Source of the DNA: an uncultured Thermotogae bacterium
GTDB lineage: Bacteria; Bipolaricaulota; Bipolaricaulia; M55B111
Direction: 5' to 3'
Assembly: GCA_964649445.1 (NCBI GenBank)
Contig: CAZYPS010000005.1
Span: forward strand, 1 to 54,929
DNA: 54,929 nucleotides
Shown here: in pieces, positions 1 through 54,929 of the stretch
Numbering within the stretch: the first letter of the stretch is position 1
How the letters are laid out: each line of letters starts with the position of its first letter
Notes under the pieces: model-generated
The model's database searches: none
Told to the model about the DNA's origin: nothing
What the model saw: only the letters and a program-made list of their open reading frames with translations
Translations under genes and position numbers: made by a program

Positions 1-162
1 TATACCCAAACCTACGAGGATCGAAAACGGCGCGGTCGGGACAGGATGGAGCCGTTTGTCGAGGACGTACTGAAGCGAGAACACGAGATAATATCCTCGC
101 ACAAAGACCGGGCTGATCTCCTTATCAGTTCTGATTACAAAGAGATCCAACTACAGGCCTAA
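1..162 (+). CDS. 3' end of a probable uridine kinase-family protein (truncated by window edge)
   Basis: Frame 1 is open from base 1 to TAA at 160-162: YTQTYEDRKRRGRDRMEPFVEDVLKREHEIISSHKDRADLLISSDYKEIQLQA. The RxxRGRD...EHxII..HK.RADLLI pattern resembles uridine kinase/PRK C-termini. Confidence 0.55.
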   Translation, partial: YTQTYEDRKRRGRDRMEPFVEDVLKREHEIISSHKDRADLLISSDYKEIQLQA

Positions 163-222
163 TTAAGCAGATTGTCTCTTTCCTTAACCTTTTCCCTAAC
201 ACCTCAACTCCTTCGTAAAAAT

Positions 223-255
223 AAAAAACGGCGGGGACGGTAAAGCCCCCGCCGT
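223..255 (-). terminator. Rho-independent terminator between convergent genes
   Basis: Stem ACGGCGGGG (228-236) / CCCCGCCGT (247-255). The A-run at 223-228 gives a U-tract on the minus strand, downstream of the PHP gene. Confidence 0.8.
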
Positions 256-286
256 AAATGGTGTAACTGATATTTAAATACTTATT

Positions 287-2551
287 TTATTCGTACCATA
301 CCGGGTTAGTATGAGCTATGTCGCCGTCCTCTTCGACTACTTTGAGAGCGTACCAACCTTCGCCTTCTACCATTTTTGAATGACCTATGATGTATTTATT
401 TCCGGCAAGATCGAAGGTCTTTACTTCTTCCCCGTTCTTGAGGAGTGTAGCTTCTTTCAGGGTTTCGGTACTCTTGACCATCGCTCGGATGGTTACCGTG
501 TCTTCTGAGACGGTTTCTCCCGGAACCTTTCCGTTGGCTTCCATGTAGACCAGCGGACCGTAGGACCAGAATGCCTTCTGCTCGTCAAGTGCCTGAACGA
601 ACTTGTCAGCTGTCAGTTCTCCATCGACGTAGGCATACGTCCTCTGAGCACCGGATCCGCCCCATTCCTGCCAGATATTGTGTGTATCGGAGTTTGCGAC
701 GGTCGTGTATTCCTTACCCTGATTCCAGAATTCGTAGGTCGCTTTTAGTGTAGACTCGTCGGAATCATCCCAGGCTCCGTTGATCTCGATTCCATCGAAA
801 CTACCGACAAAATCGTCACTCAGTTCGATCCCGTCTTCCGTGTGCGTTACTGTACGATCGAAGTAACTTCCGTTTATACTCGGGTGGTTGACCTGGATAA
901 AGCTAGCTCCTTTGTCCCGGGCGTCCTGGAAGAACTCTTCCGGTACTCCTTCATAACTTGGCGCGCTTCCCATATCCAGGGCGTACGCGTTGAAGTGACC
1001 CCAGGACTGGGTGGTAACTTCCATGCTCGGAATGAACGGCAGACCGTGTTCATCTGACAGGGAGCTGATTGCCTCGTGATTGGCTACTTTGTTGTGATCA
1101 CTGACGAAAGTCAGGTCCAGTTCGGAAGCGAGGTACGATTTGACCAGATCCTCGGGCGGAGTGGTTCCGTCCAGTATATTGGAATGGTGGTGCATGTCGG
1201 TCGCGTAGTAGTTTTTCTCGTTTGGCTGGAAGACCTTCTCAAACGTAGCGCTTACAGTTTCTTCCGCTCCCGGTTCCAGCTGGACGTCCATTGATTTCTC
1301 GTGGCTCGTATAGTTGTCGCCGTAGACGAGATCGAAGGTGTAATCCCCGGGAGGAAGGGTTATGGAAGCTTCACCATCGAAGTCAGTATAAATGGTCTCC
1401 CTGAACTTCCCATCGCTATTTACGAGAACCTGAGCGGGCGTTGCGCCGGATTCCTCCAGCTCTGTATTGAATTCCACATCCGCGGGTACTTTTACCTCGT
1501 CGTAAGTCACCTCGGTCGCCTCATCGGCCATTACCGAGAATTCAACCGGTTCGTTTTCCGAATAACTCTTAAGCCCGCCGTCTACAGTGTAGTCACCTTC
1601 TGCTAGGTTCAATTTCAGTACTCCCTCTGAGTCTCCCTGTACGGTCACTATATTTTCTCCGTCCTGTTTGATGTTGACGTAGGGGTTGGGCACGACGTTT
1701 CCTTCGGAGTCCGTTACGGTTGTCCGGAAGGTTCCGGTAGGTATGTCGTTGAGTTCGTAGTATTTGGTTAGCGGTAAGGAAACGTCCTTCTCTTCCCAGA
1801 TGAAGAAGTCCGCTTCTTCTATAACTTTATCACCGGGTTTCAGATTTATCACTTTGAAGGGATCCACCCAGGTATCGGAAGCGGTGAAGTCGGTCATTTC
1901 CTCGAAGTAGAAACCGTAAGTTCCTTTGTTTTTGTTATAACCTCCAACCCATTTGAGCGGAAGAGTATCCGCGCTGTGAAGGTCGTACATACCGGATTCA
2001 ACGTCTCCGTAGCCGGGGAGGTAGGTCTGCATGCCACTCATCGAAACACCGTAACCGGTCACCATTTCGTGCTCTTCTTCACCGACGTTTTCAACCGTAG
2101 TGTAGAGGTTGATGTGATTTTCTCCCGCTCTTAGAGTGTACCACGAGATTATTTTTACGTCTTCGTTATCCTGCCAGTGTCCTTTTGATCTTACTACGAC
2201 CTCTTTCGCGGTTTCCGTGATTACTTCTATGTCGGTATAATTTACCCAGGACCCGAAGTTGTCCGCCACAAAACCTAGCGTAGCTACCATGTCTCCGGTT
2301 TTCTGGTTACCAGCATCGACAATTACACCGGGAGGCATGCCGTAAGCTCCTCCGGTATCTACCCCTACAGAAAACTCGATCAGATCATTTCTAACGGTTA
2401 TGTCATTCGGCTTGGTCGCCTTCGCTTCGGACATCGCGGAAGTACCGCGTAATACCCGAACCTCACCCTCCTGAGCGACAGCCGGAAACAAAAACCCAAC
2501 CGTCAGTACAACTGCTAGTACCGCAACAACGCTAGTACGTCTATAGTGCAT
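287..2551 (-). CDS. Secreted PHP-domain metallohydrolase (CehA/McbA-like family) with Ig/carboxypeptidase-regulatory-like repeats
   Basis: Likely start is ATG at 2551 (GGTGAG SD) rather than 2662. Signal peptide ends AVA-QE. The C-terminal PHP motifs are DMHHHS..DG, SDHN, HFN, NHP, EING and NSDTH. Confidence 0.8.
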   Translation of the reverse strand: MHYRRTSVVAVLAVVLTVGFLFPAVAQEGEVRVLRGTSAMSEAKATKPNDITVRNDLIEFSVGVDTGGAYGMPPGVIVDAGNQKTGDMVATLGFVADNFGSWVNYTDIEVITETAKEVVVRSKGHWQDNEDVKIISWYTLRAGENHINLYTTVENVGEEEHEMVTGYGVSMSGMQTYLPGYGDVESGMYDLHSADTLPLKWVGGYNKNKGTYGFYFEEMTDFTASDTWVDPFKVINLKPGDKVIEEADFFIWEEKDVSLPLTKYYELNDIPTGTFRTTVTDSEGNVVPNPYVNIKQDGENIVTVQGDSEGVLKLNLAEGDYTVDGGLKSYSENEPVEFSVMADEATEVTYDEVKVPADVEFNTELEESGATPAQVLVNSDGKFRETIYTDFDGEASITLPPGDYTFDLVYGDNYTSHEKSMDVQLEPGAEETVSATFEKVFQPNEKNYYATDMHHHSNILDGTTPPEDLVKSYLASELDLTFVSDHNKVANHEAISSLSDEHGLPFIPSMEVTTQSWGHFNAYALDMGSAPSYEGVPEEFFQDARDKGASFIQVNHPSINGSYFDRTVTHTEDGIELSDDFVGSFDGIEINGAWDDSDESTLKATYEFWNQGKEYTTVANSDTHNIWQEWGGSGAQRTYAYVDGELTADKFVQALDEQKAFWSYGPLVYMEANGKVPGETVSEDTVTIRAMVKSTETLKEATLLKNGEEVKTFDLAGNKYIIGHSKMVEGEGWYALKVVEEDGDIAHTNPVWYE

Positions 2552-2700
2552 ATTCTCACCCCAAAAATGTAGTGTGGACTGAAAATTAAAAGGGATAAGT
2601 TCCCCCACCTGTAAATTTAAATTTGGTCGGACTTTGCGCATGTGGATGAATGTGTAAAGCATGGCTACTCAAGCTTTACCCACGTTCGAATTTCATTTTG

Positions 2701-2730
2701 ATTCTATCAAAACAGGGAAGGTAACATCAA
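2701..2730 (-). promoter_or_regulatory. Putative sigma70 promoter for the PHP hydrolase
   Basis: Minus strand TTGATG-18nt-TAGAAT with an extended -10 TG. Confidence 0.45.
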
Positions 2731-3211
2731 GCTAAAATAGATGATTTACCGGGATTGAAATTAACCTAAATTGAACGATTATTTCGTTTAAGACAAATTT
2801 CTAAAACAGAATACACAAGAAAGTCAGTTACGTTGAAAAAACTTAACTATATCACCCAGCGGGTAGTATAGTTAAAAGATTAATTCAAATTACTCTCTCA
2901 TAACTTTCAACCAGGAGTTAGAAGTAAAGCACTTAGAAGGGATGTCGCACCTGGAACAGGATTTTTAAACCGATAACAGTCCACTGCTCTATTTAAACAG
3001 GAGATTTATATTTCCAAATCACGTTAGGTGAGGTGTGTTTCCCAAGGATTGCCCCCTTTCCAAATGGGGTTGGCTTTGTTAAGAGAAATACCGGAGGACC
3101 TATTTTCGGTCTAAACATACTCTACAGAACACCCAACTCTTTCCAGCTGAGACAACAAAACTGCTCAATCTTGACTCCACTAGGGTTGAGCCACCTGTTA
3201 AACGGAAAAAC

Positions 3212-3240
3212 TTGAAATTATATAACAATTCTTATAAGAT
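3212..3240 (+). promoter_or_regulatory. Putative sigma70 promoter
   Basis: TTGAAA (3212-3217), 17 nt spacer, TAAGAT (3235-3240), upstream of the ORF at 3320. Confidence 0.55.
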
Positions 3241-3271
3241 AACAATTGTTAAAATAATAACAATCGTTATA
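3221..3271. promoter_or_regulatory. Three tandem palindromic operator-like sites (consensus ATAAC-AATT-GTTAT)
   Basis: TATAACAATTCTTATA (3221-3236), GATAACAATTGTTAAA (3238-3253) and AATAACAATCGTTATA (3256-3271), overlapping the promoter. Confidence 0.7.
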
Positions 3272-3319
3272 TTCAACCGGTGGAGGTTGAATTTGCCGAC
3301 CAAATAACGACCACAGGAG

Positions 3320-3763
3320 GTGAATAACTTGAGCCAAAATGATTCCGAATTCACCTTAACCGGGGTCGAGGAAGAAGAAATTGTCCTTATCGCCGGTGGC
3401 GAAATTGGTCCACTAAGAGACCTGATAACCAATTCTCTCAAAAACGGTGCCGACGACAACATCAGGCTATTTTTTGGTGCCGATACCCAAAAAGACCTCA
3501 ATGGCCACGAAAAACTAAGGGATATGGCCTCTCTTTCCGATAACTTTAGCATGGTGACCGCCTTAAATACCTCAAACCCGGAATGGGACGGAGAGGTGGG
3601 TTTGATCACCGACGTGATCCGGGACAAATTGAATCCGGATAAAGCCAGCAAGTTCTTGCTTTACGGTACGGACGTAATGATAGAAGAAACCAAACAAACA
3701 CTTACCGACTTAGGTGTTCCGGAAGCAAAAATCCAGCACAAATCCTTGAATCGAACTCATTAG
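3320..3763 (+). CDS. Stand-alone NAD(P)-binding domain of the ferredoxin-NADP reductase/NqrF family
   Basis: AGGAG SD with GTG start. IVLIAGGEIGPLR, LFFGA, WDGEVGLITDV and FLLYG..MIE..L..LGVPE match the FNR-type NAD-binding domain. There is no FAD-binding domain. Confidence 0.7.
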   Translation: MNNLSQNDSEFTLTGVEEEEIVLIAGGEIGPLRDLITNSLKNGADDNIRLFFGADTQKDLNGHEKLRDMASLSDNFSMVTALNTSNPEWDGEVGLITDVIRDKLNPDKASKFLLYGTDVMIEETKQTLTDLGVPEAKIQHKSLNRTH

Positions 3764-3861
3764 GAAGACCAGAACTAAACTAAAAAATTATCGGTTCGGG
3801 TTCCATATACTTAAGTCCATTTCCCAGATATCGGGCATACATTCTACGGGGTGGTGGAATT

Positions 3862-4137
3862 ATGTCTAAAGAAAACGGCGACTGGGAGGTCGAGGAAATA
3901 GAAGATTTTATCTGGAAACATCTCTGCAAATCCGAAACCGGTAGAGCTGACTTCGCTCCTCTTTTATTGAACCAGAAGAGAGAATCGCCAAGTTCGCCAA
4001 AGTTCGGAGAAACCGTGGACCAGATGAAAAAACAGGGATTCCTTACTGATAACAGACCAAATTACGGACACTACTGGTTAAAATTGGAGTCATCCGGAAA
4101 AATAAAGTGCGAAGAGGAGGTTGAACTACCCGGCTAA
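3862..4137 (+). CDS. Hypothetical protein (possible winged-helix-like fold)
   Basis: 91 aa, GGGGTGGTGG SD, acidic N- and C-termini like other genuine genes here. VDQMKKQGFL...YWLKLESSG is reminiscent of wHTH wings. Confidence 0.55.
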   Translation: MSKENGDWEVEEIEDFIWKHLCKSETGRADFAPLLLNQKRESPSSPKFGETVDQMKKQGFLTDNRPNYGHYWLKLESSGKIKCEEEVELPG

Positions 4138-4273
4138 AAAATATTTATGAACTTTATTTAATATTAGAATATTAGACTTTCTTAAGCTAGCCTAAATTAA
4201 CCGACTCAATTGCGGTATTGATTGAACTTTTTGGTTTCGATTCGTTCCGAAAAGTTCTTCCAGTATCTCACCC

Positions 4274-4519
4274 TCAGGTCCTCCAACCACCACTACCTCT
4301 CTCATAAGGAGAGAAGTGTTTTGGGTTAAACTCACCTTTTCTATCTATGTGTACCTCCAGGTTTACTATTGCACCGAAACTAGTCTCCCAGTCCCGGCTG
4401 CAGTAGCCGTTGACTTCGTCTTCCAGTTTCTCTTCGGAAATTAACGCCTTCCTGTCATTCTTCATTAACGTTTCGTGCTTCTCTTTCACCATATTTTTCA
4501 ATATTTCATCCAATAACAA
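4274..4519 (-). CDS. Hypothetical protein (or gene remnant)
   Basis: 81 aa ORF with protein-like composition, but TTG start and no good SD. Confidence 0.3.
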   Translation of the reverse strand: MLLDEILKNMVKEKHETLMKNDRKALISEEKLEDEVNGYCSRDWETSFGAIVNLEVHIDRKGEFNPKHFSPYERGSGGWRT

Positions 4520-4689
4520 AGAAAAGAAATCTTTTCACACCTACCACTCCATTAATTTATTTTTGAAACCGTCGGAAAAGCAATCGTTAGTTAAAATTGA
4601 TTATATCTGCTGCATTACGATCTGGCAGCTTTTAAAATGAAGAAGTTTAAATTTCGAAGAACAATAGATTTCGAAAAGGGAATCTTAGT

Positions 4690-4718
4690 TTTACAAAATC
4701 AATTTTTGATAGTAAAAT
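4690..4718 (+). promoter_or_regulatory. Putative sigma70 promoter
   Basis: TTTACA (4690-4695), 17 nt spacer, TAAAAT (4713-4718). Confidence 0.55.
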
Positions 4719-4759
4719 AAAGGGAGAGTAAATTTTGAAAGGGAAGAAGGGAGGCAAAT

Positions 4760-6592
4760 ATGATGAATAGAACTTATAGAAAATTTGGTCGAACCGGCGT
4801 ACTGATCGCTCTGCTTATGGTGGTTCTATTTAGTATAACTGCCGCAGGGGAAGATTACGCAGTCACCCAAGACGGAACATCCCACACAATCACGCCGTTA
4901 ACAAAAACGGAGAGTGCCACAAGTTTTTACGATTATTACGACTACGAAGCTCACACGAATCCCAGCGTGGAATTACCAGACGAAAGCGTGCTTTTTCTTT
5001 ATCGAAACCAGAACACTGGTAAATTAAGCCTGTTCGTAATCCATCACGATGGCGAGGACCCCTTGGACTTCGATAACTATAAACTTAAAGAGGCTAGCTT
5101 GACTTTTTCAGGGGTTCCCAGTACCGCACAGGTGGCTGTCGAGGATGACCCGGAAGATGACGATTACGGGCTAAATTCTACGATTAGCTGGGGGTGGCCG
5201 GATTATAGAACTGACGGTTTGGTTATAACCGACCTGGGTAACGAATTCTCAATTACCATTGATCCGGACTTTACGAAAGGAATCAATGACTGGAAAGTTG
5301 CCACCGGGGACATAAATAACCCAACCTACATCTCCCTCGATATGACGGAACCCTTGGAGATAACCGACCAGGGACAAACCCCTGATGCTCCGATAAGCCT
5401 TTCCGGTCAGGCTCTTTCAACTTCCGAGATCGAACTAAACTGGACGGACAATTCGGACGACGAAGACGGGTTTAGAATTTACCGTGACGGATCGGAAGTC
5501 GCTACGGTTGGCGCCAACGTGACGAGCTTTAAAGACACGGGTCTTTCAGCCGGCACTACTTATACCTATTATGTTGCCGCTTACAACACGCATGGAGAAT
5601 CATCTTCTTCTAACAGCGTAGATGTCACCACCCATAGTGCTTCCGGCCCGGACTCCGAATACACTGCCGATGATAATACTTGGAACCTTCTGTCCATCCC
5701 CTTAATGCCGAGTCCAGACGACTGCCCGAGCGTAATAGGAGACGATCTGCCATCAGGAGAGGACTGTGATAGTCTAACCTGGGGTCCGTGGGATGGTTCC
5801 GACTTTACGGATTTAATTACCATGGATCCATTTGAAGCATTCTGGCTCTGGGCCCCCTCGGATATAGTCCTGGGCGTTTCCGGCACTGTACCTTCGGATA
5901 GAGAAATCACGCTCGAGGACAGAACAGGCTGGCATATGATCGGATCACTAGGAGAGATAGACTGGGGTGAAGTTAGACTAAAGGAAAACGGAGGTTCTTA
6001 CAGGAGCATAAAGAACATCGACGTTACGGCGGCCGGTTCGCCAATTTACAACTCAATATACGAATACGTTCCGGCCAGTAAAGACTTCACCGTCTCCCAG
6101 CAGCCTAACTGGGATGACTTCGTTCTCGAGCCCTGGAAGGGCTACTACATCTACGTTCAGGAAGGGGCGAACACACCGATATCTCTAGATTTTGGAGAGG
6201 CGGAAGGACCGCCAACCCCACCGGCACCGGACAGCTCATCACAGGGAACTTTACTCAGCAAATTGGATAAAGACGCCCTATTAAATCCTCCTTCACCTGA
6301 GATGAGGGATACCGGAATGGATCTTTTCGAAGTTAGCGTTTCTTCCCAATCCACAGGTGACGGATCACGGGTAACGTTCGAAGTGCCCGGCGAAGGCGTT
6401 TCTTCAGTTCAGGACTTTACTATAAAAGTGAAGAACGCCAGCGGAGAAACGATATTCGCCTCGGAGACGACGAAGTCAAGAATTCAATGGAATACGAAAG
6501 GTGTGGCAAACGGAGTCTATCTCTATATAGCGACCGTAAGAAGCAGTACGGTCAGTGGAACTGATATCGGGAAATTACTGATCTTGAACTAA
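4760..6592 (+). CDS. Secreted/surface protein with fibronectin type III domain and T9SS-type-A/FlgD-like C-terminal domain
   Basis: Signal peptide; FN3 segment PDAP..L....IELNWTDNS..EDGFRIYR...LSAGTTYTYYVAAYN; Pro-rich linker; C-terminus IQWNTKGVANGVYLY...GKLLILN. Confidence 0.8.
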   Translation: MMNRTYRKFGRTGVLIALLMVVLFSITAAGEDYAVTQDGTSHTITPLTKTESATSFYDYYDYEAHTNPSVELPDESVLFLYRNQNTGKLSLFVIHHDGEDPLDFDNYKLKEASLTFSGVPSTAQVAVEDDPEDDDYGLNSTISWGWPDYRTDGLVITDLGNEFSITIDPDFTKGINDWKVATGDINNPTYISLDMTEPLEITDQGQTPDAPISLSGQALSTSEIELNWTDNSDDEDGFRIYRDGSEVATVGANVTSFKDTGLSAGTTYTYYVAAYNTHGESSSSNSVDVTTHSASGPDSEYTADDNTWNLLSIPLMPSPDDCPSVIGDDLPSGEDCDSLTWGPWDGSDFTDLITMDPFEAFWLWAPSDIVLGVSGTVPSDREITLEDRTGWHMIGSLGEIDWGEVRLKENGGSYRSIKNIDVTAAGSPIYNSIYEYVPASKDFTVSQQPNWDDFVLEPWKGYYIYVQEGANTPISLDFGEAEGPPTPPAPDSSSQGTLLSKLDKDALLNPPSPEMRDTGMDLFEVSVSSQSTGDGSRVTFEVPGEGVSSVQDFTIKVKNASGETIFASETTKSRIQWNTKGVANGVYLYIATVRSSTVSGTDIGKLLILN

Positions 6593-6733
6593 CCAGAAAC
6601 CGAATGCTTCGAGTTCGTTGATTACCAAGTATACAGCGCTTGGATTCGACAGCGAACGGCTGAATAAAAACCAGAATCGATCCACTAGAATTTGTAATTT
6701 CCGGGAATTAACGGAAGATAACAAATTGATTTC

Positions 6734-6790
6734 AAAACCGGCCGACACACTCCTGGAATTAATCGGGGAGAGTTCGGCCGGTTTTTCTTT
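6734..6790. terminator. Bidirectional terminator between convergent genes
   Basis: AAAACCGGCCGA (6734-6745) / TCGGCCGGTTTT (6774-6785), with T-rich tails on both strands. Confidence 0.7.
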
Positions 6791-6833
6791 CTCGATTAAT
6801 CCCTTTAAATCAATCCAAGTTTTCTCAAGAAAA

Positions 6834-7673
6834 CTAGCCTTGCAACCTTGGATCAGCTATATCCCTGATTCCGTCGCCTATCATGTTGAAGGAGAGGACG
6901 GTTATAAGAATGGCTGCACCGGGAATTAGGGAAAGCCAGGGCGCCATTACCAGGTGATTAACCCCGGCACGGACCATATTTCCCCAGCTCGGGGTCGGAG
7001 GTGAGACGCCCAACCCGATAAAGCTCAAATTTGCCTCAATTCTTATCGCAGTAGCTATCCAGAGAGTAGCCATCACCAGGATTTCTCCCAGAATATTCGG
7101 GATTATGTGGCGGAAAAGTATTCTCGTCGGCCTGGCACCAATCGCCTTTGCAGCTTCTATGTAGCTCTCCTCCCGGATAGAAAGGGTAGGACCGTGGGCA
7201 ATCCTAGCAAACCGTGGTGCCATCGCGACACCAATTGCAATTATCAACTTATCGAGACCGCCTCCAAGAACGGCCATGATTACCAGACCCAGTACCAGCG
7301 TCGGGAAGGACAGACCGATATCCACGCCCCTCATCAACGTTCCTTCAACCCAGCCTCCAGTATATCCGGCAATCACCCCAATTATCGAACCTACAGTCAT
7401 TCCAAACAGAACTGAAAAGAAGCCAACCATCAGTGAAATCCTCGAGGCCCAGATTATCCGGGAAAGGATGTCCCTCCCGTAATTATCCGTACCGAAAAAA
7501 TGAACGCCACCGGGCGGATTATACTGATTCAATACGTCCTGCTCTAGTGGAGAATAAGGGGATATTACGGGGGCAAGGATCGCTATTAGCCCGATTAATA
7601 CCGTCAGAACCATCCCGACAACGGCGATCTTATTCTTTCTGAAAATTCGCCATATTCTCTTTTTATATTCCAC
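6834..7673 (-). CDS. dppC: Peptide/nickel ABC transporter permease (DppC/OppC family)
   Basis: HFFGTDNYGRDILSR, EAA loop (YIEAAKAIGA), LSFIGLGV.PP.PSWG. Confidence 0.92.
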   Translation of the reverse strand: MEYKKRIWRIFRKNKIAVVGMVLTVLIGLIAILAPVISPYSPLEQDVLNQYNPPGGVHFFGTDNYGRDILSRIIWASRISLMVGFFSVLFGMTVGSIIGVIAGYTGGWVEGTLMRGVDIGLSFPTLVLGLVIMAVLGGGLDKLIIAIGVAMAPRFARIAHGPTLSIREESYIEAAKAIGARPTRILFRHIIPNILGEILVMATLWIATAIRIEANLSFIGLGVSPPTPSWGNMVRAGVNHLVMAPWLSLIPGAAILITVLSFNMIGDGIRDIADPRLQG

Positions 7674-7681
7674 GGCTCCTC

Positions 7682-8626
7682 CTAACCGTATCTAACCCTG
7701 GGATCGACTAGGCCGTAGGACAGGTCCGTCATAAGGTTTATAATCACTACCAGTGCAGCATAAACCGTAAGCAGCGATTGCAACATCAAATAGTCTCGCT
7801 GCTTCATTGCCATAACCATCAGTTTTCCGAGCCCCGGCCGGCTGAAAACTATCTCCGTCATGACAGAACTGCCGATTAGGACGATCGAGTAAACCCCGAG
7901 GACCGATAGAATGGGGACAAGTGCATTTTTCAGGATATGTTTGTAAATAACCACTCGCTCTTTTAATCCCTTGGACCGGGCGGTAGAAACGTAGTCCTGA
8001 TTCAAAATATTTAAGATCGAAGATCTAGTCATACGGGTAACGTAAGCAGTCATAATCAATCCTAGCGTTAGTCCCGGCAGGACCAGGTGATAGAGAAGAT
8101 CAATTACATCACCATGTTCGCCACCGCCGACGGTCGGGAACAATTCGAGCTGAATAGAGAAGAGCATCATCAAGAGAATACCAAGATAAAATGCGGGAAT
8201 CGACAACCCCGCCAGAGAAAATATCCGACCCAGATAGTCAATTATTGCATTACGATGGACTGCAGTTAATACTCCGAGAGGTATTCCGAGCAACGAACCC
8301 AGAAACACCCCGGAAAAAGTTAGTTCGAGAGTGTATGGTAGCGCGTGTAAAACCTGTGACCCCACCGATTGCTGCGATATCAATGATTTGCCGAGGTTTC
8401 CATGAACCAATCCGGTTAAATATGCGAAATATTGATTCCACAGAGGTTTATCCAACCCCATTTTTGTCCTGAGGTTTTCGATCGCTTTTTTTGACGCCTG
8501 CTGCCCCAGAACTGCCGTGGCAGGATCGCCTGGTGCCACCCGGACCAGTAAAAACACCAGAGTCAATACCACCAAAAGTGTAGGAATAGCGACCAATAAT
8601 CTCCTAATTATATACGAAGTCATCAC
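7682..8626 (-). CDS. dppB: Peptide/nickel ABC transporter permease (DppB/OppB family)
   Basis: YIIRRLL, PGDPA, GLDKPL..QY, DYVSTARSKGL, DPRVRY. Confidence 0.92.
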   Translation of the reverse strand: MMTSYIIRRLLVAIPTLLVVLTLVFLLVRVAPGDPATAVLGQQASKKAIENLRTKMGLDKPLWNQYFAYLTGLVHGNLGKSLISQQSVGSQVLHALPYTLELTFSGVFLGSLLGIPLGVLTAVHRNAIIDYLGRIFSLAGLSIPAFYLGILLMMLFSIQLELFPTVGGGEHGDVIDLLYHLVLPGLTLGLIMTAYVTRMTRSSILNILNQDYVSTARSKGLKERVVIYKHILKNALVPILSVLGVYSIVLIGSSVMTEIVFSRPGLGKLMVMAMKQRDYLMLQSLLTVYAALVVIINLMTDLSYGLVDPRVRYG

Positions 8627-8654
8627 ATCACCATAATTCCAGGATTAAAGTGAA

Positions 8655-8680
8655 GCGGGAGGGGCGTACGCCCCTCCCGC
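8655..8680 (-). terminator. Perfect 26-bp palindrome between SBP and permease genes (attenuator/mRNA stabiliser)
   Basis: GCGGGAGGGGCGT/ACGCCCCTCCCGC, with only a weak U-tract. Confidence 0.65.
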
Positions 8681-8698
8681 ACAACTAATCAGCCCTAT

Positions 8699-10348
8699 TT
8701 ACTGAGCAAGTAACTCAGTATTCCACTTGATCTGGGGGGTAAGGGCAAGCGTGGAATCGAGTTCATAACCCCATTCAAGTGTCGGTTTCTTGGCAAACGA
8801 AAAGCCCAGCGTCGTTATGGGATAAGCCGCGGCATCAATCAGTATTTCCTTCTGTGTTTCGCCCCAGAAATCGTTCTGTAAGTCTGGGTCATCAGCCGTG
8901 CGAGCTATTTCAATTAACTTATCGACATTATCTATAGCCCCGTCTCCGTCGGCATCGACGTCTCCGTAGTGAGAGAAATTGGTAATCGCTGTAGGTTTAG
9001 TTACAATGGATGCGGAATGGTAGAACTGGGTCAGTATAGAGTTAGCGGTTGGGAACCGGGCGCAAACGTATATTACCATAGGATTGACGTCGTCCCGAAT
9101 CTGGGAATGATAAGCCGAGTGGTCTATCTGCTTGATATTTACTTCCACCCCTATCTCTTTCAACATATCCTGAGCAACCACCAAAGTTTTGTTGTAACTC
9201 TCCCGTTCGGTGATTACGACGTCTAGTTCGAAACCATCCGGGTAACCGGCTTCTTCCAATAATTCCATTGCCTTATCCAGGTTCTGCTCGTAGGCCAGTC
9301 CCTCTTCCATTACCTCCTTTTTCGTCAGGCCTCCGAGATAACTGGAGGGAATGGGAGAGTAGAGAGGAGTCGTAATTGCCTCTCCGTAGAAACTATTTAT
9401 TGTTCCCCTGTCAAGCGCGTACAAGATGGCTTTTCTAACTTTTATATCATCCAGTGGTTCTCTGGTAAGGTTAAAGTGTAACGTTACCGTCTCGCCGGGA
9501 CCGAAAACCACCGGTTCGACCCCTTCGTAACTTTCTACTCTATCCAGCCAGGCCTGTTTTCTCAACCCTTCGATCAGGTCGAGTTCTCCCGTTCTTAGTC
9601 CGGAGAGCCTGCTACTGATATCGGGCATGTAGCGCCAAACTACCTTTTCGAGGGTCGGCTCTCCCCGGAAGTATTCCTCGTTCCTGGAAAGTTCCACCTT
9701 TTGCCCCGGGACGTAATTTTCGAAGACAAAAGGACCAGTTCCCACCGGATGAGTAGTGAAGTCATCACCCATCTGCTCAGCAGCCTTCTTAGAAACGACG
9801 AACCCTCCGGAATAATCGGAAACCAGTCCGGGTAACGAGGGGACAGGTTTGTCTAGAGTTATTTCAACAGTGTATTCGTCGACCGCTTCTACGCTATCTA
9901 AATTATCGTAGCTTCCGGAATAAGCGGAGGTCTCAGGGTTTGCAGCTCGCTTAATAGAGTAAACAACATCCTCGCTGGTCATTTCATAGCCATCCGGCTG
10001 GCCCGGGAAGGGGTGGAACATAACACCTTCTCGCAGGTGGAAAGTCCATTCTAGTCCGTCGGAAGATGCTTCCCAGCTCTTAGCGAGATCCGGTTCTATC
10101 TTTTCGGGATCCATATCACCCGGTTTGAATCGGACGAGGCCGTTGAAGATCATGTCGACAGCTCCACGATCCTGAGTCCCTACTGCAAGGTGAGGGTCCA
10201 GAGTATTTAGATCGGAAGCTGCTACCCCTACATCCAGTATTTGTTCCTCGGCTAGATCCTCCTCTGCATAAACCCCTGATCCAACAAGGAGCAGAACCAT
10301 TATCCCAGCGAACAAAATACCGGTTAGGTCACGACTAGTTTTATTCAT
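8699..10348 (-). CDS. ABC transporter substrate-binding protein, family 5 (DppA/NikA-like)
   Basis: Signal peptide; TLDPH, PDLAKSW..S.DG..WTFHLREGV.FH, PVGTGPF, KVRKAI..A.DR. Confidence 0.92.
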   Translation of the reverse strand: MNKTSRDLTGILFAGIMVLLLVGSGVYAEEDLAEEQILDVGVAASDLNTLDPHLAVGTQDRGAVDMIFNGLVRFKPGDMDPEKIEPDLAKSWEASSDGLEWTFHLREGVMFHPFPGQPDGYEMTSEDVVYSIKRAANPETSAYSGSYDNLDSVEAVDEYTVEITLDKPVPSLPGLVSDYSGGFVVSKKAAEQMGDDFTTHPVGTGPFVFENYVPGQKVELSRNEEYFRGEPTLEKVVWRYMPDISSRLSGLRTGELDLIEGLRKQAWLDRVESYEGVEPVVFGPGETVTLHFNLTREPLDDIKVRKAILYALDRGTINSFYGEAITTPLYSPIPSSYLGGLTKKEVMEEGLAYEQNLDKAMELLEEAGYPDGFELDVVITERESYNKTLVVAQDMLKEIGVEVNIKQIDHSAYHSQIRDDVNPMVIYVCARFPTANSILTQFYHSASIVTKPTAITNFSHYGDVDADGDGAIDNVDKLIEIARTADDPDLQNDFWGETQKEILIDAAAYPITTLGFSFAKKPTLEWGYELDSTLALTPQIKWNTELLAQ

Positions 10349-10411
10349 TATTTACCTCCTTAGGGTTGTAAATTTTTATTTTATAATTCTTGAGTTATTA
10401 TTCTTATTTTT

Positions 10412-10423
10412 TTACCACCCCCT
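10412..10423 (-). promoter_or_regulatory. Extra upstream SD-like element (STAB-SD-like) of SBP gene
   Basis: AGGGGGTGGTAA about 64 nt before the ATG, which has its own AAGGAGGT SD. Confidence 0.55.
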
Positions 10424-10690
10424 AATTGATTTCTCATCAAGATGTTATCACACGAATCATTTATCTCAACTTAACGATGAACGTTGAATATCGAGATTGA
10501 CTACATCACAATTCCGGACGAAAACATGTATTATTAAGTGGACTAACAAAGCCGACACGTAAAATATCTATGACACAGTCTATTACTGGCTTTAGTCAAT
10601 CATTTATTTCTACCCCCTACCGTCGTATAATTTTTGTAAAGAAACCTAAAAGTAATACCTAAGATCAATAACATTCCTTCAGAGGTCAGC

Positions 10691-12493
10691 ATGACAGAAA
10701 GGGAAAATAATCGGGTAGCTATAGACGGGAGAAAACTCTACAACGCTTTCGCGAAAGGTGCGGAAAAGGTCGTCGAAAAGAGAAAGCTGCTCGACGATAT
10801 AAACGTATTTCCCGTCGCTGACGGTGATACGGGCAAAAACATGGCCCAAACCCTCCGGTCGATAGCAAAGAACACCAAACCGGATAATTCTGTCGGCACC
10901 GTGAGCAAAGACATGGCTCAGGTCGCGCTCCTGAGTTCGAGAGGCAATTCCGGTATAATACTCGCTCAGTTTTTCAACGGGATAAGCAAAGCAACCGGCC
11001 AAAGAGACCATCTTCAACTAACCGAGTTTGCCCGAGCAATGAAAGTTGGAGCAGATCACGCCTATAAAGCCACCAATCAGCCCGTAGAAGGAACTATCCT
11101 GACGGTAATGAGAGAATGGGCTCAATCTCTCCACGAGTACGCCTCCAACAAAAACGACCTTTCGGAGTCGCTGGAGAATTCTCTCGAAGTCGCAAATAAC
11201 TCCCTCAAGAAAACTAAATCCCGATTAGAAGAGTTAAGAGAAGCAAATGTAGTGGATGCGGGCGCAAAGGGGTTTGTTCTTTTTCTTGAAGGCATATCAG
11301 CATTTTTCAGAAAAGGTGAAACAGCCACTTTCGAGAGTATAGGTGAACTGGAAAAAGAAACCTCCCATCATATCGGCGAAGACCAGGGAATAACCGGACC
11401 ACGTTACTGCACGGAAGTAGTTCTAACTGGCGAAAGCCTGAAAGCCGAAGAATTAGGGAACCTGGCTGAAGGATACGGGGAATCTCTCGTAATTGCCGGT
11501 TCGGAAGGTCAGTACCACATTCATATCCACACGGATAATCCAGCTGAGTTAATCTACGAACTGGAAAAAACCGGTACAGTGGCCGAGCAAAAAGTCGACG
11601 ACATGCAAAAACAGCACGAAGCAGTCTACGAAAGATCCACGGAGATCGCTATTGTAACTGACTCTACCTGCGACCTCCCCCGGGAAGTAATAGACGAACT
11701 TCCGATCTATCCGGTGCCGCTAACTGTAAATTTTGGCGACGATCAGTTTCTCGATAAGTCTACCATCACCCCGGACCAATTTTACCGAATGCTGGAAGAA
11801 TTAGAAGAAGACGAGGAATATCCCTCTAGCTCTCAACCTTCGATAGGCCAGTTTAAACAAAAATATTCTTTTCTGCTCGACCACTACGATTCAATTTTAT
11901 CTCTCCACATCGCGGGGGAATTAAGCGGGACCGTAGAGGCCGCACGAAAAGCGGCAAAAGAAGTCGACGAGTCGAGGATCTCCGTCGTGGATACGAGACA
12001 GCTTTCGACCTCTCTGGGTTTAATAGTCCAGGAAGTGGCAAACCGGCTGGAGGACGGTTTGGACCGTCAGGAGCTGGTCGACCTGACCAAAAAACTGCGG
12101 AGGAAAGCAAAAATACTGGTCAGCGTAAAGGACCTAAAGTATATGGTTAGAGGAGGAAGGGTAAATCGACTTGAGGGATTTCTCGCCCGGTTACTCAACT
12201 TTAAACCAATAATTTCACTTGATAAGACGGGTAATTCGGAACTTCACGGCAGGCCACTGCTCAGGAGAACAAATTTCGATCAGATTATCGAGATGATTTC
12301 CAACCCCCATAACGATTCTAAGGTAAAAAGATACGCCATCGGTCACGTCCGGGCGAAAGAAGAAGCCGAAGAACTGGCGGGAACCATCGAAGAAGAGATC
12401 GGTCTCTCTCCGGACTACACTATGGATATTTCTCCGCTAATCGGGGCCCACGCCGGTATAGGCGCCCTTTCAGTATCTTATCTAACGGAGTAA
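10691..12493 (+). CDS. DAK2 (FakA-like)-DegV (FakB) fusion, fatty acid kinase
   Basis: [33 protein letters not shown] and YCTE (DAK2/FakA), then [22 protein letters not shown] and IGAHAG (DegV). Confidence 0.92.
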
Positions 12494-12494
12494 T

Positions 12495-13277
12495 ATGTTC
12501 ATCCAAAGTCCGATCGCAATAGTTCTGGCAGTATTTCTCTACATGACGCTTGTTTATCTATTAGCTCAGGTAAAATCCGACTATTCGGTGGTAGATATTT
12601 TTTGGGGTCCGGGATTCGCTCTGGTCGGATTACTTTCCCTACTTCTGTCACCCGAACTAACCATTAGAGGCCTGATCGTTACTATTCTGGTGGTAATTTG
12701 GGGGTTTAGGCTTGGTTATCACGTATTTAAACGCAATTGGGGAAAACCGGAGGATTTCCGGTATAAGGAAATGCGGGAAAACTGGGAAGGTCGGGCTTAC
12801 CTTATAAGCTACGTGAGAATCTTCCTTCTCCAGGGTCTGTTGATGCTTGTCATCTCTTACCCCCTTATACTGATTCATTTCCTTCCGAAAGAAGGTATCG
12901 GACTACTCGATTATCTTGGTATATTGGTCTGGCTAGTTGGATTTGGATTCGAGGTCATTGGGGATTACCAGCTGTCGGACTTCATAAAACACCGGAAGTC
13001 CGAAGAGGACAGAATTATGACGGAGGGCCTCTGGCAGTACACCAGACACCCAAATTACTTCGGAGAAGCTCTTCTGTGGTGGGGAATTTACCTTTTAACT
13101 GTATCGATCCCCTATGGCTGGGCAGGAATAATAAGTCCAATAGCGATAGGTTATCTCCTCCTTTTCGTCTCAGGAGTTCCTCCCCTGGAAAAGAGGTACG
13201 AAGACGTTGAAGAATACCAGAAATACGCAAAACGAACGAACAAATTTTTCCCCTGGTTTCCCCGAGATAAGGATTGA
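12495..13277 (+). CDS. DUF1295 / steroid 5-alpha-reductase-like membrane protein
   Basis: [30 protein letters not shown]...WWG, SGVPPLE. Confidence 0.9.
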
Positions 13278-13354
13278 AAAACTAAAACTCCGGAAACCAG
13301 AGGGTTAAATAAGAAACCGGAATCAGGTTCGACTCTCCCCTCCTAATTTTACAG

Positions 13355-13625
13355 TTATCCCTGTTTTTAAGGACAACTGACCGATAATAAACAACAAAAT
13401 GTGGAAAACTATGTGGATAACCTGTTAAAAACGGGGTAAAATCGTGATTTTTTGTGGAAAAGTCCTGTTGAAAAGAAACCTTGAAAGTTGTCCACATTTG
13501 TTTTCAAGAGAAAAACAGGGATGTCCACAGTTCCTCCACAAAATTCTCCCCAACCTCCAGGCTTATATGACCGGAGAAGATAAATAGTTTTCCACACAAA
13601 AAGTTTCCCCAGTTACTACTACAGT
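13355..13625. other. oriC: Probable replication origin (oriC): DnaA-box array plus DnaA-trio-like repeats
   Basis: Perfect TGTGGATAA 13412-13420; TGTGGAAAA 13400-13408 and 13453-13461; TGTTGAAAA 13466-13474; TTGTCCACA 13488-13496; ATGTCCACA 13521-13529; TCCTCCACA 13532-13540; TTTTCCACA 13588-13596; then GTTTCCCCA and TACTACTAC 13614-13622, followed by AT-rich DNA. Confidence 0.8.
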
Positions 13626-13666
13626 AAAAAGATGACTAACAAACCAAGCAGTACCTTAATATTAAT

Positions 13667-13695
13667 TTGAAAATAAATGTTGTTTTTATTATGCT
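13667..13695 (+). promoter_or_regulatory. Putative promoter of the glycerol operon
   Basis: TTGAAA (13667-13672), 17 nt spacer, TATGCT (13690-13695). Confidence 0.55.
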
Positions 13696-13753
13696 AATTT
13701 TCGAGTTTGTTTAGCTTTTTAGGTAAAAGTAGTGCAGTTTGAGGAGATTATTC

Positions 13754-15205
13754 ATGAATAAATACGATGTGATAGTGATTGGGGCAGGGGTTATTGGCAC
13801 GGGAATAGCACGTGAATTATCCAGATACAGGGTAAGTGTTGGTGTACTGGAAAAGGAACCGGATGTGAGCTGGGGAACGACAAAAGCAAATAGCGGAATA
13901 GTTCACGCAGGTTATGACGCTAAACCCGAAACCATCAAAGCTTCTTTTTCGGCTCCGGGGAACAAAAAGTACAACGAATGGACAGATCCACTTTCCGTAC
14001 CTTTCAAGCGACTTGGATCCTTCGTTTCTACAAAAGACAGGTCTCAGTTGGATAAGCTTCATAGGTTAAAAGAACAAGGTGAAGAGAACGGAGTTGACCA
14101 GCTGGAAATAATTGAGGATAAGGATAGGATTCGAAAGCTGGAACCAAATATCTCTGATGATGTCGAAGCAGTTCTCCATGCACCTACGGCCGGAGTTGTC
14201 GCTCCTTACAAGTTGACCATTGCCCTTTACGAAAATAGCCGTAAAAACGGCGTGGATTTCCACTTTAACTCACCTGTCAAAGGAATAGATACGTCGGATG
14301 AATCCGAAGACGGCTCGGGGTTCAGGGTAAAGACTCAAGACGAAGAGTTCGAGGGAGACTACGTGATAAACGCTGCCGGGCTTTTCTCGGGGAAGATTGC
14401 CGGTATGGTTGGGGATAATAGCTTTTCTATCTTTCCGGCTCGGGGTGAGTATCACCTTCTGGACAGCGAACTACAGGGATTCGTAAACAAGATCAACTTT
14501 CCTTTACCCTCAGAAGAAAGTAAAGGTATCCTGGTAACGCCTGCCGCTGAAGGAAGTATAATTTTTGGCCCAAACCACGAGCCACTAGAGGAACCTTCTC
14601 TCGCGACCACTAAGGAAGGGCTTGACGAAGTATTCCAGGGAGCGGTGGATTTATTCCCGGAAATCGATACAAGCAAAATCGTTACAAACTTTGCCGGGTT
14701 GCGAGCCAAGGCGGGCTCTGATGATTTCGTTATCGGAGAATCGGACGCTGTTGATAACTTTATAAACGTCGGAGGGATTCAGTCCCCGGGTCTCACAGCC
14801 GCCCCGGCAATTTCGGATCACGTAGTAGGTCTGCTTGAGGAAAAGGGGCTGGAACTGGTAACTGATCCCGGCTTCGATCCGAACAGGGAACCTATTCCCC
14901 GGTTCGCAGAGATGAATCCCGACGAGATAGCTGAATATACCGAAAACCTGGACGCGGCAAAGGAAATAGTCTGCCGGTGTGAGGAAGTTACCCGGGCGGA
15001 GATAGAGGAGGCAATAGATCGAGGAGCAGATACGCTGGACGGAATAAAATTCAGGACGAGGTCGAGAATGGGAAGCTGTCAGGGAGGTTTTTGTACTCCC
15101 AAACTCGTAGAAATACTGGCGAAAAAGTTAGGTATTTCTCCCAGAGAAGTAACAAAGAGGGGAGATAATTCCTACTTGCTGGCAGAGGAGACCAAAGAGG
15201 GTTGA
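13754..15205 (+). CDS. FAD-dependent glycerol-3-phosphate dehydrogenase, GlpA/L2HGDH-like, with C-terminal BFD-like [2Fe-2S] domain
   Basis: ATG 13754 after GAGGAG; GAGVIG, TKANSGIVHAG, GIQSPGLTAAPA, and VCRCE...GSCQGGFC cysteine motifs; located in a glpK operon. Confidence 0.85.
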   Translation: MNKYDVIVIGAGVIGTGIARELSRYRVSVGVLEKEPDVSWGTTKANSGIVHAGYDAKPETIKASFSAPGNKKYNEWTDPLSVPFKRLGSFVSTKDRSQLDKLHRLKEQGEENGVDQLEIIEDKDRIRKLEPNISDDVEAVLHAPTAGVVAPYKLTIALYENSRKNGVDFHFNSPVKGIDTSDESEDGSGFRVKTQDEEFEGDYVINAAGLFSGKIAGMVGDNSFSIFPARGEYHLLDSELQGFVNKINFPLPSEESKGILVTPAAEGSIIFGPNHEPLEEPSLATTKEGLDEVFQGAVDLFPEIDTSKIVTNFAGLRAKAGSDDFVIGESDAVDNFINVGGIQSPGLTAAPAISDHVVGLLEEKGLELVTDPGFDPNREPIPRFAEMNPDEIAEYTENLDAAKEIVCRCEEVTRAEIEEAIDRGADTLDGIKFRTRSRMGSCQGGFCTPKLVEILAKKLGISPREVTKRGDNSYLLAEETKEG

Positions 15206-15208
15206 AAA

Positions 15209-16465
15209 ATGACTTCAAAGATTAGTCAAATAAAGAAAGATATAGTTGTAGTTGGTGGGGGGCCGGGTGGAATGGCGGCGGCAATCCGTGGTGCCGAAGA
15301 AGGTGCCGACGTAATGCTTGTGGAACGAGATATCGAGCTGGGTGGCATCCTCAATCAGTGCATTCATAATGGCTTCGGAATAGAGTACTACGGGGAGGAG
15401 CTTACCGGTCCCGAATACGCCGAAAGATTCACTAGCCAGATAAGGGAAAGCGGCATTGACGTTCGTCTCGACAGTTACGTGCTCTCGCTCGAGCCGGACA
15501 AAGTTATTACGCTTATGACCCCTGACGGTATATTCGAGGTTGACGCCGGCGCGGTCGTTCTTGCAACCGGTGCCAGGGAGAGATCTCGCGGTGAGATAAG
15601 GATTCCGGGAGACAGGCCGTCCGGAATAATGCCGGCAGGAACCGCTCAAAAGTTCATTAATAAGAAAGGCTACCTTCCGGGCAAGAAAGCCTTCGTCCTC
15701 GGGTCAGGAGATATCGGATTGATAATATCGCGGAGACTTACCTGGGAGGGTGCCGAGGTTGCGGGTGTTGCTGAAATCATGTCCTACCCGACCGGGTTGA
15801 ACAGGAACGTGGTTCAGTGTCTCCACGATTACGATATCCCCCTTCACCTGAACCATACGGTGACGGAGATTTACGGCAAAGATCGTCTGGAGGGAATTGA
15901 ACTGTCGCGGGTTGATGAAGATTTGAATCCGATAGAGGGCACCGAAAAATATTTTGACGTCGATCTTCTTTTGCTATCGGTCGGTCTGGTACCGGAGAAC
16001 GATTTCTTCAAAGAGGTCGGGGTATCTCTGGACGAACGGACGCAGGGGCCTCTAGTTGGGGAATGGTTTCAGACCGACGTCCCGGGAATTTTTGGTTGTG
16101 GAAATGCCGTACATATTGAAGACTTGGTGGACTGGGTCACCCTGGACGGATTCAGAGCGGGCGAAGGAGCAGTGAAATTTGCCGGAAACGGTGGTCTGTC
16201 TAATCCCGATAAAGACGTTCTGGCAGGGGAAAACGTCAACTACGTGGTGCCTCAGAAGGTCAGCGGGGAAGACCCGTTCCGATTTGCTCTTAGAGTTGAA
16301 GAACCCATGGAAAACGTAGATATTTCGATAAAGGGAACTGATATATCCTTCTTCCAGAAAATAGTTACGCCAGGAGAAATGGAAGTAGAGGAGGTATCGG
16401 AGGACGACCTGGCTGAGATCGAAGATCTGGACGAACTCGAGGTTGAGGTCAAAGGGAGGAATTAA
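15209..16465 (+). CDS. NAD(P)/FAD-dependent oxidoreductase (partner subunit of Firmicutes/Thermococcales-type G3PDH)
   Basis: GGGPGG, GGILNQCIHNGFG, LTGPEYA, ATGARER, GSGDIGLI. Confidence 0.85.
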   Translation: MTSKISQIKKDIVVVGGGPGGMAAAIRGAEEGADVMLVERDIELGGILNQCIHNGFGIEYYGEELTGPEYAERFTSQIRESGIDVRLDSYVLSLEPDKVITLMTPDGIFEVDAGAVVLATGARERSRGEIRIPGDRPSGIMPAGTAQKFINKKGYLPGKKAFVLGSGDIGLIISRRLTWEGAEVAGVAEIMSYPTGLNRNVVQCLHDYDIPLHLNHTVTEIYGKDRLEGIELSRVDEDLNPIEGTEKYFDVDLLLLSVGLVPENDFFKEVGVSLDERTQGPLVGEWFQTDVPGIFGCGNAVHIEDLVDWVTLDGFRAGEGAVKFAGNGGLSNPDKDVLAGENVNYVVPQKVSGEDPFRFALRVEEPMENVDISIKGTDISFFQKIVTPGEMEVEEVSEDDLAEIEDLDELEVEVKGRN

Positions 16466-16836
16466 TGCCGAAGAAAGAATATACCTGCGTCGCTTGTCCA
16501 AAGGGTTGTACTGTCGAAGTGGAATTCGAAGGTGACGAGATTAAGGATATTTCCGGATACAATTGTCTTAAGGGCAAGGAGTACGTGGAGGACGAATTTC
16601 ACGATCCCCGGAGAATTCTTACAACCACAGTAAAGATAAAAAATGCAAAGTATCCTAGAATACCGGTTAGAACGGAAACAGGCGTCCCAAAGAATTCACT
16701 CGATTGTTGTCTGGATGAATTAAATAAGGTCGAGCTGGAAGCTCCAGTGGATATCGGTGATACGGTCATCGAGGACGTATGTTCGACCGGAATTTCCGTA
16801 GTTACCAGCAGATCTCTGGGAGCCCACGATGGCTAG
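16465..16836 (+). CDS. DUF1667 family small Cys-rich (Fe-S/metal-binding) subunit
   Basis: CVACPKGC...GYNC.KG.EY...P.RILTTTV; translationally coupled to the upstream gene. Confidence 0.85.
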   Translation: MPKKEYTCVACPKGCTVEVEFEGDEIKDISGYNCLKGKEYVEDEFHDPRRILTTTVKIKNAKYPRIPVRTETGVPKNSLDCCLDELNKVELEAPVDIGDTVIEDVCSTGISVVTSRSLGAHDG

Positions 16837-16853
16837 ATCTCGGGAGGGTGGAT

Positions 16854-18392
16854 ATGGCCATTGCTGAAAGGCTTTCAGGCCAGGAGTTCGATCTAGCGGT
16901 AATTGGTGGTGGGATTACGGGTGCCGGTGTAGCCCGGGATGCCTCGATGCGGGGACTGGACGTCGTTCTTCTGGAAAAGGATGACTTTGCTCAGGGGACC
17001 AGTAGCCGATCTACAAAACTGGTTCACGGGGGATTGAGATATCTGGAAAATTACGACTTCGGACTGGTTCACGAAGCGCTCAGGGAACGTAAGATATTGT
17101 TAAATATCGCCTCTCATCTAGTTTACCCTTCAAAGTTTTTCTTTCCCGTTTACGAAGAATCCCGCGTGTTTCCTCTTCAGCTCCGAGCCGGTCTCGTACT
17201 TTACGACCTGCTTGCCTGGGGGAGAGGGTTAGGCAGCCACGAGTTCATCAGTCCCGAGGAAACGAGAGAAGTTTTTCCGGGGTTAAAAAAGAATGGCTTG
17301 AGGGCGACTGGAGTATACTACGACTGCCAGATGGATGATTCCAGGTTAGTATTGAGTAACGTTCTGGATTCTGTAGCCCGAGGGGCGGAAGTAGCGAATT
17401 ACGCAAAAGTATCCGACGTCGAGCGTTCAGGGGAGCGGGGAAACTGGACGCTCGAGGTCAGAGATAAGCTAAAGGAAACTCAGTTCTCACTGGAAGCAAA
17501 AAAGGTAGTTAATGCAACCGGACCGTGGTCCGACGATATTGCGGAGAGCTGGAGACAAGAGGGAAGCCGGTTTTTGAGGCCGACAAAAGGAGCTCATCTC
17601 ATATTACCTCCGCTGGGGACAGAGATCGCTGGCTTCTTTCCCTCAATCCATGACGATCGTCTATTTTTTGTCATTCCCTGGGAGAAAAAAACACTGGTAG
17701 GAACGACGGATACGGATTTTTCCGGAAATCCTGATCAGCTGACCGTTAATAGCGAAGAAAGGGAATATTTACTGTCGAACGTAAACCATTACCTGGACGA
17801 AGTGGAATTTGAAGAATCCGACGTGCTGGCAGAATTTGCGGGACTAAGGCCGCTCTATTCCACTGCCAGGGGCGAAGTAGAGGAGTCGAAAGTATCCCGC
17901 GACCACGAAATTTTGGTTGAGAGGGACTCGATTTTTACGATCATCGGGGGCAAATATACGACTTATCGCGCAATGGCGGAAGAAGCCCTGGATTTGATGG
18001 GATCAGCCGGAAAAAGCTCTACCGGCGAGGAAAAGCTTCCGGGAGCGTGGAGAAAAGACCGGGAAAAGCAAAATCTAAAAACGAATATTCTCGAAAATTA
18101 TTCCCTGTCGGAAGCGCAGGTTGAGAACTTGTTGAATAAATACGGGACAAAAGCGAAAGAAGTTCTAGAAAGTTCGGATAAATATCCGGATTTTGACAAA
18201 CCGATAGGGGACTCTGAAGTACCGATAAGGGCTCAGGTTTATTATGCCGCGACCAGCGAATTTGCCCGGACCGCGGAGGACGTGATAAGACGAAGGACCG
18301 GATTGTTTATGCGGGAAGATGAGGAAAAGGATGAAGTTGAACGATTACTGGAAGAAGTTAACGGCAGTGAGGTTGAAGTAAAGAGAGGATAG
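16854..18392 (+). CDS. glpD: Glycerol-3-phosphate dehydrogenase (GlpD type)
   Basis: ATG 16854 after GGAGGG; GGGITGAG, GTSSRSTKLVHGGLRYLE, DDSRL, NATGPW, GTTD, GLRPL, GGKYTTYRAMAE. Confidence 0.92.
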   Translation: MAIAERLSGQEFDLAVIGGGITGAGVARDASMRGLDVVLLEKDDFAQGTSSRSTKLVHGGLRYLENYDFGLVHEALRERKILLNIASHLVYPSKFFFPVYEESRVFPLQLRAGLVLYDLLAWGRGLGSHEFISPEETREVFPGLKKNGLRATGVYYDCQMDDSRLVLSNVLDSVARGAEVANYAKVSDVERSGERGNWTLEVRDKLKETQFSLEAKKVVNATGPWSDDIAESWRQEGSRFLRPTKGAHLILPPLGTEIAGFFPSIHDDRLFFVIPWEKKTLVGTTDTDFSGNPDQLTVNSEEREYLLSNVNHYLDEVEFEESDVLAEFAGLRPLYSTARGEVEESKVSRDHEILVERDSIFTIIGGKYTTYRAMAEEALDLMGSAGKSSTGEEKLPGAWRKDREKQNLKTNILENYSLSEAQVENLLNKYGTKAKEVLESSDKYPDFDKPIGDSEVPIRAQVYYAATSEFARTAEDVIRRRTGLFMREDEEKDEVERLLEEVNGSEVEVKRG

Positions 18393-18434
18393 TGTGTTGG
18401 TTTTTTAATTCTGTAGTTCAAAAACAAATCGGAG

Positions 18435-19940
18435 GTGGGCACAGTTAGTACTGAAAAGTTCGTCGGAGCGATCGACCAGGGGACGACAGGAACAAGATTC
18501 ATAATATTTGACCACGAGGGCAAACAGATAAGCTCGGCTTATAGAGAACACGAACAAATCTATCCCGAGCCGGGCTGGGTTGAACACGACCCTCAGGAGA
18601 TCTGGATAAATTTAGGGGTAGTGACTCAGGAAGCCCTGAATAAGGCAGGGTTAAAGTCGAGCGATCTTGTGGCTGTGGGAATTACTAATCAGAGAGAAAC
18701 GGTCTTTACCTGGGATGAAGATGGTGTACCCCTTCATAACGGAATCGTTTGGCAGGACCGCCGGACCGCCGACCGGTGCGAAGAGCTGGAGGGAACCAGC
18801 GTAGAACGGGCAGTTGAAGGAAAAACGGGGCTCCGGCTGGATCCTTATTTTTCCGCCACCAAAATAGAGTGGCTCCTGGAAAACGTGGACGGACTCCAGG
18901 ATGAAATGAAAAGAGGCGAAGTTCACTTTGGTACTATCGAGTCCTGGCTCATCTGGAAGCTAACGGGGGGCGAGGTCTACGTTACGGATCATACAAATGC
19001 ATCGCGTACGATGTTGTTCGATATCAGAGAAAAAGACTGGGACCCGGAACTGCTGGATTCTTTCGGTGTACTGAGAAATTGCCTGCCCGATCCGGTAGAA
19101 AACGTAGAAGTCTACGGAGAGGTTAGTAGTTTGGACTCGTTGAAAGGAGTGCCGATTGGTGCCGCTCTGGGCGACCAACAGGCAGCTCTATTCGGTCAGG
19201 GTTGCTACAGTCCGGGGGAGGGGAAGAACACGTACGGTACAGGGTCTTTCTTGCTGGTAAACATCGGAGACGAACCGGATTTTGGAGATAAATTGCTTAC
19301 CACGATAGGTTTTTCTTCCGAGGGAGAAACGAATTACGCTCTTGAAGGTTCGATTTATTCGACAGGAGCGACGATTCAGTGGCTTAGAGATGGTTTGGAT
19401 ATTGTCGACGAGGCGGCCGAAAGTGAAGGGCTGGCCGAAAGCCTGGATGGAAACGACGGAGTATATTTAGTCCCTGCTTTTGCGGGTCTTGGAGCTCCGC
19501 ACTGGGATTCCAACGCTCGGGGAACCATTGTCGGACTAACGAGAGGAAGCGACGAAAGACACCTGGCGAGAGCGGGCCTGGAATCTATTGCCTATCAGGT
19601 TGAAGACGTGTTGCGGGCAATGAGGGAAGAAACGGACCAGGAACTTGCCGAGCTCAGGGTCGACGGTGGAGCTGCCGAGAACGAATTTCTCTGTCAGTTC
19701 CAGAGCGATATTTCCTCCCTTCCCGTGTTGAGAACGGGAATTTTTGAATCTTCCGCCCTCGGTGCGGCCTACGGAGCCGGATTGGCAGTCGAATTCTGGA
19801 ATGATCTGGAAGAACTGGAAGGGTTGATTGAAGCAAAGAACAACCAGAGATTCCAGCCCAGCATGGAAGAAGATCAAAGAAACAAATTATACGAAAAGTG
19901 GAAAGAGGCAGTGGAAAGGGCAAAAGATTGGGATTTGTGA
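18435..19940 (+). CDS. glpK: Glycerol kinase
   Basis: AIDQGTT, GWVEHDP, GITNQRET, WQDRRT, PYFSATK, TNASRT, GDQQAALFGQ, KNTYGTG, PAFAGLGAPHW. Confidence 0.97.
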   Translation: MGTVSTEKFVGAIDQGTTGTRFIIFDHEGKQISSAYREHEQIYPEPGWVEHDPQEIWINLGVVTQEALNKAGLKSSDLVAVGITNQRETVFTWDEDGVPLHNGIVWQDRRTADRCEELEGTSVERAVEGKTGLRLDPYFSATKIEWLLENVDGLQDEMKRGEVHFGTIESWLIWKLTGGEVYVTDHTNASRTMLFDIREKDWDPELLDSFGVLRNCLPDPVENVEVYGEVSSLDSLKGVPIGAALGDQQAALFGQGCYSPGEGKNTYGTGSFLLVNIGDEPDFGDKLLTTIGFSSEGETNYALEGSIYSTGATIQWLRDGLDIVDEAAESEGLAESLDGNDGVYLVPAFAGLGAPHWDSNARGTIVGLTRGSDERHLARAGLESIAYQVEDVLRAMREETDQELAELRVDGGAAENEFLCQFQSDISSLPVLRTGIFESSALGAAYGAGLAVEFWNDLEELEGLIEAKNNQRFQPSMEEDQRNKLYEKWKEAVERAKDWDL

Positions 19941-19979
19941 ATATATACTCATTATTATTTTCGATAATTTTCGCTTTGC

Positions 19980-20008
19980 TTGATAATTAATTGTTTTTTT
20001 GTTAAATT
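19980..20008 (+). promoter_or_regulatory. Putative promoter of the glycerol ABC operon
   Basis: TTGATA (19980-19985), 17 nt spacer, extended -10 TG-T-TAAATT (20003-20008); ATTTTCG direct repeats just upstream. Confidence 0.5.
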
Positions 20009-20228
20009 CGTTTTAATAGTGAAGGTTATCAAATTGCCGGGCAATGAGAAGACGGGAAGAAGCGGGATTTAGTAAAGATAGTAAGCCTTCTTTGATGAGA
20101 AAAATATTTCATTAGATAACTTATACTGTAAGGTGATAACAACCGCATCGAATAGTTAAATACTTTTCTGGTTAATAAAATTAGTAAATTAAATAAAAGA
20201 ACTTAATTTTTACCTAGGAGGCCCTTTT

Positions 20229-21344
20229 ATGGGAATTAAGGCATCGAGCCTTTCCAAAAATTACGGGTCGGAGGTAGTTTTAAAAGACCTTGACCTGACG
20301 GTTCCCGATAATAGCTTCACAAGTATCGTAGCTCCAACCGGAGCCGGGAAGACGACTCTGTTACGTATAATGGCCGGAGTGGAAACTCCGACGAGCGGAA
20401 GGGTCTACTACAATGATAGGGACGTGACGGATGTTTCCGTCCAGAACAGAGACATTTCCATGGTCTACCAGCAGTTCATCAATTATCCTTCTCTATCTAT
20501 TTATGAAAACATAGCCTCCCCTTTAAGGGTTTCGGACGAAAGTCTCACGGAAGACGAAATCGACTCCCGAGTTCACGAGGTTGCGGAACTGTTAAATATT
20601 CAGGGACTTCTGGACCACCTTCCCGAAGAGGCCAGTGGGGGAGAGAAGCAACGTACGGCTATTGCTCGGGCTCTGATAAAAAAGCCTCAGTTCACCTTCC
20701 TTGACGAACCCCTGGCAAATCTCGACTACAAGCTGAGAGAAGAGTTGCGGAGTCAATTTCAGGTTATTTTTAAGGAAGAACAAAGTACTTTCATCTACGC
20801 TACTCCAGCTCCGGAAGATGCATTATCAATGTCTACCCATATAGGATTTCTCCACGAAAAGGATATTTTACAGTTCGGGGAGATAGAGGAGGTTTATTAC
20901 CATCCGGATTACGTTGAGGTAGGATCTTATTTGAATGAACCTCCGATGAATATTCTTACTTCGGAACTGGTGGAGAACGAGGAAGGTCAATATTTTCGGG
21001 TCAGTGACGAATTGAGGGTCAAAGCTTTTGATCTGGATAAACTGGAGACCGGCAGGCATTATCTCCTGGGAGTTAGGCCTCAGGACCTGGAGATAGGGGA
21101 ATTTGAAGGAAACGTCACTTTCGAAACTGTAGTTTCGTTTAACGAGATCGTGGGGTCGACAACAACTCTCCATTCCGATCACGAAGGTCAGGAGATAATT
21201 ATTTTTGCTCCCGAACCCAAACACCGACCGGAAGGCGAAAAACTCACTCTGTCTCTGGATCCTCAGAAGCTATACGTGTTTGATGAGGAGACCAGTGAAT
21301 TGGTAACTCAGGGCACCAAAACGACCTTAGGAGAAAAGAAGTGA
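20229..21344 (+). CDS. glpS: Glycerol ABC transporter ATP-binding subunit (Rhizobium GlpS-like)
   Basis: Walker A APTGAGKT, MVYQQFINYP, SGGEKQRTAIARAL, LDEPLANLDYKLREELR. Confidence 0.88.
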   Translation: MGIKASSLSKNYGSEVVLKDLDLTVPDNSFTSIVAPTGAGKTTLLRIMAGVETPTSGRVYYNDRDVTDVSVQNRDISMVYQQFINYPSLSIYENIASPLRVSDESLTEDEIDSRVHEVAELLNIQGLLDHLPEEASGGEKQRTAIARALIKKPQFTFLDEPLANLDYKLREELRSQFQVIFKEEQSTFIYATPAPEDALSMSTHIGFLHEKDILQFGEIEEVYYHPDYVEVGSYLNEPPMNILTSELVENEEGQYFRVSDELRVKAFDLDKLETGRHYLLGVRPQDLEIGEFEGNVTFETVVSFNEIVGSTTTLHSDHEGQEIIIFAPEPKHRPEGEKLTLSLDPQKLYVFDEETSELVTQGTKTTLGEKK

Positions 21345-21350
21345 TATTTT

Positions 21351-22454
21351 ATGTCCAAGATAGAGTTGCAAAACATAACCCATATTTATCAGTCGGGTGG
21401 CGAGGAAACGGTTGCGGTAAGAGATGTGAACTTAACCCTCGAAGAAGGAACTTCCAATGCCTTGATCGGCCCTTCCGGCTGTGGAAAGACAACTCTGCTC
21501 AATATTATCTCCGGTTTGTTAACACCTACGGAAGGGAAGGTGTTAATAGACGGAAACGATGTAACGGAACTACCTCCTCAGGAGAGGGATATCGCACAGG
21601 TCTTCCAGTTTCCCGTCGTCTACGATTCCATGTCCGTCTACGGAAACCTGGCTTTTCCGCTTAAAAACAGGGGAGTTCCCGGGAAAGAGATAGAAGAACG
21701 GGTTCACGAGACTGCGGAGCTTCTGGGGCTGGAGGATAGATTAGACAAGAACCCGGGCAATTTCGGGCCGGAATGGAGTCAGTTGGTTTCTCTTGGCAGG
21801 GGGATTATCCGGCACGACACGACGGCATTGCTGTTCGATGAACCGATGACCGACGTGGACCCCAGCAGAAAACTCACACTGCGACGACGAGTTAGCCAGG
21901 CTCAGAAAAGATTGAAAGTTACTTCTCTTTACGTGACTCACGACCAGCACGAAGCACTTACTTTTGCTGAAAAAGCGGCCGTAATGAATAAAGGTAGAAT
22001 TGTCCAGTACGGGACACCCGAAGAGTTGTACGCCGAACCAGTATCAACTTTCGTCGGTAATTTTATCGGTAGTCCGGGGATGAATTTTGTCAACTGCGAA
22101 GTCGTGGACAGTAAGCTGAAGATCGGGGACTTTGATGTGCCCATTTCTGATAAACTTAGTGACTCTCTGGATTTCGACGGGAACGACTTAGAGCTTGGGA
22201 TTAGACCTCATCTAATAGATATATCGGAAGAGCGCGAGGAAGGTAAATCCATTCCCGCCACGGTTACGCTCACCGAACACCTGGGGAGTCATCAGATTGT
22301 TACGCTTGAAATCGAGAGTCTGGGCAAGAAATTAAAGGCCGAGTTACCGCTGGAGAAAAAAGTAAAAGTTGGGAAAAAAATGTATATTGGTCTGGATTCC
22401 GAGAATGTCAGGGTGTTTCGTGCCGGACAGGCAGTTGAAGGTATGAAAGAATAA
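21351..22454 (+). CDS. glpT: Glycerol ABC transporter second ATP-binding subunit (Rhizobium GlpT-like; not the MFS GlpT)
   Basis: GPSGCGKT, IAQVFQFPVVYD, degenerate signature then SLGRG, FDEP, YVTHDQ. Confidence 0.88.
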   Translation: MSKIELQNITHIYQSGGEETVAVRDVNLTLEEGTSNALIGPSGCGKTTLLNIISGLLTPTEGKVLIDGNDVTELPPQERDIAQVFQFPVVYDSMSVYGNLAFPLKNRGVPGKEIEERVHETAELLGLEDRLDKNPGNFGPEWSQLVSLGRGIIRHDTTALLFDEPMTDVDPSRKLTLRRRVSQAQKRLKVTSLYVTHDQHEALTFAEKAAVMNKGRIVQYGTPEELYAEPVSTFVGNFIGSPGMNFVNCEVVDSKLKIGDFDVPISDKLSDSLDFDGNDLELGIRPHLIDISEEREEGKSIPATVTLTEHLGSHQIVTLEIESLGKKLKAELPLEKKVKVGKKMYIGLDSENVRVFRAGQAVEGMKE

Positions 22455-22496
22455 CTTTGGGCAAAAATTACTTCTCTCTACCGAAGAGGAGGTCCG

Positions 22497-23360
22497 ATGA
22501 AAAATAGAGCCTGGTGGTTTCTGTTACCCGCATTAGCAGTAATGTCTCTCAGCGCTTTTATACCCTTGATGACGGTAATTAATTACGCTCAGTATTCTGT
22601 ATTCCCTGGCTCCGCTCCTCAATTTGTCGGGATGGAAAACTTTGCGGAAGTGCTGGGGGATCCGGTATTCCTTGGCTCATTGAGGAGGCAGGTTTTATTC
22701 AGTCTGGAAGTATTGCTCATTGAGATACCCCTAGGCCTGGCGATTGCACTTGCCCTGCCGAAGAAAGGAAAATGGGTCGGCTGGAGTCTGGTATTACTGG
22801 GTATTCCCCTTCTCATCCCCTGGAATGTAGTAGGGATTATCTGGAGGGTATTTACGAGATCCGACCTTGGGGCAGTGCCAAAGATGCTGGAGTGGCTCGG
22901 GTACGTAAGTTACAACGCCTCTTCTAATCCGGGAGACGCCTGGTGGACGGTTCTAGCTATGGACGTCTGGCACTGGACTCCTCTGGTGGTCCTATTGTGT
23001 TATGCCGGACTTCAGGCTATACCGGAGGAATATTATCGAGCAGCCAAAATAGACGGGGCTTCGGCCTGGTCCACTTTTAGGTACGTGACTTTGCCTAAGT
23101 TAAGACACGCTCTAATATTGGCCGTTTTGCTTCGGTTTATGGATTCGTTCAAAATCTACGCCGAACCCTTCCAGTTAACCGGTGGCGGACCGGGGAACTC
23201 GACTACGTTTCTAAGCATTTTTACTTCGAGAAAAGCAATAGGCGGGTTTAATATGGGATACGGAGCAGCGGTTTCGATTATTTACTTCTTCCTGGTAATT
23301 CTTCTGTCCTGGTTGCTCTATACGATAATGCTTAACGTAGGAGGAGGTAGTACCAGATGA
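22497..23360 (+). CDS. glpP: Glycerol ABC transporter permease (Rhizobium GlpP-like)
   Basis: NRAW..LLP, PLLIPWNVVG, MDVWHWT, AAKIDGAS, RFMDSF.IY.EP, GGGPGN.TTFLS. Confidence 0.88.
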   Translation: MKNRAWWFLLPALAVMSLSAFIPLMTVINYAQYSVFPGSAPQFVGMENFAEVLGDPVFLGSLRRQVLFSLEVLLIEIPLGLAIALALPKKGKWVGWSLVLLGIPLLIPWNVVGIIWRVFTRSDLGAVPKMLEWLGYVSYNASSNPGDAWWTVLAMDVWHWTPLVVLLCYAGLQAIPEEYYRAAKIDGASAWSTFRYVTLPKLRHALILAVLLRFMDSFKIYAEPFQLTGGGPGNSTTFLSIFTSRKAIGGFNMGYGAAVSIIYFFLVILLSWLLYTIMLNVGGGSTR

Positions 23361-24154
23361 AAAAGCGAAACTTTGCCGTCTGGATTTATTTTGCTTTCCT
23401 GATGATGCCTCTTTACTGGATGTTGAATACCTCGTTCAAAACGAACGACGAAATTCTCAATTATCTCCACTGGTACCCTCACGATTTTACGGTCCAGAAT
23501 TACGTGACGATATTTACATCACCGTTCTGGAGAAGGGGTTTTCTGAACTCGATTGCTTTTGTATCCATGAATGTTGCCATTGTCATAGTAGCTGCCGTTC
23601 CTGCTGCTTACGCGTTTTCCCGCTGGAACTTTAGGGGTGATAAACACCTCTTTTTCTGGCTGTTAACGAATCGAATGGCTCCTCCGGCAGCGTTTATCGT
23701 TCCGTTCTTCGCGCTTTACTCGAATATCGGTCTATTTGATACGCATATAGCTGTGGCCCTGGCACACGCTTTGTTTAACCTGCCCCTTGCCATCTGGATT
23801 CTGGAAGGATTTATGTCGGGAATCCCCCGGCAAATAGATGAAACCGCTTTCGTGGATGGGTATAGTTTCCCGCGATTTTTCTGGAAGATATTCTTTCCCT
23901 TAATTTCCCAGGGCATAGCTGTCTCCGCCTTTTTCGTTTTTCTGTTTTCCTGGGTCGAGTTGTTGCTGGCCAGAACCCTGACTTCCACGGTAGCCAAGCC
24001 GATAACAGTTACGCTTTCCCGAAGTCTCGGGGCCGGAGGCTGGGACTGGGGAGTTCTGGCGGCGGCCGGAGTTTTGACGATGATACCCGGTGGCCTCGTG
24101 GTCTACTTCATCAGGAATCTCATGGCTAAAGGGTTTGCGATGGGGAGGGTTTAA
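23357..24154 (+). CDS. Glycerol ABC transporter permease (Rhizobium GlpQ-like; not the phosphodiesterase)
   Basis: GDKHLFFWLLTNRMAP, WILEGFMSG, DETAFVDGYSFPRFF, WVELLLARTLT, AKGFAMGRV. Confidence 0.88.
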   Translation: MKKRNFAVWIYFAFLMMPLYWMLNTSFKTNDEILNYLHWYPHDFTVQNYVTIFTSPFWRRGFLNSIAFVSMNVAIVIVAAVPAAYAFSRWNFRGDKHLFFWLLTNRMAPPAAFIVPFFALYSNIGLFDTHIAVALAHALFNLPLAIWILEGFMSGIPRQIDETAFVDGYSFPRFFWKIFFPLISQGIAVSAFFVFLFSWVELLLARTLTSTVAKPITVTLSRSLGAGGWDWGVLAAAGVLTMIPGGLVVYFIRNLMAKGFAMGRV

Positions 24155-24156
24155 TA

Positions 24157-24432
24157 ATGGGCTGGATGCGCTGGACTTTACCGTCGGCTTGTTTCTTTGG
24201 CAGTATAGTTGCGATGTTAATTTTCCTTGCCTTCTACGATACCCGGTCTCCCGGCTATCCCCGGAAAGGGCTTTTGCCAATTAAGACCACCCGGGGAGAT
24301 AGAGTATTCATGAGCCTGCTGGCTCTAGGGTCAACTGTATTTATTTGGCTTGCAGTGGTGCCCTCTATGTCTCTCTGGTGGGCAATGGGTATTTCGGCGG
24401 TTGAGGCAGCAATAATCCTTAGGTGGTTCTGA
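24157..24432 (+). CDS. glpU: DUF2160 small membrane protein (GlpU-like)
   Basis: WM.WT, R.GLLPI.TTRGDR.F; sits in the position expected in glpSTPQUV. Confidence 0.85.
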   Translation: MGWMRWTLPSACFFGSIVAMLIFLAFYDTRSPGYPRKGLLPIKTTRGDRVFMSLLALGSTVFIWLAVVPSMSLWWAMGISAVEAAIILRWF

Positions 24433-24454
24433 GGTAAAATAACTCGATCCGGAT

Positions 24455-24466
24455 AGGAGGTGGTAA
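24455..24466 (+). promoter_or_regulatory. Extra upstream SD-like element (STAB-SD-like) of SBP gene
   Basis: AGGAGGTGGTAA about 88 nt before the glpV ATG; no start codon at canonical spacing. Confidence 0.6.
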
Positions 24467-24554
24467 ATTAATTAAAGAATTTTGTCATTTCAGGCTGATG
24501 AAACCAGGAAACCCAAATAACTCTTAAGTTATTCAAAATTAAAGGAGGGTAAAA

Positions 24555-26387
24555 ATGCATTCTAACTTGAGGAGAAATTCGAAATGGCTGGGGTTAACCC
24601 TGGCATTGATTATGGCTCTTACATTTAGTCTGGTTAGCGCCACGGCCCAGGATTGGCCTGATGAACCCAATTACCCGGAAATTACCAAAGAAGAAGCCAT
24701 GGAATGGGCGGAATCACAGTGGGGTCCTCTTTCCGAATACGAAGAAGCCGCGGTGGATTGGGTTTTTAAAGAATTTCAACCTTCCACGCTTACCGTAAAA
24801 GAACAAATCGAAGAGATGGTCTGGTTTGCCCACGCGACTGAGCCCTATCGCGGCATGTCAATCGACTCGGTAGCGGAAACCATTAAAACTCACGTCTGGG
24901 AATCCGAAGTACTGACGGATGCCTTTAAAGATATAACCGGAATCAACGTGACCCATAATATAATTGACGAAGGAGACTTAATAGAAAAACTCCAGACTCA
25001 GCTTGCTACCAGACAGAAGATCTACGACGTTTATGTAAATGACGCGGACTTAATAGGGACGCACGTAAGGCTCCAGGATGCAGTCAACTTGGAGAATTAT
25101 ATGAACGGTGAGGCTGAAGACATCACCAACCCCAACCTCGACCTTGATGACTTCCTAAACCCTGAGTTCGGTCAAAACTACGAAGGGGAACAAATACAGA
25201 TACCTGATCAACAATTCGCGAACCTATATTGGTTCCGCTACGATTGGTTTAACGACCCGGAACTGAAGGAGAAGTTCAAAGATCGATACGGATACGAGCT
25301 TGCCGTGCCCCAGAACTGGGCGGCTTACGAGGATATTGCCGAGTTCTTCACCGAGCACGTCGATAGAGAAGACGTTCCCAATCCTCCAGAGAAGGACGCG
25401 ATCTTCGGTCACATGGACTACGGCAAGAAAGGACCGTCTCTCGGCTGGAGGTTTACCGACGCCTGGCTCTCAATTGCGGGAGTAGGCTCCAAAGGTCTCC
25501 CGAACGGTCTCCCGGTTGACGAGTGGGGAATCAGAGTAAGGGATAGAAAGCCGGTAGGTTCCGTTGTAGCCCGGGGAGGTGCTTTGAATAGTCCGGCAGC
25601 TTACTACGCCACCGAGAAGTACGTAGAGTGGCTCGACGAGTACGCTCCTCCCTATGCGTCTTCGATGAGGTGGTCCGAGGCAGGTCCGGTTCCCTCTCGA
25701 GGTACGATCGCCCAGAGGCCGTTCCAGTACATCACGTTCCTTTCGGCTGATCCGTTTACTGCGCCTGATTCTTCGGTAACCGACGAAGAAGGTAACCCAT
25801 TGTGGCGAGTCGCACCAACTCCGCACGGCAGGTACTGGGAAGAAGGAATGAAGGTAGGTTACCAGGATGCCGGAAGCTGGACCATTTTGAGGATGACAAA
25901 GGGTAAGAAACGTGAAGTTTCCTGGCTCTGGGCCCAGTTTGCCGTATCGAAGAGCATTACTATGAGGAAGTTTGAAGTAGGTAGAACCCCGATTCGGGAA
26001 TCGACCGTAAATTCGGACTACTGGGAAAAGCACGAAGGTGAACTGGGTGGTTTGATCACTTTCTATCAGTCACCCGTGGAGCACATGTGGACGGACACGG
26101 GCATGAACGTGCCCCATTATCCGCTACTGGCGGAACAATGGTGGAAAGAAATTGGCCTGGCGGTTACCGGCGAAAAATCGCCAAAACAGGCGATGGATGA
26201 CCTGGCGGAGACACAGGACGAGCTAATGGCAGAACTGCGTCTGCCAAAGTATTCTCCCGACCTCAACGAAAAGAGGTCCAGAGAATACTGGCTTGAGCAG
26301 GAGGGTTCTCCGAAAGCGGAAAGACCGCCAGAAGATCCGGAGACAGTTCCTTATGACGACCTTTTGGAACAGTGGGAAGAAGAATAA
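24555..26387 (+). CDS. glpV: Glycerol ABC transporter substrate-binding protein (GlpV-like)
   Basis: Signal peptide; EFQPSTL, PDQQFANLYWFRYDWF, GHMDYGKK..SLGWRFTDAWLS, PNGLPVDEWGIR, GYQD.GSWT. Confidence 0.9.
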   Translation: MHSNLRRNSKWLGLTLALIMALTFSLVSATAQDWPDEPNYPEITKEEAMEWAESQWGPLSEYEEAAVDWVFKEFQPSTLTVKEQIEEMVWFAHATEPYRGMSIDSVAETIKTHVWESEVLTDAFKDITGINVTHNIIDEGDLIEKLQTQLATRQKIYDVYVNDADLIGTHVRLQDAVNLENYMNGEAEDITNPNLDLDDFLNPEFGQNYEGEQIQIPDQQFANLYWFRYDWFNDPELKEKFKDRYGYELAVPQNWAAYEDIAEFFTEHVDREDVPNPPEKDAIFGHMDYGKKGPSLGWRFTDAWLSIAGVGSKGLPNGLPVDEWGIRVRDRKPVGSVVARGGALNSPAAYYATEKYVEWLDEYAPPYASSMRWSEAGPVPSRGTIAQRPFQYITFLSADPFTAPDSSVTDEEGNPLWRVAPTPHGRYWEEGMKVGYQDAGSWTILRMTKGKKREVSWLWAQFAVSKSITMRKFEVGRTPIRESTVNSDYWEKHEGELGGLITFYQSPVEHMWTDTGMNVPHYPLLAEQWWKEIGLAVTGEKSPKQAMDDLAETQDELMAELRLPKYSPDLNEKRSREYWLEQEGSPKAERPPEDPETVPYDDLLEQWEEE

Positions 26388-26425
26388 GTATGTCGTTATA
26401 AAGACAGGCGGATAAAATCCCAGAT

Positions 26426-26456
26426 AGCCCAGCAGGTTTTTTCTGCTGGGCTTTTT
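26426..26456 (+). terminator. Rho-independent terminator
   Basis: AGCCCAGCAG / CTGCTGGGCT stem followed by TTTT. Confidence 0.85.
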
Positions 26457-26640
26457 CATTTACCAATACCAACTGGTAATGCTCCAGAGCTTTCCCTGAG
26501 GGTGAATTAGACTGTAGTTGGTTCAGGTGAGTCAAAAATAATTTCTTTACTTATTTTTACGAAATGGATAAAATATTGGACGAGTGAGCCCGATACTTAT
26601 TTTAAATGAGAAATGAAATTGGGCATAATAGATAATGATC

Positions 26641-26652
26641 AGGAGGTGGTAA
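26641..26652 (+). promoter_or_regulatory. Extra upstream SD-like element (STAB-SD-like) of SBP gene
   Basis: AGGAGGTGGTAA, identical to 24455-24466, about 93 nt before the ugpB ATG. Confidence 0.6.
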
Positions 26653-26745
26653 GAGCTAGGGGATAATAAATTGTTAACTTGAAGAATGCGGAAGTATTCT
26701 TCAAAAAAAGAAAAAACGAAAAACTTTTATTAATGGGGGGTTTCC

Positions 26746-28053
26746 ATGCTTAAAAATAAGAGTTTATTTGCTCTTGCCCTAATTTCTGTGCTGGCATTTA
26801 GCGTGACATTTGTGGGACTGGCTCAGGAGCCGGTAGAGATAAAATTCTGGCACGCGATGAGCGGAGCCAGGTTGGAACCGGTAAATACCCTTGTGGAAAG
26901 GTTTAATGAATCTCATCCCAACATCGAAGTTGATGCCACCTTTACTGGGAGCTATGAAGAGACGCTCAATCAAGCTATAACTGCATCACAGGGTGGCAAC
27001 CCGCCAAACGTTATTCAGACATACGAAGTCGGGACCCAGATGATGTGGGATAGCCCCTATGTCGTGCCGATTGAAGATATTGCTGAACCCGGCGAGGTAG
27101 ACTGGGGAGACTTCCTGAACGTAGTTCGAAGGTATTACACCAACAGGGAAGGGAAGCTTGTCTCCATGCCGTTTAATTCTTCTACCGCAATTCTCTATTA
27201 CAACAAAGATATGTTTAGAGAAGCGGGCCTCGACCCGAATGACCCGCCTTCTACTTACGAAGAGGTAGAAGAGATCGGGAGCCAGCTGGTAGAGTCGGGC
27301 GCGGCAAGAAACGCGCTGACCTTTGGTTGGCCTACGTGGATTTTCGAACAGAGCCATTACTGGACTGATAGCCTCTACGTTAATAATGGTAACGGCAGGG
27401 AAGGTAGGGCGACCGAGGTCCTGTTTAACCGTGAACCTGGAAAGAAAATAATGGAGTCCTGGGCTGACTGGGAAGATCAGGATATCCTGGTTTACGGTGG
27501 AAGAGAGTACGAACCCGATTCCGCCTTCCTGTCTCAGCGAGTTGCCATGTTGGCTCAATCAACTTCGCACGCGAAGGATATCGTAGAGACCGCCCCGTTC
27601 GATGTTGGCACCACGTTCCTGCCCCGACCGGCATGGGCAGATCGCGGCGGTACGACGATTGGCGGTGCCTCGCTCTATATCTTTGAAGACGACCAGGAGA
27701 AAATGGAGGCGGCCTGGGAGTTCGTCAAATTCATAAGCAGCACTGAAAGTGCGGTTTACTGGCACAAACAGACGGGCTACTTCCCGATCAGGTACAGTGC
27801 CCTGCGAAAATTGATGAATGAAGGTTGGTTTGCGGACAACCCGAATTTCCTTACCGCGTTTCTTCAGGTGCTAACCGCTAAACGGACTCCGGCAACCTCG
27901 GGTGCCATAGTTGGACGCTTCCCACAGATCAGAGATATCGTTGACGAAGCGGTTACGAATATATTTGCCGATGAAAAGACCGTGGACGAAGCCCTGGATG
28001 AAGCTGCGAGAAAGGCGAATCGAGTGATCGAAAAATACAATGAGTCGGCATAG
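26746..28053 (+). CDS. ugpB: sn-glycerol-3-phosphate/glycerophosphodiester ABC substrate-binding protein (copy 1)
   Basis: FWHAMSG, QTYEVGT, SMPFNSST.ILYYNKD, GWPTW, IGGASL, WHKQTGYFP, PQIR. Confidence 0.88.
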   Translation: MLKNKSLFALALISVLAFSVTFVGLAQEPVEIKFWHAMSGARLEPVNTLVERFNESHPNIEVDATFTGSYEETLNQAITASQGGNPPNVIQTYEVGTQMMWDSPYVVPIEDIAEPGEVDWGDFLNVVRRYYTNREGKLVSMPFNSSTAILYYNKDMFREAGLDPNDPPSTYEEVEEIGSQLVESGAARNALTFGWPTWIFEQSHYWTDSLYVNNGNGREGRATEVLFNREPGKKIMESWADWEDQDILVYGGREYEPDSAFLSQRVAMLAQSTSHAKDIVETAPFDVGTTFLPRPAWADRGGTTIGGASLYIFEDDQEKMEAAWEFVKFISSTESAVYWHKQTGYFPIRYSALRKLMNEGWFADNPNFLTAFLQVLTAKRTPATSGAIVGRFPQIRDIVDEAVTNIFADEKTVDEALDEAARKANRVIEKYNESA

Positions 28054-28086
28054 TGGAAAATAGAAATCTAACTTTGTAAGGGAGCC

Positions 28087-28135
28087 ACGGGGGGTTAAAG
28101 GGGTTTGGCCTTTAGCTCCCCGTTCTTTTTCTTTT
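28087..28135 (+). terminator. Intercistronic hairpin/terminator after SBP
   Basis: ACGGGGGGTTAAAGG / CCTTTAGCTCCCCGT (with G-U pairs), followed by a T-rich tract. Confidence 0.7.
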
Positions 28136-28158
28136 ATAACACTTTCGAGAGGTGAGGT

Positions 28159-29043
28159 ATGAAAAGTTATTTTCCCGAGAAAGTACTGCCTTATCTTCTC
28201 GTTGCACCTTCGATTATCATTATCATAATTTTCCTCGTCTACCCCTTTCTCCAGGCAATCTGGGGAAGCTTGGTAAGGGGAGGAGTCTGGGGAACCAATA
28301 CCAGATTCGTTGGTCTGGGGAACTATATGGAGTTGTTTACGTCCCCCGATTACCTCTGGACGCTCGGCAGAACTTTCCTGTTTGCCACGTTTGCCACCCT
28401 TGGTGGAATGGCCTTTTCGCTGGGACTCGCGGTGCTGCTCAATCAGAAGATCAAGGGCCGAATGTTCTTTCGAACCGCTGTTATCTGGCCTTACGCTCTG
28501 TCACCGGTGATTGCGGGTGTTCTGTGGGCGTTATTGTTTGATCCTTCCTCCGGTTTGTTCACTTATCTGGCTGAAGTGATGTTCGGGTTGGAGTTAAACT
28601 GGCGAACGGACGGAACTCTTGCTTTTATTATCATTACGATAGCCGCCGCCTGGAAGAATATCGGCTATAACGTGGTATTCTTCCTTGCCGGGTTGCAGAA
28701 CGTCCCTGAGCAAGTACTCGAGTCCGCTGAGGTTGATGGAGCAAGTTCTTTTCAGCGTTTCTGGAAAATTTCCATTCCTCTTATATCTCCGACCATCTTT
28801 TTCCTCCTGATAATGAATTACCTTTACGCGTTCTTTCGTACATTCGGGCTGGTTGACGTGGCTACACAGGGTGGGCCGGGAAAATCTACCGAGATATTGA
28901 CGTATAAACTCTACCAGGATGCTTTCGTGTTTTTTGATGGCGGATCCGCAAATGCTCAATCGGTCCTGTTGTTCATCTTTATAGTTGGATTTACCTATCT
29001 CCAGTTCCGCTATGCTCAGAGGGGTGTCTTCTATGGGAGTTAG
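28159..29043 (+). CDS. ugpA: G3P ABC permease UgpA (copy 1)
   Basis: LPYLLVAP, IWPYA.SP.IAG.LW, W..IGYN.VFFLAGLQ, AEVDGAS, YAFF.TFG, TQGGP. Confidence 0.9.
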   Translation: MKSYFPEKVLPYLLVAPSIIIIIIFLVYPFLQAIWGSLVRGGVWGTNTRFVGLGNYMELFTSPDYLWTLGRTFLFATFATLGGMAFSLGLAVLLNQKIKGRMFFRTAVIWPYALSPVIAGVLWALLFDPSSGLFTYLAEVMFGLELNWRTDGTLAFIIITIAAAWKNIGYNVVFFLAGLQNVPEQVLESAEVDGASSFQRFWKISIPLISPTIFFLLIMNYLYAFFRTFGLVDVATQGGPGKSTEILTYKLYQDAFVFFDGGSANAQSVLLFIFIVGFTYLQFRYAQRGVFYGS

Positions 29044-29872
29044 CCGAGCAAAATGGAAGTTATTCAAACGGTTCGCTCTCTACGTTACTATAGTAGTCGC
29101 GATTCTTATCGTCTGCTTCCCGATAATATACGCAGCAGTGATGAGCACACGAGATCTTCAGGGAACGTTCCGTTACCCCCCAGATCTCATGCCCGGCAAC
29201 AGCGCCTTGAGTACCTATGCGCAGGCCTGGAATACAGTTAACCTGGGACGGCTCATGCTGAACTCCGGTATTGTAGCGGTCACTACGAGTATAGTGAAAA
29301 TCACCCTCGCGATGCTTGCGGCATTTGCGATCGTATTCTTTGATTTTAGGTGGAAATACCTGGCATTTGGGGCGACGTTTCTTACCCAATTGCTCCCGGT
29401 GCCGGTCAAGATCGTTCCTACTTTTCAATTAATGAGGAACTTTGGCTGGGTGGACAGTTACTATGCCCTGACTGTTCCTTATTTTGCCACTGCTACGGGA
29501 ACGTTTCTATTCCGCCAATTCTTTATGTCCGTGCCGGAAGATCTGGTCGATGCTGCCAGAGTGGACGGTTGCAGGCCGATGAGATTTCTGAAGGATATTT
29601 TAATTCCGCTTTCCTGGAATAATATCGGAGCGCTTTTTCTGGTTGAATTCGTCTACATGTGGAATAGATACCTCTGGCCTCTGGTAGTGACGGAGTCGGA
29701 ATCGATGAGGGTATCTCAAATCGGGATTAAGATGTTGATGACCACGGGTTCAATAAATAAGTGGAATATAATCATGGCCGGGGCTATCATCGTATTGTTA
29801 CCTCCTCTTGTCGTTCTCCTGTTTCTCCAGAAGACGTTTATCGAGGGATTTGTGATGAGGACTGGTAAATAA
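29033..29872 (+). CDS. ugpE: G3P ABC permease UgpE (copy 1)
   Basis: ATG 29033 after AGAGGGGTG; KITL..LAAFAIVFF, ATATGTFLFRQFF, DAARVDG, WNRYLWPL. Confidence 0.9.
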   Translation: MGVSRAKWKLFKRFALYVTIVVAILIVCFPIIYAAVMSTRDLQGTFRYPPDLMPGNSALSTYAQAWNTVNLGRLMLNSGIVAVTTSIVKITLAMLAAFAIVFFDFRWKYLAFGATFLTQLLPVPVKIVPTFQLMRNFGWVDSYYALTVPYFATATGTFLFRQFFMSVPEDLVDAARVDGCRPMRFLKDILIPLSWNNIGALFLVEFVYMWNRYLWPLVVTESESMRVSQIGIKMLMTTGSINKWNIIMAGAIIVLLPPLVVLLFLQKTFIEGFVMRTGK

Positions 29873-29994
29873 ATTTAACGTAATTGTCCAGAATTGCGTC
29901 GTTTTTCGAGCCGGTCAGTTCGAACCAAAGTCATTTGGTAGATAAGGGCATGGTTAAATTTTGTGGCAGGAAAATTCAGGGAGGAGGAATCAGT

Positions 29995-30020
29995 ACTACC
30001 GCCCTTTTGGGCGGAGTTTT
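29995..30020 (+). repeat. Hairpin CCGCCC-N4-GGGCGGAGTTT (terminator and/or IS200/IS605-type end remnant); near-copy at 40360
   Basis: ACTACCGCCCTTTTGGGCGGAGTTTT; the same CCGCCC-N4-GGGCGGAG(C/T)TT core occurs at 40360-40380. Confidence 0.5.
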
Positions 30021-30361
30021 CGGTAATTTAGGAAGTTAATGAGTTTATTCTTGTAGCAGTAAAAGTCCTAACTCTGGCTTCCCTAAAATATTAGAAGTGG
30101 AATTAGTTCTAATTTTCCTGTTATGTCGAAGTTGAAAAATTACTCCAGTTTATGACTTACTCTCTGTTTCTGCATTCAGAGATCAATTGACTTGAAAAAC
30201 ATATAAATTTTATATTACTATATTCTTTGTATCTGAGCGTTTACTTATAAAATTGTTAAATTTCTGAAGAAAAACTGATTAACCTATGTTCGTGGCGGCT
30301 TGGCTACAAATTTAATTAGCTTGAAATATTTTCTAAACGACAAAAAGTTCAAAATGTAATC

Positions 30362-30379
30362 GGGGGGTGATCGATGTAG
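30362..30379 (+). promoter_or_regulatory. Extra upstream SD-like element followed by an ATG-TAG start-stop
   Basis: GGGGGGTGATC then G-ATG-TAG, about 95 nt before the ugpB2 ATG. Confidence 0.55.
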
Positions 30380-30469
30380 GGATAAAAGTTCATATTTGGT
30401 TGGTTTATAAAAAGTAGTGAGTAAAAGTTGGTTGCCTAACTGTTGAAACTTTAATAAAGGGGGTAAAAT

Positions 30470-31786
30470 ATGAAAACGAAATTGGTTAGCCTAGTTCTTA
30501 TTTTCTCTCTCCTGTTAACCGGTATTACTTTTGCGGGTGCGGCTCAGGAAGAAACGGAGATTGATTTCTGGTATGCATTATCCGGTACGATCGCCGAAAC
30601 CACCTTGGAATTAGTAGAAGGTTTTAACGAAACTCACCCCAATATTCACGTCAATGCTGTAAACAAAGGTACATACTCCGAAGCTTTAACCTCTGCAGTC
30701 GCTGCTTATCGGTCAGGTAATGCTCCTGATATAGTTCAGGTCTACGAGGTAGGTACTCAGACGATGCTGGATAGTGGAGCAGTACACCCGCTTTGGAAAT
30801 TAGTTGAAGAATACGATTTAAATATCGACACTGAGAACTTTATCGCGCCGGTAAAAAGTTACTTCGAAGTAGACGGCAAGCTTGCTTCTCTGCCATTTAA
30901 CTCTTCCACGCCGGTAATGTATTACAACAAGGACGCTTTTGAAGAAGCCGGCTTGAATCCAAACCATCCTCCCAGAACTTTCGCCGAGGTCGAAGAGATG
31001 GGGAAACAGCTAATAAATAACACTGACGTTAAGTACGCCCTGACCGCCGGATGGCCGTCCTGGACATTGTTAGAAAATATGCATACCTGGCACAGACAAC
31101 CAATTGCCAACAACAATAACGGATACAGCGATTACGCTACTGAACTCAAAGTCAACCAGGATTTCAGTGTGGAACTTTTTGAGACCTACAGGAATTGGCA
31201 GCAGGAAAACGTATTTACCTACCAGGGCCGGGAAGGATCGCCCAACCCCAGCTTTTTAGGCGGGGACATCGGTATGATTATTACTTCGACTGCGTATCTA
31301 AGTGGATTTAAAGAAGCAGCTGAATTTGAAATAGGTACAACCTACTTGCCGCACATGCAGGGATACCCCCGTGGGAACTCATTAATAGGTGGCGCAACGT
31401 TGTGGGCGTTGAAAGGTAACTCCGAGGAGGAACAGGAAGCAACAGCCAAGTTCCTGGAATACGTTGCTCGGACGGACAACCAGGTGTTCTGGCATAAAAA
31501 TACCGGTTACTTCCCCGTCACCAATAGCGCTGTCAGGCGATTACTGGACGAAGGATGGTTTGCCGATAATCCAAATTATCTGACCGCTTTTCTCCAGATG
31601 TCCACCGGGGTTACTACTGAAGGGAACAAAGGGCTGAGGCTCGGTAATTTCGTTTCAATTCGGAACGTCCTGCTAAACCAAATCGAATCTATGTTCGGTG
31701 GGGACAGAACTCCGGAACGAGCTTTAAATAGAGCAGTTAGAGAAGTTAATGGAGTGCTGGATAATTACGTATCGTCTCAGGAATAA
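30470..31786 (+). CDS. ugpB: sn-glycerol-3-phosphate/glycerophosphodiester ABC substrate-binding protein (copy 2)
   Basis: QVYEVGTQTM, SLPFNSSTPVMYYNKDAF, GWPSW, IGGATLW, WHKNTGYFP, KGLRLGNF..IR. Confidence 0.9.
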   Translation: MKTKLVSLVLIFSLLLTGITFAGAAQEETEIDFWYALSGTIAETTLELVEGFNETHPNIHVNAVNKGTYSEALTSAVAAYRSGNAPDIVQVYEVGTQTMLDSGAVHPLWKLVEEYDLNIDTENFIAPVKSYFEVDGKLASLPFNSSTPVMYYNKDAFEEAGLNPNHPPRTFAEVEEMGKQLINNTDVKYALTAGWPSWTLLENMHTWHRQPIANNNNGYSDYATELKVNQDFSVELFETYRNWQQENVFTYQGREGSPNPSFLGGDIGMIITSTAYLSGFKEAAEFEIGTTYLPHMQGYPRGNSLIGGATLWALKGNSEEEQEATAKFLEYVARTDNQVFWHKNTGYFPVTNSAVRRLLDEGWFADNPNYLTAFLQMSTGVTTEGNKGLRLGNFVSIRNVLLNQIESMFGGDRTPERALNRAVREVNGVLDNYVSSQE

Positions 31787-31797
31787 GTTCGATTGAC

Positions 31798-31829
31798 AGA
31801 GTAGGGGGTGTTACTCCCCCTACTCTTTT
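31798..31829 (+). terminator. Intercistronic hairpin/terminator after SBP
   Basis: Perfect 11-bp stem AGAGTAGGGGG / CCCCCTACTCT followed by TTT. Confidence 0.75.
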
Positions 31830-31874
31830 GATTTGTGCCATAACTTAAGTGTTTTTAGCTAGTTAGATGAGGTT

Positions 31875-32807
31875 TTGTTTGCCATTATGTTTACCCGCAT
31901 GAAAAAGTTCTTCGAGTTAGATTTGAGTATGAACGATTTATTTGGTTCCTTTCAGAGTAACTTCCTTGCTTATCTATTTATACTCCCCCAGCTAGTTGTT
32001 ATTGGGATATTCTTTATTTACCCCACTATAAAATCCTTCCGGATGAGTTTGTTCCGAAGCGTGCCGTTTAGGGGTTTGGTAAACTTCGTGGGGCTAAAAA
32101 ACTTTATAGATATCTTTCAATCCCCTGCGTATCTCCAGTCAATCGTAGTAACGTTGATATTTGGCTTGGTGGTTACAGTATTAGGAGTAGGTGTATCTTT
32201 AGTAATAGCGAAAATGCTGGATGTAGTTGTCCGAGGGGTTGGGTTTTATCAAGCCGCCGTTATATGGCCTTATGCTATTTCCCCAACGATAGCTGGTATA
32301 ATATGGGGCTTTCTATTTCATCCCTCGCACGGGAGTATTAGCTATTTTTTACCCTTTGAGTTGAACTGGTTGACCAATGGGAGAGAAGCACTGGTCTTGG
32401 TTATACTGGCCGCTACGTGGAGGCAGCTGGGCTATAATATTGCTTTCTACATAGCAGGTTTGAAGGCAATACCTACGTCCTTCCAGGAAGCAGCTGTGGT
32501 AGACGGAGCAAACGGCTGGCAAAGGTTCTGGCACATTACCTTTCCGATGCTATCTCCGATAACGTTTTTCCTGGTTACCATGAATTTGATATACGCATTC
32601 TTTAGGACTTTCGGTTTAATACACGCGTTGACCCAGGGAGGTCCAGCGGGATATACAAATCTCATGATTTATAAGGTTTATACTGACGGGTTTACGGATT
32701 TAAGGTTGGGTTATTCAGCGGCTCAGTCGGTAATATTGCTACTATTTGTTGCAGGTATAACCATGTTCCAGTTTAAATTTGCCGAAAGAAGGGTAGCATA
32801 TCAATGA
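31875..32807 (+). CDS. ugpA: G3P ABC permease UgpA (copy 2); exact start uncertain
   Basis: IWPYAISP.IAG..W.FLF.P, W.QLGYN, EAAVVDGA, YAFF.TFG.I...TQGGP. Confidence 0.88.
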   Translation: MFAIMFTRMKKFFELDLSMNDLFGSFQSNFLAYLFILPQLVVIGIFFIYPTIKSFRMSLFRSVPFRGLVNFVGLKNFIDIFQSPAYLQSIVVTLIFGLVVTVLGVGVSLVIAKMLDVVVRGVGFYQAAVIWPYAISPTIAGIIWGFLFHPSHGSISYFLPFELNWLTNGREALVLVILAATWRQLGYNIAFYIAGLKAIPTSFQEAAVVDGANGWQRFWHITFPMLSPITFFLVTMNLIYAFFRTFGLIHALTQGGPAGYTNLMIYKVYTDGFTDLRLGYSAAQSVILLLFVAGITMFQFKFAERRVAYQ

Positions 32808-33652
32808 TCGCCATGATGAAAAAGTTAAGTGACAAGCTGAATTTCCGAATTTTAATCCACATTTTACTAATATTGACTATTTTTGTGTTAAGCTTCCCCC
32901 TGATATATACATTTATAGTTAGCACTCAGTCATTATCTGCAGCCGTAGCGATCCCCCCGAATTTAAAGGTGGGCGGGGGACTTATTGAAAATTATGCTAC
33001 TGCCTGGGGCCGTGCAAATATGGGAAGAGTATTGCTCAACAGCGGGATTATGTCTCTTTCAGTTACTGTGGGCAAAATTACTGTAGCTGCTATGACTGCA
33101 TTTGCCATAGTTTTCTTTGATCCTCCTGGGGGTAGATTCATATTCTTTATCACCTTATTGACTTTAATGCTCCCGATACCCGTCAGGCTATTACCTACTC
33201 ACGAAGTAGTAAGTTCGTTCGGCTGGATCGACACGTATTTTGCTCTTACTTTGCCGTACTTTGTCTCCGCTACTGCAACCTTTTTACTGCGACAGTTCTT
33301 TAAAACGGTGCCCCAGGATCTCGTTGACGCAGCCAGAGTGGACGGAGCCAGTCCTACACGTTTCTTCTTCCGGGTTCTGCTCCCGCTGTCAAGAACTAAT
33401 ATAGCTGCTCTCTTTGTAATTCTATTTATATGGACCTGGAACCAGTATCTCTGGCCATTAGTAGTAACAAACAGCGAAAACATGAGAGTAATGCAGCTCG
33501 GGATCAGTTTTTTGATCCCCAAAGGGGGTACTGGAATGCCTCCCTGGAATATAATTATGGCAGCTGTGGTTATTGCCGTATTGCCACCTCTTTTGGTTTT
33601 AATGATAATGCAGAGGGAATTTGTAAAAGGATTAATTGAGCCGGAAAAATAA
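32804..33652 (+). CDS. ugpE: G3P ABC permease UgpE (copy 2)
   Basis: TLMLP.PVR, SATATFLLRQFF, DAARVDGA, PLSRTNIAALF, WNQYLWPL. Confidence 0.9.
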   Translation: MIAMMKKLSDKLNFRILIHILLILTIFVLSFPLIYTFIVSTQSLSAAVAIPPNLKVGGGLIENYATAWGRANMGRVLLNSGIMSLSVTVGKITVAAMTAFAIVFFDPPGGRFIFFITLLTLMLPIPVRLLPTHEVVSSFGWIDTYFALTLPYFVSATATFLLRQFFKTVPQDLVDAARVDGASPTRFFFRVLLPLSRTNIAALFVILFIWTWNQYLWPLVVTNSENMRVMQLGISFLIPKGGTGMPPWNIIMAAVVIAVLPPLLVLMIMQREFVKGLIEPEK

Positions 33653-33753
33653 TATCCCTAAAGGAAGGTTTCAGTTAGGGCTGATTTATGAGGTCTTAAG
33701 TGTCATAGTTTGTACTAGCTGAAATTTGAGTATTTAATTGAAGATTTGAGAAA

Positions 33754-33765
33754 AAGGGGGTGTAA
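33754..33765 (+). promoter_or_regulatory. Extra upstream SD-like element (STAB-SD-like) of SBP gene
   Basis: AAGGGGGTGTAA about 115 nt before the phnD ATG. Confidence 0.5.
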
Positions 33766-33879
33766 GTAGGGTCCGATAAGTTGTTAAGTTGTGTTGGTTT
33801 TACAGTTAAATGTAAGTCGGTGACCGAAACCTTAACTAGACTCAATTAACTTAAAACCAAAATAAACAGGGGGATAAAA

Positions 33880-34782
33880 ATGAATAAAAGACGAAACAGC
33901 TTTTTAATAGCCGGTATTTTGCTACTGAGTTTCTTACTCGTCACGACTGTCGGGTTTGCCCAGGACGGAGAGGACTGTGCTAACCCGGACTCACTAACTT
34001 TCAGCGTAATTCCGACCGAAGATATCGCCCTCCACGCTGAGCGCTATCAGCCGTTACTTGATTGGATGAAGGAAAAGACCGGCAAGAGTATAGAATTCTA
34101 TGCACCGACTAGCTATAACGGCGTTATCGAAGCTATGAGGTCTGACTTCGTAGATATTGCCGGATTTGGTGCGTTTTCATATATCCTTGCCCATCAAAAG
34201 GCCGATGCTCAGGTATTTTCCATGAGGATAGACTCTCGAACTGGCGAACAAGGTTACTATTCCTATATGGTAACCAAGAGTGACTCAGGAATTGAGTCGG
34301 TCGAAGACCTGGAAGGTAAGACCTTTGCCTTTACCGATCCCGGTAGCACTTCGGGCAAACTTATTCCCAGTTATATATTCAAGAAAGAGGGCATAAATAC
34401 GGATGAATTTTTAAATCGCACGATCTTTGCAGGTGGTCACCAGTCCGCAGTTTTGGCCGTAAAAAGAGGGCAGGTTGACGCGGCTGCCGTCGCCAGTACC
34501 GTATATCAGCGGATGGCTAATAGAGAGGAAATTGATAAGGACAACGTAGTAATCTTCCGCAAATCGTCGCTGCTGCCCCTTGCTCCTCAGACTTACAGGG
34601 GAGACCTCTGTGATAGTCTAAAACAAGATATAGAGGAAGCTTACTTCACATTTGCGGAAGAGGCACCAAATGCTGACAAGCTACTTGAGCCAATGGACGC
34701 TACGAGGTTTGAGTCGGCAGAGGATTCTGACTTCGACCGAATTCGAGATATAATCGACATAATGGACGTCGAGGTCGGTTAA
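33880..34782 (+). CDS. phnD: Phosphate/phosphite/phosphonate ABC substrate-binding protein
   Basis: Signal peptide; SYNGVIEAM, G.FSY, DL.GKTFAFTDPGSTSG.L.P, GGH, G.VDAA. Confidence 0.9.
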   Translation: MNKRRNSFLIAGILLLSFLLVTTVGFAQDGEDCANPDSLTFSVIPTEDIALHAERYQPLLDWMKEKTGKSIEFYAPTSYNGVIEAMRSDFVDIAGFGAFSYILAHQKADAQVFSMRIDSRTGEQGYYSYMVTKSDSGIESVEDLEGKTFAFTDPGSTSGKLIPSYIFKKEGINTDEFLNRTIFAGGHQSAVLAVKRGQVDAAAVASTVYQRMANREEIDKDNVVIFRKSSLLPLAPQTYRGDLCDSLKQDIEEAYFTFAEEAPNADKLLEPMDATRFESAEDSDFDRIRDIIDIMDVEVG

Positions 34783-34808
34783 ATTACCGTCTTAAATAGA
34801 CTTTCAAT

Positions 34809-34849
34809 AAGGAGGCTGGGTTTTTCGCTAAACCCAGCCTCCTTTTTTT
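34809..34849 (+). terminator. Intercistronic hairpin/terminator after SBP
   Basis: 15-bp stem AAGGAGGCTGGGTTT / AAACCCAGCCTCCTT followed by a T-run. Confidence 0.8.
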
Positions 34850-34881
34850 GGAGGGAATGAGTTGAAAGGAGTGAAACGTAA

Positions 34882-35679
34882 ATGACAGCTGTGAATAATC
34901 AGAACGAATCGGAAGCCTCCGGGGCCGTACTGGTGGTCGAGGACCTCAAAAAAACGTATGGCACGGGGGATGAGGCGCTCAAAGGGGTTTCTTTCGAGGT
35001 TGGAAGCGGTGAATTTGTTTCGATAGTCGGTCCCAGCGGAGCAGGTAAGTCGACACTGATACGGTGTATAAATCGGTTAGTGGAGCCCGACAGTGGAAAG
35101 GTTACTCTGGAAGGGGTGGACGTCACGGCGTTAGGAAAAGGGGAATTAACCCAGACCAGGAGGAATATCGGTATGATATTTCAGGAATTTAACCTGGTCG
35201 AAAGATTGAGCGTAATGGAAAACGTCCTTTCCGGACGACTGGGCTATACCAGTACTATTAATAGCTTCCTCAGAAGGTTCTCGGACGAGGACGTTTCGTT
35301 TGCCCTCAAAACTCTGGAAAGAGTAGGGTTGAAGGAATTTGCCGACAACAGGGCTGATGAGCTTAGCGGGGGCCAGCGTCAGAGAGTTGGTATAGCCAGG
35401 GCAGTGGTCCAAAGACCCCGGATAATACTGGTTGATGAGCCGACTTCCAGTCTCGATCCCGAGATATCCCGGAACGTAATGGATTTGATAGAGGAAGTCA
35501 GCCAGGAAGACAATATGCCGGTTCTAATCAACCTTCATGACGTGGATCTAGCAAAGGAATACGGGGAAAGAATAATAGGCCTGAGGGACGGTGAAAAAAT
35601 ATTTGACGATGTCCCCGGGAAGTTCGACGAAAGAGCTATGGATGTCCTGTATCGAGGAGCCTCCGAGGATGAATATTAA
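34882..35679 (+). CDS. phnC: Phosphonate-type ABC ATP-binding protein
   Basis: GPSGAGKSTLIRCINRL, GMIFQEFNLVERL, NVLSGRLG, LSGGQRQRVGIARA, DEP..SLDP, INLH. Confidence 0.92.
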   Translation: MTAVNNQNESEASGAVLVVEDLKKTYGTGDEALKGVSFEVGSGEFVSIVGPSGAGKSTLIRCINRLVEPDSGKVTLEGVDVTALGKGELTQTRRNIGMIFQEFNLVERLSVMENVLSGRLGYTSTINSFLRRFSDEDVSFALKTLERVGLKEFADNRADELSGGQRQRVGIARAVVQRPRIILVDEPTSSLDPEISRNVMDLIEEVSQEDNMPVLINLHDVDLAKEYGERIIGLRDGEKIFDDVPGKFDERAMDVLYRGASEDEY

Positions 35680-35714
35680 ACCTGGACCGTATTTGGACCG
35701 GCGAGTGATAGACC

Positions 35715-36497
35715 GTGGATAACTGGGATCCCAAATCGAGAAGCGAAAAGATCAGGCAAAGAGGCCTAACTCTCGTGGCTCTGGGTTTAATTATCTGGAG
35801 TGCCCTGGCGATAGATATACAGTGGTCGACCATGGGGGGTATATCGGCGTTAGGGGATTTAATTGTTAGTTTTATTCCTCCCGATCTAAGCTACGTGCCA
35901 AATCTTCTTCAGCCCGCACTGGAAACGTTCGAGATGGCCGTAGTGGGAACCCTGGCGGCGGTGATTATGGCAGTCCCTGTGGCTCTAATTTCGGCCAAAA
36001 ATATTACGCCGAGCAAGGTTATCCTGTACCCAATTGGTCGGGCTATCATAGTGGTGAGCCGATCGGTTCACGAGATAATATGGGCTCTTATTTTCGTCGC
36101 TGCCCTGGGACTGGGACCTTTCGCCGGTACCTTGGCCCTTGGATTTAGGTCGATCGGTTTTCTCAGTAAGTTGCTAGCCGAAGAGATAGAGGGGATTGAT
36201 GAAGGGCAAATCGAAGCGATGAAAGCTTGTGGGGCCAACCGGGCGCAGATTATTCTGTTCGCGGTACTACCCCAGATCAAACCGCGTCTCATTGGGCTTA
36301 CGATCTATCGCTGGGATATTAATTTTCGAATGTCCACGGTTTTAGGAATTGTTGGGGCGGGCGGAATTGGTTACGAAATCCAGTCGGCTATGCAGCGGTT
36401 TCAGTACAACCAAGCTTCTTCAGTTATCCTGGTAATTCTAGTTATGGTCGCCATAGGTGAAGTCGTTTCAGCTCGGTTGAGGGAGCAAGTAACATGA
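35715..36497 (+). CDS. phnE: Phosphonate-type ABC permease
   Basis: ET.EMA..GT, RS..EIIWALIFV, GLGPFAG.LAL, KLLAEEIE, YRWDIN.R.STVLG.VGAGGIG. Confidence 0.92.
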   Translation: MDNWDPKSRSEKIRQRGLTLVALGLIIWSALAIDIQWSTMGGISALGDLIVSFIPPDLSYVPNLLQPALETFEMAVVGTLAAVIMAVPVALISAKNITPSKVILYPIGRAIIVVSRSVHEIIWALIFVAALGLGPFAGTLALGFRSIGFLSKLLAEEIEGIDEGQIEAMKACGANRAQIILFAVLPQIKPRLIGLTIYRWDINFRMSTVLGIVGAGGIGYEIQSAMQRFQYNQASSVILVILVMVAIGEVVSARLREQVT

Positions 36498-37309
36498 ATA
36501 AAGAAAACGAAAGAGATACCGAAAAAGAGTGGAGTCCGCGCTCGACCAGAAAGTCGCTTAAAAAGTACCTGGGATATTTTCTCATAGCTTCTGTTCTGAT
36601 TGGTATGATGTATTCGCTGGGGTTTAACTTTCTCAAGTTGGTTAATATATATAACCCTTTGTTCGATCTTTTCGGGAGGATGTTGCCGCCGGATATTGGT
36701 TACATACCCTCGAACCTGATCAAACCGACACTTGAGACATTCTACATGTCAATCCTCGGTACGGTTCTTGGGGTATTGATCTCGATACCGGTTGCCTGGT
36801 TTGCAGCTAGAAACGTTACTCCGATACCCTGGCTCACGTATCCGATAGGACGATTTCTGATCACTTTTACCCGATCTCTCCATTCTTTGATATGGGGTAT
36901 GATTTTTGTTGCGGCGGTCGGATTCGGTCCGTTGCCCGGCGTTCTGGCTTTGGGAATCCGAGGTATAGGTTTTGTGGGCAAGCTCCTTGCGGAGGAAATC
37001 GAAGATATTGATGAAGGTCAGGTAGAGGCGATCAAAGCTGCAGGAGGGAATAGTTTTCAGGTTCTCCTTTTTGGAGTAGTCCCGCAGGTAATACCTGAAT
37101 TTGTGGGCATAAGCGTCTATAGATGGGATATCTGCGTTAGGGCCTCTGCCATACTGGGATTCGTTGGAGCTGGAGGTCTGGGGTTCGAATTACAGCAAAC
37201 TATGAACCTATTCCAGTACCAGCGGGCTCTTGCGATCATACTTATCGTCATCGTCCTGGTGACAATTAGTGAGTCTATTTCGGCAGTTCTGAGAAACAGG
37301 GTCACTTGA
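36494..37309 (+). CDS. phnE: Phosphonate-type ABC permease (second subunit)
   Basis: G.GPLPGVLAL, GKLLAEEIE, YRWDI..RAS.ILG.VGAGGLG. Confidence 0.92.
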   Translation: MNKENERDTEKEWSPRSTRKSLKKYLGYFLIASVLIGMMYSLGFNFLKLVNIYNPLFDLFGRMLPPDIGYIPSNLIKPTLETFYMSILGTVLGVLISIPVAWFAARNVTPIPWLTYPIGRFLITFTRSLHSLIWGMIFVAAVGFGPLPGVLALGIRGIGFVGKLLAEEIEDIDEGQVEAIKAAGGNSFQVLLFGVVPQVIPEFVGISVYRWDICVRASAILGFVGAGGLGFELQQTMNLFQYQRALAIILIVIVLVTISESISAVLRNRVT

Positions 37310-37347
37310 AAAGGTTTAAGGAAAATAGAAGTCTCTAAAGGTTAAAT

Positions 37348-38232
37348 ATGAGTCAACTGATTTATCCCGAAAGGAAAGCGAAAGAAAAACTTGGCGAACT
37401 ACTGTCCGGAGGCGTCGTCCACCCGTTGCACAAGAAGGGCTTCCTGATTGATATCGACGGAGTAGTCTGCCGTGGAATGGAACTAATTAAAGGTGCGGAC
37501 GAAGTAATCAGAAAGTTGAGGGAAAACGAGAAAAGGACGGTATTTGTTTCCAACAATTCGACGAAGTCCCCTCGACTGTATAAGGGGAAGATGTCGGAGC
37601 TTGGGATAGAAGTTGAGGAAAAAGATCTGGTTCTGGCCACTGTTGTTGCGGCCGACCATATCAGGGAGAAAACCCCGAATGCCAGTGTGTACGTGGTCGG
37701 GGATAAAGGGCTTGGGGAGACAATGGAAGAATACGGGCTGGAAACCACGGAAGTGCCCGGGGAGTCGGATTACGTGGTTGTCGGAAATCCGTTTAGGCGA
37801 GACGGAAGACTAAGAGACGGTAACGACGGTAAAATAACAGGGGCAGTAAGGGCTATACTGGAGAACGACGCGAAGTTTATTGCCGTCAACGTCGATACGA
37901 TATTTCCCACAGAAAATGGACCCGTTCCCGCTACAGGGGCTATCGTTAAGGCAATTGCTCATTCGACCGGTCATTCGCCCGATATAGTTGCCGGTAAACC
38001 GGAGAAGCCCATGATTTCGCTGGCCCTGGAAAGGTTAAACCTAAAGCCGGAAGAGTGCGTTCTGATAGGGGATTCCCGGGTAGATATGGTGGCAGCCCAG
38101 GAGTATGGGTTAACGTCGGTTTTTGTAAGGACGGGCTCTGCTGAGGAACGGGACCTCGAAGAGGAAGGCGTCTTTCCCGACTTTGCTTTGGATTCGATCA
38201 GGGATCTACTCGTGGTTGAAAATTCCAGTTGA
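37348..38232 (+). CDS. HAD-IIA (NagD-like) phosphatase
   Basis: DIDGV motif I, SNNS, GKP, IGD..D. Confidence 0.88.
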   Translation: MSQLIYPERKAKEKLGELLSGGVVHPLHKKGFLIDIDGVVCRGMELIKGADEVIRKLRENEKRTVFVSNNSTKSPRLYKGKMSELGIEVEEKDLVLATVVAADHIREKTPNASVYVVGDKGLGETMEEYGLETTEVPGESDYVVVGNPFRRDGRLRDGNDGKITGAVRAILENDAKFIAVNVDTIFPTENGPVPATGAIVKAIAHSTGHSPDIVAGKPEKPMISLALERLNLKPEECVLIGDSRVDMVAAQEYGLTSVFVRTGSAEERDLEEEGVFPDFALDSIRDLLVVENSS

Positions 38233-38327
38233 TCGAAAGTTGTAGGGAGGTATGAGTTAGGCCACGTAGCCTGGAGCCCTGGAGGCTGTCCAGTGGGGAT
38301 TTTGGCTTAAATTTTAGACAAAAACAA

Positions 38328-39413
38328 ATGCAAATTAACTCAAAAACAGTAGGATACTTCGTTCAAAATAGGAAAAGATGGGATGATGCGTATTTTGGTA
38401 GAGGTAATGTAGAAGGAACGCCGGCGTACGCTCAGCTCCACGAATACGCGATGGTCCAATCGCCACTGAGCGGTGAGGAGTTTTACACGGACGGGGAGGA
38501 ACTGGTTAATTGGGAAGCCAGAACTGCTCACGAACTTCGCCTCGATATACCCGATATTACGTTCGATTGCTATAATATCGAAGTCGAAGCCCTGGGGGGT
38601 GAGGTTAGATATTTTGACGATAAAGCCCCAGGGTTGATAGACCCTCCAGTGGAAAATAAGAGTGAATTACTCCGCCTTGATCCTCCCGACCCATACAGGG
38701 ATGGAAGGATGCCTTTTGTCTTTGAAATAGTTGAGGAGTACGAGAATTTGTTCGGCTGTTTCCCGAGATTAAACGTTACTGCCCCGTTTACCCTGGCGGC
38801 GAAACTGCGAGGGGTCCAGAACTTTTTGATGGACATAGTGCGGGATAGTAGTTTCGTTAAAGACTTATTGAGCTTTGTAACCGAGGAAGTGCTTGAGCCG
38901 TATATTAATGCCATTAAAGCGGTCAGAAGCTACGAAGGAGAAGTAATTGCCGCTGATGCCATCGCTTCCCCACCGAACCTGGACCTGGATTTATTGGAAG
39001 AGCTGGCCCTACAACCTCTTTTACAACTAAAGAAGTCCTGCGGGGAAGACGTAGTTATCCTGAACTGGTGGGGGGAAAGCCATGTCAAAGATCCCAATAG
39101 GTTGATGGAATTAAAAACCCGTGCCAGTTCCGGAAAGGTGTTAGAGGGCCAGGACCCCGATGTTAACGAACTCGGTCCTGAAAGATACCGGGATTTCGCC
39201 TTATCACGTGATACGTCCCTTATACTGGGAGTTGGGACGGATATGATGATGATGGGAGATCCGACTTCAGTAAAAGAAAGAGTGAAAAGATATTTAAAGG
39301 TCGGAGAAGATATGAAAGGTAGGTTCTTGCTTTATTTTACGAACCTCGTCGGAGATACGCCCCTGGAAAATATTCAAGCTGCCATGGGAGTTTTGAAGGA
39401 ATCTGGCAATTGA
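38328..39413 (+). CDS. Uroporphyrinogen decarboxylase/MtaA-CmuA fold protein of unknown function
   Basis: D.YNIE.EALG, DP..DGRMP, APFTLA..LRG...FLMD, D..ASP, TPLENI.A. It lacks the UroD MRQAGR motif and the MtaA Zn ligands (HxC...C). Confidence 0.8.
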   Translation: MQINSKTVGYFVQNRKRWDDAYFGRGNVEGTPAYAQLHEYAMVQSPLSGEEFYTDGEELVNWEARTAHELRLDIPDITFDCYNIEVEALGGEVRYFDDKAPGLIDPPVENKSELLRLDPPDPYRDGRMPFVFEIVEEYENLFGCFPRLNVTAPFTLAAKLRGVQNFLMDIVRDSSFVKDLLSFVTEEVLEPYINAIKAVRSYEGEVIAADAIASPPNLDLDLLEELALQPLLQLKKSCGEDVVILNWWGESHVKDPNRLMELKTRASSGKVLEGQDPDVNELGPERYRDFALSRDTSLILGVGTDMMMMGDPTSVKERVKRYLKVGEDMKGRFLLYFTNLVGDTPLENIQAAMGVLKESGN

Positions 39414-39468
39414 GCCCAAGGTTGGTAGAATTTCACATTTTTTCCTGCTGGACGTGAAGGAGGCACAA

Positions 39469-40257
39469 ATGATTAAAGGGTTTATATTCGATTTGGATGG
39501 GACTGTCTACTTGAGTGACAAACTTATTCCGGGTGTAGAAGAGTTAGTGAATGGGTTAAAGAAAAATGATTACAGAATGGTCTACCTTTCTAACAAACCC
39601 TTACAGAGAAGATCCACTTACGCGAAAAAGTTAACGGAACTTGGAATTACTACCCCTGAGGATCAGGTGGTAAACTCTTCTTACGTCATGGCTAACCATA
39701 TTTCAAAAGTTGCTCCCGGGGCGAGTGTTTACGTGATAGGGGAAAAGCCGTTAATTGACGAACTGGAAGAGGCTGGATTAAGGATAACAGAGGATCCCGA
39801 GCAAATAGATTATGTCGTAGCAAGTTTCGATCGGGATTTTCACTATGACAAGCTCCAGATAGCTTACGAAGCCATCAAGCACGGGGCGAATTTTGTCGCA
39901 ACAAACCCGGATCGCACCTGTCCGGTTGAGGGAGGAGAGGTACCTGACGCGGCAGGGATGATTGGAGCAATCGAAGGAGTAACTGGAAAACAGGTAGAGA
40001 AAATTGCCGGAAAGCCCTCCGAGTTAATGGTGGAGGCGGCACTTGATAGGCTGGAAATTAAACCCGAAGAGTGTCTTTTAGTGGGGGACAGATTGGAAAC
40101 CGATATTAAGATGGGAAATAACAGTGGAATAAGCACGGCTTTAGTCCTATCCGGGGTAACTGATCTTGAGGATCTGGAAAAGTCCTCCGTTAAACCGACG
40201 TATGTATTGGAAGATTTATCCCAGTTGCCGGAGAAAGTGGAGCTGGTTGATATTTAG
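39469..40257 (+). CDS. HAD-IIA (NagD-like) phosphatase
   Basis: ATG 39469 after AAGGAGG; FDLDGT, LSN, ATNPD, GKPS, VGDRLETDI, LVLSGVT. Confidence 0.92.
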   Translation: MIKGFIFDLDGTVYLSDKLIPGVEELVNGLKKNDYRMVYLSNKPLQRRSTYAKKLTELGITTPEDQVVNSSYVMANHISKVAPGASVYVIGEKPLIDELEEAGLRITEDPEQIDYVVASFDRDFHYDKLQIAYEAIKHGANFVATNPDRTCPVEGGEVPDAAGMIGAIEGVTGKQVEKIAGKPSELMVEAALDRLEIKPEECLLVGDRLETDIKMGNNSGISTALVLSGVTDLEDLEKSSVKPTYVLEDLSQLPEKVELVDI

Positions 40258-40349
40258 CAACGATGATATTTTCTTTTTATGAGTCCGATTGAATACCTTG
40301 CCTTGCTAGTAAGGTTTATTGCTTGTGATATTAACTAACTTTTCCCTTC

Positions 40350-40530
40350 AGTCAATTTCCCGCCCGCCCGGGCGGAGCTTGTAGAAAACCTCTTTACAAT
40401 TAACGGCTGCATACTTCAAAAACGCGAGACCCGGCAGACAATCGAGCCCACCTCTGAGCTTTGCGCCGGATAAGAAATATCATCTCACATAACAACCAGC
40501 AGTTCTTAAGAGATGTATCCTCGATTGACT
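40350..40530 (+). mobile_element. Possible IS200/IS605-superfamily (IscB/omega-RNA-like) left-end remnant
   Basis: GTCAATTTCCCGCCCGCCCGGGCGGAGCTTG resembles, from memory, the GTCAA..CCC-hairpin-GGAGCTTG start of IscB/HEARO elements. AGTCAAT (40350) is complementary to ATTGACT (40524). No transposase or nuclease ORF is present. Confidence 0.35.
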
Positions 40531-40564
40531 ACTGGTAGTTGGTAAAATGACGTGAAGATGTACC

Positions 40565-41509
40565 CTAGATCGCCATATCGAGACCTTTATAAAGCAAGAA
40601 TGCGAAAAGAGCAGCTGCCGTAGGAGTAGCCACCCAGCCAATAACGATTTCGATTATCTTTCTAAAACTTACCGTGCTTGTACCTTTCACGAGTCCGACG
40701 CCGATTATTGCTCCTACTATGGCCTGAGAGGTGGAGACTGGGATACCAATTATGGAGAAAAAATGGACTGCAACAGCTGCAGCTGTCTGTGCTGCTACGG
40801 CAGAAAGGGGGCCGAGAGTAGTTATCCCTTTACCAACCGTTTCCGTGACCCGTCGTCCGTAAGTAAGCACACCAATAGAAAGAGAAATTCCACCCAGTAA
40901 GGCCAGCCAAGTCTGGTTTATTCCCAGTACAGTTAGGGGACCGACGGAGTTTCCAACGTCATTCGATCCGAGAGAAAACGCCACGTATGCTCCCGAAAGA
41001 ATTACCATATAGCTGAGTAGTTTGTCCCAGAAGGTCACCATTTTTACCCGTTTAAGGAAGAATGAAAGTATGTGGTAAAGAGTAAAACTCATAATTGCCG
41101 TGAGCGGGGGAGATATTACCCAGACTTCCCCTATGGTAATGACCTTAGAGAAATTTACGGCGTTTCCCATAGAAAGACCTGCACCTACTACCCCGCCCAC
41201 TATAGCCTGAGAGGTAGAGACGGGAACTTTGAAGAACGTTGCAAAAGTAACAAAGACGCCGGCGGAAAGCATGGCGGTGAGAACGCCCGTCATGTTGAGC
41301 GGGTTAGGAACTACCCCTTCCCCGATCGTTTTCATTACGTTATGGCTCTGAAGGAGAGCTCCCAGTACTACAAAGATCGCCACGACATAGACCATCTTGC
41401 GGTAAGAAATAAGGCCGGAGCCTACCGGGGTTCCGATACAATTGGCGGTGTCATTGGCTCCAATGTTCCATCCTACGTAAAAGCCCGCGACGATCAATAA
41501 AACTATCAT
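40565..41509 (-). CDS. Inorganic phosphate transporter, PiT family
   Basis: IGANDTAN and LGSNDVGN signature repeats; two PVSTSQAIVG motifs. Confidence 0.92.
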   Translation of the reverse strand: MIVLLIVAGFYVGWNIGANDTANCIGTPVGSGLISYRKMVYVVAIFVVLGALLQSHNVMKTIGEGVVPNPLNMTGVLTAMLSAGVFVTFATFFKVPVSTSQAIVGGVVGAGLSMGNAVNFSKVITIGEVWVISPPLTAIMSFTLYHILSFFLKRVKMVTFWDKLLSYMVILSGAYVAFSLGSNDVGNSVGPLTVLGINQTWLALLGGISLSIGVLTYGRRVTETVGKGITTLGPLSAVAAQTAAAVAVHFFSIIGIPVSTSQAIVGAIIGVGLVKGTSTVSFRKIIEIVIGWVATPTAAALFAFLLYKGLDMAI

Positions 41510-41539
41510 TCCTAATAATCAGGGGCCTGGAACATTGTG

Positions 41540-42247
41540 TTATCGGTTCGTCATAATCCTTATGAAGTTCGCGGCATTTTCAATATGATCCAGAATATTG
41601 TTGGCCTTGAGGGCAACCTGGATTAAGTGATACTTTTCTATTCCTTCCATGTTTTCGGAATTATAAATGGATTTTATCGCTTTTCTCGTTGTCTTATCGG
41701 CGCTGTGTTCCAGGTTGTTTATCTCTTCGATGGATTCTCGGACTTGGTCCAGTTTGCCCTCACCATCGCTGGTACCTTTTATAACCGCCCCGGCATTTAT
41801 GACCAGCTTGCTGTATTCTGAGACTGACTTTTCAAGAATATCGGCCAGACTATTCAGAGAATCCTTGTACTGATCAGGCAATTTATCCGTGAGATTTAAC
41901 AAAGGTAGTAATTCGGCAACATCCTGAGAGTTGTCGGCTATTTCATCCTGGTGCCATAGTAACGATAGCAGGTCCGATCTGGCAACGGGCATTAAAAGAT
42001 CGCTTCGAGGTAACTCCTTCCGAATTTCCTGTTTTTCCTGATCGGCTTCGAATTCGTAATTTGACACCATTTCTCCCTGTATTTCTTTTCCCTGAGTGTA
42101 ATCATGTAATTCTTCTACTAAAGCTTCGACGGTTGCCTCTACTTTTTCGGCGTGTTTAGATAACTGTTCAAATGGCGAAGTCTCAGTTAGATATCCGGCG
42201 AAGGAACGTTTGAAATTTTTAATCTTCTTAAAACTGAAAAACGACAT
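41540..42247 (-). CDS. DUF47 (PhoU-like) phosphate transport regulator
   Basis: E.EAD..K.EIR, PVARSDLL, QD.IAD, LEH.AD, D.IENAA; co-oriented with PiT. Confidence 0.88.
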   Translation of the reverse strand: MSFFSFKKIKNFKRSFAGYLTETSPFEQLSKHAEKVEATVEALVEELHDYTQGKEIQGEMVSNYEFEADQEKQEIRKELPRSDLLMPVARSDLLSLLWHQDEIADNSQDVAELLPLLNLTDKLPDQYKDSLNSLADILEKSVSEYSKLVINAGAVIKGTSDGEGKLDQVRESIEEINNLEHSADKTTRKAIKSIYNSENMEGIEKYHLIQVALKANNILDHIENAANFIRIMTNR

Positions 42248-42694
42248 TCTAACCCTCCAAATTTGCTACCGATAACCTTTAAATATTTTCATGCATATAA
42301 ATATATAGTTTAATTACCTTTATAAGGCTAGTATAATTAAGCAAATTGTTCAAGTGACAAATGACCAAGATGTTTTGTTAGCTTTGGGTTTTTTATTATT
42401 TTATACTGGACTTTTTGTTTTTCAGGCTCCTATTTAAAGTTTCCGGGCTTTACATCAATTGACCGAGGTTAACTTCGAAAATCGCCCGGCGAAAATTGTT
42501 TTAAACTCATGAACCCGGCTCAGGGGATGAGGCTTGCAAAAATCAATTTTCCCGGTTTGGTTTGAACTTTTACTCAAGAGGACCGGTTGATAATTAAACC
42601 AACCGGCTTATTCCCTCGTAGGGCTCGATCTGGAGTATTTCTGCTAGCTTTGGTAATTTAAATCAGCAATGAAGAAGAGGATTGTGGGATCGAG

Positions 42695-43567
42695 ATGAAT
42701 GAGAGCAAAAATAGAAATTTGTTAAATATTGCCCACAGAGGCGCCCGGAGTATAGCACCGGAGAATACACTGGTAGCTGGTAGAAAGGCTTACAGGGAAG
42801 GAGCGGATTTTTGGGAGTTTGACGTTCGACTTACCGGAGATGGAGAACTGATAGTTTTCCACGACGAAACTCTAACACGAACTACTGATGTTTGTGAAGT
42901 CTTTCCTGATAGAGATTATTACAGGGTAAGTAATTTCGATTTTTCCGAAATAAGACGGCTTGATGCGGGCAGCTGGTTTGGGGAATCGGATCCGTTTGGA
43001 GAAGTAAGCCGTGGTGCCATTTCTGGATCCGATTTGAAGTTGTATTCGGGTGTAGAAGTACCTTCGCTTCGGGAGGCTCTGGAGCTAACGAAGTACCTTG
43101 ATTGGAGGGCAAATATTGAACTTAAGTTTTCTAACGGGCGGGAGGCAAAAGTATTGGAAGAGCGAACCACCAGCGTTTTGCGGCAACTCGTTGATTTGGC
43201 TGAGGAATTGGGGGTGCTGAACAGGGTCGTAGTATCATCTTTCAGCCATGGAGCTATCGGGAAGCTAAAAAACTTTCACTCTGCAATAAAAGGTGCTTTG
43301 CTGGTTAAAGAGCCTTTGGCCAGACCTATAGAGTACCTGGAAGAATATAACGCCAAGATCCTTAATTTGAAGGAATCCGCGGTTCAGACGGAGGCGGGGC
43401 TCAGCAATATTAAGGAAATAGGTGGCGCTAGTCCCAAATACGCGGTAAATTTGTGGACCGTCAACAAAAAAGAAAAAATGAAGGAGTACCTCTTGAATCC
43501 GTTTATAGATGGGTTAGTTACTGATTATCCCGGTAGACTGTCGGAGGTTATTTCAGGGTCAGCTTAG
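42695..43567 (+). CDS. ugpQ: Cytoplasmic glycerophosphodiester phosphodiesterase
   Basis: IAHRGA...APENT, EFDV.LT.DG.L..FHD..L.RTT, NIELK, SSF, WTVN, G.VTDYP; no signal peptide. Confidence 0.92.
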   Translation: MNESKNRNLLNIAHRGARSIAPENTLVAGRKAYREGADFWEFDVRLTGDGELIVFHDETLTRTTDVCEVFPDRDYYRVSNFDFSEIRRLDAGSWFGESDPFGEVSRGAISGSDLKLYSGVEVPSLREALELTKYLDWRANIELKFSNGREAKVLEERTTSVLRQLVDLAEELGVLNRVVVSSFSHGAIGKLKNFHSAIKGALLVKEPLARPIEYLEEYNAKILNLKESAVQTEAGLSNIKEIGGASPKYAVNLWTVNKKEKMKEYLLNPFIDGLVTDYPGRLSEVISGSA

Positions 43568-43627
43568 CTGGTTAAGAATTATTGCTTGGAATAAGCACCA
43601 TTAATTTGAATGACTTCTTTGGTTTTC

Positions 43628-43661
43628 TTGACAATACCCTTTTATCTTCCTATGTTATAGT
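43628..43661 (+). promoter_or_regulatory. Promoter of DeoR regulator (probably leaderless transcript)
   Basis: TTGACA 43628-43633; TATGTT at 17 nt spacing and extended -10 TGTTATAGT 43653-43661; no SD before ATG 43668. Confidence 0.55.
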
Positions 43662-43667
43662 TTGATT

Positions 43668-44468
43668 ATGTCTGACATTCTTGCAGAAGAAAGAAGAAGA
43701 AAAATCTTAGAGGAGTTAGAGGCTGAAGGAACTGTTAAGACCGCCCAGCTGGCAAAACTATTTTCCGTTTCGGAAGTGACAATCCGCCGAGACCTCGAGG
43801 TTCTGAAGGAAGAAGGGAAATTGAAGAAGGTCCACGGTGGGGCAGTAGCGAACGAAAAGAACTTTCAGTCTTCCTATCACGGCGATACAATCACATTTGA
43901 GCCATCTTTTCAGGAAAAAGCTGAAGTAAATAAACAGGAAAAGGAAAAGATAGGAGAAAAAGCCGTTTCATTGATTAAAGACGGGAGTTCTGTCTTCATT
44001 GGTACGGGCACTACTACGATGCAGATCGTAAAAAATATTGGAGATAGGGCTGCCCTAACTGTGGTAACGAATTCTCTGAATCACGGGCTGGAGCTGGCGA
44101 GAACTCCCGAGGTAGAGGTATTAATAACCGGCGGGCAATTGCGAAAGAATACTTCCGCTTTAGTCGGCCCAATTGCAAAACGATCATTCGAGGAAATATA
44201 TGTCGATACATTATTCCTCGGGGTAAACGGAATCTCCATTGATCATGGTTATACGGTACCGTCGCTGAGAGAGGCGGACATGGCACGAAGTATTATGGGT
44301 ATGGCCGATGAAGTAATTATAGTGGCTGATTTTTCAAAGTTCGGTAAAGTAAGCCATGCAAAGGTGGCGGAAATTGACGGGGCGCATAGGATCATAACTG
44401 ACGATCAGGTCGACGATTCTTACAGGGAGGCACTTTCCGATATTGGGGTAGATCTGCTGGTGGCTTAA
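43668..44468 (+). CDS. DeoR/GlpR family transcriptional regulator
   Basis: ERR..IL, LA..FSVSEVTIRRDL..L, VHGGA, GTGTTT, VVTNS, ADFSKFG. Confidence 0.93.
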   Translation: MSDILAEERRRKILEELEAEGTVKTAQLAKLFSVSEVTIRRDLEVLKEEGKLKKVHGGAVANEKNFQSSYHGDTITFEPSFQEKAEVNKQEKEKIGEKAVSLIKDGSSVFIGTGTTTMQIVKNIGDRAALTVVTNSLNHGLELARTPEVEVLITGGQLRKNTSALVGPIAKRSFEEIYVDTLFLGVNGISIDHGYTVPSLREADMARSIMGMADEVIIVADFSKFGKVSHAKVAEIDGAHRIITDDQVDDSYREALSDIGVDLLVA

Positions 44469-44563
44469 AGTAAAAAGTATGAGACTGGAAGCTGGTCGGA
44501 ATAAAATTTTTATTATGTAAACTTGTCGTTTAACCTGATACCTGCTATCATCGGGGAGATAAC

Positions 44564-45286
44564 ATGACTGATTATTTGGAGAGTATAAAAGTAGAGCGAG
44601 AATCAATCAGCAGGAAAATAATAAGGCGAATATTAAAACACATTAAAAAAGTCGGCCTGAAGCCGGGGGACAAGCTTCCCTCCGAAAAGGAGCTTATGGA
44701 GAAAATGGAGGTAGGACGGTCCTCTATTAGGGAGGCTCTGCATGCACTTGTTACGGTGGATATTCTGGAGACGAAACCGGGAAAGGGATACTACGTAAAA
44801 AGGAAGTCGAATATATTTTGCCTGCCCGGTGGAAGCGAACTCGCGGAAGTATTGATCGAAGAGCAGGACTTCATGGCGTTGATCGAAGTAAGAAAGTTTC
44901 TGGAGAAGAAAACCGCCGTTCTTGCCTGTCGGAGGGCAACCGAAGATGATGTCGATAAGGTAAAAAGGGTTATGGATGAGATAAAAAATGCCGCCGATAA
45001 GGAGGAGAATATATCGGACGTTACGGTTAATTTACACCTGGCTCTGGCGGAAGCGACCAAAAATCCGATCATGGTCCAGCTTCTTGATCAAATAGTTCCA
45101 CTCATCGTGACCAAGGCCAGACTAATGGAATTACCACCCGAGAAAGATATGGAGATACACGATGGAGTGGCTAAAGCGCTTGAAAACAGAAACGAGGAAG
45201 AGCTCAAAGATTGGGTGGATGAACATCTGGATTATTTAAAGGAAAGATTTATCAGCACCTTAGAAAAACAGGAAACTAAAAATTAG
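44564..45286 (+). CDS. GntR family (FadR subfamily) transcriptional regulator
   Basis: LKPGDKLPSEKEL...VGRSSIREAL..L, G.GYYV; FCD domain with H..LA.AT.N. Confidence 0.92.
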   Translation: MTDYLESIKVERESISRKIIRRILKHIKKVGLKPGDKLPSEKELMEKMEVGRSSIREALHALVTVDILETKPGKGYYVKRKSNIFCLPGGSELAEVLIEEQDFMALIEVRKFLEKKTAVLACRRATEDDVDKVKRVMDEIKNAADKEENISDVTVNLHLALAEATKNPIMVQLLDQIVPLIVTKARLMELPPEKDMEIHDGVAKALENRNEEELKDWVDEHLDYLKERFISTLEKQETKN

Positions 45287-45312
45287 CCCAATTAGACTGG
45301 GTTAACCTTGTT

Positions 45313-45321
45313 GGAGGTGAT
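45313..45321 (+). promoter_or_regulatory. Extra upstream SD-like element (STAB-SD-like) of SBP gene
   Basis: GGAGGTGAT about 106 nt before the SBP ATG, which has its own GAGGTG SD. Confidence 0.5.
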
Positions 45322-45427
45322 TGCGGAGGAGTTCGAGGTAAGGCTTTCTTACATATTAGTAAGAGGCTAGTGGTCTTAATTCGAAGTTAGGGTAATTAAA
45401 CTTACCAAATCTTTACGAGGTGAGAAA

Positions 45428-46945
45428 ATGCATAAGAAGTTTGGACTTACGTTGGTATTTACTTTGCTGTTCACGGGTTTACTGGTATCGGGATTTACCG
45501 CCAGGACGCAGGCTCAGGAACCAGTTAAAGCAGTTATGATCCCTGCTGGTAGCTTAACACCGGGTTTCTTGAATTCCAATGCAGGTGGAAATATAGCGAG
45601 TGCCGTTTATGACTATCTATTCAGAGTGGGGGAAGATAAAGAGACCGTACCTTCGCTCGTAAAATCGTACGAATTGAACGAGGATTCTACCGTATGGACT
45701 ATGGAACTTCATGAGGGTGTAACCTTTCACGATGGCTCCAAATTGACTGCGGAAGACGTCGTATATACCTTCGAACGACTTATAGATGAAGATGTGGGAA
45801 GTGCTTTACTCGGGACTCTTGGCCCTATCATCGAAAGTGTAGAGGCGCTGGACGACCATACTGTCAGGTTCAACCTGAGTAGGCCCGACGCAGGGTTTCA
45901 CAAGAAGTTAACTGATTATAACGCCGCGGTTATTTCCGCCGATTACAACTATTCGGAGCGCGGAGACACGGAACCGATGGGTAGTGGTGCATTTAAGGTG
46001 GATAACGTTACCCCGCGTGAACGAGTTGAGGCTTCGGCCTTTGAGGATTACTGGGTTGAAGGCGCTCCCAAAATAGACGAACTTACTTTTCTCATGGTGC
46101 CTGAAAAAGAGACTGGTGTCAGGATGGTTTCTTCCGGTCAAGCAGATATCATCACCGATTTAAGCCCGGACCAGTATCTTCGTCTCCAGAGGAAGGATAA
46201 CGTCAATACTCTCAACGAGCAGTACGCAGCGCCGATCATGATTGACTTAAATACGGAGGAAGAGCCTTTTGAGGATCCCAAGGTTAGAAGAGCGCTGGCA
46301 CTGACGGTAGATAGAGAAGTATTGCTTGAATCCGCCGGCTACGGGTTAGGTACGATAGGTAACGATACCCCGATACCAGCCTGGCACGAGTTCCATGATG
46401 ATCTTGGCGGAGTAAGAGAGAGGGACATTGAAAAGGCGAAAGAACTACTGGAAGAAGCTGGTTATTCTGACGGTGTCGAGGTAACGCTCTATTGTGGATC
46501 GAATATCCCTCCAGTGCTCGACGTTGCTTTGACTCTCCAGGAGATGGCCAGACCGGCGGGTTTCTCGATTGAACTCAACACTCTGCCCAGGGATCAGTAC
46601 TATGCCAAGTACTGGCTCCAGGTTCCAATGTCAGCGACACTTTGGGGTCACAGAGAGGATATTACGCAGATGTTAGGAACAGCCTTAACCTGTGATGCTT
46701 CGTGGAATGCAAGCCACTATTGCAATGAGGAACTGGACAAATACGTTGAGCTGGCAAGCGGGACATCCGACCCGGAGGAAAAGCAAGAATACTTTACTAA
46801 AATCCAGGAAATTCTTCACGAGGACGTGCCTGCCCTGGTACCCATGTTCAAAGATTACCTGGGAGCCACCTCGGAGAGAATTGAAGGGTTCTATTTGACC
46901 CAGAACTGGATTAACGACTACAGGTTTATCGAGTTGATGAATTAA
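45428..46945 (+). CDS. ABC substrate-binding protein, family 5 (DppA-like)
   Basis: Signal peptide; GVTFHDGS.LTAEDVVYT, PMGSGAF, PF.DPKVRRAL.L.VDR, WNASHY.N. Confidence 0.92.
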   Translation: MHKKFGLTLVFTLLFTGLLVSGFTARTQAQEPVKAVMIPAGSLTPGFLNSNAGGNIASAVYDYLFRVGEDKETVPSLVKSYELNEDSTVWTMELHEGVTFHDGSKLTAEDVVYTFERLIDEDVGSALLGTLGPIIESVEALDDHTVRFNLSRPDAGFHKKLTDYNAAVISADYNYSERGDTEPMGSGAFKVDNVTPRERVEASAFEDYWVEGAPKIDELTFLMVPEKETGVRMVSSGQADIITDLSPDQYLRLQRKDNVNTLNEQYAAPIMIDLNTEEEPFEDPKVRRALALTVDREVLLESAGYGLGTIGNDTPIPAWHEFHDDLGGVRERDIEKAKELLEEAGYSDGVEVTLYCGSNIPPVLDVALTLQEMARPAGFSIELNTLPRDQYYAKYWLQVPMSATLWGHREDITQMLGTALTCDASWNASHYCNEELDKYVELASGTSDPEEKQEYFTKIQEILHEDVPALVPMFKDYLGATSERIEGFYLTQNWINDYRFIELMN

Positions 46946-46969
46946 CCGAAATCCGTGGAGTATCGAGTT

Positions 46970-47005
46970 GGGTGCCCTTACAAAAAAGGGCACCCTCTTT
47001 CTTTT
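46970..47005 (+). terminator. Intercistronic hairpin/terminator after SBP
   Basis: GGGTGCCCTT / AAGGGCACCC stem followed by TCTTTCTTTT. Confidence 0.75.
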
Positions 47006-47034
47006 AAATTAGCGCTAGTAGTAGGGGGATGGAA

Positions 47035-47976
47035 ATGACAAAGTTCATTGGAAAGCGCCTGGTAAATATGGTTATAACGCTGTTTATAGCTTCGATCATA
47101 ATCTTTGCCCTTACTGAATTGATTCCGGGGGACGTCGCACAGATGATACTGGGGCAGAACGCCACGCAGGAGGCGCTGGAGGGACTCCGGGCCCGGCTAG
47201 GCTTAAACCAGCCGCCATTGGTCCGGTACGGGAACTGGGTATGGGGGGTTCTGCACGGTGACATGGGAACTTCCCTGAGCATGCAAGGAGTGTCCGTGTC
47301 TTCCATTTTGCTGCGCCGTGGTCTCAATTCCCTCTTCCTTGCGGTCTGTGCAACGATGTTCCTGGTTCCTCTGTCTCTTTTTCTGGGAGTGGTTGCAGGG
47401 TTAAAAGAAGGAAGCTGGCTGGATCACTTTATTTCGACCTCTTCCCTCGTCGCCTTGTCGATGCCGTCCTTCATATCGGGTACGTTTCTGGTGTTGATAT
47501 TTTCCATCTGGCTAGGTCTGTTACCAGCCACGAGTTCAATTCAGCCGGATGCCAACCTGTTTGAAGTTTTCCCGAGGCTGATATTACCCATAATAACGGT
47601 ATCCCTGGTATTACTGGGTTACGTAGCCCGCATGGTTAGAGCAAGCGTTATTGATGCCTCCCATGCCGATTACGCCCGGACAGCTGTTTTAAAAGGACTA
47701 CCTCAGCACAAGGTTATCTGGCACATCCTCAGAAACGCTTTGATGCCTACAGTAACAGTGATAGCGATGAATCTCGGCTGGCTGATTGGCGGTCTTGTAG
47801 TAGTTGAAACTTTGTTTGCCTTTCCCGGTCTCGGCCGGCTCGTGTATATTTCGATTCAAAGACAGGATATACCGCTTATCCAGGCCAGCGTGTTACTGAC
47901 CAGCGCGGTCTACCTGATTTTGAATCTGTCCTCGGACGTGATATACACGTTCCTCGACCCCAGAATTCGCTATTAG
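47035..47976 (+). CDS. dppB: ABC permease DppB family
   Basis: PGDVA..ILG, LGLNQP...RY, DYARTA.LKGL, LRNAL.P, VVVETLF.FPGLG, DPRIRY. Confidence 0.9.
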   Translation: MTKFIGKRLVNMVITLFIASIIIFALTELIPGDVAQMILGQNATQEALEGLRARLGLNQPPLVRYGNWVWGVLHGDMGTSLSMQGVSVSSILLRRGLNSLFLAVCATMFLVPLSLFLGVVAGLKEGSWLDHFISTSSLVALSMPSFISGTFLVLIFSIWLGLLPATSSIQPDANLFEVFPRLILPIITVSLVLLGYVARMVRASVIDASHADYARTAVLKGLPQHKVIWHILRNALMPTVTVIAMNLGWLIGGLVVVETLFAFPGLGRLVYISIQRQDIPLIQASVLLTSAVYLILNLSSDVIYTFLDPRIRY

Positions 47977-48032
47977 ATGGGTGATAGTGTGATATCTATA
48001 AAGGACATTGAAATGACTGGAGGTAGCGAAAA

Positions 48033-48887
48033 ATGGAACTCCTAACGAGAAAAGTCGATAACGCTTTTCAGGTAGTCAGGAGGCTTGCCGACTCTCGTCT
48101 GGGACTCATAGGTATGTCGATAATACTTCTCTGGGTTATTATAGCTCTTCTTGGACCGATTATTGCTCCTTATTCCCCAACCGGATATCACATTCAGGAC
48201 AGGTTCGAAGGTCCAAGTTTAAAATATCCTTTTGGCACGGACAGGTTCGGGCGAGACGTATTTAGTCGTGTGTTAATCGGCAGCAGGTCTATAATGATCC
48301 TGGCGAGTACTGCCACCGCAATTAGCCTACTACTTGGAAGTTCCATTGGACTGATCACCGGTTACCTCGGTGGATTAGTGGACGAGATAGTAATGCGGTT
48401 CATGGATATATTGATGTCGTTTCCCGCACTTCTTTTTGCCATGCTCATTCTAGGTATTTTTGGACCCAGTACGTTTGGAGTCATAGTGGTTATTGGCCTG
48501 GTATATGCCCCGCGGATAGCCCGGGTCGCGCGGAGCGCGGTACTGGAAGTCAAAGAAAAGGAGTTTATCGAGGCGGCGAAAGTTCGGGGGGAATCGAATC
48601 TTTATATCATGTTTGCCGAGCTGCTTCCCAATATCTGGGGACCCCTGGGTGTGGAAGCGTCGGTAAGGTTCGGCTACGCGATCTTTTTGAGTGCTTCCCT
48701 GGGTTTTCTCGGTCTGGGAGTCCAGCCACCGACACCGGATTGGGGTCTTTTGATGAAAAACGCTCAGCCTCACATAACTAACGCGCCCTGGATGGCGATA
48801 TTCCCGGCTCTGGCAATCGCATCTCTGGTCGTAGCCGTCAATTTCCTTGCCGACGCTATCCGGAAGTACGAAGCGGGAGAAATTTAA
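48033..48887 (+). CDS. dppC: ABC permease DppC family
   Basis: PFGTDRFGRDVFSR, FIEAAKVRGE, LGFLGLGVQPPTPDWG. Confidence 0.9.
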   Translation: MELLTRKVDNAFQVVRRLADSRLGLIGMSIILLWVIIALLGPIIAPYSPTGYHIQDRFEGPSLKYPFGTDRFGRDVFSRVLIGSRSIMILASTATAISLLLGSSIGLITGYLGGLVDEIVMRFMDILMSFPALLFAMLILGIFGPSTFGVIVVIGLVYAPRIARVARSAVLEVKEKEFIEAAKVRGESNLYIMFAELLPNIWGPLGVEASVRFGYAIFLSASLGFLGLGVQPPTPDWGLLMKNAQPHITNAPWMAIFPALAIASLVVAVNFLADAIRKYEAGEI

Positions 48888-48900
48888 TGGAGGGACCGAG

Positions 48901-50976
48901 ATGAGTGATCTGAAGAACGGATCTAATCCGATACTTGATATAAGAGATCTGGTAGTAAGCTACGAAACCAGATCCGGTAATCTAACTGCCGTTCGAGGTG
49001 TCAACCTCTCAGTGGAAAAGGGCAAAACTCAGGGAATAGTTGGCGAGTCAGGGTGCGGGAAGAGCACTCTGGCCTTCGCGATAATGGGCTACCTCGATCG
49101 CAATGGTCGGATAGATAGTGGCCAGATTTTTCTGGATGGCGAAGATATATCGGATAAACCGGAGAGCTGGATGAGGAAAATATGGGGCAGGGAGTTAAAT
49201 ATTGTTTACCAGGATCCTTCGGCTGCGCTGAACCCTTCAATCAAAGTCGGCAAGCAGATCGGGGAAGTACTGGAAACTCATGAAGGTATGACTGAGGATG
49301 AAGCCAGGAGTCAATCGATCGATACTCTGGAGGAACTGCAGATATCGGATCCGGGCATCGTAGTGGATAGTTTCCCCCACCAATTGAGCGGGGGAATGCG
49401 TCAGCGTGTCTGCCTGGCGATGGCTCTGGTTTCCCAGCCAAAGTTACTGGTCATGGACGAACCGACTACTAACCTTGACGTTACAGTTGAAGCAAAGATT
49501 CTTGATATCATCAAGGACCTAAAGAAAGAATTCGAGACGACCATCCTCTATATTACTCACGATCTCGGGGTCGTCTACGAGGTTAGCGACCGCTCGGGTG
49601 TAATGTACGCGGGACAATTCGTGGAAGAGGGACCTACGGATGAGCTTATAGGAAATCCGATTCATCCCTATACCCGTGGTTTGCTGCGATCAGTGCCAGA
49701 GGTATCCGCGGAAACCGTGAAAGGAAAGCTGAGGCCGATAAAAGGTTCCGTGGTGGAACTGGATGACCTGCCTTCCGGCTGTAAGTTTAACCCTCGCTGT
49801 CCCTACATGCAGGAAAATTGTACCGGGACCGAGCCCGAGGTTCGGGCTTTTGGAGAGGATCGATACGTTCGTTGCTACGAGGCGAAGGTAGTCGCCGAAG
49901 ATAATTACGAAAAAAGAGTCGAGTCGTCCGAGGAGAGCTACGAAACTTCCGAAAGTGGGGAAGGAGAGAAGATACTGGAAGCGGAAAGAGTAAAGAAGTA
50001 CTTTGGCGAGGCTAGTTCCGGTCTCTTTAGTTTCGGGGAAGCTGATGAGAGGGTAAAAGCTGTAGACGACGTGAGTTTTGGATTGGACGAGGGAGATACT
50101 CTTGGTGTCGTAGGGGAATCCGGTTGTGGTAAGAGCACTCTCGCTCGAACGATAATTGGGCTGGAAGATATAACTGAAGGACAGATAACCCTGGAGGACA
50201 GGGATATATCCGTCCCAATCGAAGGGCGTGAGCCTGAGGTCCTCAAGCAGATTAGAATAGTATTCCAGGATCCTCGTGCTACCCTGAACCCCAAACGAAC
50301 CATCAGGCAAACTATGATGCGGCCGATTCAGCTGGCAGGAGCTAATCGTGAGGAAGCACTTGATAAAACTCGGGAACTACTCGAGGCAGTAGATCTCGGA
50401 CCAAGCTATATGGATCGCCACCCGGACCAGTTAAGCGGAGGGCAGAAACAGCGTGTTGCGATAGCACGGGCTTTTGCCAGCACGCCGGAGCTTATCCTGT
50501 GTGACGAACCGACCTCCAGCCTGGACGTTTCGATCCAATCCTCGATTATAAATCTTTTGCTCGATCTTCAGGGCGAGCTGGATACCTCCTTCATGTATAT
50601 CTCTCACAACCTTGCCGTGGTTAGCTATATCAGCGATTACATGGCGGTGATGTATCTTGGGAGGATAGTCGAGGTTGGACCGACAACTAATATCCTAAAC
50701 CCACCTTATCATCCGTATACAGAGGCTTTACTTTCATCGGTTTCTATGCCGAACCCCGACGTGGAACAGAAAAGGATTCGGTTGTCGGGAGCAGTGCCTA
50801 GTGCCAGGGATGTTCCTTCGGGTTGCAGGTTTCATACTAGATGTCCCCGAAAAATAGGGGAGATATGTGAAGCGGAAGAACCACCCACCCGTGAGATTGG
50901 AGACAAGGGACATGCCATTACCTGTCACATACCGATAGAGGAACTTAAAGAAGTTGAACCCGTCTTGCAGCAATAA
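48901..50976 (+). CDS. Fused DppD/DppF ABC ATP-binding protein
   Basis: ATG 48901 after GGAGGG; two GESGCGKS Walker A motifs, two LSGG signatures, two HPYT plus C-x-F-x-x-RCP oligo_HPY tails. Confidence 0.92.
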
Positions 50977-51067
50977 GAAGGAGATGGTTTGAAGGAGTCC
51001 GTTGCAATCCGATGGAAATGGACAAATCGATCTATCAAGCAATTAACCGAGGAGGTTAGTATATTAG

Positions 51068-52285
51068 ATGGACGAGAAAAATCTGGAACAGGCTACTTTG
51101 CAGGTTATGGGTGGATACGGGTTAGAGAAAAGCGTTAAAAAGGAATCGCTGGCTCCACCACTTGCTCAGACCGTAGCTCATCCGTTTGAAAGTGCAGAAA
51201 AAGCCGAATGGGTGTTCGACACTGAAGCCAACTACGAAGAATACGGGGGATTACAGGGTTACATTTATACCCGGGAGAATAACCCGACACTAGATATTTT
51301 TGAAGATCGTGTTGCCTTACTGGAAGGAGGCGGGGGTGCTCTTGCTACCAGCTCGGGAATGGCCGCAATTTCCCTGGCGGCCCTGTTCGAGCTTGAAGCC
51401 GGAGATGAAATAGTCGTCTCCAATCATACTTATACCTGTTCGTTTGAACTTTTTTCCCGAACACTGCCCCGGTTTGGTGTTGAAACCAGAGTAGTAAATA
51501 AACCGCACGATCTCTCCCGGTGGAGCGATGCAGTTACGGAAGATACGAAGTTCATGTTCGTGGAGACTCCAAGTAATCCGGTATTGTACGTCGGAGATCT
51601 GGAAAAGCTTGCCGAAATTGCCGACTCTTACGGAACCAAACTGATGGTCGACAATACAATCGCAACGCCGGTACTCCAGAAACCTCTTGAGATGGGAGCA
51701 GACATCGTAATAGAGTCCGTCTCTAAGTACATGAGTGGCAACGGTACGATCCTTGGAGGAGTTGTCGTAGGCGACGATCCTTACATTCAGGACCTGAGGC
51801 GACAGGAATACATCCAGTACGGAAACGCCATGGCTCCGTTTAACGCCTGGCTATCCCTGCTGGGGCTGGAGAGTCTGGATATGCGGATGGAGAAGCATTC
51901 CAGTAATGCCCTGAAGGTTGCCGAATTTCTCGAAGACCACGAAAAAGTCAATCGAGTAAATTATCCGGGGCTGGAAAGCCATCCTCATCACGAACTGGCC
52001 AATTGCCAGATGAAGGACTTCAGTTCGTTGCTCTCATTCGAGATTGACGGAGATAAGGAAGATGCGTTCGATCTGCTGAATTCTTTAAAACTGATTCCCA
52101 CGGCAACTCACGAAGGAAGTTCCCGGTCCGTCGTATGTCATCCCGCTTCGACGATATTTCATCGGTTGACCGACGAAGAGCTGGCGGACGCCGGTATTTC
52201 TAAGAGTCTGATCAGACTTTCCGTGGGAATAGAAGCACCGGGAGATATAGTTGATGACCTGGATCGGGCGTTATCCCGAATCTAA
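51068..52285 (+). CDS. PLP-dependent trans-sulfuration family enzyme, methionine gamma-lyase-like
   Basis: YTR.NNPT, SSGMAAI, Y-x-C (YTC), ETPSNP, DNT, SKY (PLP lysine), YPGL.SHP, IRLSVGIE. Confidence 0.85.
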   Translation: MDEKNLEQATLQVMGGYGLEKSVKKESLAPPLAQTVAHPFESAEKAEWVFDTEANYEEYGGLQGYIYTRENNPTLDIFEDRVALLEGGGGALATSSGMAAISLAALFELEAGDEIVVSNHTYTCSFELFSRTLPRFGVETRVVNKPHDLSRWSDAVTEDTKFMFVETPSNPVLYVGDLEKLAEIADSYGTKLMVDNTIATPVLQKPLEMGADIVIESVSKYMSGNGTILGGVVVGDDPYIQDLRRQEYIQYGNAMAPFNAWLSLLGLESLDMRMEKHSSNALKVAEFLEDHEKVNRVNYPGLESHPHHELANCQMKDFSSLLSFEIDGDKEDAFDLLNSLKLIPTATHEGSSRSVVCHPASTIFHRLTDEELADAGISKSLIRLSVGIEAPGDIVDDLDRALSRI

Positions 52286-52320
52286 TAAGCCGAAACTAGC
52301 CCATAATCCATTTAGGAGTG

Positions 52321-53784
52321 ATGAAATTGGGTATCAACGATCATTTTAATTACTGGAATAGACCTAAATTAAAAGTTTTTTCCGAAGACCAGCACGAGAA
52401 GATATACCAATCCGCGCTTGAAATACTCGAAAGAACCGGCACGGAATTCCATTCCGAGGAAGCGGTCACGATTCTCGACGATGCTGGGGCGACTGTAGTA
52501 GACGGAAACACAGTTAAAATGCCATCGAGTATGGTGGAAAAAGCACTGAGAACCTGTGGTAAGCGTGTGGTTCTGAGTGACCGTAATCTCAATTCGACGA
52601 TGTTTCTGGAAGGGGATAATACTTATTTTGGACCTGGTTCCGAGACCCCCAATACGATAGATCCCTACACGGGCGAGCGACGGAAGTGCGAGAAAAACGA
52701 CGTAGTACGGGCAGCCACGGTCGTCGATAAACTGGAAAACATCGACTTTGCGATGTCTTTCGCTCTGGCAAACGACGTACCCAAGCACAACTCCGATCTA
52801 CACCACTTCGAAGCGATGGTCAAGAATACTACAAAACCGATTCTCTTTACTGCATGGGATCTTGAAGGGTTAAAAGCTATATACGAGATGAGCGTAGCGG
52901 TTGCCGGAGGGGAAGAGAAATTCAGGATGAATCCGTTTATCCTGCTCTACGACGAGCCCAGTTCGCCGCTGAAGCACTCGAAAGAAGCCGTGGAAAAGCT
53001 CATGTTCTCCAGTAAAAAAGGCATCCCGATTCAGTACGTACCCACTCCCTCTCTCGGTGCAGCCGGGCCGATCTCACTTGCCGGTGCCTACGCATTGACG
53101 GAAGCTGAATACCTGAGCGGGCTCGTTCTATCGCAGGAAGTAAAGGGAGGCTCTTCATTGATCTTCGGTGGTGGTCCGACGACCATGGATATGAAGACGA
53201 CGGTCTTTTCCTACAGCGCCCCCGAGACCATGTTGAGTCTGGTCCTGAGAAAGGAGGTCGGGTCCTACCTGGGCGTACCTGCCTTCAACGCCGGAGGGTT
53301 CACGGACTCAAAGGATATAGATCAGCAGGCGACTCTGGAGGTTGCCAACTCGTTGAACTACGCCGCTCTGGCGGGTGGAAACCTCGTTCACGATGTCGGT
53401 TATCTCGAATCCGGTATGACTTCCTCGCTTGAGTTGCTGACGATAGCGGACGAAGAGATTTCGATGATAAATCGGTTTATTAAGAGCACCGAGGTTAACA
53501 GGGATACGCTCGGTGTGGACGAAATCGACGAGGTAGGAATCGGTGGCAATTATCTGACGTCATCTCAGACGGTAGAGAAATTCAAGGAAGACATATGGTC
53601 GCCCGACCTGATCGACCGTCAGGTCCACGAGAGCTGGGAAGAGGACGGGAGTTCCACCCTGCGGGAACGGGCACGGGAAAAGGTCCATGACATACTGGAA
53701 AGCCACGAACCGGAAGAGCTTTCCGAAGACGTGTCGGACGAGGTCACGAAAATAGTCGAAGAATACGAGGAAAAACGGTCTTAG
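52321..53784 (+). CDS. Trimethylamine methyltransferase (MttB/MtgB) superfamily, non-pyrrolysine
   Basis: S.EILERTG, NTTKP, SPL, P.SLAG, DMKT, G.TDSK..D.QA, G.NLVHDVGYLESG, G.GGNYL. Uninterrupted ORF; exact start uncertain. Confidence 0.92.
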   Translation: MKLGINDHFNYWNRPKLKVFSEDQHEKIYQSALEILERTGTEFHSEEAVTILDDAGATVVDGNTVKMPSSMVEKALRTCGKRVVLSDRNLNSTMFLEGDNTYFGPGSETPNTIDPYTGERRKCEKNDVVRAATVVDKLENIDFAMSFALANDVPKHNSDLHHFEAMVKNTTKPILFTAWDLEGLKAIYEMSVAVAGGEEKFRMNPFILLYDEPSSPLKHSKEAVEKLMFSSKKGIPIQYVPTPSLGAAGPISLAGAYALTEAEYLSGLVLSQEVKGGSSLIFGGGPTTMDMKTTVFSYSAPETMLSLVLRKEVGSYLGVPAFNAGGFTDSKDIDQQATLEVANSLNYAALAGGNLVHDVGYLESGMTSSLELLTIADEEISMINRFIKSTEVNRDTLGVDEIDEVGIGGNYLTSSQTVEKFKEDIWSPDLIDRQVHESWEEDGSSTLRERAREKVHDILESHEPEELSEDVSDEVTKIVEEYEEKRS

Positions 53785-53875
53785 AGCAATTCAGACCGCT
53801 CTAGAGGTTACTTTTCCTATATCTATAGATAATTAGACCATAAAAACCAGACCAACAAACTGGAGGTTCCAAGTT

Positions 53876-54715
53876 ATGACTGAGGAGAGAGAAGAGGTAA
53901 ATATAAACTACCTCTATCAGAAGAAAGAAGAAGGCGAGAAGATCTCCTGGCTTACCGCCTACGATTACCCCACTGCCGGGTACGAAGAGAAGGCGGGCAT
54001 TGAGATGATCCTGGTCGGAGATTCGGGTGGCATGACCCTTCTGGGTTACGATTCCACCCTACCTGTAACCATGGACGAGATGGCCGTTATGACCAAGGCA
54101 GTAACCAGGGCAACCGACAAGACCTTCGTAGTGGGGGACATGCCCTATATGAGCTATCAACCCTCCAAAGAAAAGGCAATAGAGAGTGCCGGCAGGCTAA
54201 TGGGTGAGTGTGGTGCCGATTGCGTCAAGCTCGAAGGTGGCAAGCGGATGGCACCTACCGTTGAGGCAATGGTCGATGCAGGAATACCCGTTGTGGGCCA
54301 TATCGGTATGACTCCCCAGTCGGCAGCCCAGCTTGGTGGTTACAAGAGTCAGGGCCGAGACGCCGAGACGGCGAAGGAACTGATAGAGGACGCCAGGGCT
54401 CTGGAGGATGCCGGTGCTTTTGCCATACTTCTGGAAGCAGTCCCGACCAGAGTAACCGAACTGATCTACGCGGAGTCAGAAGTACCGATTTACGGGATAG
54501 GCGCCGGACCGAAAAACGACGGAGAACTGCTTATCGTTCAGGATATACTGGGCCTGTTTGAACTGTTCAAACCCCGATTCGTCAAGAGATACGCAAACCT
54601 TGGTGAAGAAATGGTAGATGCCTTCCAGCGCTATAAAAGTGAGGTAAAGGAAGGTGTCTTCCCCGCCGAAGAACACTCCTACAACATACCGGACGAGGAA
54701 TACGATAAAATTTAA
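53876..54715 (+). CDS. panB: 3-methyl-2-oxobutanoate hydroxymethyltransferase (PanB) or paralog
   Basis: LTAYD, LVGDS, VVGDMP, VKLEGG, GHIG.TPQ, LLEAVP, GIGAG, FVKRYA. Confidence 0.9.
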   Translation: MTEEREEVNINYLYQKKEEGEKISWLTAYDYPTAGYEEKAGIEMILVGDSGGMTLLGYDSTLPVTMDEMAVMTKAVTRATDKTFVVGDMPYMSYQPSKEKAIESAGRLMGECGADCVKLEGGKRMAPTVEAMVDAGIPVVGHIGMTPQSAAQLGGYKSQGRDAETAKELIEDARALEDAGAFAILLEAVPTRVTELIYAESEVPIYGIGAGPKNDGELLIVQDILGLFELFKPRFVKRYANLGEEMVDAFQRYKSEVKEGVFPAEEHSYNIPDEEYDKI

Positions 54716-54747
54716 CGGAGAACGGCCTTCGATTTTGTTGGATAGAT

Positions 54748-54775
54748 ACCGCCCCGGACTTTTCGGGGCGGTTTT
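54748..54775 (+). terminator. Rho-independent terminator
   Basis: ACCGCCCCG / CGGGGCGGT stem followed by TTT. Confidence 0.75.
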
Positions 54776-54929
54776 AATATCCGTTTTGGCCTGGCTAATT
54801 GAGGTAGTTTAATTTAACTCTCGAGGGATAGTGTAGCATTTTATGTGTAAAAATCGCTTTGGAAACCGTTCGACAAAACCAGGGATCAATTTCCCCAGCG
54901 GGGAAATTGCCCTTTCCGATCTCGGCTCG

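Follow-up and report, generated by a model that had tools for sequence, protein, structure and literature searches.

A start-less extended Shine-Dalgarno motif upstream of SBP genes in Bipolaricaulia, best read as a class-wide site of the STAB-SD or upstream-SD kind

Each of the six SBP genes in the window (the whole stretch of 54,929 nucleotides that was analyzed) is preceded by an extended Shine-Dalgarno (SD) sequence whose bases complement the 3' tail of 16S rRNA and which lacks a functional start codon of its own, and this observation holds and extends far beyond the window. On the best reading, this class-wide rule for a start-less super-SD is of a known kind, the STAB-SD or upstream-SD, and a parked small ribosomal subunit probably raises the yield of the SBP message. 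From the sequence we infer that the motif functions in the mRNA, where it would bind the 30S subunit and exert a stabilizing effect.

The six sites are given below. Distances run to the start codon and begin at the first G of the core GGRGG; energies are those of the duplex formed with the 16S tail.

10412..10423, minus strand: start-less (orphan) extended SD AGGGGGTGGTAA, 74 nt 5' of the SBP start at 10348; -16.0 kcal/mol
24455..24466, plus strand: orphan extended SD AGGAGGTGGTAA, 99 nt 5' of the SBP start; -17.0 kcal/mol
26641..26652, plus strand: orphan extended SD AGGAGGTGGTAA, 104 nt 5' of the SBP start; -17.0 kcal/mol
30362..30372, plus strand: orphan extended SD GGGGGGTGATC, 107 nt 5' of the SBP start; -19.7 kcal/mol
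33754..33765, plus strand: orphan extended SD AAGGGGGTGTAA, 124 nt 5' of the SBP start; -15.2 kcal/mol
45313..45321, plus strand: orphan extended SD GGAGGTGAT, 115 nt 5' of the SBP start; -17.5 kcal/mol

The initial annotation had reported these six sequences at 60-120 nt upstream of the SBP genes; all were found where it placed them, the distances being 74-124 nt. It was also right that the copies at 24455 and 26641 are identical, and that downstream of each of the six sites come an A/U-rich spacer and then the real, ordinary SD and ATG. The ATG-TAG that it described after the 30362 site is present, preceded by CG, and this start-stop is unique to that site. A TAGGG..ATAA extension claimed for three copies does occur at the three named sites in the window but is not a general feature, being found genome-wide in only 3/42, all three the window's own. 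At 50978, the supposed weaker copy is only as strong as an ordinary SD (duplex energy -10.0 kcal/mol) and precedes a gene for a PLP enzyme, not an SBP; it was left out of the motif count. The site at 24455..24466 is operon-internal, 23 nt past the stop codon of a 92-codon ORF. A promoter-like site (10469-10442, minus strand) ends 18 nt 5' of the SD at 10412..10423, and the promoter-like sites upstream of 26641..26652 end at 26574 and 26629; such sites do not outnumber those found in shuffles.

Simple counting of the core words across the window shows no excess over chance, with 7 occurrences of GGAGGTG (6.7 expected) and 8 of GGGGGTG (7.2 expected). Six of these 15 7-mer matches, however, fall in the sense zones that lie 60-130 nt 5' of these SBP genes; the expectation there is 0.057 (Poisson P = 4.7e-11 for six matches in 6 x 70 nt). 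The signal in the window is thus positional and not an excess of 7-mers.

The genome-wide enrichment that the initial annotation had proposed as a check was clearly observed. The strict motif GGRGGTGRT(A), start-less and located 50-160 nt upstream, was found at 29/53 SBP genes and at 10/1071 of the other genes whose intergenic gap measures 70 nt or more (odds ratio 128, P = 1.7e-34). With sites called instead at a duplex-energy cut-off of -13.5 kcal/mol, the figures were 37/53 and 33/1056 (P = 5e-37). As had been claimed for unrelated transporter families, the motif is shared by SBPs of seven unrelated Pfam families, and it also precedes three Tat-signal SBPs that fall outside our crude signal-peptide rule; simple purpose-written scripts supplied the gene models, their starts and the signal peptides. 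Most of the non-SBP carriers are genes for secreted scavenging enzymes. The motif is lacking at 16/53 SBP genes and is also found at a few cytoplasmic genes. De novo k-mer enrichment of SBP leaders returned GGAGGTG, GGGGGTG and GGTGATA(G) as top words, and their reverse complements are nearly absent, any one of them occurring in 0-2 SBP leaders. The distance to the start codon peaks at 75-100 nt (40 of 117 orphan strong sites), the first G of the motif lying at a median of 87 nt (IQR 79-96).

The 16S tail, GGAUCACCUCCUUU, was read on the genome's own contig C124 and matches the ends read in four relatives, which bears out the earlier claim that the motif is complementary to it. In sites aligned on the anchor GGNGGTGNNN, the two free positions facing a U of the 16S tail are purines in 57/67 and 55/67 cases, position 3 of the motif being A in 34/67 and G in 23/67. 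The median duplex energy is -16.6 kcal/mol at the orphan sites, -12.0 kcal/mol at the ordinary SDs of SBP genes and -10.2 kcal/mol over all genes. Assuming a location in the 5' UTR, the motif is SD-like, lies more than 35 nt 5' of the start and has no functional start codon. An ATG, GTG or TTG occurs 4-12 nt past the motif at 7/42 sites, compared with 32/126 shifted control windows. None of the ORFs from such starts at the 42 sites reads into the gene; they comprise 1-15 codons and are not conserved, and the information content 3' of the motif is approximately zero. It is scarcely credible, then, that the motifs are ordinary SDs of short uORFs or start-stop units, a reading to which only the ATG-TAG after the 30362 site lends itself. 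The leaders are 67% A/U and unstructured (mean MFE z = -0.4, with 2/42 below -2), and the true SD region is about as unpaired as the leader body (probability 0.45 vs 0.47); the sequestered start region of classical ribosome standby, as in tisB and MS2 coat, was not found in them.

A terminator scan lists a hairpin after all six SBP genes of the window. The genes and their hairpins are as follows.

8699..10348, minus strand: SBP gene, SBP_bac_5, 549 aa, signal peptide (Pfam E = 2.4e-83)
8655..8680, minus strand: terminator-like GC hairpin directly 3' of the SBP gene, ahead of the permease genes (terminator scan; -27.3 kcal/mol)
24555..26387, plus strand: gene for a probable SBP, 610 aa, signal peptide; it closes an ABC operon
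26426..26452, plus strand: terminator hairpin 3' of the SBP gene (-20.7 kcal/mol)
26746..28053, plus strand: SBP gene, SBP_bac_8/SBP_bac_1, 435 aa (Pfam)
28087..28123, plus strand: terminator-like hairpin 3' of the SBP gene
30470..31786, plus strand: SBP gene, SBP_bac_8/SBP_bac_1, 438 aa (Pfam)
31798..31826, plus strand: terminator hairpin 3' of the SBP gene
33880..34782, plus strand: SBP gene, Phosphonate-bd, 300 aa (Pfam)
34809..34844, plus strand: terminator hairpin 3' of the SBP gene
45428..46945, plus strand: SBP gene, SBP_bac_5, 505 aa (Pfam)
46970..46995, plus strand: terminator-like hairpin 3' of the SBP gene

Five of the six downstream genes have strong Pfam matches to SBP families (SBP_bac_5 twice, SBP_bac_8/SBP_bac_1 twice, Phosphonate-bd once), in agreement with their original assignment as SBPs. 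The sixth product, from 24555..26387, has no Pfam match at 1e-5 and is assigned from a weak match to SBP_bac_1 (22.7 bits), its signal peptide and its ABC-operon context. GAGTAGGGGGTG, picked up as an orphan SD in the energy scan, is a false match that represents the 5' arm of the terminator hairpin at 31798..31826. Genome-wide, a hairpin of -15 kcal/mol or stronger, directly past the gene and before the next gene on the same strand, follows 48/51 SBP genes and 99/1363 others (P = 4e-47). Since the motif complements 16S rRNA, drives no uORF, is tied to SBP genes and is accompanied by this 3' hairpin, the cassette that had been suggested for SBP cistrons, with a ribosome site on the 5' side and a hairpin on the 3' side, is a real and systematic design.

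In seven other Bipolaricaulia genomes, 33/42 SBP_bac_8 genes carry the motif, scored as the best site per leader with the antisense strand as sole control (0/42). It is the only leader element retained across Bipolaricaulia, the leaders of homologues being unalignable except at the two SDs. The motif was also found in 13/22 cases in a sample of Chloroflexota (antisense 0/22), where it is extended differently, as GAAAGGAGGTGA, and again complements the universal 16S tail; in Paraburkholderia it was found in 0/13. Because the design recurs in part of the Chloroflexota, it is not peculiar to Bipolaricaulota.

We give about an even chance to the reading that the start-less super-SD is a 30S docking site of the STAB-SD or upstream-SD kind that stabilizes SBP mRNA. 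The predicted order of such an mRNA is a start-less, near-maximal SD (GGRGGUGRU), an unstructured A/U-rich leader, an ordinary SD, the ORF and a terminator-like hairpin. Pairing of the motif with nine bases of the free 16S 3' tail would allow a 30S subunit to dock without initiator tRNA. Since no start codon follows, the docked subunit would be unable to leave by translating, and would so become a persistent, bulky obstacle close to the 5' end. The most likely effect would be to shield the leader and the SBP cistron against decay entering from the 5' side, and we infer that a nuclease is held off by the docked subunit. The 3' hairpin would act as a barrier to 3' exonucleases and as a partial transcription terminator, and the two elements together may give a long-lived, highly translated SBP segment that exceeds the permease and ATPase cistrons. 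RNase J (TIGR00649, family cut-off), the enzyme that the STAB-SD mechanism proper calls for and whose presence the initial annotation had asked to be checked, was found in 0/25 Bipolaricaulia genomes, a set with two complete ones. This leaves the strict STAB-SD mechanism unsupported and the classical one not simply transferable. RNase Y and an RNase E/G homologue are each present in 24/25 of these genomes, and a CPSF-like beta-CASP protein in 11/25, although it is absent from the source MAG; RNase J was found in all five (5/5) of the motif-bearing Chloroflexota. The candidate nucleases here would be RNase Y, scanning RNase E/G and possibly a beta-CASP nuclease, and not RNase J. The spacing of the motif is fairly fixed to the start codon and not to predicted promoters, which is not obviously predicted by a pure roadblock at the 5' end; a role in translation fits equally.

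It is possible, if somewhat unlikely, that the motif is instead an upstream RBS (standby or uRBS) on which a 30S subunit is preloaded and passed to the true start, with initiation raised and any stability effect secondary. Its placement relative to the start codon rather than to predicted promoters fits this well, and the A/U-rich, unstructured leader makes sliding of the subunit along it possible. Precedents are described in the upstream SD of E. coli focA at -213, bound by tRNA-free 30S (10.1101/2025.04.04.647229), and in the tisB standby site, ~100 nt upstream of the RBS (PMC7708055). The classical case, however, is a sequestered RBS, whereas the true SDs here are good (median -12.0 kcal/mol) and are not paired to a greater degree than the remaining leader, and a very tight nine-base duplex would be inclined to retain the subunit rather than release it.

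A trans-acting regulator, either a C-rich sRNA mimicking the 16S tail or an RNA-binding protein exerting post-transcriptional control over an uptake regulon, is a very unlikely explanation. GcvB, which controls enterobacterial SBP mRNAs, provides a model for it; the occurrence of one motif on one functional class (SBPs and secreted scavenging enzymes) does resemble a regulon, and the genome contains a dispersed hairpin repeat with a tail holding a nine-base complement of the GGGGG variant. This repeat has the look of a mobile palindromic element, and no Rfam family was matched in the window or at the hairpin-repeat loci. Furthermore, CsrA-type proteins require a GGA core, which the A/G swap at position 3 breaks, and the recurrence of 16S-tail complementarity in a second phylum with the differently extended motif is as rRNA pairing predicts, and not as a regulator confined to one lineage would. 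We regard as highly improbable a promoter or operator element in the DNA, recognized by a common regulator of uptake genes and only incidentally SD-like. The motif does lie in the promoter-proximal intergenic part, sometimes with a -10-like box just 3-20 nt upstream, but it is strictly confined to the sense strand and is not palindromic. The best predicted -10 boxes lie 3-73 nt 5' of it with no fixed spacing, its variation consists only of purine swaps opposite rRNA U, and both it and its register to the 16S tail are kept over two phyla.

The docked-subunit reading has several known relatives. The STAB-SD motif of cry3A is GAAAGGAGG, whereas the GGUGAU side of the tail is used here. A STAB-SD is described for Bacillus thuringiensis cry3A, and similar motifs upstream of Listeria inlA, inlC and uhpT (PMC4113751, PMC5449094); it acts by stopping RNase J1 (PMC4113751), and as in our genes it is accompanied by a 3' stem-loop "retroregulator" (PMC4113751; PMC5449094). 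The present sites share with it an SD-like sequence complementary to 16S rRNA and, judged by sequence, the lack of initiation, and differ in that the blocked enzyme there is one found in 0/25 Bipolaricaulia genomes, and in that single genes are concerned there and the SBP and exoenzyme genes as a class here. Start-less SD-like motifs far 5' in the UTR (uSD, uRBS) are also described by 30S-seq in E. coli, where they bind 30S without initiator tRNA and boost expression strongly, and where mutation of the focA upstream SD lowers expression ~10-fold (10.1101/2025.04.04.647229). These are depicted there as scattered, mostly weak or mild and variable in position, with an enrichment on riboswitch, toxin, heat-response and translation genes. 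The present case has a single near-maximal motif at a narrow distance, found on one functional class and conserved phylum-wide. A ribosome in the 5' UTR is reported to protect distal sites from scanning RNase E, more so with a stronger SD and a longer stay (PMC9943677). A start-less super-SD would maximize both SD strength and residence, although that effect was demonstrated with engineered uORFs in E. coli (PMC9943677). The tisB standby site likewise loads 30S ~100 nt upstream of the start region (PMC7708055); it is a single-stranded stretch with a 5' structure rather than an SD. The tisB RBS is locked in structure, hence its need for standby; here the site is an SD and the RBS is open.

Hairpins between cistrons are familiar from ABC operons, where one follows the gene for the binding protein, as in the E. 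coli malE-malF REP. The hairpin right after the SBP cistron would similarly yield an excess of SBP over the membrane components, with the difference that it is here joined with a dedicated 5' element.

A wider and distinctly unlikely proposal is that the super-SD serves as a phylum-spanning post-transcriptional "address label" of an uptake regulon comprising SBPs and secreted scavenging enzymes, used in Bipolaricaulota, Anaerolineae-like Chloroflexota and possibly anammox Planctomycetota. It would act as an RNase J-independent 30S roadblock to RNase Y or RNase E/G and would couple how long every uptake mRNA lasts, or how it is translated, to the pool of free 30S subunits, a readout of the growth state.

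The window belongs to a genome of 2.26 Mb (218 contigs, 89.6% complete, 46.7% G+C), and Pfam annotation of 42 window proteins identified several ABC uptake operons. Five substrate-binding protein (SBP) genes gave clear Pfam matches, and a sixth is probable:

8699-10348, minus strand: SBP gene, SBP_bac_5
24555-26387: probable sixth SBP gene, with a signal peptide, closing an ABC operon; SBP_bac_1 match weak
26746-28053: SBP gene, SBP_bac_8/1
30470-31786: SBP gene, SBP_bac_8/1
33880-34782: SBP gene, Phosphonate-bd
45428-46945: SBP gene, SBP_bac_5

The initial annotation had reported an orphan SD, a start-less and near-maximal Shine-Dalgarno sequence, upstream of each of these genes, and all six motifs were recovered at the claimed positions, 74-124 nt ahead of the start codons. 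Total 7-mer counts in the window were near chance (7 vs 6.7 expected and 8 vs 7.2 expected); 6 of the 15 copies fell inside the 420 nt that make up the sense-strand zones 60-130 nt ahead of these six genes (Poisson P = 4.7e-11). The SBP-like gene of 610 aa is the last of its operon, and its orphan SD, 23 nt past a stop codon, is thus located inside a polycistronic unit. A 92-codon ORF, hydrophobic by eye, is found at 24157-24432 between the second permease gene and this orphan SD. In the leader of the 30470 gene, an ATG TAG start-stop (30374-30379) follows two bases past the orphan SD (30362-30372), the sole case among 42 sites. Three neighbouring SBP leaders carry TAGGG(0-3 nt)GATAA right after the orphan SD:

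26653-26670: TAGGG(0-3 nt)GATAA
30373-30387: TAGGG(0-3 nt)GATAA
33766-33780: TAGGG(0-3 nt)GATAA

This extension had been described from the same three sites, where it is indeed present, but it is not a general feature, as the window's own three copies are the only ones at the 42 sites genome-wide. These adjacent operons may share it as a local operator or a processing signal, or its recurrence may be chance. A weaker motif copy had also been claimed at 50978; this sequence, AAGGAGATGGT (50978-50988), pairs with the 16S rRNA 3′ tail at -10.0 kcal/mol, no stronger than an ordinary SD, and was therefore left out of the motif members. The stop of a fused ATPase gene is two bases ahead of it, and a Cys/Met PLP enzyme gene follows 90 nt downstream. 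Rfam gave no matches in the window at gathering thresholds. Two MttB-family methyltransferase genes were observed near OpuAC-type SBP genes, one in the window (52318-53784) and one on another contig of the same genome (C16:23660-25117), which suggests use of glycine-betaine or other quaternary amines, as expected for a saline sediment organism.

In order to extend the analysis to the whole genome, genes were called with a simple caller of our own (2035 genes over 83% of the genome), start sites and signal peptides being assigned by similarly rough scripts. Both strands were scanned for 12-mers pairing strongly with the 16S tail, using a generic tail that was later checked against 16S ends read from loci. 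With a cut-off of -13.5 kcal/mol, the scan returned 1418 sites, comprising 196 true SDs, 978 intragenic sites and 244 intergenic non-SDs. Intergenic sites lying sense-upstream of a gene with nothing intervening showed a sharp peak, with 40 of 117 at 75-100 nt. SBP genes were located by searching the genome with eight Pfam families, and the comparison with other genes proposed in the initial annotation clearly separated the two groups: the strict motif GG[AG]GGTG[AG]T was present 50-160 nt upstream of 29/53 SBP genes vs 10/1071 other genes whose intergenic gap was 70 nt or longer (P = 1.7e-34), and the energy criterion gave 37/53 vs 33/1056 (P = 5e-37). Of the eight SBP families counted, only SBP_bac_3 had no carrier (0/2), and three Tat-type SBPs set aside by the crude signal-peptide rule are likewise carriers. 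The motif was identified in none of the LacI-type regulators with a Peripla_BP_4 fold. Outside the SBP list, a good motif at 60-100 nt was observed for genes encoding signal peptide-bearing proteins, namely two OpuAC SBPs, an alkaline phosphatase, a serpin, a purple-acid-phosphatase-like protein, a 1156-aa Exo_endo_phos protein and an aldose epimerase, as well as for two membrane HD-GYP proteins; the rest of the carriers were weak sites, terminator arms or mis-called genes. Only 5/194 other signal-peptide-like genes had the motif. Based on these identities and this low count, the motif is a label of exported nutrient-scavenging proteins, mainly SBPs, and not of exported proteins at large.

The consensus is GGRGGTGRT, followed by A in 43/67 sites, with no conservation on either flank. 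A de novo k-mer search blind to the 16S tail recovered these words too, with almost no occurrence of their reverse complements. With GGNGGTGNNN as a neutral anchor, the two free positions facing rRNA U were purines in 57/67 and 55/67 sites (genome-wide 53% and 68%); A/G swaps opposite U keep A-U or G-U pairs, as rRNA pairing predicts. The 16S gene was not found in the MAG by family search, but its last 29 nt were located at the edge of contig C124, where the tail reads GGAUCACCUCCUUU, as it does in four relatives (G007, G016, G020 and G023). Median duplex energy was -16.6 kcal/mol for orphan sites vs -12.0 for the SDs of SBP genes and -10.2 for those of all genes. C at motif position 10, the partner of the following 16S base, was seen at just 5/67 sites, so that complementarity beyond the free tail appears to be avoided. 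The A after the motif is often followed by G, and GGTGATAG was observed 9 times at motif sites vs 0 in the background. The distance from orphan SD to start codon has a median of 87 nt (IQR 79-96). At 67% A+U, the leader showed no excess folding over shuffles (mean z = -0.4) and no conserved second element, and anti-SD-like pentamers downstream of the motif were present in only 7/42 leaders.

Conservation was assessed on SBP_bac_8 upstream regions from seven further Bipolaricaulia genomes, two of them complete, that represent the same genus, the same family and three additional families. At a threshold of -14.5 kcal/mol, a site was present 60-140 nt upstream in 33/42 leaders vs 0/42 in antisense of the same stretches, counts that represent one SBP family, the best site per leader and kin that are not independent. 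In 14 homologues of the 30470 gene, two of them from the window itself, the best site was located at 76-127 nt in every case and reached -14.5 in 10/14, and their leaders could be aligned at the two SDs only. Outgroups were reached via GlpK loci. No site was found in 13 SBP leaders of a Paraburkholderia genome, while a MAG titled Anaerolineales had one in 4/5, with the fuller complement GAAAGGAGGTGR. Together with 9/17 from an even sample of the phylum, the Chloroflexota total was 13/22 vs 0/22 antisense. Lipoprotein-type SBP genes of five Anaerolineae-like Chloroflexota (G025, G031, G041, G044 and G054) carry GAAAGGAGGTGA, the full 12-base complement of the 16S tail, 67-141 nt upstream. Judged from these leaders, which cover Bipolaricaulia, Chloroflexota and one Paraburkholderia genome, the orphan SD is kept throughout the candidate phylum and in part of another.

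The initial annotation combined the upstream element with a 3′ hairpin in one cassette. A terminator scan found the hairpins of all six window SBP genes, with T-rich tracts behind each, in agreement with this claim. Genome-wide, 48/51 SBP genes with a same-strand downstream gene are followed by a hairpin that reaches -15 kcal/mol, vs 99/1363 others (P = 4e-47). A dispersed two-hairpin repeat of ~115-140 nt was also observed in the genome, at C148:2440-2566 and C167:2130-2269, with fragments on C12, C33, C62, C124, C155, C181 and C191. It ends in a single-stranded tail that resembles the 16S 3′ tail and in which nine bases are complementary to the GGGGG motif variant; the repeat loci gave no Rfam match at E <= 0.01 except for the 16S end.

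RNase J, which the initial annotation had listed for checking, was not found; TIGR00649 was above cut-off in none of the 25 Bipolaricaulia genomes. Weak RNase J-like hits in two of them (G022 and G023) were rejected as generic MBL/RMMBL proteins, with no tblastn match in the genome under study. RNase Y and an RNase E/G homologue were each identified in 24/25 genomes. A CPSF-like beta-CASP protein of ~470-620 aa (open-frame lengths) was found in 11/25 (G007:C110, G012:C77 and G016-G024), including all 10 that are at least 90% complete, and in only 2/14 same-genus MAGs; it was not found in the genome under study. Since the beta-CASP family includes 5′-3′ exonucleases, 5′-3′ activity could exist in Bipolaricaulia, and this protein could be an unrecognised 5′-3′ nuclease of the RNase J-lacking lineage. 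All five motif-bearing Chloroflexota genomes encode RNase J.

The parsimonious common denominator would be that the element pairs with the 16S tail and so forms a docking site for the 30S subunit, independent of tRNA; the action of the docked subunit is inferred. We favour, with confidence about evenly balanced, that the docked 30S protects the SBP mRNA from 5′-end-dependent decay, because the element is paired with a protective 3′ hairpin, because a start-less maximal SD would make a persistent obstacle, and because STAB-SD, the cry3A-type stabiliser in which a 30S is parked against RNase J1, is a working precedent (PMC4113751). Bound ribosomes impede RNase E scanning, scaled by SD strength and persistence (PMC9943677). 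The element does not qualify as a strict STAB-SD, as RNase J is missing here.

The main rival is that the docked 30S acts on translation, as an upstream RBS or standby site that loads subunits. It accounts better than protection for the fixed distance to the start codon and has a recent experimental precedent in E. coli focA (10.1101/2025.04.04.647229); we nevertheless consider it possible but rather doubtful, and against classical standby in particular, the true RBS here is open and strong. The motif is unlikely to be the target of a trans-acting regulator. CsrA-type binding requires a GGA core, and a CsrA-type site was rejected on the A/G alternation at this core of the motif. Nor is a DNA-level signal likely: in our own PWM scan, predicted -10 boxes were placed anywhere between 3 and 73 nt ahead of the motif, at no fixed spacing. 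A promoter scan of the window returned promoter-like sites no more often than in shuffles. The initial annotation had named translation of uORFs as a finding that would overturn its proposal. That the motif is the SD of such uORFs is improbable, given that a start codon 4-12 nt downstream was present in 7/42 sites vs 32/126 control windows, and that the resulting uORFs span 1-15 codons, without any of them extending into the gene.

Previously described start-less SDs are isolated instances, namely cry3A and Listeria inlA, inlC and uhpT (PMC5449094), joined since 2025 by scattered E. coli sites (10.1101/2025.04.04.647229). Whereas these are anecdotes, one element here is the rule for a whole functional class, across seven unrelated SBP families. 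In literature coverage that excluded subscription journals and supplements, we found no account of an upstream SD that marks SBP genes as a class and is conserved across a phylum, nor any paper combining 'Acetothermia' and 'Shine-Dalgarno'. For gene callers, the motif is a warning about false starts, and together with the 3′ hairpin it provides a marker of highly expressed uptake genes in uncultured genomes as well as a compact expression cassette. Each genome would offer ~40 natural replicates for the effect of a parked 30S subunit, and the presence of RNase J in the Chloroflexota carriers, while it was not found in Bipolaricaulota, makes the two groups a natural test of RNase J dependence.

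Follow-up and report, generated by a model that had tools for sequence, protein, structure and literature searches.

A 31-kb island at positions 13754–44468 of the window (the whole stretch of 54,929 nucleotides that was analysed), from an uncultured salt-adapted bacterium of Candidatus Bipolaricaulota, gathers nearly all genes for the uptake and use of glycerol, glycerol phosphates and lipid head groups in one block. On balance, the island appears to be a single locus for glycerol-backbone acquisition and catabolism that was built stepwise at one slot and that would include putative phosphatase and phosphate-handling steps. Its phosphatase genes suggest a testable route by which bacteria could use the glycerol phosphate enantiomer found in archaeal lipids. 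In structure, the island is a mosaic: a genus-conserved core (the FngABC G3P oxidoreductase, GlpK, a DeoR regulator and a glycerol ABC importer of the GlpVSTPQ type) is combined with a variable slot, which lies between the binding protein of the glycerol importer and DeoR. In this MAG, the slot is filled by two UgpBAE importers, a PhnD-type importer, HAD-IIA/URO-D-like/HAD-IIA genes, PiT-DUF47 and GDPD.

Genes were called with Pfam on 42 ORFs and NCBIfam on 30 ORFs, and all genes listed in the initial annotation were recovered at 13754–44468; the FngB and FngC partner subunits, a DUF2160 protein and the URO-D-like protein had been overlooked in that first reading. Copy numbers were checked by searching the entire MAG (2.26 Mb; completeness 89.6%) with the island proteins by tblastn. 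The sole GlpK orthologue lies within the island (the other eight FGGY matches are just 25–29% identical), and FngA, FngC, GlpD, the 610-aa substrate-binding protein (SBP), DUF2160, PhnD, DUF47 and GDPD are each found only there, together with both UgpB copies, two of the three HAD-IIA copies and one of the two PiT copies. The gene clustering is not trivial. Regarding the assembly, every module junction of 25500–45400 is bridged by Logan contigs of X2, a further sample from that study, with 0–1 differences from the island per listed contig, bar one 339-nt record with 3. In X1, possibly the source sample, a single contig of 12,094 nt covers 26443–38536. The assembly of the island is sound.

The oxidoreductase, dehydrogenase and kinase genes of the island, with the upstream block, are:
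13664–13714, + strand: promoter/operator-like block before fngA (TTGAAA + 17 nt + TATGCT + TTTCGAGTTTGTTTAG), nearly invariant in 6/6 aligned orthologous upstream regions
13739–15205, + strand: FngA-type G3P oxidoreductase A subunit (FAD DAO + BFD [2Fe-2S]; PF01266 E 3.9e-67, PF04324 E 1.1e-13)
15209–16465, + strand: FngB-type FAD/NAD(P)-binding subunit (PF07992 E 7.2e-32)
16465–16836, + strand: FngC-type DUF1667 subunit (PF07892 E 2e-28)
16779–18392, + strand: GlpD-type G3P dehydrogenase (NF008899 407 bits, cut-off 360)
18435–19940, + strand: glycerol kinase GlpK (NF000756 688.7 bits, cut-off 498; TIGR01311 661.7 bits, cut-off 590)

Two G3P dehydrogenases had been proposed; GlpD was retained as one of them, whereas the first is a three-gene FngABC-type unit (13739–16836) of DAO+BFD, Pyr_redox_2 and DUF1667 proteins. 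This architecture matches the definition given in the accessible text of PMC13689815, namely DAO+BFD for FngA, an FAD/NAD(P) subunit, and DUF1667 as the mark of FngC; the P. furiosus Fng genes (PF2003–2007) adjoin GlpK and GDPD (PMC13689815). FngB orthologues with 80–85% identity occupy the same place in seven contigs of relatives, and GlpD is at the matching place solely in G007:C163 (71% identity) among the seven contigs of relatives that cover it. The fngA start is probably the ATG at 13754; the listed glpD ORF overlaps fngC, and translation more likely begins at an internal Met (16854). A promoter-like site lies at 13667–13695 inside the block before fngA, and a related TTGACA..TTGTTTTnTTGTTA layout precedes the glycerol ABC genes and also deoR. 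By homology, sn-G3P would be converted to DHAP via the FngABC-type ferredoxin/NAD-linked enzyme and GlpD. Strong PF01210 (GpsA) matches were obtained for 2 genomes of the genus out of 15, versus 19 of the 22 remaining genomes in the class, and none was found in G000 (genus MAGs are 70–90% complete). Since canonical GpsA was not found, the cell probably also draws on the island for the G3P backbones of its own lipids.

The glycerol-type ABC importer (20229–26387) comprises:
20229–21344 and 21351–22454, + strand: two MalK/UgpC-like ATPases (ABC_tran + TOBE_2)
22497–23360 and 23357–24154, + strand: two permeases (BPD_transp_1)
24157–24432, + strand: DUF2160 small membrane protein (PF09928 E 8.7e-27)
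24555–26387, + strand: GlpV-type SBP, 610 aa, with signal peptide (homologues 51–67% identical)
26426–26452, + strand: strong hairpin + T-run after the SBP gene (11 pairs, 7 GC)

This importer is of the same type as GlpVSTPQ of R. pomeroyi, which was verified for glycerol (accessible text of PMC10130141), and by homology would import glycerol, which GlpK would then phosphorylate. Both ATPases are kept alongside the importer in relatives, and its permeases are 90–94% identical there. The 610-aa protein matches SBP_bac_1 weakly (24 bits, cut-off 26), and its homologues occur in Halomonas, Rhodobacterales, Desulfobacterales and others. Of 80 loci with these homologues in other phyla, 44 are flanked by GlpD, 26 by GlpK and 26 by DeoR; DUF2160, whose gene directly precedes the SBP gene in the island, adjoins it in 35/80, and HAD, PiT and UgpB each occur in 0/80.

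The slot begins with two UgpB-A-E sets (26746–29872 and 30470–33652), neither of which contains an ATPase gene of its own:
26746–28053, + strand: UgpB1, predicted glycerol-phosphate binding protein (E. coli UgpB 4aq4, E 2.9e-73)
28087–28123, + strand: strong hairpin + T-run after ugpB1 (15 pairs, 8 GC)
28159–29043 and 28985–29872, + strand: permeases UgpA1 and UgpE1 (NF007852 255.6 and NF008210 239.6 bits, both under cut-off)
30470–31786, + strand: UgpB2, second predicted glycerol-phosphate binding protein (9lff, E 9.4e-95)
31798–31826, + strand: strong hairpin + T-run after ugpB2 (11 pairs, 7 GC)
31875–32807 and 32804–33652, + strand: permeases UgpA2 and UgpE2 (NF007852 274.8 bits, NF008210 279.2 bits)

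By homology, these importers would take up glycerol phosphates. UgpB1 scores 293 bits against NF008211, under the cut-off of 411; UgpB2 is 42% identical to UgpB1 and 60–61% identical to the UgpB of L135 and L185, which are Halanaerobiales/Bacillota MAGs. UgpA1/UgpE1 recur at 93–98% identity in G008:C134, G009:C112 and G002:C77, and UgpA2/UgpE2 at 97% in G008:C56. With Phaeobacter UgpB as the reference, 9/9 ligand contacts are kept in UgpB1 and 9/9 in UgpB2 (Y64, E88, S143, W188, W191, S266, G303, Y342 and R393), and both pockets share its full G3P/G1P contact set. The Phaeobacter protein binds both compounds alike, G1P with a Kd of 2.36 μM and G3P with a Kd of 0.80 μM (2025; accessible text of PMC12718374).

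The PhnD-C-E-E gene set follows at 33880–37309:
33880–34782, + strand: PhnD-family binding protein (PF12974 E 2.9e-70)
34809–34844, + strand: strong hairpin + T-run after phnD (15 pairs, 8 GC)
34882–35679, + strand: PhnC ATPase (TIGR02315 334 bits, cut-off 266)
35715–36497 and 36494–37309, + strand: two PhnE permeases (TIGR01097 293 and 288 bits, cut-off 217)

The binding protein matches PtxB (5lv1, E 2.2e-41), 5jvb (E 9.5e-39) and GpxB (9lf9, E 4.9e-32), and forms its own tight clade at 79–84% identity, with the next relatives at ≤39%. A GpxB type does not fit, as just 5/9 contact residues are retained, and a phosphite type was likewise rejected, as Ala stands at the position of Tyr208, the cap that restricts PtxB to phosphite. 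The importer may carry an additional phosph(on)ate ester, one whose tail exceeds H or CH3 in size.

The remainder of the island consists of:
37348–38232, + strand: HAD1, predicted cytoplasmic HAD-IIA phosphatase (TIGR01460 131.5 bits, cut-off 100)
38328–39413, + strand: URO-D-fold protein between the two HAD genes (PF01208 73 bits)
39454–40257, + strand: HAD2, predicted HAD-IIA phosphatase, the conserved one (TIGR01460 142.6 bits)
40347–40535, no strand: pair of short dispersed repeat units, side by side in the spacer between the convergent HAD2 and PiT genes (72–90% copies)
40565–41509, − strand: PiT-family (PHO4) anion permease (PF01384 E 1.4e-73)
41540–42247, − strand: DUF47 (PhoU_div) partner of PiT (PF01865 E 8.9e-29)
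42695–43567, + strand: GDPD, predicted cytoplasmic UgpQ-like glycerophosphodiesterase (PF03009 E 2.5e-34)
43662–44468, + strand: DeoR/GlpR-family regulator (HTH_DeoR + DeoRC)

HAD1 contains the DIDG, SN, GKP and GDxxxD motifs and no signal peptide. A solved member of the HAD-IIA family, 4i9f, named 'Glycerol 3-phosphate phosphatase', is matched by HAD2 (E 3.8e-29) and HAD1 (E 1.7e-17) and is a precedent with a role in polar-head recycling (accessible text of PMC12722247); however, among solved structures both HADs are closest to the unspecific p-nitrophenyl-phosphatase/NagD-type enzymes 1vjr (E 1.4e-53 for HAD2) and 3qgm. HAD2, with HAD1 as its paralogue, would dephosphorylate sn-G1P, perhaps G2P, or surplus G3P. 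The first two are the presumed targets because the stereospecific dehydrogenases cannot use such glycerol phosphates, and the glycerol freed would re-enter via GlpK as sn-G3P. The stereo-agnostic funnel of the initial annotation (G1P to glycerol to G3P) is plausible as a hypothesis; the PhnD-type protein, with its 5/9 GpxB contacts, does not lend it support. The associated claim that G1P is usable solely through dephosphorylation is not watertight, since a distant G1P-dehydrogenase-like gene elsewhere in the genome (195 bits, cut-off 413) could provide a direct route.

Comparison with relatives revealed at least eight different arrangements. Synteny holds for the core and for subsets of the modules, whereas the full 31-kb arrangement is specific to this MAG; G005 has no accessory modules at the island position, and its DeoR lies directly behind the glycerol SBP. 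HAD-IIA and PiT-DUF47 stand directly behind glp or ugp genes in nine contigs of relatives, where HAD2 closes the gene string. The HAD2 and PiT-DUF47 linkage is found behind Ugp1 (G008:C134, G009:C112, G002:C77), behind a third Ugp type (G008:C120), behind URO-D (G008:C56), directly behind GlpK (G007:C163) and beside GDPD-DeoR (G010:C27, G015). A string like that of G007:C163, in which GlpK is joined by a G3P phosphatase, would set up a futile cycle if that enzyme acted on sn-G3P without being regulated. The plasticity of the arrangement could mean that the conserved core alone is the functional unit and that everything else is transport genes which gathered by chance, the region being plastic and the MAG fragmentary. 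The many arrangements fit this reading, as do GC dips at Ugp2 (0.42) and GDPD-DeoR (0.41), with about 0.47–0.50 near ugpB2, which suggest separate origins, and a clean 3.9-kb deletion in G008:C56 (8-nt overlap at the junction) that eliminated Phn together with the 5′ end of HAD1, leaving a truncated and frameshifted remnant. Yet another phylum re-assembles the same families in a different order, with L135 and L185 carrying GlpK-(UgpAEB)-UROD-DUF47-PiT-UgpBAE-HAD-IIA-GDPD-FngA on one strand, and L200 has GlpK, HAD-IIA (52% identity), GlpD, UgpB and GDPD. Of 80 UgpB loci from other lineages, one contains HAD-IIA, none PiT or URO-D, and 27 GDPD; the near-absence of the first three indicates that their association in the island is not generic. 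The second sample also confirms the arrangement. On these grounds, chance accretion is very unlikely. The initial proposal of a functionally linked system for glycerol, glycerol phosphates and glycerophosphodiesters is upheld by the contigs of relatives and by the two Halanaerobiales/Bacillota MAGs, which give independent support for functional coupling of the modules.

The structure model of the URO-D-like protein (pLDDT 93.9) best matches MtaA (4ay7, TM 0.76/0.81) and then UroD in the PDB. MtaA-type methyltransferases carry a Zn-ligand His-x-Cys motif, which was not found in the sequence of the URO-D-like protein. In a single locus, the enzyme would catalyse some step of the HAD2 pathway. 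Alternatively, the HAD-IIA/URO-D-like pair may process another imported phosphoester (e.g., a phospho-alcohol or methylated head group), or HAD2 may be a relief valve against toxic G3P, a role held by the mouse glycerol-3-phosphate phosphatase 7po7, which is among the HAD2 structure matches. The shared source, lipid head groups, would then account for the HAD and URO-D genes instead of a G1P route. Where no glp genes are present, HAD-IIA still adjoins a URO-D-like gene in other phyla (L136, L161, L170, L133), the first three adding a GHMP kinase and a DHH phosphoesterase, and the URO-D family (with HAD-IIA in 8/80 and a Ugp-like SBP in 12/80 loci) adjoins MttB in 13/80 and is fused once to B12-binding domains (P0025); the broad phosphatases nearest to the HADs point the same way. 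These alternatives are nevertheless improbable, as HAD2 stands without a URO-D gene behind Ugp1 or GlpK in 7/9 relatives' contigs with HAD2, the 144 ORFs neighbouring 24 URO-D loci yielded no B12-binding protein, and the His-x-Cys motif is missing.

The accessory modules form separate transcription units, marked by strong hairpins, intervals of 230–600 nt and one opposite-strand pair. Their co-regulation could not be demonstrated, and no operator common with the core promoters was found upstream of them; a promoter block upstream of DUF47 is conserved in relatives. These features, together with the variability of the slot and its dispersed repeats, would suit a different explanation, in which the right half (both Ugp sets, Phn, HAD, PiT-DUF47 and GDPD) would be a Pho-regulon-like set for phosphorus acquisition that landed next to the glycerol operon at a recombination-prone slot, that serves phosphate supply instead of carbon use or stereo-inversion, and whose HADs just release phosphate from the esters taken up. 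E. coli ugp and phn are Pho regulon members, and the PhnD-type protein is closest overall to the phosphite binders 5lv1 and 5jvb, but it lacks the Tyr cap. We regard this explanation as unlikely: L135 and L185 place Ugp, HAD-IIA, PiT-DUF47 and GDPD between GlpK and FngA, HAD2 comes straight after GlpK in G007:C163, and the 42 ORFs of the window revealed no Pst, PhoU, PhoB/R or alkaline phosphatase genes. PiT-type carriers are moreover low-affinity and typical of phosphate sufficiency. For a single glycerol-backbone locus, surplus phosphate would exit through PiT with its DUF47 partner, because ABC import of esters adds one phosphate per carbon skeleton and exports none, in contrast to the GlpT antiporter, which exports phosphate. 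The best NCBIfam match of PiT is the sulfate permease CysP (160 bits, under the cut-off of 400).

GDPD contains the HRG and E..D..HD motifs and no signal peptide, and by homology would split imported glycerophosphodiesters in the cytoplasm. The initial suggestion of debris of archaeal origin is retained for head groups or free G1P and not for ether-linked backbones, which GDPD cannot free. GDPD adjoins DeoR in G010, G008:C168, G006 and G015, and the regulator scores 222 bits against AgaR (cut-off 260) and 200 bits against haloarchaeal GlpR (cut-off 300). The spacer repeat units have dozens of 72–90% copies in same-genus MAGs and five partial copies in G000, and in run X4 they show a depth peak of 131 with loose ends.

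All of the genes that the initial annotation had named in the glycerol/glycerophosphoester island (13754-44468) were found again with Pfam (42 ORFs) and NCBIfam (30 ORFs). Additional to that gene list are FngB- and FngC-type subunits that accompany the first dehydrogenase (15209-16836), a gene for a DUF2160 protein (24157-24432), and a URO-D-family gene (38328-39413) situated amid two HAD-IIA genes. The features discussed are as follows.

13739-16836: FngABC-type trio, with FngB (Pyr_redox_2) at 15209-16465 and FngC (DUF1667) at 16465-16836
20229-26387: glycerol ABC importer, ending with a 610-aa GlpV-type binding protein (SBP) at 24555-26387
26746-28053: UgpB1, binding protein of the first UgpBAE set (Ugp1)
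30470-31786: UgpB2, binding protein of the second UgpBAE set (Ugp2)
33880-37309: PhnD-C-E-E importer
37348-38232: HAD1, HAD-IIA phosphatase family
38328-39413: URO-D-like protein
39454-40257: HAD2, HAD-IIA phosphatase family
40565-42247, minus strand: PiT-DUF47
42695-43567: GDPD
43662-44468: DeoR-type regulator

The source MAG (G000) comprises 2.26 Mb in 218 contigs, is 89.6% complete, and contains the window as contig C5. Metagenome runs that contain this DNA carry sediment and hypersaline-lake labels, and the encoded proteins are acidic (D+E 12-19% versus K+R 7-13% in 12 soluble proteins). An assembly chimera was ruled out by contigs of X2, a second sample of the same study, which cross the module junctions SBP/UgpB1, Ugp1/Ugp2, Ugp2/Phn/HAD1/URO-D, URO-D/HAD2/PiT, DUF47/GDPD, and GDPD/DeoR/GntR. 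These contigs show 0-1 differences from the window per listed contig, with the exception of one 339-nt record with 3, and the small holes between them fall inside genes. A tblastn search of the whole MAG revealed that the island holds the sole copies of the GlpK orthologue, FngA, FngC, GlpD, the GlpV-type SBP, DUF2160, PhnD, DUF47, and GDPD, as well as both UgpB genes, two of three HAD-IIA genes, and one of two PiT genes. The gene concentration is therefore real, although the MAG is incomplete.

The FngA-type subunit (488 aa) consists of an FAD oxidoreductase domain (PF01266, E 3.9e-67) and a BFD-like [2Fe-2S] domain (PF04324, E 1.1e-13), and is separated from FngB and FngC by gaps of 3 and 0 nt. 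FngABC loci were defined by an A subunit of ~500 aa with FAD and BFD-like domains (the A-subunit definition being that of an excerpt of PMC13689815) and by B and C (DUF1667) genes at most three genes and 300 bp from A. As judged from its genes, the trio has the exact architecture of the ferredoxin/NAD-dependent G3P oxidoreductase FngABC and is predicted to be such an enzyme. According to the excerpt of PMC13689815 (Biochemistry 2026), the G3P oxidoreductase purified from P. furiosus is ferredoxin- and NAD-dependent and electron-bifurcating, and the operon PF2003-PF2007 encodes GDPD, GlpK, FngA, FngB, and FngC. The island and the P. furiosus operon thus have in common a three-subunit DAO+BFD, FAD/NAD(P), DUF1667 oxidoreductase adjoining GlpK, with GDPD in the locus, whereas the island adds four ABC importers, GlpD, HAD-IIA, the URO-D-like protein, and PiT-DUF47. 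Among the relatives' contigs compared, GlpD lies between FngC and GlpK only in the island and in G007:C163. A count of five GlpK paralogues based on FGGY_N scores was discarded, as the remaining FGGY genes share 25-29% identity with GlpK; one of these non-GlpK genes was scanned and scores as xylulokinase-like.

The importer at 20229-26387 consists of two ATPases, two permeases, DUF2160, and a ~600-aa binding protein in one string, which also occurs in five contigs of relatives. The same set characterizes GlpVSTPQ of Rhodobacterales and Rhizobia, and a glpVSTPQ mutant of R. pomeroyi (SPO0608-0612) is defective on glycerol, as described in a section of PMC10130141. The 610-aa SBP, a candidate GlpV orthologue, is 51-55% identical to homologues of Rhodobacterales and Halomonas. 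Loci of the importer family are common, numbering at least 600. In 80 loci around this SBP in other phyla, UgpB, HAD-IIA, URO-D, and PiT were each found nearby in 0/80 and GDPD in 1/80; in contrast, the island combines the glycerol importer with UgpB, HAD-IIA, and PiT.

UgpB1 and UgpB2 match the UgpB proteins of E. coli and Phaeobacter, although neither reaches the equivalog cut-off of NF008211 (293.2 and 356.4 bits, respectively, against 411). Passages of the PNAS 2025 study on marine UgpB and GpxB (PMC12718374; 9lff, 9lf9) describe Y64, S143, S266, and Y342 as phosphate contacts, E88, G303, and R393 as glycerol contacts, and W188/W191 as a Trp clamp that sets G3P/G1P binders apart from the GPC binder of M. 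tuberculosis. When aligned to 9lff, whose chain numbering runs 20 above that of the paper, both window proteins keep all 9 contacts, the Trp188/Trp191 clamp included. Phaeobacter UgpB binds G1P with a Kd of 2.36 uM and G3P with a Kd of 0.80 uM, as stated in the same passages. A PhnT-family importer lies beside the UgpB genes of the island, just as GpxB functionally accompanies UgpB in Phaeobacter. No ATPase gene, and hence no UgpC in cis, was found in 26746-29872 or 30470-33652; MalK-like ATPases of the MAG are encoded at 20229-22454 and on contigs C31, C75, and C67. The E. coli system (ugpBAECQ and the glpT/glpQ/glpD/glpFK regulon) likewise contains UgpB-A-E, a cytoplasmic GDPD, GlpK, GlpD, and a DeoR-type GlpR. 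Unlike that system, the island is without UgpC in cis, the GlpT antiporter, and GlpF; it carries an ABC glycerol importer instead, has FngABC where E. coli has GlpABC, and adds HAD-IIA, PiT-DUF47, and the URO-D-like protein.

The best solved matches of the PhnD-type binding protein are PtxB and marine PhnD, followed by GpxB (9lf9) in third place. Of the GpxB contact set (T111, G112, Y138, S168, N169, S170, H199, R223, and T247), 5/9 are kept (Y138, S168, S170, H199, and R223), and the other positions are replaced (T111 by Ala, G112 by Phe, N169 by Thr, and T247 by Ala), so that the protein differs from GpxB of PMC12718374 and scores nearer to PtxB. The column of the aromatic cap residue, Tyr208 in PtxB and Tyr206 in marine PhnD, which keeps out larger tails, holds Ala both here and in all six members of the protein's clade. 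The columns equivalent, per passages of PMC12718374, to the Glu177/Asp205 pair with which E. coli PhnD binds the amino group hold Arg and Ala, which are fixed in all six members of the protein's own clade. Because the cap, the acidic pair, and four of the nine GpxB contacts are lost, the protein does not belong to the phosphite, aminoethylphosphonate, or GpxB type; its putative ligand can be narrowed no further than to a phosph(on)ate whose tail is larger, hydroxylated, or anionic. Neither a PtxD-like 2-hydroxyacid-dehydrogenase domain nor C-P lyase/phosphonatase families were found among the 42 ORFs scanned in the window. The Phn module was detected by DNA search in 0/20 relatives, and a genome-locus search with the single PhnD-type protein returned 80 pattern matches with no relative among them. 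Run X4, from another study, holds pieces of the module that are 93-96% identical, and protein clusters at 79-84% identity exist as well.

Both HAD-IIA proteins exceed the TIGR01460 cut-off of 100.15 (HAD1 131.5 bits, HAD2 142.6 bits) and consist of Hydrolase_6 and Hydrolase_like domains. The nucleophile motifs DIDG and DLDG are present, and both proteins are intact and predicted to be cytoplasmic. HAD2 scores 191 bits with TIGR01452, just below the cut-off of 201.95. Their solved relatives are mostly broad p-nitrophenyl-phosphatases, among which are mouse G3PP (7po7) and the "glycerol 3-phosphate phosphatase" 4i9f, ranked 19th for HAD2 (E 3.8e-29) and 21st for HAD1 (E 1.7e-17). The 4i9f structure is that of the 361-aa G3P phosphatase Rv1692 of M. 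tuberculosis, which is only a distant relative. In the polar-head recycling of M. tuberculosis, Rv1692 performs the final step after Ugp uptake, as outlined in parts of PMC12722247. UgpABCE, a glycerophosphodiesterase, and Rv1692 there follow the same logic of Ugp import, diester cleavage, and HAD-IIA hydrolysis to glycerol and Pi; the M. tuberculosis genes are unclustered in that description, whereas the island joins GlpK, PiT, and the URO-D-like gene in one locus. The GDPD of the island carries its catalytic motifs and is without a signal peptide. PiT (PF01384, 248 bits) and DUF47 (PhoU_div, PF01865, 101 bits) form a standard adjacent pair, whose anion, according to the sequence, may be either phosphate or sulfate.

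The URO-D-like protein adopts the URO-D TIM-barrel fold (model pLDDT 93.9; 4ay7 with TM 0.76/0.81 and E 1.2e-13), with MtaA and then UroD as the nearest structures in Foldseek, a likeness at the fold level only. Clusters in the ESM Atlas are named "URO-D family" only, and NF004889 gives 48 bits against a cut-off of 244. The family is small (42 cluster representatives and 245 confirmed genome loci), with D80, Y82, E85, R127, D276, and D278 as invariant residues. The Zn site of MtaA and CmuA has the motif His-x-Cys...Cys; His-x-Cys does not occur in the protein, and no Cys or His is invariant across 17 aligned members. In the 8-kb surroundings of the best 80 of the 245 loci, in other phyla, Ugp-like importers were found in 12/80, HAD-IIA in 8/80, PiT in 7/80, and MttB in 13/80. 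B12-binding proteins were absent among 144 neighbour ORFs of 24 loci. A 627-aa family member (P0025) is fused to B12-binding_2 and B12-binding domains in a CmuA-like architecture, which hints at a corrinoid-linked function of at least some family members. Assignment of the window protein as a corrinoid methyltransferase, which that fusion and the MttB neighbours favour, is weakened by the absence of B12-binding neighbours and of the Zn motif. In three Chloroflexota-type MAGs (L136, L161, and L170, titled Anaerolineales/Ardenticatenales), GHMP kinase, DHH phosphoesterase, HAD-IIA, and URO-D-like genes form a string, with the HAD-IIA protein 54-56% identical to HAD2; this string represents an uncharacterised phosphoester pathway with two genes in common with the island. 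The HAD-IIA/URO-D-like pair is conserved across several phyla and points to an enzyme family that is uncharacterised and worth substrate screening.

Comparison with relatives revealed that the locus is composed of a conserved core and a variable slot behind the SBP. A string of FakA-DegV, DUF1295, FngA, FngB, FngC, GlpK, two ATPases, two permeases, DUF2160, and the 610-aa SBP is kept at 71-94% amino acid identity in five contigs, four from the genus itself and one from a sister genus, and the accessory genes differ from genome to genome.

Accessory genes at the locus in relatives (G, genome; C, contig)
G005: DeoR directly 3' of the SBP
G001: PiT-DUF47 3' of the SBP
G009: Ugp1, HAD2, PiT-DUF47
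G002: Ugp1, HAD2, DUF47, GDPD
G008:C134: GlpK, Ugp1, HAD2, DUF47, without the glycerol importer
G008:C120: third Ugp type, HAD2, PiT
G007: GlpK, HAD2, PiT-DUF47
G010: HAD2, PiT-DUF47, GDPD, DeoR
G003 and G006: third Ugp type and GDPD; G006 also DeoR and GntR

The most constant accessory trait is HAD2 convergent with PiT-DUF47, and HAD2 always closes a glp or ugp string. Contig G008:C56 (L104, 3802-4427) corresponds to the window from Ugp2 to PiT minus one clean deletion (33651-37584, with an 8-nt overlap), which took PhnDCEE along with the first 79 HAD1 codons. A frameshifted HAD1 remnant stays behind, and the Phn-HAD1 arrangement therefore predates the deletion. Short intergenic repeat units at 40347-40535 and 26450-26549 have many copies of 72-90% identity on other contigs of MAGs of the same genus, and 5 partial copies in G000; the unit at 40 kb is made of two sub-units also found singly, and depth peaks at 131 in run X4. 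These repeats are possibly MITE/REP-like elements, sited exactly in the variable slot.

Among the best 80 of the 245 URO-D-like loci, L135 (Halanaerobiales) and L185 (Bacillota) carry on one strand, with short gaps, the order GlpK, (UgpA-E-B), URO-D-like, DUF47, PiT, UgpB-A-E, HAD-IIA, GDPD, and FngA-like. In a control of 80 loci of more distant UgpB homologues, GDPD was found in 27 and an ATPase in 35, whereas HAD-IIA was found in 1 and PiT and URO-D in 0; the sole HAD-IIA case (L200, a Firmicutes MAG) also contains GlpK, GlpD, and GDPD. Given the low counts in this control and in that of the glycerol SBP, the combination of Ugp, HAD-IIA, PiT-DUF47, GDPD, GlpK, and FngA is a recurring, lineage-restricted one and not the background of either transporter. 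The UgpB proteins of L135 and L185 are 60-61% identical to UgpB2, and the GC content is 0.42 over 30001-34000 (Ugp2 module) and 0.41 over 42001-44000 (GDPD-DeoR), against 0.47-0.50 in neighbouring modules. The identity of UgpB2 and the GC content of the Ugp2 module would fit a transfer among co-resident halophilic anaerobes.

A similar promoter block precedes fngA, the glycerol ABC genes, and deoR. An inverted-repeat search in nine intergenic regions gave nothing consistent, two conserved fngA blocks, with at most 3 mismatches allowed, matched 3 times (0.75 expected) and once (0.13 expected), never at a relevant place, and the TTGTTTT..GTTA core was found by regular expression at 4 sites, 1 of which is at a promoter (19992). 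A single GlpR operator common to the modules thus found no support in these searches. The accessory modules are separate transcription units. The functional interpretation as one scavenging system for glycerol and lipid debris holds in part: the linkage recurs in another phylum, while the shared promoter block or operator was not found before ugpB1, ugpB2, phnD, or GDPD. A hairpin after a binding-protein gene is the usual device for keeping the binding protein in excess over the membrane parts, and a strong hairpin with a T-run lies 27-40 nt 3' of each of the four binding-protein genes. Rfam gave no match in the window at gathering thresholds.

Family assignments suggest a path from import through to DHAP, in which the phosphatases may provide an additional entry. 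A phosphate ester taken up by an ABC importer and then passed into glycolysis or dephosphorylated would leave one phosphate per molecule inside the cell. In E. coli, the antiporter GlpT avoids this load by exchanging G3P for Pi, and internal phosphate inhibits Ugp; the presence of PiT-DUF47 in the same operon in L135 and L185 would fit a phosphate outlet. GlpD and FngA are stereospecific. The same holds for the G3P dehydrogenases of biosynthesis, according to passages of PMC12718374. A phosphatase acting together with GlpK would convert either enantiomer, or G2P, to sn-G3P at a cost of one ATP. Together with the lack of discrimination between G1P and G3P by the homologue to which the importers were compared, these two points make a funnel for G1P reasonable.

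The furthest-reaching reading, which we hold to be improbable on balance, is that a conserved string of glycerol-phosphate importers without stereoselectivity (Ugp, perhaps with the PhnD-type importer), HAD-IIA, GlpK, and PiT-DUF47 constitutes the missing bacterial intracellular route for archaeal-type sn-G1P, in which G1P would be converted to achiral glycerol and then to sn-G3P and the phosphate let out, with the URO-D-like protein as a new enzyme of the head-group pathway; in a lineage lacking GpsA, environmental lipid debris would in this way also supply the backbone of the cell's own membrane. Against a phosphatase-based funnel in general, GlpK beside a G3P phosphatase would be futile unless the phosphatase avoids sn-G3P. 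Furthermore, archaeal diether backbones are not freed by GDPD, so that archaeal input would consist of head groups or free G1P only. As for the anabolic side, canonical GpsA (PF01210 matches with an E of 1e-38 or lower) was detected in 2/15 genomes of the genus (MAGs 70-90% complete) and not in G000, as compared with 3/4 other genomes of the family and 19/22 class members outside the family; G000 does have PlsY and FabF-like genes. Because canonical GpsA is rare in the genus, the locus may also be an anabolic source of G3P, and if its absence is real, the lineage may rely on glycerol and head groups for its own lipid backbone.

FngABC-GlpK-GDPD, GlpVSTPQ, UgpBAE-GDPD, and recycling by Ugp and Rv1692 have already been described, and all component families except the URO-D-like one are known. 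New are the joining of these components in a single locus, the reappearance of the combination in a second phylum as one string with PiT-DUF47, HAD-IIA, and the URO-D-like gene, and its fit to the question of the fate of imported G1P in bacteria, which was raised by the description of G1P transporters in December 2025. In the main text of PMC12718374, "phosphatase" and "glycerol kinase" occur 0 times and an intracellular or catabolic G1P route is not presented; such a route is likewise not addressed in the titles and abstracts of the papers listed by a literature search. The island and its one-strand counterpart in Halanaerobiales and Bacillota give concrete, assayable candidates in HAD-IIA, GlpK, PiT-DUF47, and the URO-D-like protein. 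The locus also illustrates how glycerol and the head groups of lipids may sustain an anaerobe of hypersaline sediment that has an FngABC-type enzyme.

Several genes outside the island relate to these subjects. A 440-aa Fe-ADH_2 protein is encoded at G000:C61:9274-10596 (L197), with NAD(P)-dependent glycerol-1-phosphate dehydrogenase as its best NCBIfam match (195 bits, cut-off 413), and could oxidize G1P directly, a point against the phosphatase-based funnel. Its gene belongs to a sugar cluster, in which it adjoins an ABC importer of the ribose type, a SorC/DeoR regulator, and an FGGY kinase that is xylulokinase-like, an arrangement reminiscent of AraM in the B. subtilis ara operon. To the left of fngA, 10691-13277 encodes a FakA-DegV fusion (fatty-acid kinase A and binding subunit) followed by a DUF1295 membrane protein, both kept as neighbours in G002, G005, G008, and G015 (65-83% identity); the placement of a gene for the salvage of exogenous fatty acids next to the glycerol genes agrees with lipid scavenging. 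G000 contains eight genes of the MttB family (non-Pyl trimethylamine-methyltransferase-like), one in the window (52318-53784) and the others on seven other contigs. The window gene sits between a Cys/Met-metabolism PLP enzyme and PanB, and upstream of it lie a GntR regulator and an Opp-type ABC importer, both syntenic in G015.

Follow-up and report, generated by a model that had tools for sequence, protein, structure and literature searches.

A zinc-less UroD/MtaA-fold protein between two phosphatases: a candidate route to methyl groups and phosphate in a bacterial glycerol-phosphate island

What would a Phn-type importer without a C-P lyase supply to two phosphatases that enclose a UroD/MtaA-fold protein? 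The question is raised by a 54,929-nucleotide stretch of DNA (the window), in which the transporter is followed by two intact NagD-like phosphatase genes, HAD1 and HAD2, around a UroD-like gene, seven genes all on the + strand, as the initial annotation had read them. Its implicit premise of a haloarchaeal host was not borne out: the source is a Bipolaricaulota bacterium, its closest named relative being a MAG from Great Salt Lake, and its own MAG comprises 2.26 Mb in 218 contigs and is 89.6% complete. The junctions from UgpE to HAD2 are all spanned, with zero differences, by contigs from three sequencing runs, one of which was not flagged as a possible source. The UroD-like gene has a dN/dS of 0.15 against its 86% orthologue, and the gene order persists despite saturated synonymous sites (pS 0.77-0.94). 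Assembly of the PhnDCEE-HAD1-UroD-like-HAD2 order is sound, the order is genuine, and purifying selection acts on it.

The UroD-like protein (38328..39413, + strand) scores 73 bits against PF01208 (cut-off 23.9), a family with 23 matches genome-wide. Its AF2 model (pLDDT 94.9) has MtaA as best solved match (4ay7; Z 32.5, rmsd 2.9 over 327 residues, Foldseek E 3.4e-13, profile E 4e-22), and a D-x-x-A-S-P motif is common to both; MtaA-type NCBIfam models, whose cut-offs are 235-400 bits, score it at only 35-48. The motif losses first noticed by eye in the letters hold in profile alignment to 4ay7: the MtaA zinc motif LHICG aligns with LNWWG, the late Cys of PGCG falls on the T of LYFTN, where most relatives keep a Cys (LYLCN), and the N-terminal Arg motif of UROD has no counterpart (YAQLHEY). 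Loss of the zinc site by which MtaA chemistry is defined counts against a corrinoid-dependent methyltransferase, and the acid-rich barrel mouth (E39, D80, E85, D210, E250, D276, D278) could equally accommodate a metal, sugar or pterin. Within the genome the protein alone represents a small MtaA-like clade that is zinc-less, marked by the motif NW[WV]GE and apparently spread over few lineages only; literature searches found no characterised member.

Relatives of the protein are repeatedly joined to corrinoid proteins. Among 71 homologue ORFs from genome loci, 14 are 599-713 aa long; these form one clade (support 0.94), all five that were scanned carry B12-binding and B12-binding_2 domains, and a further homologue, P0024, is likewise fused. 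At 8 of 81 genome loci a free-standing corrinoid-protein gene is no more than 6 kb away, at 11 of 50 metagenome loci one adjoins the homologue, and a pterin-binding methyltransferase gene is near it at 5/81 genome loci. Elsewhere, the Bipolaricaulota genome itself encodes two MtgC-like corrinoid proteins, a methyl-THF:corrinoid methyltransferase and two RACo-type activases. Because the zinc-less clade is tied to corrinoid proteins, the methylated substrate proposed at the outset was a reasonable guess. We suggest, tentatively and at a little under an even chance, that the UroD-like protein is a corrinoid-dependent methyltransferase that demethylates an organophosphate brought in from outside, or the head group of one; its substrate could be a phosphocholine-type compound, the methyl phosphate ester of the initial annotation, or something else. 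Lying between phosphatases, this uncharacterised methyltransferase-like enzyme suggests a candidate route by which organophosphates would yield both methyl groups and phosphate after import.

The proposed setting is an island of about 30 kb that handles glycerol, glycerol phosphate and glycerophosphodiesters, its host being a halophile that scavenges methyl groups. At its catabolic end (13739..19940, + strand) Pfam models identify a glycerol-3-phosphate dehydrogenase-like set (DAO+BFD, Pyr_redox_2, DUF1667, DAO+DAO_C) and a glycerol kinase (FGGY). Within 20229..29872 (+ strand) lie two MalK/UgpC-type ABC ATPases with two permeases, a first UgpB-like binding protein, also aligned with E. coli UgpB, with two more permeases, and a 610-aa ORF with no Pfam family match. 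A second UgpB, UgpA and UgpE set follows (30470..33652, + strand; NCBIfam E 1.8e-106, 1.2e-81 and 4.5e-83, none reaching the equivalog cut-off), whose UgpB retains the W-x-x-W pair of the glycerol-phosphate clamp in alignment with E. coli UgpB. Beyond the phn genes, HAD1 (37348..38232, + strand) and HAD2 (39454..40257, + strand) pass the HAD-IIA model TIGR01460 (131.5 and 142.6 bits, cut-off 100.15), their nucleophile motifs, DIDG and DLDG, intact in the translations. Family models then place a Pit-family (PHO4) transporter with its PhoU_div (DUF47) partner (40565..42247, - strand) and a glycerophosphodiester phosphodiesterase (GDPD) with a DeoR/GlpR-family regulator (42695..44468, + strand). 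As had been proposed, the cluster fits glycerol-phosphate or organophosphate metabolism, not phosphonate C-P cleavage; a PhnT-family importer of glycerol phosphates that has no C-P lyase, that of GpxB, was already published.

In this island the two Ugp-type importers and the PhnT-type PhnDCEE would take up glycerol-phosphate-like esters, which GDPD and both HAD-IIA phosphatases would split; glycerol would pass by way of GlpK to the G3P dehydrogenase gene products, and Pit/PhoU_div would move the phosphate. The UroD/MtaA-fold protein would act as a substrate-side (MT1) type methyltransferase, most likely corrinoid-dependent, passing a methyl group from the organophosphate or a released head group to a free-standing corrinoid protein encoded in the genome and on to tetrahydrofolate. 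We know of no phosphorylated substrate for the UroD fold. Corrinoid-dependent demethylation of a phosphate ester has a precedent in the phosphocholine pathway of E. limosum (PMC12155760), and the known UroD-fold MT1 enzymes act on O-, S- or halogen-bound methyl groups (PMC10418091).

Adjacency by itself is no proof of a common pathway, and the Ugp, Phn, HAD, GDPD and Pit genes could be an ordinary organophosphate and phosphate module, and the UroD-like enzyme beside them may remove methyl groups from a solute that carries no phosphate, for instance a methylated sugar or polyol imported by a CUT1 transporter. Such an arrangement would suit a 44%-identical sister clade, in which the gene lies 3' of CUT1 sugar-type ABC genes with LacI, PfkB and AP_endonuc_2 and HAD-IIA is absent, as well as Spirochaetaceae and other loci that have CUT1 transporters without phosphate genes. 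The phn block can also be lost: of four informative relatives three retain it, and the fourth, L009, has a clean deletion of phnDCEE together with the 5' portion of HAD1. What is left of HAD1 there is truncated and frameshifted, the UroD-like gene and HAD2 are intact, and the second UgpBAE set is 95-97% identical to that in the window. As the UroD-like gene is visibly unharmed there, the importer is dispensable for it, and PhnDCEE is, by comparison of these loci, a lineage-specific add-on. Against mere neighbourhood, however, HAD-IIA is the immediate neighbour of the UroD-like gene in four separate lineages: the Bipolaricaulota clade (HAD2 in 5/5 loci), Halanaerobiales-type loci (GlpK, Pit/PhoU_div, UgpBAE, HAD-IIA or GDPD in 9/10), Anaerolineales (in the order PDE-GHMP kinase-DHH-HAD-UroDL) and Paracoccaceae, where a B12-fused form stands beside GlpD-like, Fe-ADH_2, FGGY and HAD-IIA genes. 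Pit/PhoU_div adjoins the gene in Halanaerobiales-type loci and is one gene off in Desulfobacterota loci, and the gaps of 39-96 nt from phnE through HAD1 and the UroD-like gene to HAD2 suggest a single transcript. HAD2, 48-56% identical to the HADs adjoining the Anaerolineales homologues, belongs on this evidence to the type that accompanies the UroD-like gene from phylum to phylum, and the conserved partners of that gene across phyla are UgpBAE, HAD-IIA phosphatase, Pit/PhoU_div, GDPD and GlpK. The linkage anticipated by the initial annotation is thus found for HAD-IIA in other genomes and phyla, and for phn within one genus-level clade only. We consider an unrelated, unphosphorylated substrate somewhat unlikely.

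The UroD-like protein may instead not be a methyltransferase, and act as a cofactor-free decarboxylase-like enzyme, a lyase or a binding protein for a glycerol-phosphate derivative. It retains an Asp aligned with UROD Asp86, every zinc ligand is lost, along with the last Cys within its clade, and no corrinoid-protein gene was found in the window or in the 13 loci tested from the two phosphate-context clades, the Bipolaricaulota-type and the Halanaerobiales-type. Identical motifs in the B12-fused and corrinoid-adjacent clades, and the absence of equivalents of UROD Arg37/Arg41 and Tyr164, argue the other way and make this an unlikely function.

What the phn genes import bears on the substrate separately. 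The PhnD-like, PhnT-family binding protein (33880..34782, + strand) matches PF12974 (E 2.9e-70) and TIGR01098 (243.7 bits, cut-off 112) and falls narrowly below the cut-off of TIGR03431 (253.2 against 261.1 bits). Its gene is followed by a G+C-rich hairpin of 15 bp with a T run (34809..34844, + strand), and a similar one lies 3' of ugpB (31798-31826), both by pattern match only. PhnC (34882-35679) and two PhnE permeases (35715-36497 and 36494-37309), on the + strand within 34882..37309, exceed the cut-offs of TIGR02315 (334.3 against 266.1) and TIGR01097 (292.8 and 288.3 against 216.7). Family-model scans found no phnG-M, phnX or ptxD in the window, in agreement with the initial annotation, and the C-P lyase elsewhere that would have spoken against it was not found, PhnJ and PhnI having no match across the 89.6%-complete MAG. 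The sole PhnX match in the MAG (20.8 bits) is HAD1 itself, and the four D-2-hydroxyacid dehydrogenases that it holds are generic, family-level assignments, not PtxD-specific, with none near phn.

Structure-profile alignment puts Ala235 and Thr207 at the cap positions of PhnD; the residues there are Tyr208 in PtxB, and Asp205 and Glu177 in E. coli PhnD. PhnD thus has neither the phosphite cap (Tyr) nor the aminoethylphosphonate/aminoalkylphosphonate cap (Asp/Glu), so the ligand tail is probably uncharged: glycerol phosphate, as in GpxB, a PhnT-family glycerol-1/3-phosphate binder published in 2025 whose importer has no C-P lyase (PMC12718374), or a small alkyl phosphate or phosphonate. Import of phosphate or phosphite would agree with PtxB proteins being the best solved matches (E 2.2e-41 and 9.5e-39, against 4.9e-32 for GpxB), with a first-lobe motif, G-A-F-S-Y, that resembles PtxB and is unlike GpxB T111/G112, and with picocyanobacterial PhnD1, which likewise lacks a C-P lyase and is argued to be a constitutive phosphate transporter (PMC10284923). 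We find it improbable, however, as the capping Tyr, reportedly strictly conserved in phosphite binders, is Ala in PhnD, PhnD1-type structures match weakly (7s6g, E 1.7e-14; 5lq5, E 1.1e-10), and a phosphatase gene lies directly 3' of the permeases.

If the UroD-like protein does harvest methyl groups from organophosphates, the donor could be an N-methyl head group (phosphocholine, glycerophosphocholine, or the partly demethylated dimethyl- or monomethyl-aminoethanol phosphates). The enzyme would then do the work of an MthB-type enzyme or follow one, with the HADs freeing phosphate from the demethylated product. To our knowledge, and by textbook account, choline-type head groups are the only common glycerophosphodiester ones to bear methyl groups. 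Relatives adjoin MttB (11/81 genome loci), Pyl-type MtbB (4/81), kinases and Pit, there is a non-Pyl MttB homologue 12 kb further downstream, and the NWW motif and the abundant acidic residues could build a cation-binding cage. E. limosum moves the phosphocholine methyl group onto a corrinoid protein, though with an MttB-family enzyme (PMC12155760). The N-methyl:corrinoid methyltransferases that we know of, however, are all of the MttB, MtbB and MtmB families, none of the UroD fold. The UroD-fold demethylases listed in PMC10418091 are for O-, S- and halogen-methyl only. Choline esters are ubiquitous, whereas the clade appears in few lineages, and the island has no choline-specific gene; we judge this donor distinctly unlikely.

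The initial annotation had speculated on a methylated glycerophosphate of the PGP-Me type; the evidence does not tell a methyl phosphate ester apart from N-methylated head groups, phosphocholine among them. As the host is a Bipolaricaulota bacterium, PGP-Me would be food from haloarchaeal neighbours, not its own lipid. The UroD-like enzyme would move the O-methyl of a glycerophosphate methyl ester or methyl phosphate to corrinoid, the HADs would strip the phosphates, and GlpK would re-phosphorylate the glycerol, correcting the archaeal G1P stereochemistry, so that a phosphatase and GlpK in one cluster would be sensible. Both phosphate-context clades come from halophile lineages (the Great Salt Lake Bipolaricaulota MAG, Halanaerobiales, Halanaerobiaceae), PhnT and Ugp systems have been demonstrated to import archaeal G1P in bacteria, a methyl or methoxy tail would fit the small neutral PhnD cap, known UroD-fold MT1 enzymes take O-, S- and halogen-bound methyl groups and not N-methyl (PMC10418091), and no MtaB was found to capture methanol released by GDPD. 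We nevertheless regard it as very unlikely: corrinoid-dependent demethylation at a phosphate ester oxygen has no known precedent, a title-level literature search found no paper on PGP-Me with demethylation or corrinoid, non-halophile relatives (Anaerolineales, Desulfobacterales, Paracoccaceae) have nearly identical active-site motifs, and the enzymes that release ether-lipid head groups lack identified candidates.

Among known systems, the UroD-like protein resembles the MtaA/MtbA methylcobamide:coenzyme M methyltransferases (4ay7) in its UroD-type TIM barrel (Z 32.5), its D-x-x-A-S-P motif and the corrinoid-binding proteins beside or fused to its relatives, and differs in about 20% identity, in having Asn-Trp-Trp...Thr for the His-x-Cys...Cys zinc site, and in NCBIfam scores far under the cut-offs. 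Coenzyme M is not expected in a bacterium. In the proteobacterial clade the two-part architecture matches that of the chloromethane methyltransferase CmuA, a fusion of an MtaA-like and a corrinoid domain that works with the pterin-binding CmuB, and a pterin-binding methyltransferase gene sometimes comes next; the protein in the window is unfused, unlike CmuA, which retains the zinc motif. The HADs resemble NagD/PGP-type HAD-IIA enzymes in passing TIGR01460 with catalytic motifs kept, and fall short of specific equivalogs (157.8 and 181.8 bits on the TK1734 phosphoglycolate phosphatase model, cut-off 475). With E. coli ugpBAEC-ugpQ the island has in common the UgpB/A/E homologues, the W-x-x-W pair and a GDPD enzyme; unlike it, the homologues are under equivalog cut-offs, the ATPase genes lie apart, and the partners are Pit and PhoU_div, not the Pho-regulated Pst. 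GpxBCD (9LF9; PMC12718374) offers a PhnD-family binder with no C-P lyase link, no aromatic cap, an Arg223 aligned with PhnD Arg211 and a glycerol-phosphate genomic setting; it differs at Thr247 (Ala235 in PhnD) and Thr111/Gly112 (Ala98/Phe99), PtxB outscores it overall, and the window has two PhnE permeases. Finally, the MthK/MthB/MthC/MthA system of the acetogen E. limosum (PMC12155760) uses an MttB-family substrate enzyme and a kinase where the window has a UroD fold and phosphatases, and is alike in what we propose here, the corrinoid-dependent harvest of methyl groups from a phosphate ester.

The gene order proposed in the initial annotation, PhnD-PhnC-PhnE-PhnE-HAD-URO-D fold-HAD, is correct, and all of the genes lie on the + strand. 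PhnD (33880–34782) opens the series and is followed by PhnC and two PhnE genes; after the second PhnE come a HAD-IIA phosphatase (HAD1, 37348–38232), the URO-D-fold protein (UroDL, 38328–39413) and a second HAD-IIA phosphatase (HAD2, 39454–40257), with intergenic gaps of 39–96 nt from phnE onward. An assembly chimera is ruled out, as contigs of three sequencing runs, including one that carries no flag as a potential source, span all of the junctions with zero differences. The window is contig C5 of a MAG of 2.26 Mb that is 89.6% complete, and the host is a bacterium rather than a haloarchaeon. A haloarchaeal origin is ruled out by the closest relative (L009), a Candidatus Bipolaricaulota of the same genus that bears a Great Salt Lake isolate name and has 86–97% protein identity, as well as 91.5% nucleotide identity across ugpBAE.

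The seven genes are embedded in a larger island, which contains G3P-dehydrogenase-like genes and a glycerol kinase (13739–19940), MalK-type ATPases and permeases, and two UgpB-type systems (26746–33652). Downstream of HAD2 lie Pit and PhoU_div on the opposite strand, and a GDPD phosphodiesterase and a DeoR/GlpR regulator are also found downstream. In both UgpB homologues a W-x-x-W pair is invariant, and as judged by alignment its spacing matches that of the Trp188/Trp191 clamp of Phaeobacter UgpB (PMC12718374). Strong hairpins with T runs lie 3' of both binding-protein genes, ugpB (31798–31826) and phnD (34809–34844), consistent with the binding proteins being expressed above the membrane parts. 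A 610-aa ORF (24555–26387, +), with ABC permeases on one side and a UgpB-like binding protein on the other, falls in no Pfam family, and its sole solved-structure match, to a sugar ABC binding protein, is weak (E 0.0012). Elsewhere in the window, Dak2/FakA-like domains and a DegV domain share a single 600-aa ORF (10691–12493, +), which would carry both components of a fatty-acid kinase on one polypeptide and is followed by a DUF1295 gene.

The core of UroDL between two HAD genes, together with the Ugp, Pit and GDPD genes around it, is a genuine, conserved association, so far unexplained. Neighborhood analysis of the family bears out the link to the phosphatases: of 81 genome loci, 10 have a HAD-IIA gene within 6 kb of the family gene. 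At this distance, 12 loci have a UgpB-type binding protein, 8 have Pit and 5 have PhoU_div. The Halanaerobiales-type loci have the order GlpK-UroDL-PhoU_div-Pit-UgpB-UgpA-UgpE-HAD-GDPD-G3P dehydrogenase (L067, L069, L109, L127), which is found in part in five others (L082, L111, L112, L113, L122). In all, nine of ten such loci have a phosphate/glycerol context, and the tenth (L110) is without flank. The Bipolaricaulota and Halanaerobiales-type clades each have a support of 1.0 and their union only 0.10, so descent from a single well-supported ancestor is not enough to account for the context they share. Other lineages show different arrangements: phosphodiesterase-GHMP kinase-DHH-HAD-UroDL in Anaerolineales, where the HAD is 48–56% identical to HAD2, and UroDL-alanine racemase-Pit-PhoU_div in Desulfobacterota, sometimes with MttB in front. 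A Paracoccaceae MAG (L021:4042–12990) has a B12-fused form of the family protein, set between a group of GlpD-like, Fe-ADH_2, FGGY and Cof-type HAD genes and a HAD-IIA gene, in a cluster that also has a DeoR regulator; the Fe-ADH_2 family includes glycerol-1-phosphate dehydrogenase. In a sister clade of 44% identity, the gene follows CUT1 sugar-type transporters with LacI, PfkB and AP_endonuc_2, and no HAD-IIA gene is present. One locus of this clade (L102:3827–5146) has a fused nucleotidyltransferase/CDP-alcohol phosphatidyltransferase upstream of the CUT1 transporter and UroDL, with PfkB and AP_endonuc_2 genes nearby, an architecture known from di-myo-inositol-phosphate synthesis.

The phn block (33880–37309) is a narrower feature. 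PhnC and PhnE pass the PhnCDE-transporter equivalog scores, while PhnD misses its equivalog (253.2 vs 261.1) and passes the broader subfamily TIGR01098. Close cluster relatives of PhnD number only about eight, at 79–84% identity, and the next best have at most 39%. The protein was found in 3 of 151 sampled genomes of the phylum, one of these matches reaching just 31% identity, and a related-locus search with PhnD alone as the query found none. The full order ugpBAE-phnDCEE-HAD1-UroDL-HAD2 recurs in a genome of the same genus (G083, across two contigs) and, together with Pit and PhoU_div, in a metagenome contig (L096), despite UroDL being only 66–69% identical and synonymous sites being saturated. 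A further locus (L097) has HAD1-UroDL-HAD2, with upstream DNA too short to show phn. Homology to L009 skips from 33650 to 37585 of the window, and L009 (3802–4430) has cleanly lost phnDCEE along with the initial 79 codons of HAD1, the remnant of which is frameshifted. Its UroDL and HAD2 are intact and under purifying selection (dN/dS 0.15 and 0.056), which for UroDL rules out a pseudogene or decaying enzyme, and the importer and HAD1 thus form a dispensable sub-module. The loss looks recent, as the frameshifted HAD1 remnant still has a dN/dS of 0.13; the deletion joint was not seen in the sequencing runs searched, which is uninformative either way. In another locus (L010), PhnDCE lies 7 kb from UroDL with housekeeping genes between, and we do not count this as linkage. 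Of the linkage to phn and HAD genes in other genomes, the HAD part stands across lineages, and the phn part is absent in the closest relative.

The lack of C-P cleavage genes pointed out in the initial annotation agrees with searches of the whole 89.6%-complete MAG, in which PhnJ and PhnI were unmatched and the sole PhnX match (20.8 bits) was HAD1 itself, although at this completeness their absence is not proven. A search that was not PtxD-specific gave four generic 2-hydroxyacid dehydrogenases in the MAG, zero of them near phn. PhnT importers without C-P lyase are already published, namely GpxB (PMC12718374) and the picocyanobacterial PhnD1 (PMC10284923). Such an importer is no longer surprising by itself, and the transporter part is largely accounted for by recent work.

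What this importer carries can be narrowed by comparison with solved binding proteins. The best matches of PhnD are two PtxB phosphite binders (5lv1, E 2.2e-41; 5jvb, E 9.5e-39), followed by GpxB, a glycerol-1/3-phosphate binder (9lf9, E 4.9e-32), and E. coli PhnD (3p7i, E 4.3e-29), these entries being identified from PMC5700983 and PMC12718374. Aminoethylphosphonate uptake is rejected because the Asp/Glu cap is missing: where E. coli PhnD binds the amine of 2-aminoethylphosphonate through Asp205 and Glu177, the aligned residues here are Ala235 and Thr207. Dedicated phosphite uptake is rejected for want of the Tyr cap: Tyr208 of PtxB (Te_PtxB Y208), which confers phosphite specificity (PMC5700983), is Ala235 in three of three PtxB alignments. 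With these cap residues missing, the pocket is of neither the phosphite nor the aminoalkylphosphonate type and, going by its aligned residues, probably accepts an uncharged tail. Compared with GpxB, Arg223 is kept as Arg211 in the sequence alignment, whereas Thr247 and Thr111/Gly112 are not, being Ala235 and Ala98/Phe99. Our guess, as the most economical one given the neighbors, is that the ligand may be glycerol-phosphate-like or a small alkyl phosphate ester.

A confident AF2 model of UroDL (pLDDT 94.9) confirms, at the level of predicted structure, the UroD-type TIM-barrel fold. The nearest structure, also top by Foldseek, is MtaA (4ay7; Z 32.5, rmsd 2.9 over 327 residues), and UROD structures are next (Z 28–30). 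The residue changes noted from the sequence are all upheld. In a profile alignment with Methanosarcina mazei MtaA (4ay7), the zinc motif LHICG is LNWWG and the late Cys is the Thr of LYFTN, so that the His-x-Cys and late Cys zinc ligands of MtaA, MtbA and CmuA are N-W-W and Thr in UroDL. The UROD-type Arg motif is missing from the N terminus, and relative to HemE, the catalytic residues Arg37/Arg41 and Tyr164 have no counterpart; only the equivalent of Asp86 (D80) is kept. Both phosphatases are intact as proposed, keeping the DxD nucleophile motif, and both pass TIGR01460. UroDL passes Pfam PF01208 (73 bits vs a cut-off of 23.9) but scores 48.4, 39.6 and 35.6 bits on the MtaA/MtbA/CmuA models (TIGR01463, NF040654), against cut-offs of 244, 400 and 235.4, and ESM Atlas returned only “URO-D family”. 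It is the sole member of its family in the genome, where 6 of 19 other aligned paralogues have the H-x-C-G zinc motif. The family, drawn from 1.84 billion representatives, comprises 105 clusters at 50% identity (E ≤ 1e-30) or 763 (E ≤ 1e-10), with the motifs YNIEAEALG, GRMPF, DAxASxP, NW[WVI]GE, QDPD and LY(L/F)(C/T/S)N all placed at the C-terminal ends of barrel strands in the AF2 model. No characterized member was found in the searched literature; at 105 clusters this is a small, coherent, uncharacterized clade, currently annotated as “uroporphyrinogen decarboxylase”.

We read the family as corrinoid-dependent methyltransferases mainly because of its B12 fusions and its corrinoid and methyltransferase neighbors. 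Fourteen of 71 homologue ORFs from genome loci are 599–713 aa long, two B12-binding domains were present in all five scanned, and the fused forms group as one clade (support 0.94). One search gave no homologues above 632 aa, a weak negative since the fused forms are 599–713 aa. Free corrinoid-protein genes occur no more than 6 kb away in 8 of 81 genome loci and directly alongside the family gene in 11 of 50 metagenome loci, and MttB (11/81), Pyl-type MtbB (4/81) and pterin-binding methyltransferase (5/81) genes occur near family genes. A substrate-side (MT1) role is favored, since a pterin-binding enzyme comes after some of the fused forms in the way that CmuB comes after CmuA. For UroDL itself, corrinoid dependence is suggested by these fused or adjacent relatives; its own locus has no corrinoid gene, nor do 13 tested loci of the Bipolaricaulota and Halanaerobiales-type clades. 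Corrinoid methyl-transfer parts are plentiful in the genome, which has two MtgC-like corrinoid proteins, encoded at C2:73600–74349 and C37:10941–11654, one methyl-THF:corrinoid methyltransferase and two RACo-type activases; MtaB was not found in it. There are 23 PF01208 (URO-D) matches in the 2.26 Mb but just four to B12-binding; a small set of corrinoid proteins seems to serve many substrate enzymes. An MttB-family protein (52318–53784, +) is flanked by a Cys/Met PLP enzyme and PanB and has no corrinoid gene alongside; it scores 407.5 bits on TIGR02369, under the cut-off of 525, and its uninterrupted frame means that it has no pyrrolysine codon. In Desulfobacterales MAGs (L049, L065, L050, L037), UroDL directly follows a Dimeth_Pyl dimethylamine methyltransferase gene that splits into two ORFs, as expected with an in-frame pyrrolysine codon.

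The initial annotation thus holds for gene order, motifs and the C-P lyase that was not found, and its interpretation, the stepwise dismantling of an imported, perhaps methylated glycerophosphate, is only partly supported. In the pathway we propose, GDPD and the HADs would split imported glycerol-phosphate-type esters, the released glycerol would be re-phosphorylated and then oxidized, and Pit would carry the phosphate. Pit is a low-affinity, reversible carrier, and its presence rather than that of Pst fits catabolic use more than starvation scavenging. UroDL would draw a methyl group from the ester or its head group, and the acceptor would be a corrinoid protein whose gene lies elsewhere. If it is a methyltransferase acting on an organophosphate, corrinoid methyl-transfer systems would gain an extra substrate class, and phosphorus recycling would be joined to methyl-based energy metabolism in hypersaline sediments. 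We consider it a long shot that halophilic anaerobes, among them Bipolaricaulota and Halanaerobiales, use this zinc-less enzyme in a corrinoid-dependent way to demethylate the head-group phosphate methyl ester of PGP-Me, the main haloarchaeal lipid, after Ugp/PhnT import, with the methyl group passing to acetogenesis and the phosphatases and GlpK recycling G1P. If true, it would be without precedent both as a corrinoid O-demethylation of a phosphate ester and as a catabolic route for PGP-Me. The idea of a methyl phosphate ester is kept alive by the halophile origin of both clades, by a phosphatase and kinase that suit an archaeal G1P backbone, and by the O-, S- and halogen-bound methyl groups on which the known UroD-fold substrate enzymes act (PMC10418091). 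The locus is a testable candidate for bacterial use of the polar head groups of neighbors' lipids, archaeal ones included, a topic opened only in 2025 with the discovery of glycerol-1-phosphate importers.

Among known systems, the Mlp/SCMT cluster proteins of Kountz and Balskus were chosen by >25% identity to a characterized coenzyme M methyltransferase (PMC10418091), whereas UroDL is about 20% identical to MtaA. The excerpted description of the dual methionine synthase/glycine betaine system (PMC12478193) mentions no UroD-fold part. The phosphate-ester precedent is the corrinoid-linked demethylation of phosphocholine by MthB of E. limosum (PMC12155760); MthB is an MttB-family enzyme, whereas UroDL has the UroD fold.

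Follow-up and report, generated by a model that had tools for sequence, protein, structure and literature searches.

The question raised by this locus is why a panB gene stands at the end of a run of genes for predicted import and demethylation, and whether PanB takes part in the same metabolism. The window, a stretch of 54,929 nt, is the whole of contig C5 in the draft genome (G000; 2.26 Mb, 218 contigs, 89.6% complete) of a halophilic Candidatus Bipolaricaulota (Acetothermia/KB1-like) bacterium. The reading favoured here, at about even odds (roughly 0.5), is an accessory module that demethylates an onium compound and passes the methyl groups to folate, with PanB as the link between methylene-THF and a 2-oxo acid.

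Gene content of the locus

ORF and profile searches placed all genes from 44564 to 54715 on the + strand, with intergenic spacing of -41 to 141 nt (Table 1). They predict a GntR/FCD regulator, a Dpp/Opp-type ABC importer, a Cys/Met-family PLP enzyme, a non-pyrrolysine MttB and PanB. The arrangement agrees with the original prediction of a single co-directional run ending at a terminator, and the closing hairpin is the only strong terminator-like hairpin with a T run that a hairpin scan found 3′ of the genes. No terminator-like site was detected by the scan in the 91 nt between mttB and panB, a weak result as the scan found no more sites than in shuffled sequences. The hairpin 3′ of the binding-protein gene is possibly a partial terminator or an mRNA-stabilising element. 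The listed TTG start of the fused ATPase gene overlaps the permease gene by 41 nt, and the true start is uncertain.

Table 1. Features of the 3′ part of the window, with the evidence for each assignment.
Feature	Position	Strand	Evidence
Glycerophosphodiester phosphodiesterase (GDPD; context, last gene of the upstream glycerol/glycerophosphodiester island)	42695..43567	+	PF03009 120 bits
DeoR/GlpR-type regulator (context)	43662..44468	+	PF00455, PF08220; below all NCBIfam equivalog cut-offs
GntR/FCD-family transcription regulator, heads module	44564..45286	+	PF00392 63 bits, PF07729 70 bits
Family-5 (Dpp/Opp/Nik/Gsi-type) solute-binding protein, SBP_bac_5	45428..46945	+	PF00496 278 bits
Hairpin 3′ of binding-protein gene	46970..46995	+	10-pair stem, 7 G-C pairs, T-rich tail; pattern match only
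ABC permease, DppB/NikB-like (BPD_transp_1)	47029..47976	+	PF00528, PF19300
ABC permease, DppC/NikC-like (BPD_transp_1)	48033..48887	+	PF00528, PF12911
Fused DppD/DppF-type double ATPase	48847..50976	+	two ABC_tran and two oligo_HPY stretches; NF008453 576 bits
Cys/Met gamma-family PLP enzyme, methionine-gamma-lyase-like	51068..52285	+	Cys_Met_Meta_PP PF01053 384 bits
Non-pyrrolysine MttB-superfamily methyltransferase	52318..53784	+	MTTB PF06253 305 bits
PanB, 3-methyl-2-oxobutanoate hydroxymethyltransferase family	53876..54715	+	Pantoate_transf PF02548 359 bits
Intrinsic-terminator-like hairpin closing the run	54748..54772	+	11-pair stem, 8 G-C pairs, TTTTAAT tail
High-copy repeat at contig end	54827..54929	.	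summed contig depth 195-1107, many loose ends 54827-54885

The mttB-panB joint is bridged by contigs from three public runs of one study (53059-54684, 52522-54856 and 52005-54286), and is not a misassembly because these independent contigs span it. The window is an entire contig and the downstream context of panB is therefore missing. Assembly breaks here because of the high-copy repeat at the contig end, where the summed contig depth far exceeds the ~3-11 of the preceding bins in the four runs. Judged by synteny with relatives, C5 probably continues into contig C132.

The PLP enzyme scores below every NCBIfam cut-off. O-succinylhomoserine sulfhydrylase ranks first (NF006003, 389 bits, cut-off 522), followed by OAH/OAS sulfhydrylase (TIGR01326, 378 bits, cut-off 495) and methionine gamma-lyase (MGL; TIGR01328, 350 bits, cut-off 549.7), and assignment as an O-succinyl- or O-acetylhomoserine sulfhydrylase is not supported at these scores. 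Among solved structures MGLs match it best (~300 bits, along almost its whole length), and it retains in the alignment Tyr58, Arg60, Tyr113, Cys115 and the PLP lysine of Citrobacter MGL (1y4i). We take these residues to have the roles assigned to them in MGL, and the Cys of the Tyr-x-Cys motif presumably marks MGLs. By alignment the enzyme is probably of the gamma-lyase type, as was originally proposed.

The match of MttB to PF06253 covers positions 28-493 of 500. Its gene is a 488-codon frame without a stop, in which Phe328 aligns with pyrrolysine (X) of chain 7xcl, bearing out the prediction of a non-pyrrolysine enzyme. Assignment as pyrrolysine trimethylamine methyltransferase (TIGR02369) was rejected, with 407 bits against a cut-off of 525 and no in-frame UAG. 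MttB is equidistant from solved MtgB (~198 bits) and solved MttB (~194 bits), and is one of 8 MttB paralogs in G000. Glycine betaine, named in the original prediction among the substrates established for such enzymes, was discarded as substrate. The residues that bind it in MtgB, as given in the available part of PMC13080624, are Y97, R312, H348 and F356; these correspond to S108, F323, H358 and G366, so that 3 of the 4 are replaced and only the His is kept (counted by hand on the alignment; the +2 shift in numbering was verified at each of the four). MttB thus lacks the Arg with which MtgB binds the carboxylate.

A B12-binding domain gene was not found on C5, as the original prediction had stated, and four are elsewhere in G000, on C2, C37, C130 and C28. 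Partner candidates, which it had been suggested to look for, are the corrinoid proteins on C2 and C37 and the Pterin_bind proteins on C2 (MtgA-like) and C74, assignable to no particular MttB. GcvP, FTHFS and FolD are also encoded on C2, and SHMT and MTHFR (C53, C16) are present.

Architecture of the Dpp/Opp/Nik/Gsi type is complete in the importer, which has a family-5 binding protein, two permeases and DppD/F-type ATPase domains. The binding protein falls below the equivalog cut-offs for NikA (169/600), GsiB (163/594), DppA (134/1005) and also OppA, and its closest solved relatives are 5u4o (E 8e-46) and GsiB/YliB 1uqw (E 8e-41). Its best named relatives (GsiB/YliB, Lmo0135) take glutathione or cysteine-type ligands. 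This, the top sulfhydrylase match and MGL-type residues of the PLP enzyme, and the loss of the MtgB Arg would suit a module centred on methionine, in which the PLP enzyme, as sulfhydrylase or gamma-lyase, makes or breaks homocysteine or methionine, the methyl-corrinoid loaded by MttB methylates homocysteine or is itself supplied by a sulfonium such as S-methylmethionine, and PanB is uninvolved. The available text of PMC12478193 describes corrinoid systems that serve betaine demethylation as well as methionine synthesis. We consider such a module unlikely, as the PLP enzyme is under the cut-off of every family, the recurrent aminotransferase-PanB tail described below is left unexplained, no homocysteine-binding methyltransferase domain is among those seen at the locus, and the MttB family is not known to have a sulfonium-acting member, the characterised substrates in the accessible part of PMC13080624 being all quaternary amines.

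Conservation of the module and its linkage to panB

Orthologs of the module MttB (66-93% identity) were found in 10 other genomes of the class. All compared genomes are MAGs, 70-93% complete, except two closed genomes of family f6. A PLP-enzyme ortholog is encoded directly 5′ of mttB at all 10 loci compared (G000, G012, G009, G011, G001, G014, G004, G018, G015 and G160; the comparison left out G006). GntR/FCD orthologs are first in the module of G009, G014 and G004 (78-79% identity), with 47% identity in G160. Conservation of the lyase, MttB and PanB genes as a trio, the first check proposed, held for the PLP-MttB pair and less well for the whole: the trio is on one contig at 5 of the 10 orthologous loci, 4 of them with extra genes between mttB and panB. 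Of the other five, four break off at the end of a contig, and one has panB ~21 kb away.

The intervening genes predict a class-I aminotransferase, a PrpD-like protein, AcnX and a TIM barrel. In G000 panB follows the module at 91 nt, in G012 past PrpD, in G011 and G014 past the aminotransferase, and in G160 past the TIM barrel, two AcnX genes, PrpD and the aminotransferase; it is likewise 3′ of the module on metagenome contig L182. The most regular neighbour of panB, the class-I aminotransferase gene, is outside the window in G000, on C49, downstream of a paralog (44%) of the GntR/FCD regulator. No gene for an aminotransferase, AcnX, TIM barrel or orthologous PrpD was found at the G000 locus, nor, for most of them, elsewhere in the assembly. 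What G000 has here would be an abbreviated version of a longer cluster, [GntR-ABC-PLP-MttB]-[TIM barrel-AcnX large/small-PrpD-like]-[aminotransferase]-[PanB], which is complete in G160 and occurs piecemeal in other species.

Aminotransferase-PanB also stands after other MttB paralogs, in G160 (C86) and on metagenome contigs L179-L181. The order in G133 (C2) is MttB-MttB-aminotransferase-corrinoid protein-PanB-...-MttB, and in G181 aminotransferase-corrinoid protein-PanB. An MttB-aminotransferase-PanB remnant in G012 (C73), with a decayed PanB, suggests that PanB travels along with the unit. PanB is thus repeatedly linked to MttB clusters, as anticipated in the original prediction: in two of the class's families and on metagenome contigs, in cases that are not independent by kinship (about three genera, two families). 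By hand comparison, among genomes with both PanB and MttB and an assembled upstream side, the two are within 3 kb in 6 and apart in 6, with 3 at contig ends. Outside the phylum, 0 of 35 MttB loci have PanB or this aminotransferase in flanks of up to 10 kb.

The upstream island (13.7-44.5 kb) contains genes for GlpA/B/C-like and GlpD-like dehydrogenases, glycerol kinase, Ugp-type ABC systems, HAD phosphatases, a URO-D homolog, GDPD and a GlpR-like DeoR regulator, and GDPD-DeoR is immediately 5′ of the module also in G009, G014 and G004. The MttB substrate might then be a choline-type head group released by GDPD (choline, phosphocholine, glycerophosphocholine or a betaine-lipid head group), for which the phosphocholine-specific MthB described in the available part of PMC13080624 is a precedent, and loss of the MtgB Arg would fit a substrate with no nearby carboxylate. 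This is improbable. The G160 module has its own GntR gene and no GDPD or DeoR match at its locus, where the contig extends only 829 nt upstream of GntR, G013 has GDPD-DeoR and lacks the module, and neither a peptide/opine-type binding protein nor a Cys/Met PLP enzyme would be expected if the substrate were a choline compound.

The role of PanB

PanB exceeds the curated cut-offs of PF02548 (359 bits; 28.7), NF001452 (355; 272) and TIGR00222 (307; 207.55). In an alignment to 1m3u it retains all 7 of E. coli D45, S46, D84, K112, E114, H136 and E181, which we take to be the metal-binding and catalytic residues. A second, housekeeping panB, which the original prediction would have expected, is not in the G000 assembly: this gene is the sole match, and panB is generally single-copy in family f1. 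In a tree, G000 PanB falls within a family-f1 clade separate from the PanE-linked clade. Clade A and the PanE-linked clade have only 6 fixed differences, none catalytic and most also present in solved canonical PanBs. There is no sequence sign of a new PanB substrate, because the active site is canonical and the fixed differences are non-catalytic.

These features would also be expected of a housekeeping ketopantoate enzyme encoded by an anchor gene beside a variable region in which MttB cassettes are inserted and lost, with incidental read-through. Many relatives have panB and lack the module, and panB is likewise present in most Bipolaricaulia without an MttB. In f1 the 3′ neighbours of panB are constant (AP_endonuc_2/CbiR-like and squalene-hopene cyclase, kept in G012, G009, G017, L182 and L183) and the 5′ neighbours differ between genomes (rubrerythrin in G007, GpsA/DeoR/GDPD in G013, and the PEPCK operon in G017 and G015), a pattern that a conserved anchor gene flanking a variable region would likewise produce. 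In G013, where the module is absent, a divergent GpsA gene separates panB from the nearby GDPD-DeoR. PanB is present in 10/10 f5 and f6 genomes sampled, and MttB (E<=1e-80) in 0/50 f6 and 0/18 f5. On this account imported valine would be the source of 2-oxoisovalerate, by way of the neighbouring aminotransferase, and PanC would be replaced by an enzyme not yet recognised.

Several observations make the housekeeping role doubtful. PanC (PF02569), PanD (PF02261) and PanE-type ApbA_C (PF08546) have 0 matches in G000, so that panB is isolated from panC, panD and panE as first noted; PanC is at 0/19 in f1, 0/6 in f6 (two closed) and 0/5 in f4, and archaeal PPS (PF02006) at 0/19 in f1. The partner searches covered these four families, in genomes 70-90% complete. 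A type III pantothenate kinase is present, which is compatible with salvage. The original prediction had been set against a sole panB copy serving the CoA pathway; the gene is a sole copy, yet PanC, PanD and PanE were not found. In relatives with two PanB types, it is the other type that adjoins PanE, PanC or CoaX. Genomes of f4 have a Maf-linked PanB and, besides it, copies inside MttB-aminotransferase-corrinoid clusters; all f4 copies form one clade (100/100) and were therefore duplicated, then kept inside MttB clusters. The decayed PanB of G012 also follows a second MttB-aminotransferase pair. In f5 and f7 the neighbours of clade-A PanB are FTHFS, FolD and a MetV-like gene. The related genomes suggest a function of this PanB in one-carbon metabolism instead of in making vitamin B5. 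The first interpretation is supported in part, by the accessory module and the PanB-MttB linkage, and weakened by the sole, canonical panB and the incomplete conservation of the trio.

Proposed pathway and comparison with known systems

In the favoured reading, a GntR-controlled module for import and demethylation would be joined at its 3′ end to a PanB acting on the folate C1 pool instead of pantothenate. The Dpp/Opp-family transporter would import a charged methylated (onium) compound other than glycine betaine. MttB would transfer one methyl to a Co(I) corrinoid protein encoded on C2 or C37, the pterin-binding MtgA-like enzyme (C2) would hand it to THF, and the MTHFR genes on C53 and C16 provide for interconversion of methyl-THF and methylene-THF. 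The MGL-like PLP enzyme may release 2-oxobutanoate from the amino-acid moiety of the substrate or of the product; this moiety would be a 4-substituted 2-aminobutanoate, for example methionine, homocysteine or a homoserine derivative. Hydroxymethyl transfer between methylene-THF and a 2-oxo acid is the established chemistry of the PanB family. Here, in either direction, the oxo acid could be pyruvate/4-hydroxy-2-oxobutanoate (HOB), 2-oxobutanoate or 2-oxoisovalerate, and in sister genomes the aminotransferase encoded beside panB would connect it with its amino acid.

The quaternary-amine:corrinoid systems known from anaerobes (MtgB/MtgC/MtgA, which act on glycine betaine, MtpB, MtcB, MtyB and MthB) share with this locus a pyrrolysine-free TIM-barrel enzyme of the MttB superfamily and a regulator and transporter encoded alongside, and with G000 small corrinoid proteins, a pterin-binding MtgA-like enzyme and folate C1 enzymes. 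Unlike in those systems, the corrinoid protein and MtgA are encoded away from the locus, the transporter is of the Dpp/Opp and not the OpuA/BCCT type, a gene for a Cys/Met PLP enzyme precedes mttB at all 10 loci compared, and PanB is downstream, often with an aminotransferase. A literature search found no description of MttB treated together with PanB, nor of the PLP-MttB arrangement. The PLP enzyme shares the Tyr/Arg pair, Tyr-x-Cys and PLP lysine of MGL from Citrobacter freundii (1y4i) and Pseudomonas putida (1gc0), but is below the TIGR01328 threshold and scores slightly higher with sulfhydrylase models. PanB has 231 bits to M. tuberculosis 1oy0 and 207 bits to E. coli 1m3u; in contrast to canonical PanB, it has no detected PanC, PanD, PanE or archaeal PPS in its genome, and the neighbours of its clade are MttB, aminotransferase, corrinoid protein, FTHFS and TIM barrel.

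In the original HOB-pathway work, E. coli PanB was reportedly the HOB:THF enzyme. Synthetic conversion of homoserine via HOB to pyruvate and C1-THF is functional in E. coli according to the available part of PMC8719824, where HOB is called absent from canonical metabolism, and PanB as a pyruvate + C1 enzyme gave partial growth in P. putida in the accessible portion of 10.1101/2025.02.17.638773. The three kinds of step in the synthetic HOB pathway and homoserine cycle of E. coli and P. putida, namely an aminotransferase, PanB-type C1 transfer on a 2-oxo acid and homoserine-type C4 amino-acid enzymes, are also encoded around clade-A panB; the likeness is an analogy, known here from genes. It is closest in G017, where the tight operon Hom-Asd-AK-AspAT-PEPCK-PanB, of which G000 has the Asd-AK-AspAT-PEPCK genes on a contig other than C5, resembles the 'regeneration of homoserine' half of the homoserine cycle.

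Composition and setting of the module

The assembly (G000) comprises 2.26 Mb in 218 contigs, is 89.6% complete, and includes the window in full as contig C5. The module at its end, as originally predicted, is a single co-directional run closed by a terminator-like hairpin, and it comprises eight genes. A pattern scan found a second hairpin 3′ of the binding-protein gene and no terminator-like hairpin between MttB and PanB, and promoter and terminator sites were no more numerous than in shuffled sequence. The 91-nt spacer between MttB and PanB is crossed by independent contigs of three public runs from one study, so an assembly error at this joint is excluded. The contig breaks off in a high-copy element of approximately 100 nt, with a summed contig depth of 195-1107 in four runs versus ∼3-11 in the preceding bins and many different loose ends, which is probably a dispersed repeat and responsible for the break. 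Synteny with relatives suggests that C5 continues into contig C132, where a convergent AP_endonuc_2/CbiR-like gene is followed by one for squalene-hopene cyclase. Public runs in which short pieces of the window occur carry the label of hypersaline lake metagenomes, and several salt-lake-like sample names occur among isolates or contigs of the closest relatives.

Coordinates of features in the window and in related loci (G, genomes; C, contigs; L, loci)
Sequence	Position	Strand	Feature
C5 (window)	44564-54715	+	Module: GntR/FCD regulator, family-5 solute-binding protein, two permeases, fused Dpp/Opp-type double ATPase, Cys/Met-family PLP enzyme, MttB-superfamily protein, PanB
C5	54748-54772		Strong terminator-like hairpin after PanB
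C5	54827-54929		Repeat at contig end
C5	13739-44468		Island for glycerol, glycerol-3-phosphate and glycerophosphodiester utilisation, with GDPD and a GlpR-like DeoR regulator at its end; holds GlpA/B/C-like genes (DAO+BFD, Pyr_redox_2, DUF1667), GlpD-like enzyme, glycerol kinase, two Ugp-like ABC systems with DUF2160, phosphonate-type binding protein and its ABC system, three HAD phosphatases, PHO4/PhoU_div
C5	38328-39413		Weak URO-D homolog (MtaA-like?) in the island
C5	287-2662	-	ORF, 791 aa, no Pfam match at E<=1e-10
C5	24555-26387	+	ORF, 610 aa, no Pfam match at E<=1e-10
G000 C2 (L153)	∼21.3-31.5 kb		Similar second module: GntR, MttB, URO-D (MtaA-like), PrpD-like, family-5 binding protein, two permeases, fused ATPase
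G000 C2 (L154)	65.4-74.4 kb		C1 core: corrinoid protein, GcvP alpha and beta, MtgA-like pterin-binding enzyme, FTHFS, GTP cyclohydrolase I, FolD
G012 C73 (L159)	35753-38526		MttB (38% identical to window MttB), aminotransferase, final 24-25 PanB codons (72-75% identity)
G017 (L032)	10982-17846		Homoserine dehydrogenase, aspartate-semialdehyde dehydrogenase, aspartokinase-like AA_kinase, AspAT-like aminotransferase, PEP carboxykinase, PanB; gaps 13-30 nt
Metagenome L183	1018-7879		Near-identical to the G017 operon
G016 (L030)	3850-4629		Heliorhodopsin gene (PF18761, 324 bits) directly 3′ of aminotransferase-PanB
G160 (L089)	9960-10886		TIM-barrel gene
G009 (L082)	12403-13293		TIM-barrel gene
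G031 (L035)	8844-9794		TIM-barrel gene

Non-pyrrolysine MttB proteins are among the commonest methyltransferases without an assigned substrate in anoxic and saline habitats, and to our knowledge six substrates in all are known for MttB-type enzymes, trimethylamine (Pyl form) included. G000 encodes eight MttB paralogs. The assignment of the module protein to the non-Pyl members held, as its reading frame is uninterrupted, Phe328 occupies the position of the pyrrolysine in 7xcl, a solved trimethylamine methyltransferase, and it scores 407 bits against the NCBIfam model of the Pyl enzyme, for which the cut-off is 525. It is about equidistant from solved MtgB and solved MttB (∼195-199 bits each). 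Glycine betaine is bound in MtgB by Y97, R312, H348 and F356 (PMC13080624), and the aligned residues here are S108, F323, H358 and G366, with only the His retained. A substrate other than glycine betaine is thus predicted; the characterised members listed in PMC13080624 act on glycine betaine, proline betaine, carnitine, gamma-butyrobetaine and phosphocholine.

The PLP enzyme falls under every NCBIfam cut-off (389 against 522 for the sulfhydrylase and 350 against 549.7 for methionine gamma-lyase, MGL). Its best solved relatives are methionine gamma-lyases (∼300 bits), and residues aligned to Tyr58, Arg60, Tyr113, Cys115 and the PLP lysine of Citrobacter MGL are retained, including the Cys that we take to be a mark of gamma-lyases. 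The binding protein is closest to GsiB/YliB-type and uncharacterised family-5 proteins, and lies far below all equivalog cut-offs. The locus marks out a new, sharply bounded MttB subgroup, invariably accompanied by a PLP enzyme of the gamma-lyase type and an importer of the peptide/opine type, and these partners narrow the hunt for a new osmolyte-like MttB substrate.

The module in related genomes

MttB orthologs with 66-93% identity were found in 10 other genomes of the class, and any MttB match at E<=1e-80 in 23/184. Conservation of the lyase, mttB and panB trio, to be checked under the original prediction, is partial. A PLP ortholog lies immediately 5′ of MttB in 10/10 loci examined (G006 is outside this set), and the same ABC genes and GntR precede the pair wherever the contig extends far enough; what follows MttB varies, and PanB is the direct neighbour in G000.

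Gene order downstream of MttB and at other PanB loci (f1, the family of the window; f4, a second family of class Bipolaricaulia)
Genome	Order
G000	MttB, PanB directly
G012	MttB, PrpD-like, PanB
G011, G014	MttB, class-I aminotransferase, PanB
G009	MttB, unnamed TIM barrel, AcnX large and small subunits, contig end
G018	MttB, AcnX, contig end
G001, G004	Contig end <=0.8 kb past MttB
G015	MttB, AcnX, AcnX small, PrpD-like, unrelated genes; PanB ∼21 kb off
G160 (f4)	MttB, TIM barrel, AcnX large, AcnX small, PrpD-like, aminotransferase, PanB
G133 C2 (f4)	PrpD-like, Fe-ADH, MttB, GntR, proline-racemase-like, MttB, MttB, aminotransferase, corrinoid protein, PanB, ADH fragment, MttB
G160, G157, G039, G133 (f4), other, conserved setting	Unknown, Maf, PanB, unknown

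Because G160 displays the entire series, with GntR, the ABC genes and the PLP gene preceding MttB, the G000 locus is a shortened version of a larger cluster. The G000 assembly gave no match to AcnX or the TIM barrel, PrpD is present just as a 41% paralog next to a different MttB on contig C2, and the aminotransferase ortholog is on contig C49, preceded by a GntR gene whose product is a 44% paralog of the one in the module.

Aminotransferase orthologs are confined to f1, f4 and f2 (21/184 genomes, E<=1e-90), and the enzyme matches broad-specificity AspAT/aromatic aminotransferases, which give no pointer to specificity. PanB is within the 1.5-kb flank of 8 of the 23 aminotransferase loci, one of the eight being the 24-residue remnant on contig C73 of G012, and MttB is directly 5′ of the aminotransferase in seven, mostly as paralogs 38-42% identical to the window MttB. 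PanB could purely be a conserved anchor gene next to a variable region, which we consider rather unlikely. Most Bipolaricaulia that lack MttB altogether still have PanB, it is single-copy in f1, its 3′ neighbours are constant while the 5′ side varies (rubrerythrin, GpsA/DeoR/GDPD or a PEPCK operon), and a hand comparison of genomes with PanB, MttB and an assembled upstream side gave 6 adjacent, 6 not adjacent and 3 unresolved, the MttB-PanB cases boiling down to about three genera in two families. In favour of a functional link are the diversity of the MttB paralogs that stand before aminotransferase-PanB, the corrinoid-protein gene that twice separates these two genes, and contig C73 of G012, which resembles a decayed second MttB-aminotransferase-PanB unit. 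Family f4 also keeps duplicated PanB copies embedded in MttB clusters, as G133 and G160 each hold one besides the Maf-linked PanB.

Of 80 metagenome loci the best 30 were inspected, and six of these contain an f1-like PanB (>=77% identity). In five (L178-L182) the genes ahead of it are MttB-aminotransferase, MttB-MttB-TIM barrel, PrpD-like, or the entire module with the aminotransferase, and in the sixth (L183, matching G017) it follows the PEPCK operon. A chance adjacency left by an inserted module was also considered, and is weakened by the full G160 series, the f4 cluster copies, and the aminotransferase and metagenome loci. Outside the phylum, neither PanB nor the aminotransferase was found at 35 MttB loci (flanks up to 10 kb). 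These homologs (<=47% identity; Halanaerobiales, Anaerolineae, Desulfobacterota) were rejected as a substrate clue, being in ordinary MttB-corrinoid-MtgA clusters with a PLP neighbour in one.

The TIM-barrel family (∼300 aa), which accompanies PanB or MttB in relatives, is conserved, with 46-70% identity across phyla (source names include Spirochaetia, Eisenbacteria, Thermoplasmatota, Bathyarchaeia and Armatimonadetes), and is present in 43/50 f6 and 16/18 f5 genomes. It has no match in Pfam, even at E<=1, or in NCBIfam. The AlphaFold model is a plain TIM barrel (pLDDT 92), for which the best Foldseek matches are class II aldolases (TM about 0.45-0.5), and VIA-align scores it at Z 12-15 against a wide range of unrelated barrels (CutC, aldolases, MTHFR at 12.7 and PrpB at 12.5 among them), such that function is not separable by fold. 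In f5 and f7, the gene is 5′ of a PanB of the window's type, directly in 2/4 loci, and beside FTHFS in 2/4, one with a MetV-like DUF5981 gene nearby; FTHFS, FolD or a MetV-like gene adjoins the TIM barrel-PanB pair in G031 and G028. Folate genes adjoining PanB also speak for a functional link. No canonical MTHFR (PF02219) turned up in two closed f6 genomes, so the TIM-barrel protein may be an unrecognised folate enzyme.

PanB and the pantothenate pathway

PanB is a textbook vitamin-pathway enzyme. The window protein exceeds both NCBIfam cut-offs and in alignment retains D45, S46, D84, K112, E114, H136 and E181 of E. coli PanB. A second, housekeeping panB, to be checked for under the original prediction, was not found, this being the sole match in the 89.6%-complete assembly. 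The separation of panB from panC, panD and panE noted in the window extends to the whole G000 assembly, where profile searches gave no match to PanC, PanD or PanE/ApbA_C; a type III pantothenate kinase is present. Across a sample of 41 related genomes, PanC turned up in 10 belonging to other families and in none of the 19 of f1 (G000 counted) or the six of f6, two of them closed single-contig genomes. It was likewise not found in five further f4 genomes, nor archaeal phosphopantothenate synthetase in the 19 of f1. The protein is a PanB by every sequence test, yet its namesake pathway is not in sight, and the missing partners count in favour of the functional link.

Two PanB types occur in several families. 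The type of the window, clade A, is 58-63% identical to the window PanB and has unrelated neighbours. The other is 46-54% identical and adjoins PanE (G022, G031, G034), PanE and CoaX (G034), or PanC (G036, G033, G027). In a tree of 32 sequences, which leaves out these PanC-adjacent copies and many other class members, the PanE-linked copies form their own clade (support 100/100). The remainder cluster by family, except that a lone f8 sequence stands apart and one of f7 groups with f5, and the window PanB is inside a 12-member f1 clade (support 100/100). Six fixed differences separate clade A from the PanE-linked clade, none at a catalytic position, and at most of the six the solved canonical PanBs vary too. 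All f4 copies share one clade in which the MttB-linked ones branch first, and these are therefore duplicates retained inside MttB clusters and not imported from f1.

Possible roles and known systems

Functional coupling of the window PanB to a folate C1 pool fed by MttB systems is the reading we favour, at a probability of roughly 0.5-0.6. Candidates for the corrinoid and MtgA partners sought after the original prediction are encoded elsewhere in G000 (corrinoid proteins and an MtgA-like pterin-binding enzyme), together with FTHFS, FolD, GcvP, SHMT and MTHFR. MttB would transfer a methyl group from an imported onium compound to a shared corrinoid protein, and this methyl group would pass to THF and be oxidised to methylene-THF. 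PanB would exchange the C1 unit between methylene-THF and a 2-oxo acid, while the gamma-lyase-type enzyme, and the aminotransferase in sister genomes, would handle the matching C4 amino acids. A 4-substituted 2-amino/2-oxobutanoate node is favoured because all three enzymes converge there (methionine/homocysteine, homoserine, 4-hydroxy-2-oxobutanoate (HOB), 2-oxobutanoate).

More speculatively, and in our view improbable as a whole, clade-A PanB might be a natural pyruvate/HOB:THF hydroxymethyltransferase that, with the class-I aminotransferase and the gamma-lyase-type PLP enzyme, forms a homoserine-node C1 shunt in bacteria that gave up pantothenate synthesis. The shunt would run pyruvate + methylene-THF <-> HOB <-> homoserine -> 2-oxobutanoate, and methyls stripped off osmolytes by MttB enzymes could be built into, or freed from, C4 skeletons. 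The tight six-gene G017 operon spans the full PEP-to-homoserine route plus PanB, but is a weak hint because it is not repeated in G000, where Asd-AK-AspAT-PEPCK is on contig C3 without PanB.

The module belongs to a known type of methyltransferase system with unusual conserved partners and an orphan PanB. Class-wide, PanB occurs without the rest of the pantothenate pathway, repeatedly in methyltransferase, aminotransferase and folate gene clusters. Should PanB link C1 units to 2-oxo acids at high flux, the folate pool of methylotrophic anaerobes would have a new outlet or inlet, and synthetic C1-assimilation designs a natural precedent; as the enzymes concerned are small and soluble the question is directly testable. 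E. coli PanB was reportedly the enzyme used in the original HOB work.

No report tying MttB to PanB, a Cys/Met PLP enzyme or this aminotransferase was found in the literature searched, supplementary tables of genome surveys being outside the search. MttB homologs in KB1/Bipolaricaulota genomes are noted in general terms (PMC4993014 and PMC12343361), and corrinoid-dependent betaine demethylation in marine bacteria has been tied to methionine synthesis (PMC12478193). An engineered pathway combines homoserine transamination with C1 transfer from HOB to THF (PMC8719824), and Pseudomonas PanB tested as a pyruvate+C1 enzyme gave partial growth (10.1101/2025.02.17.638773). The Bipolaricaulota shunt, if true, would give the engineered HOB pathway and homoserine cycle an equivalent in nature.
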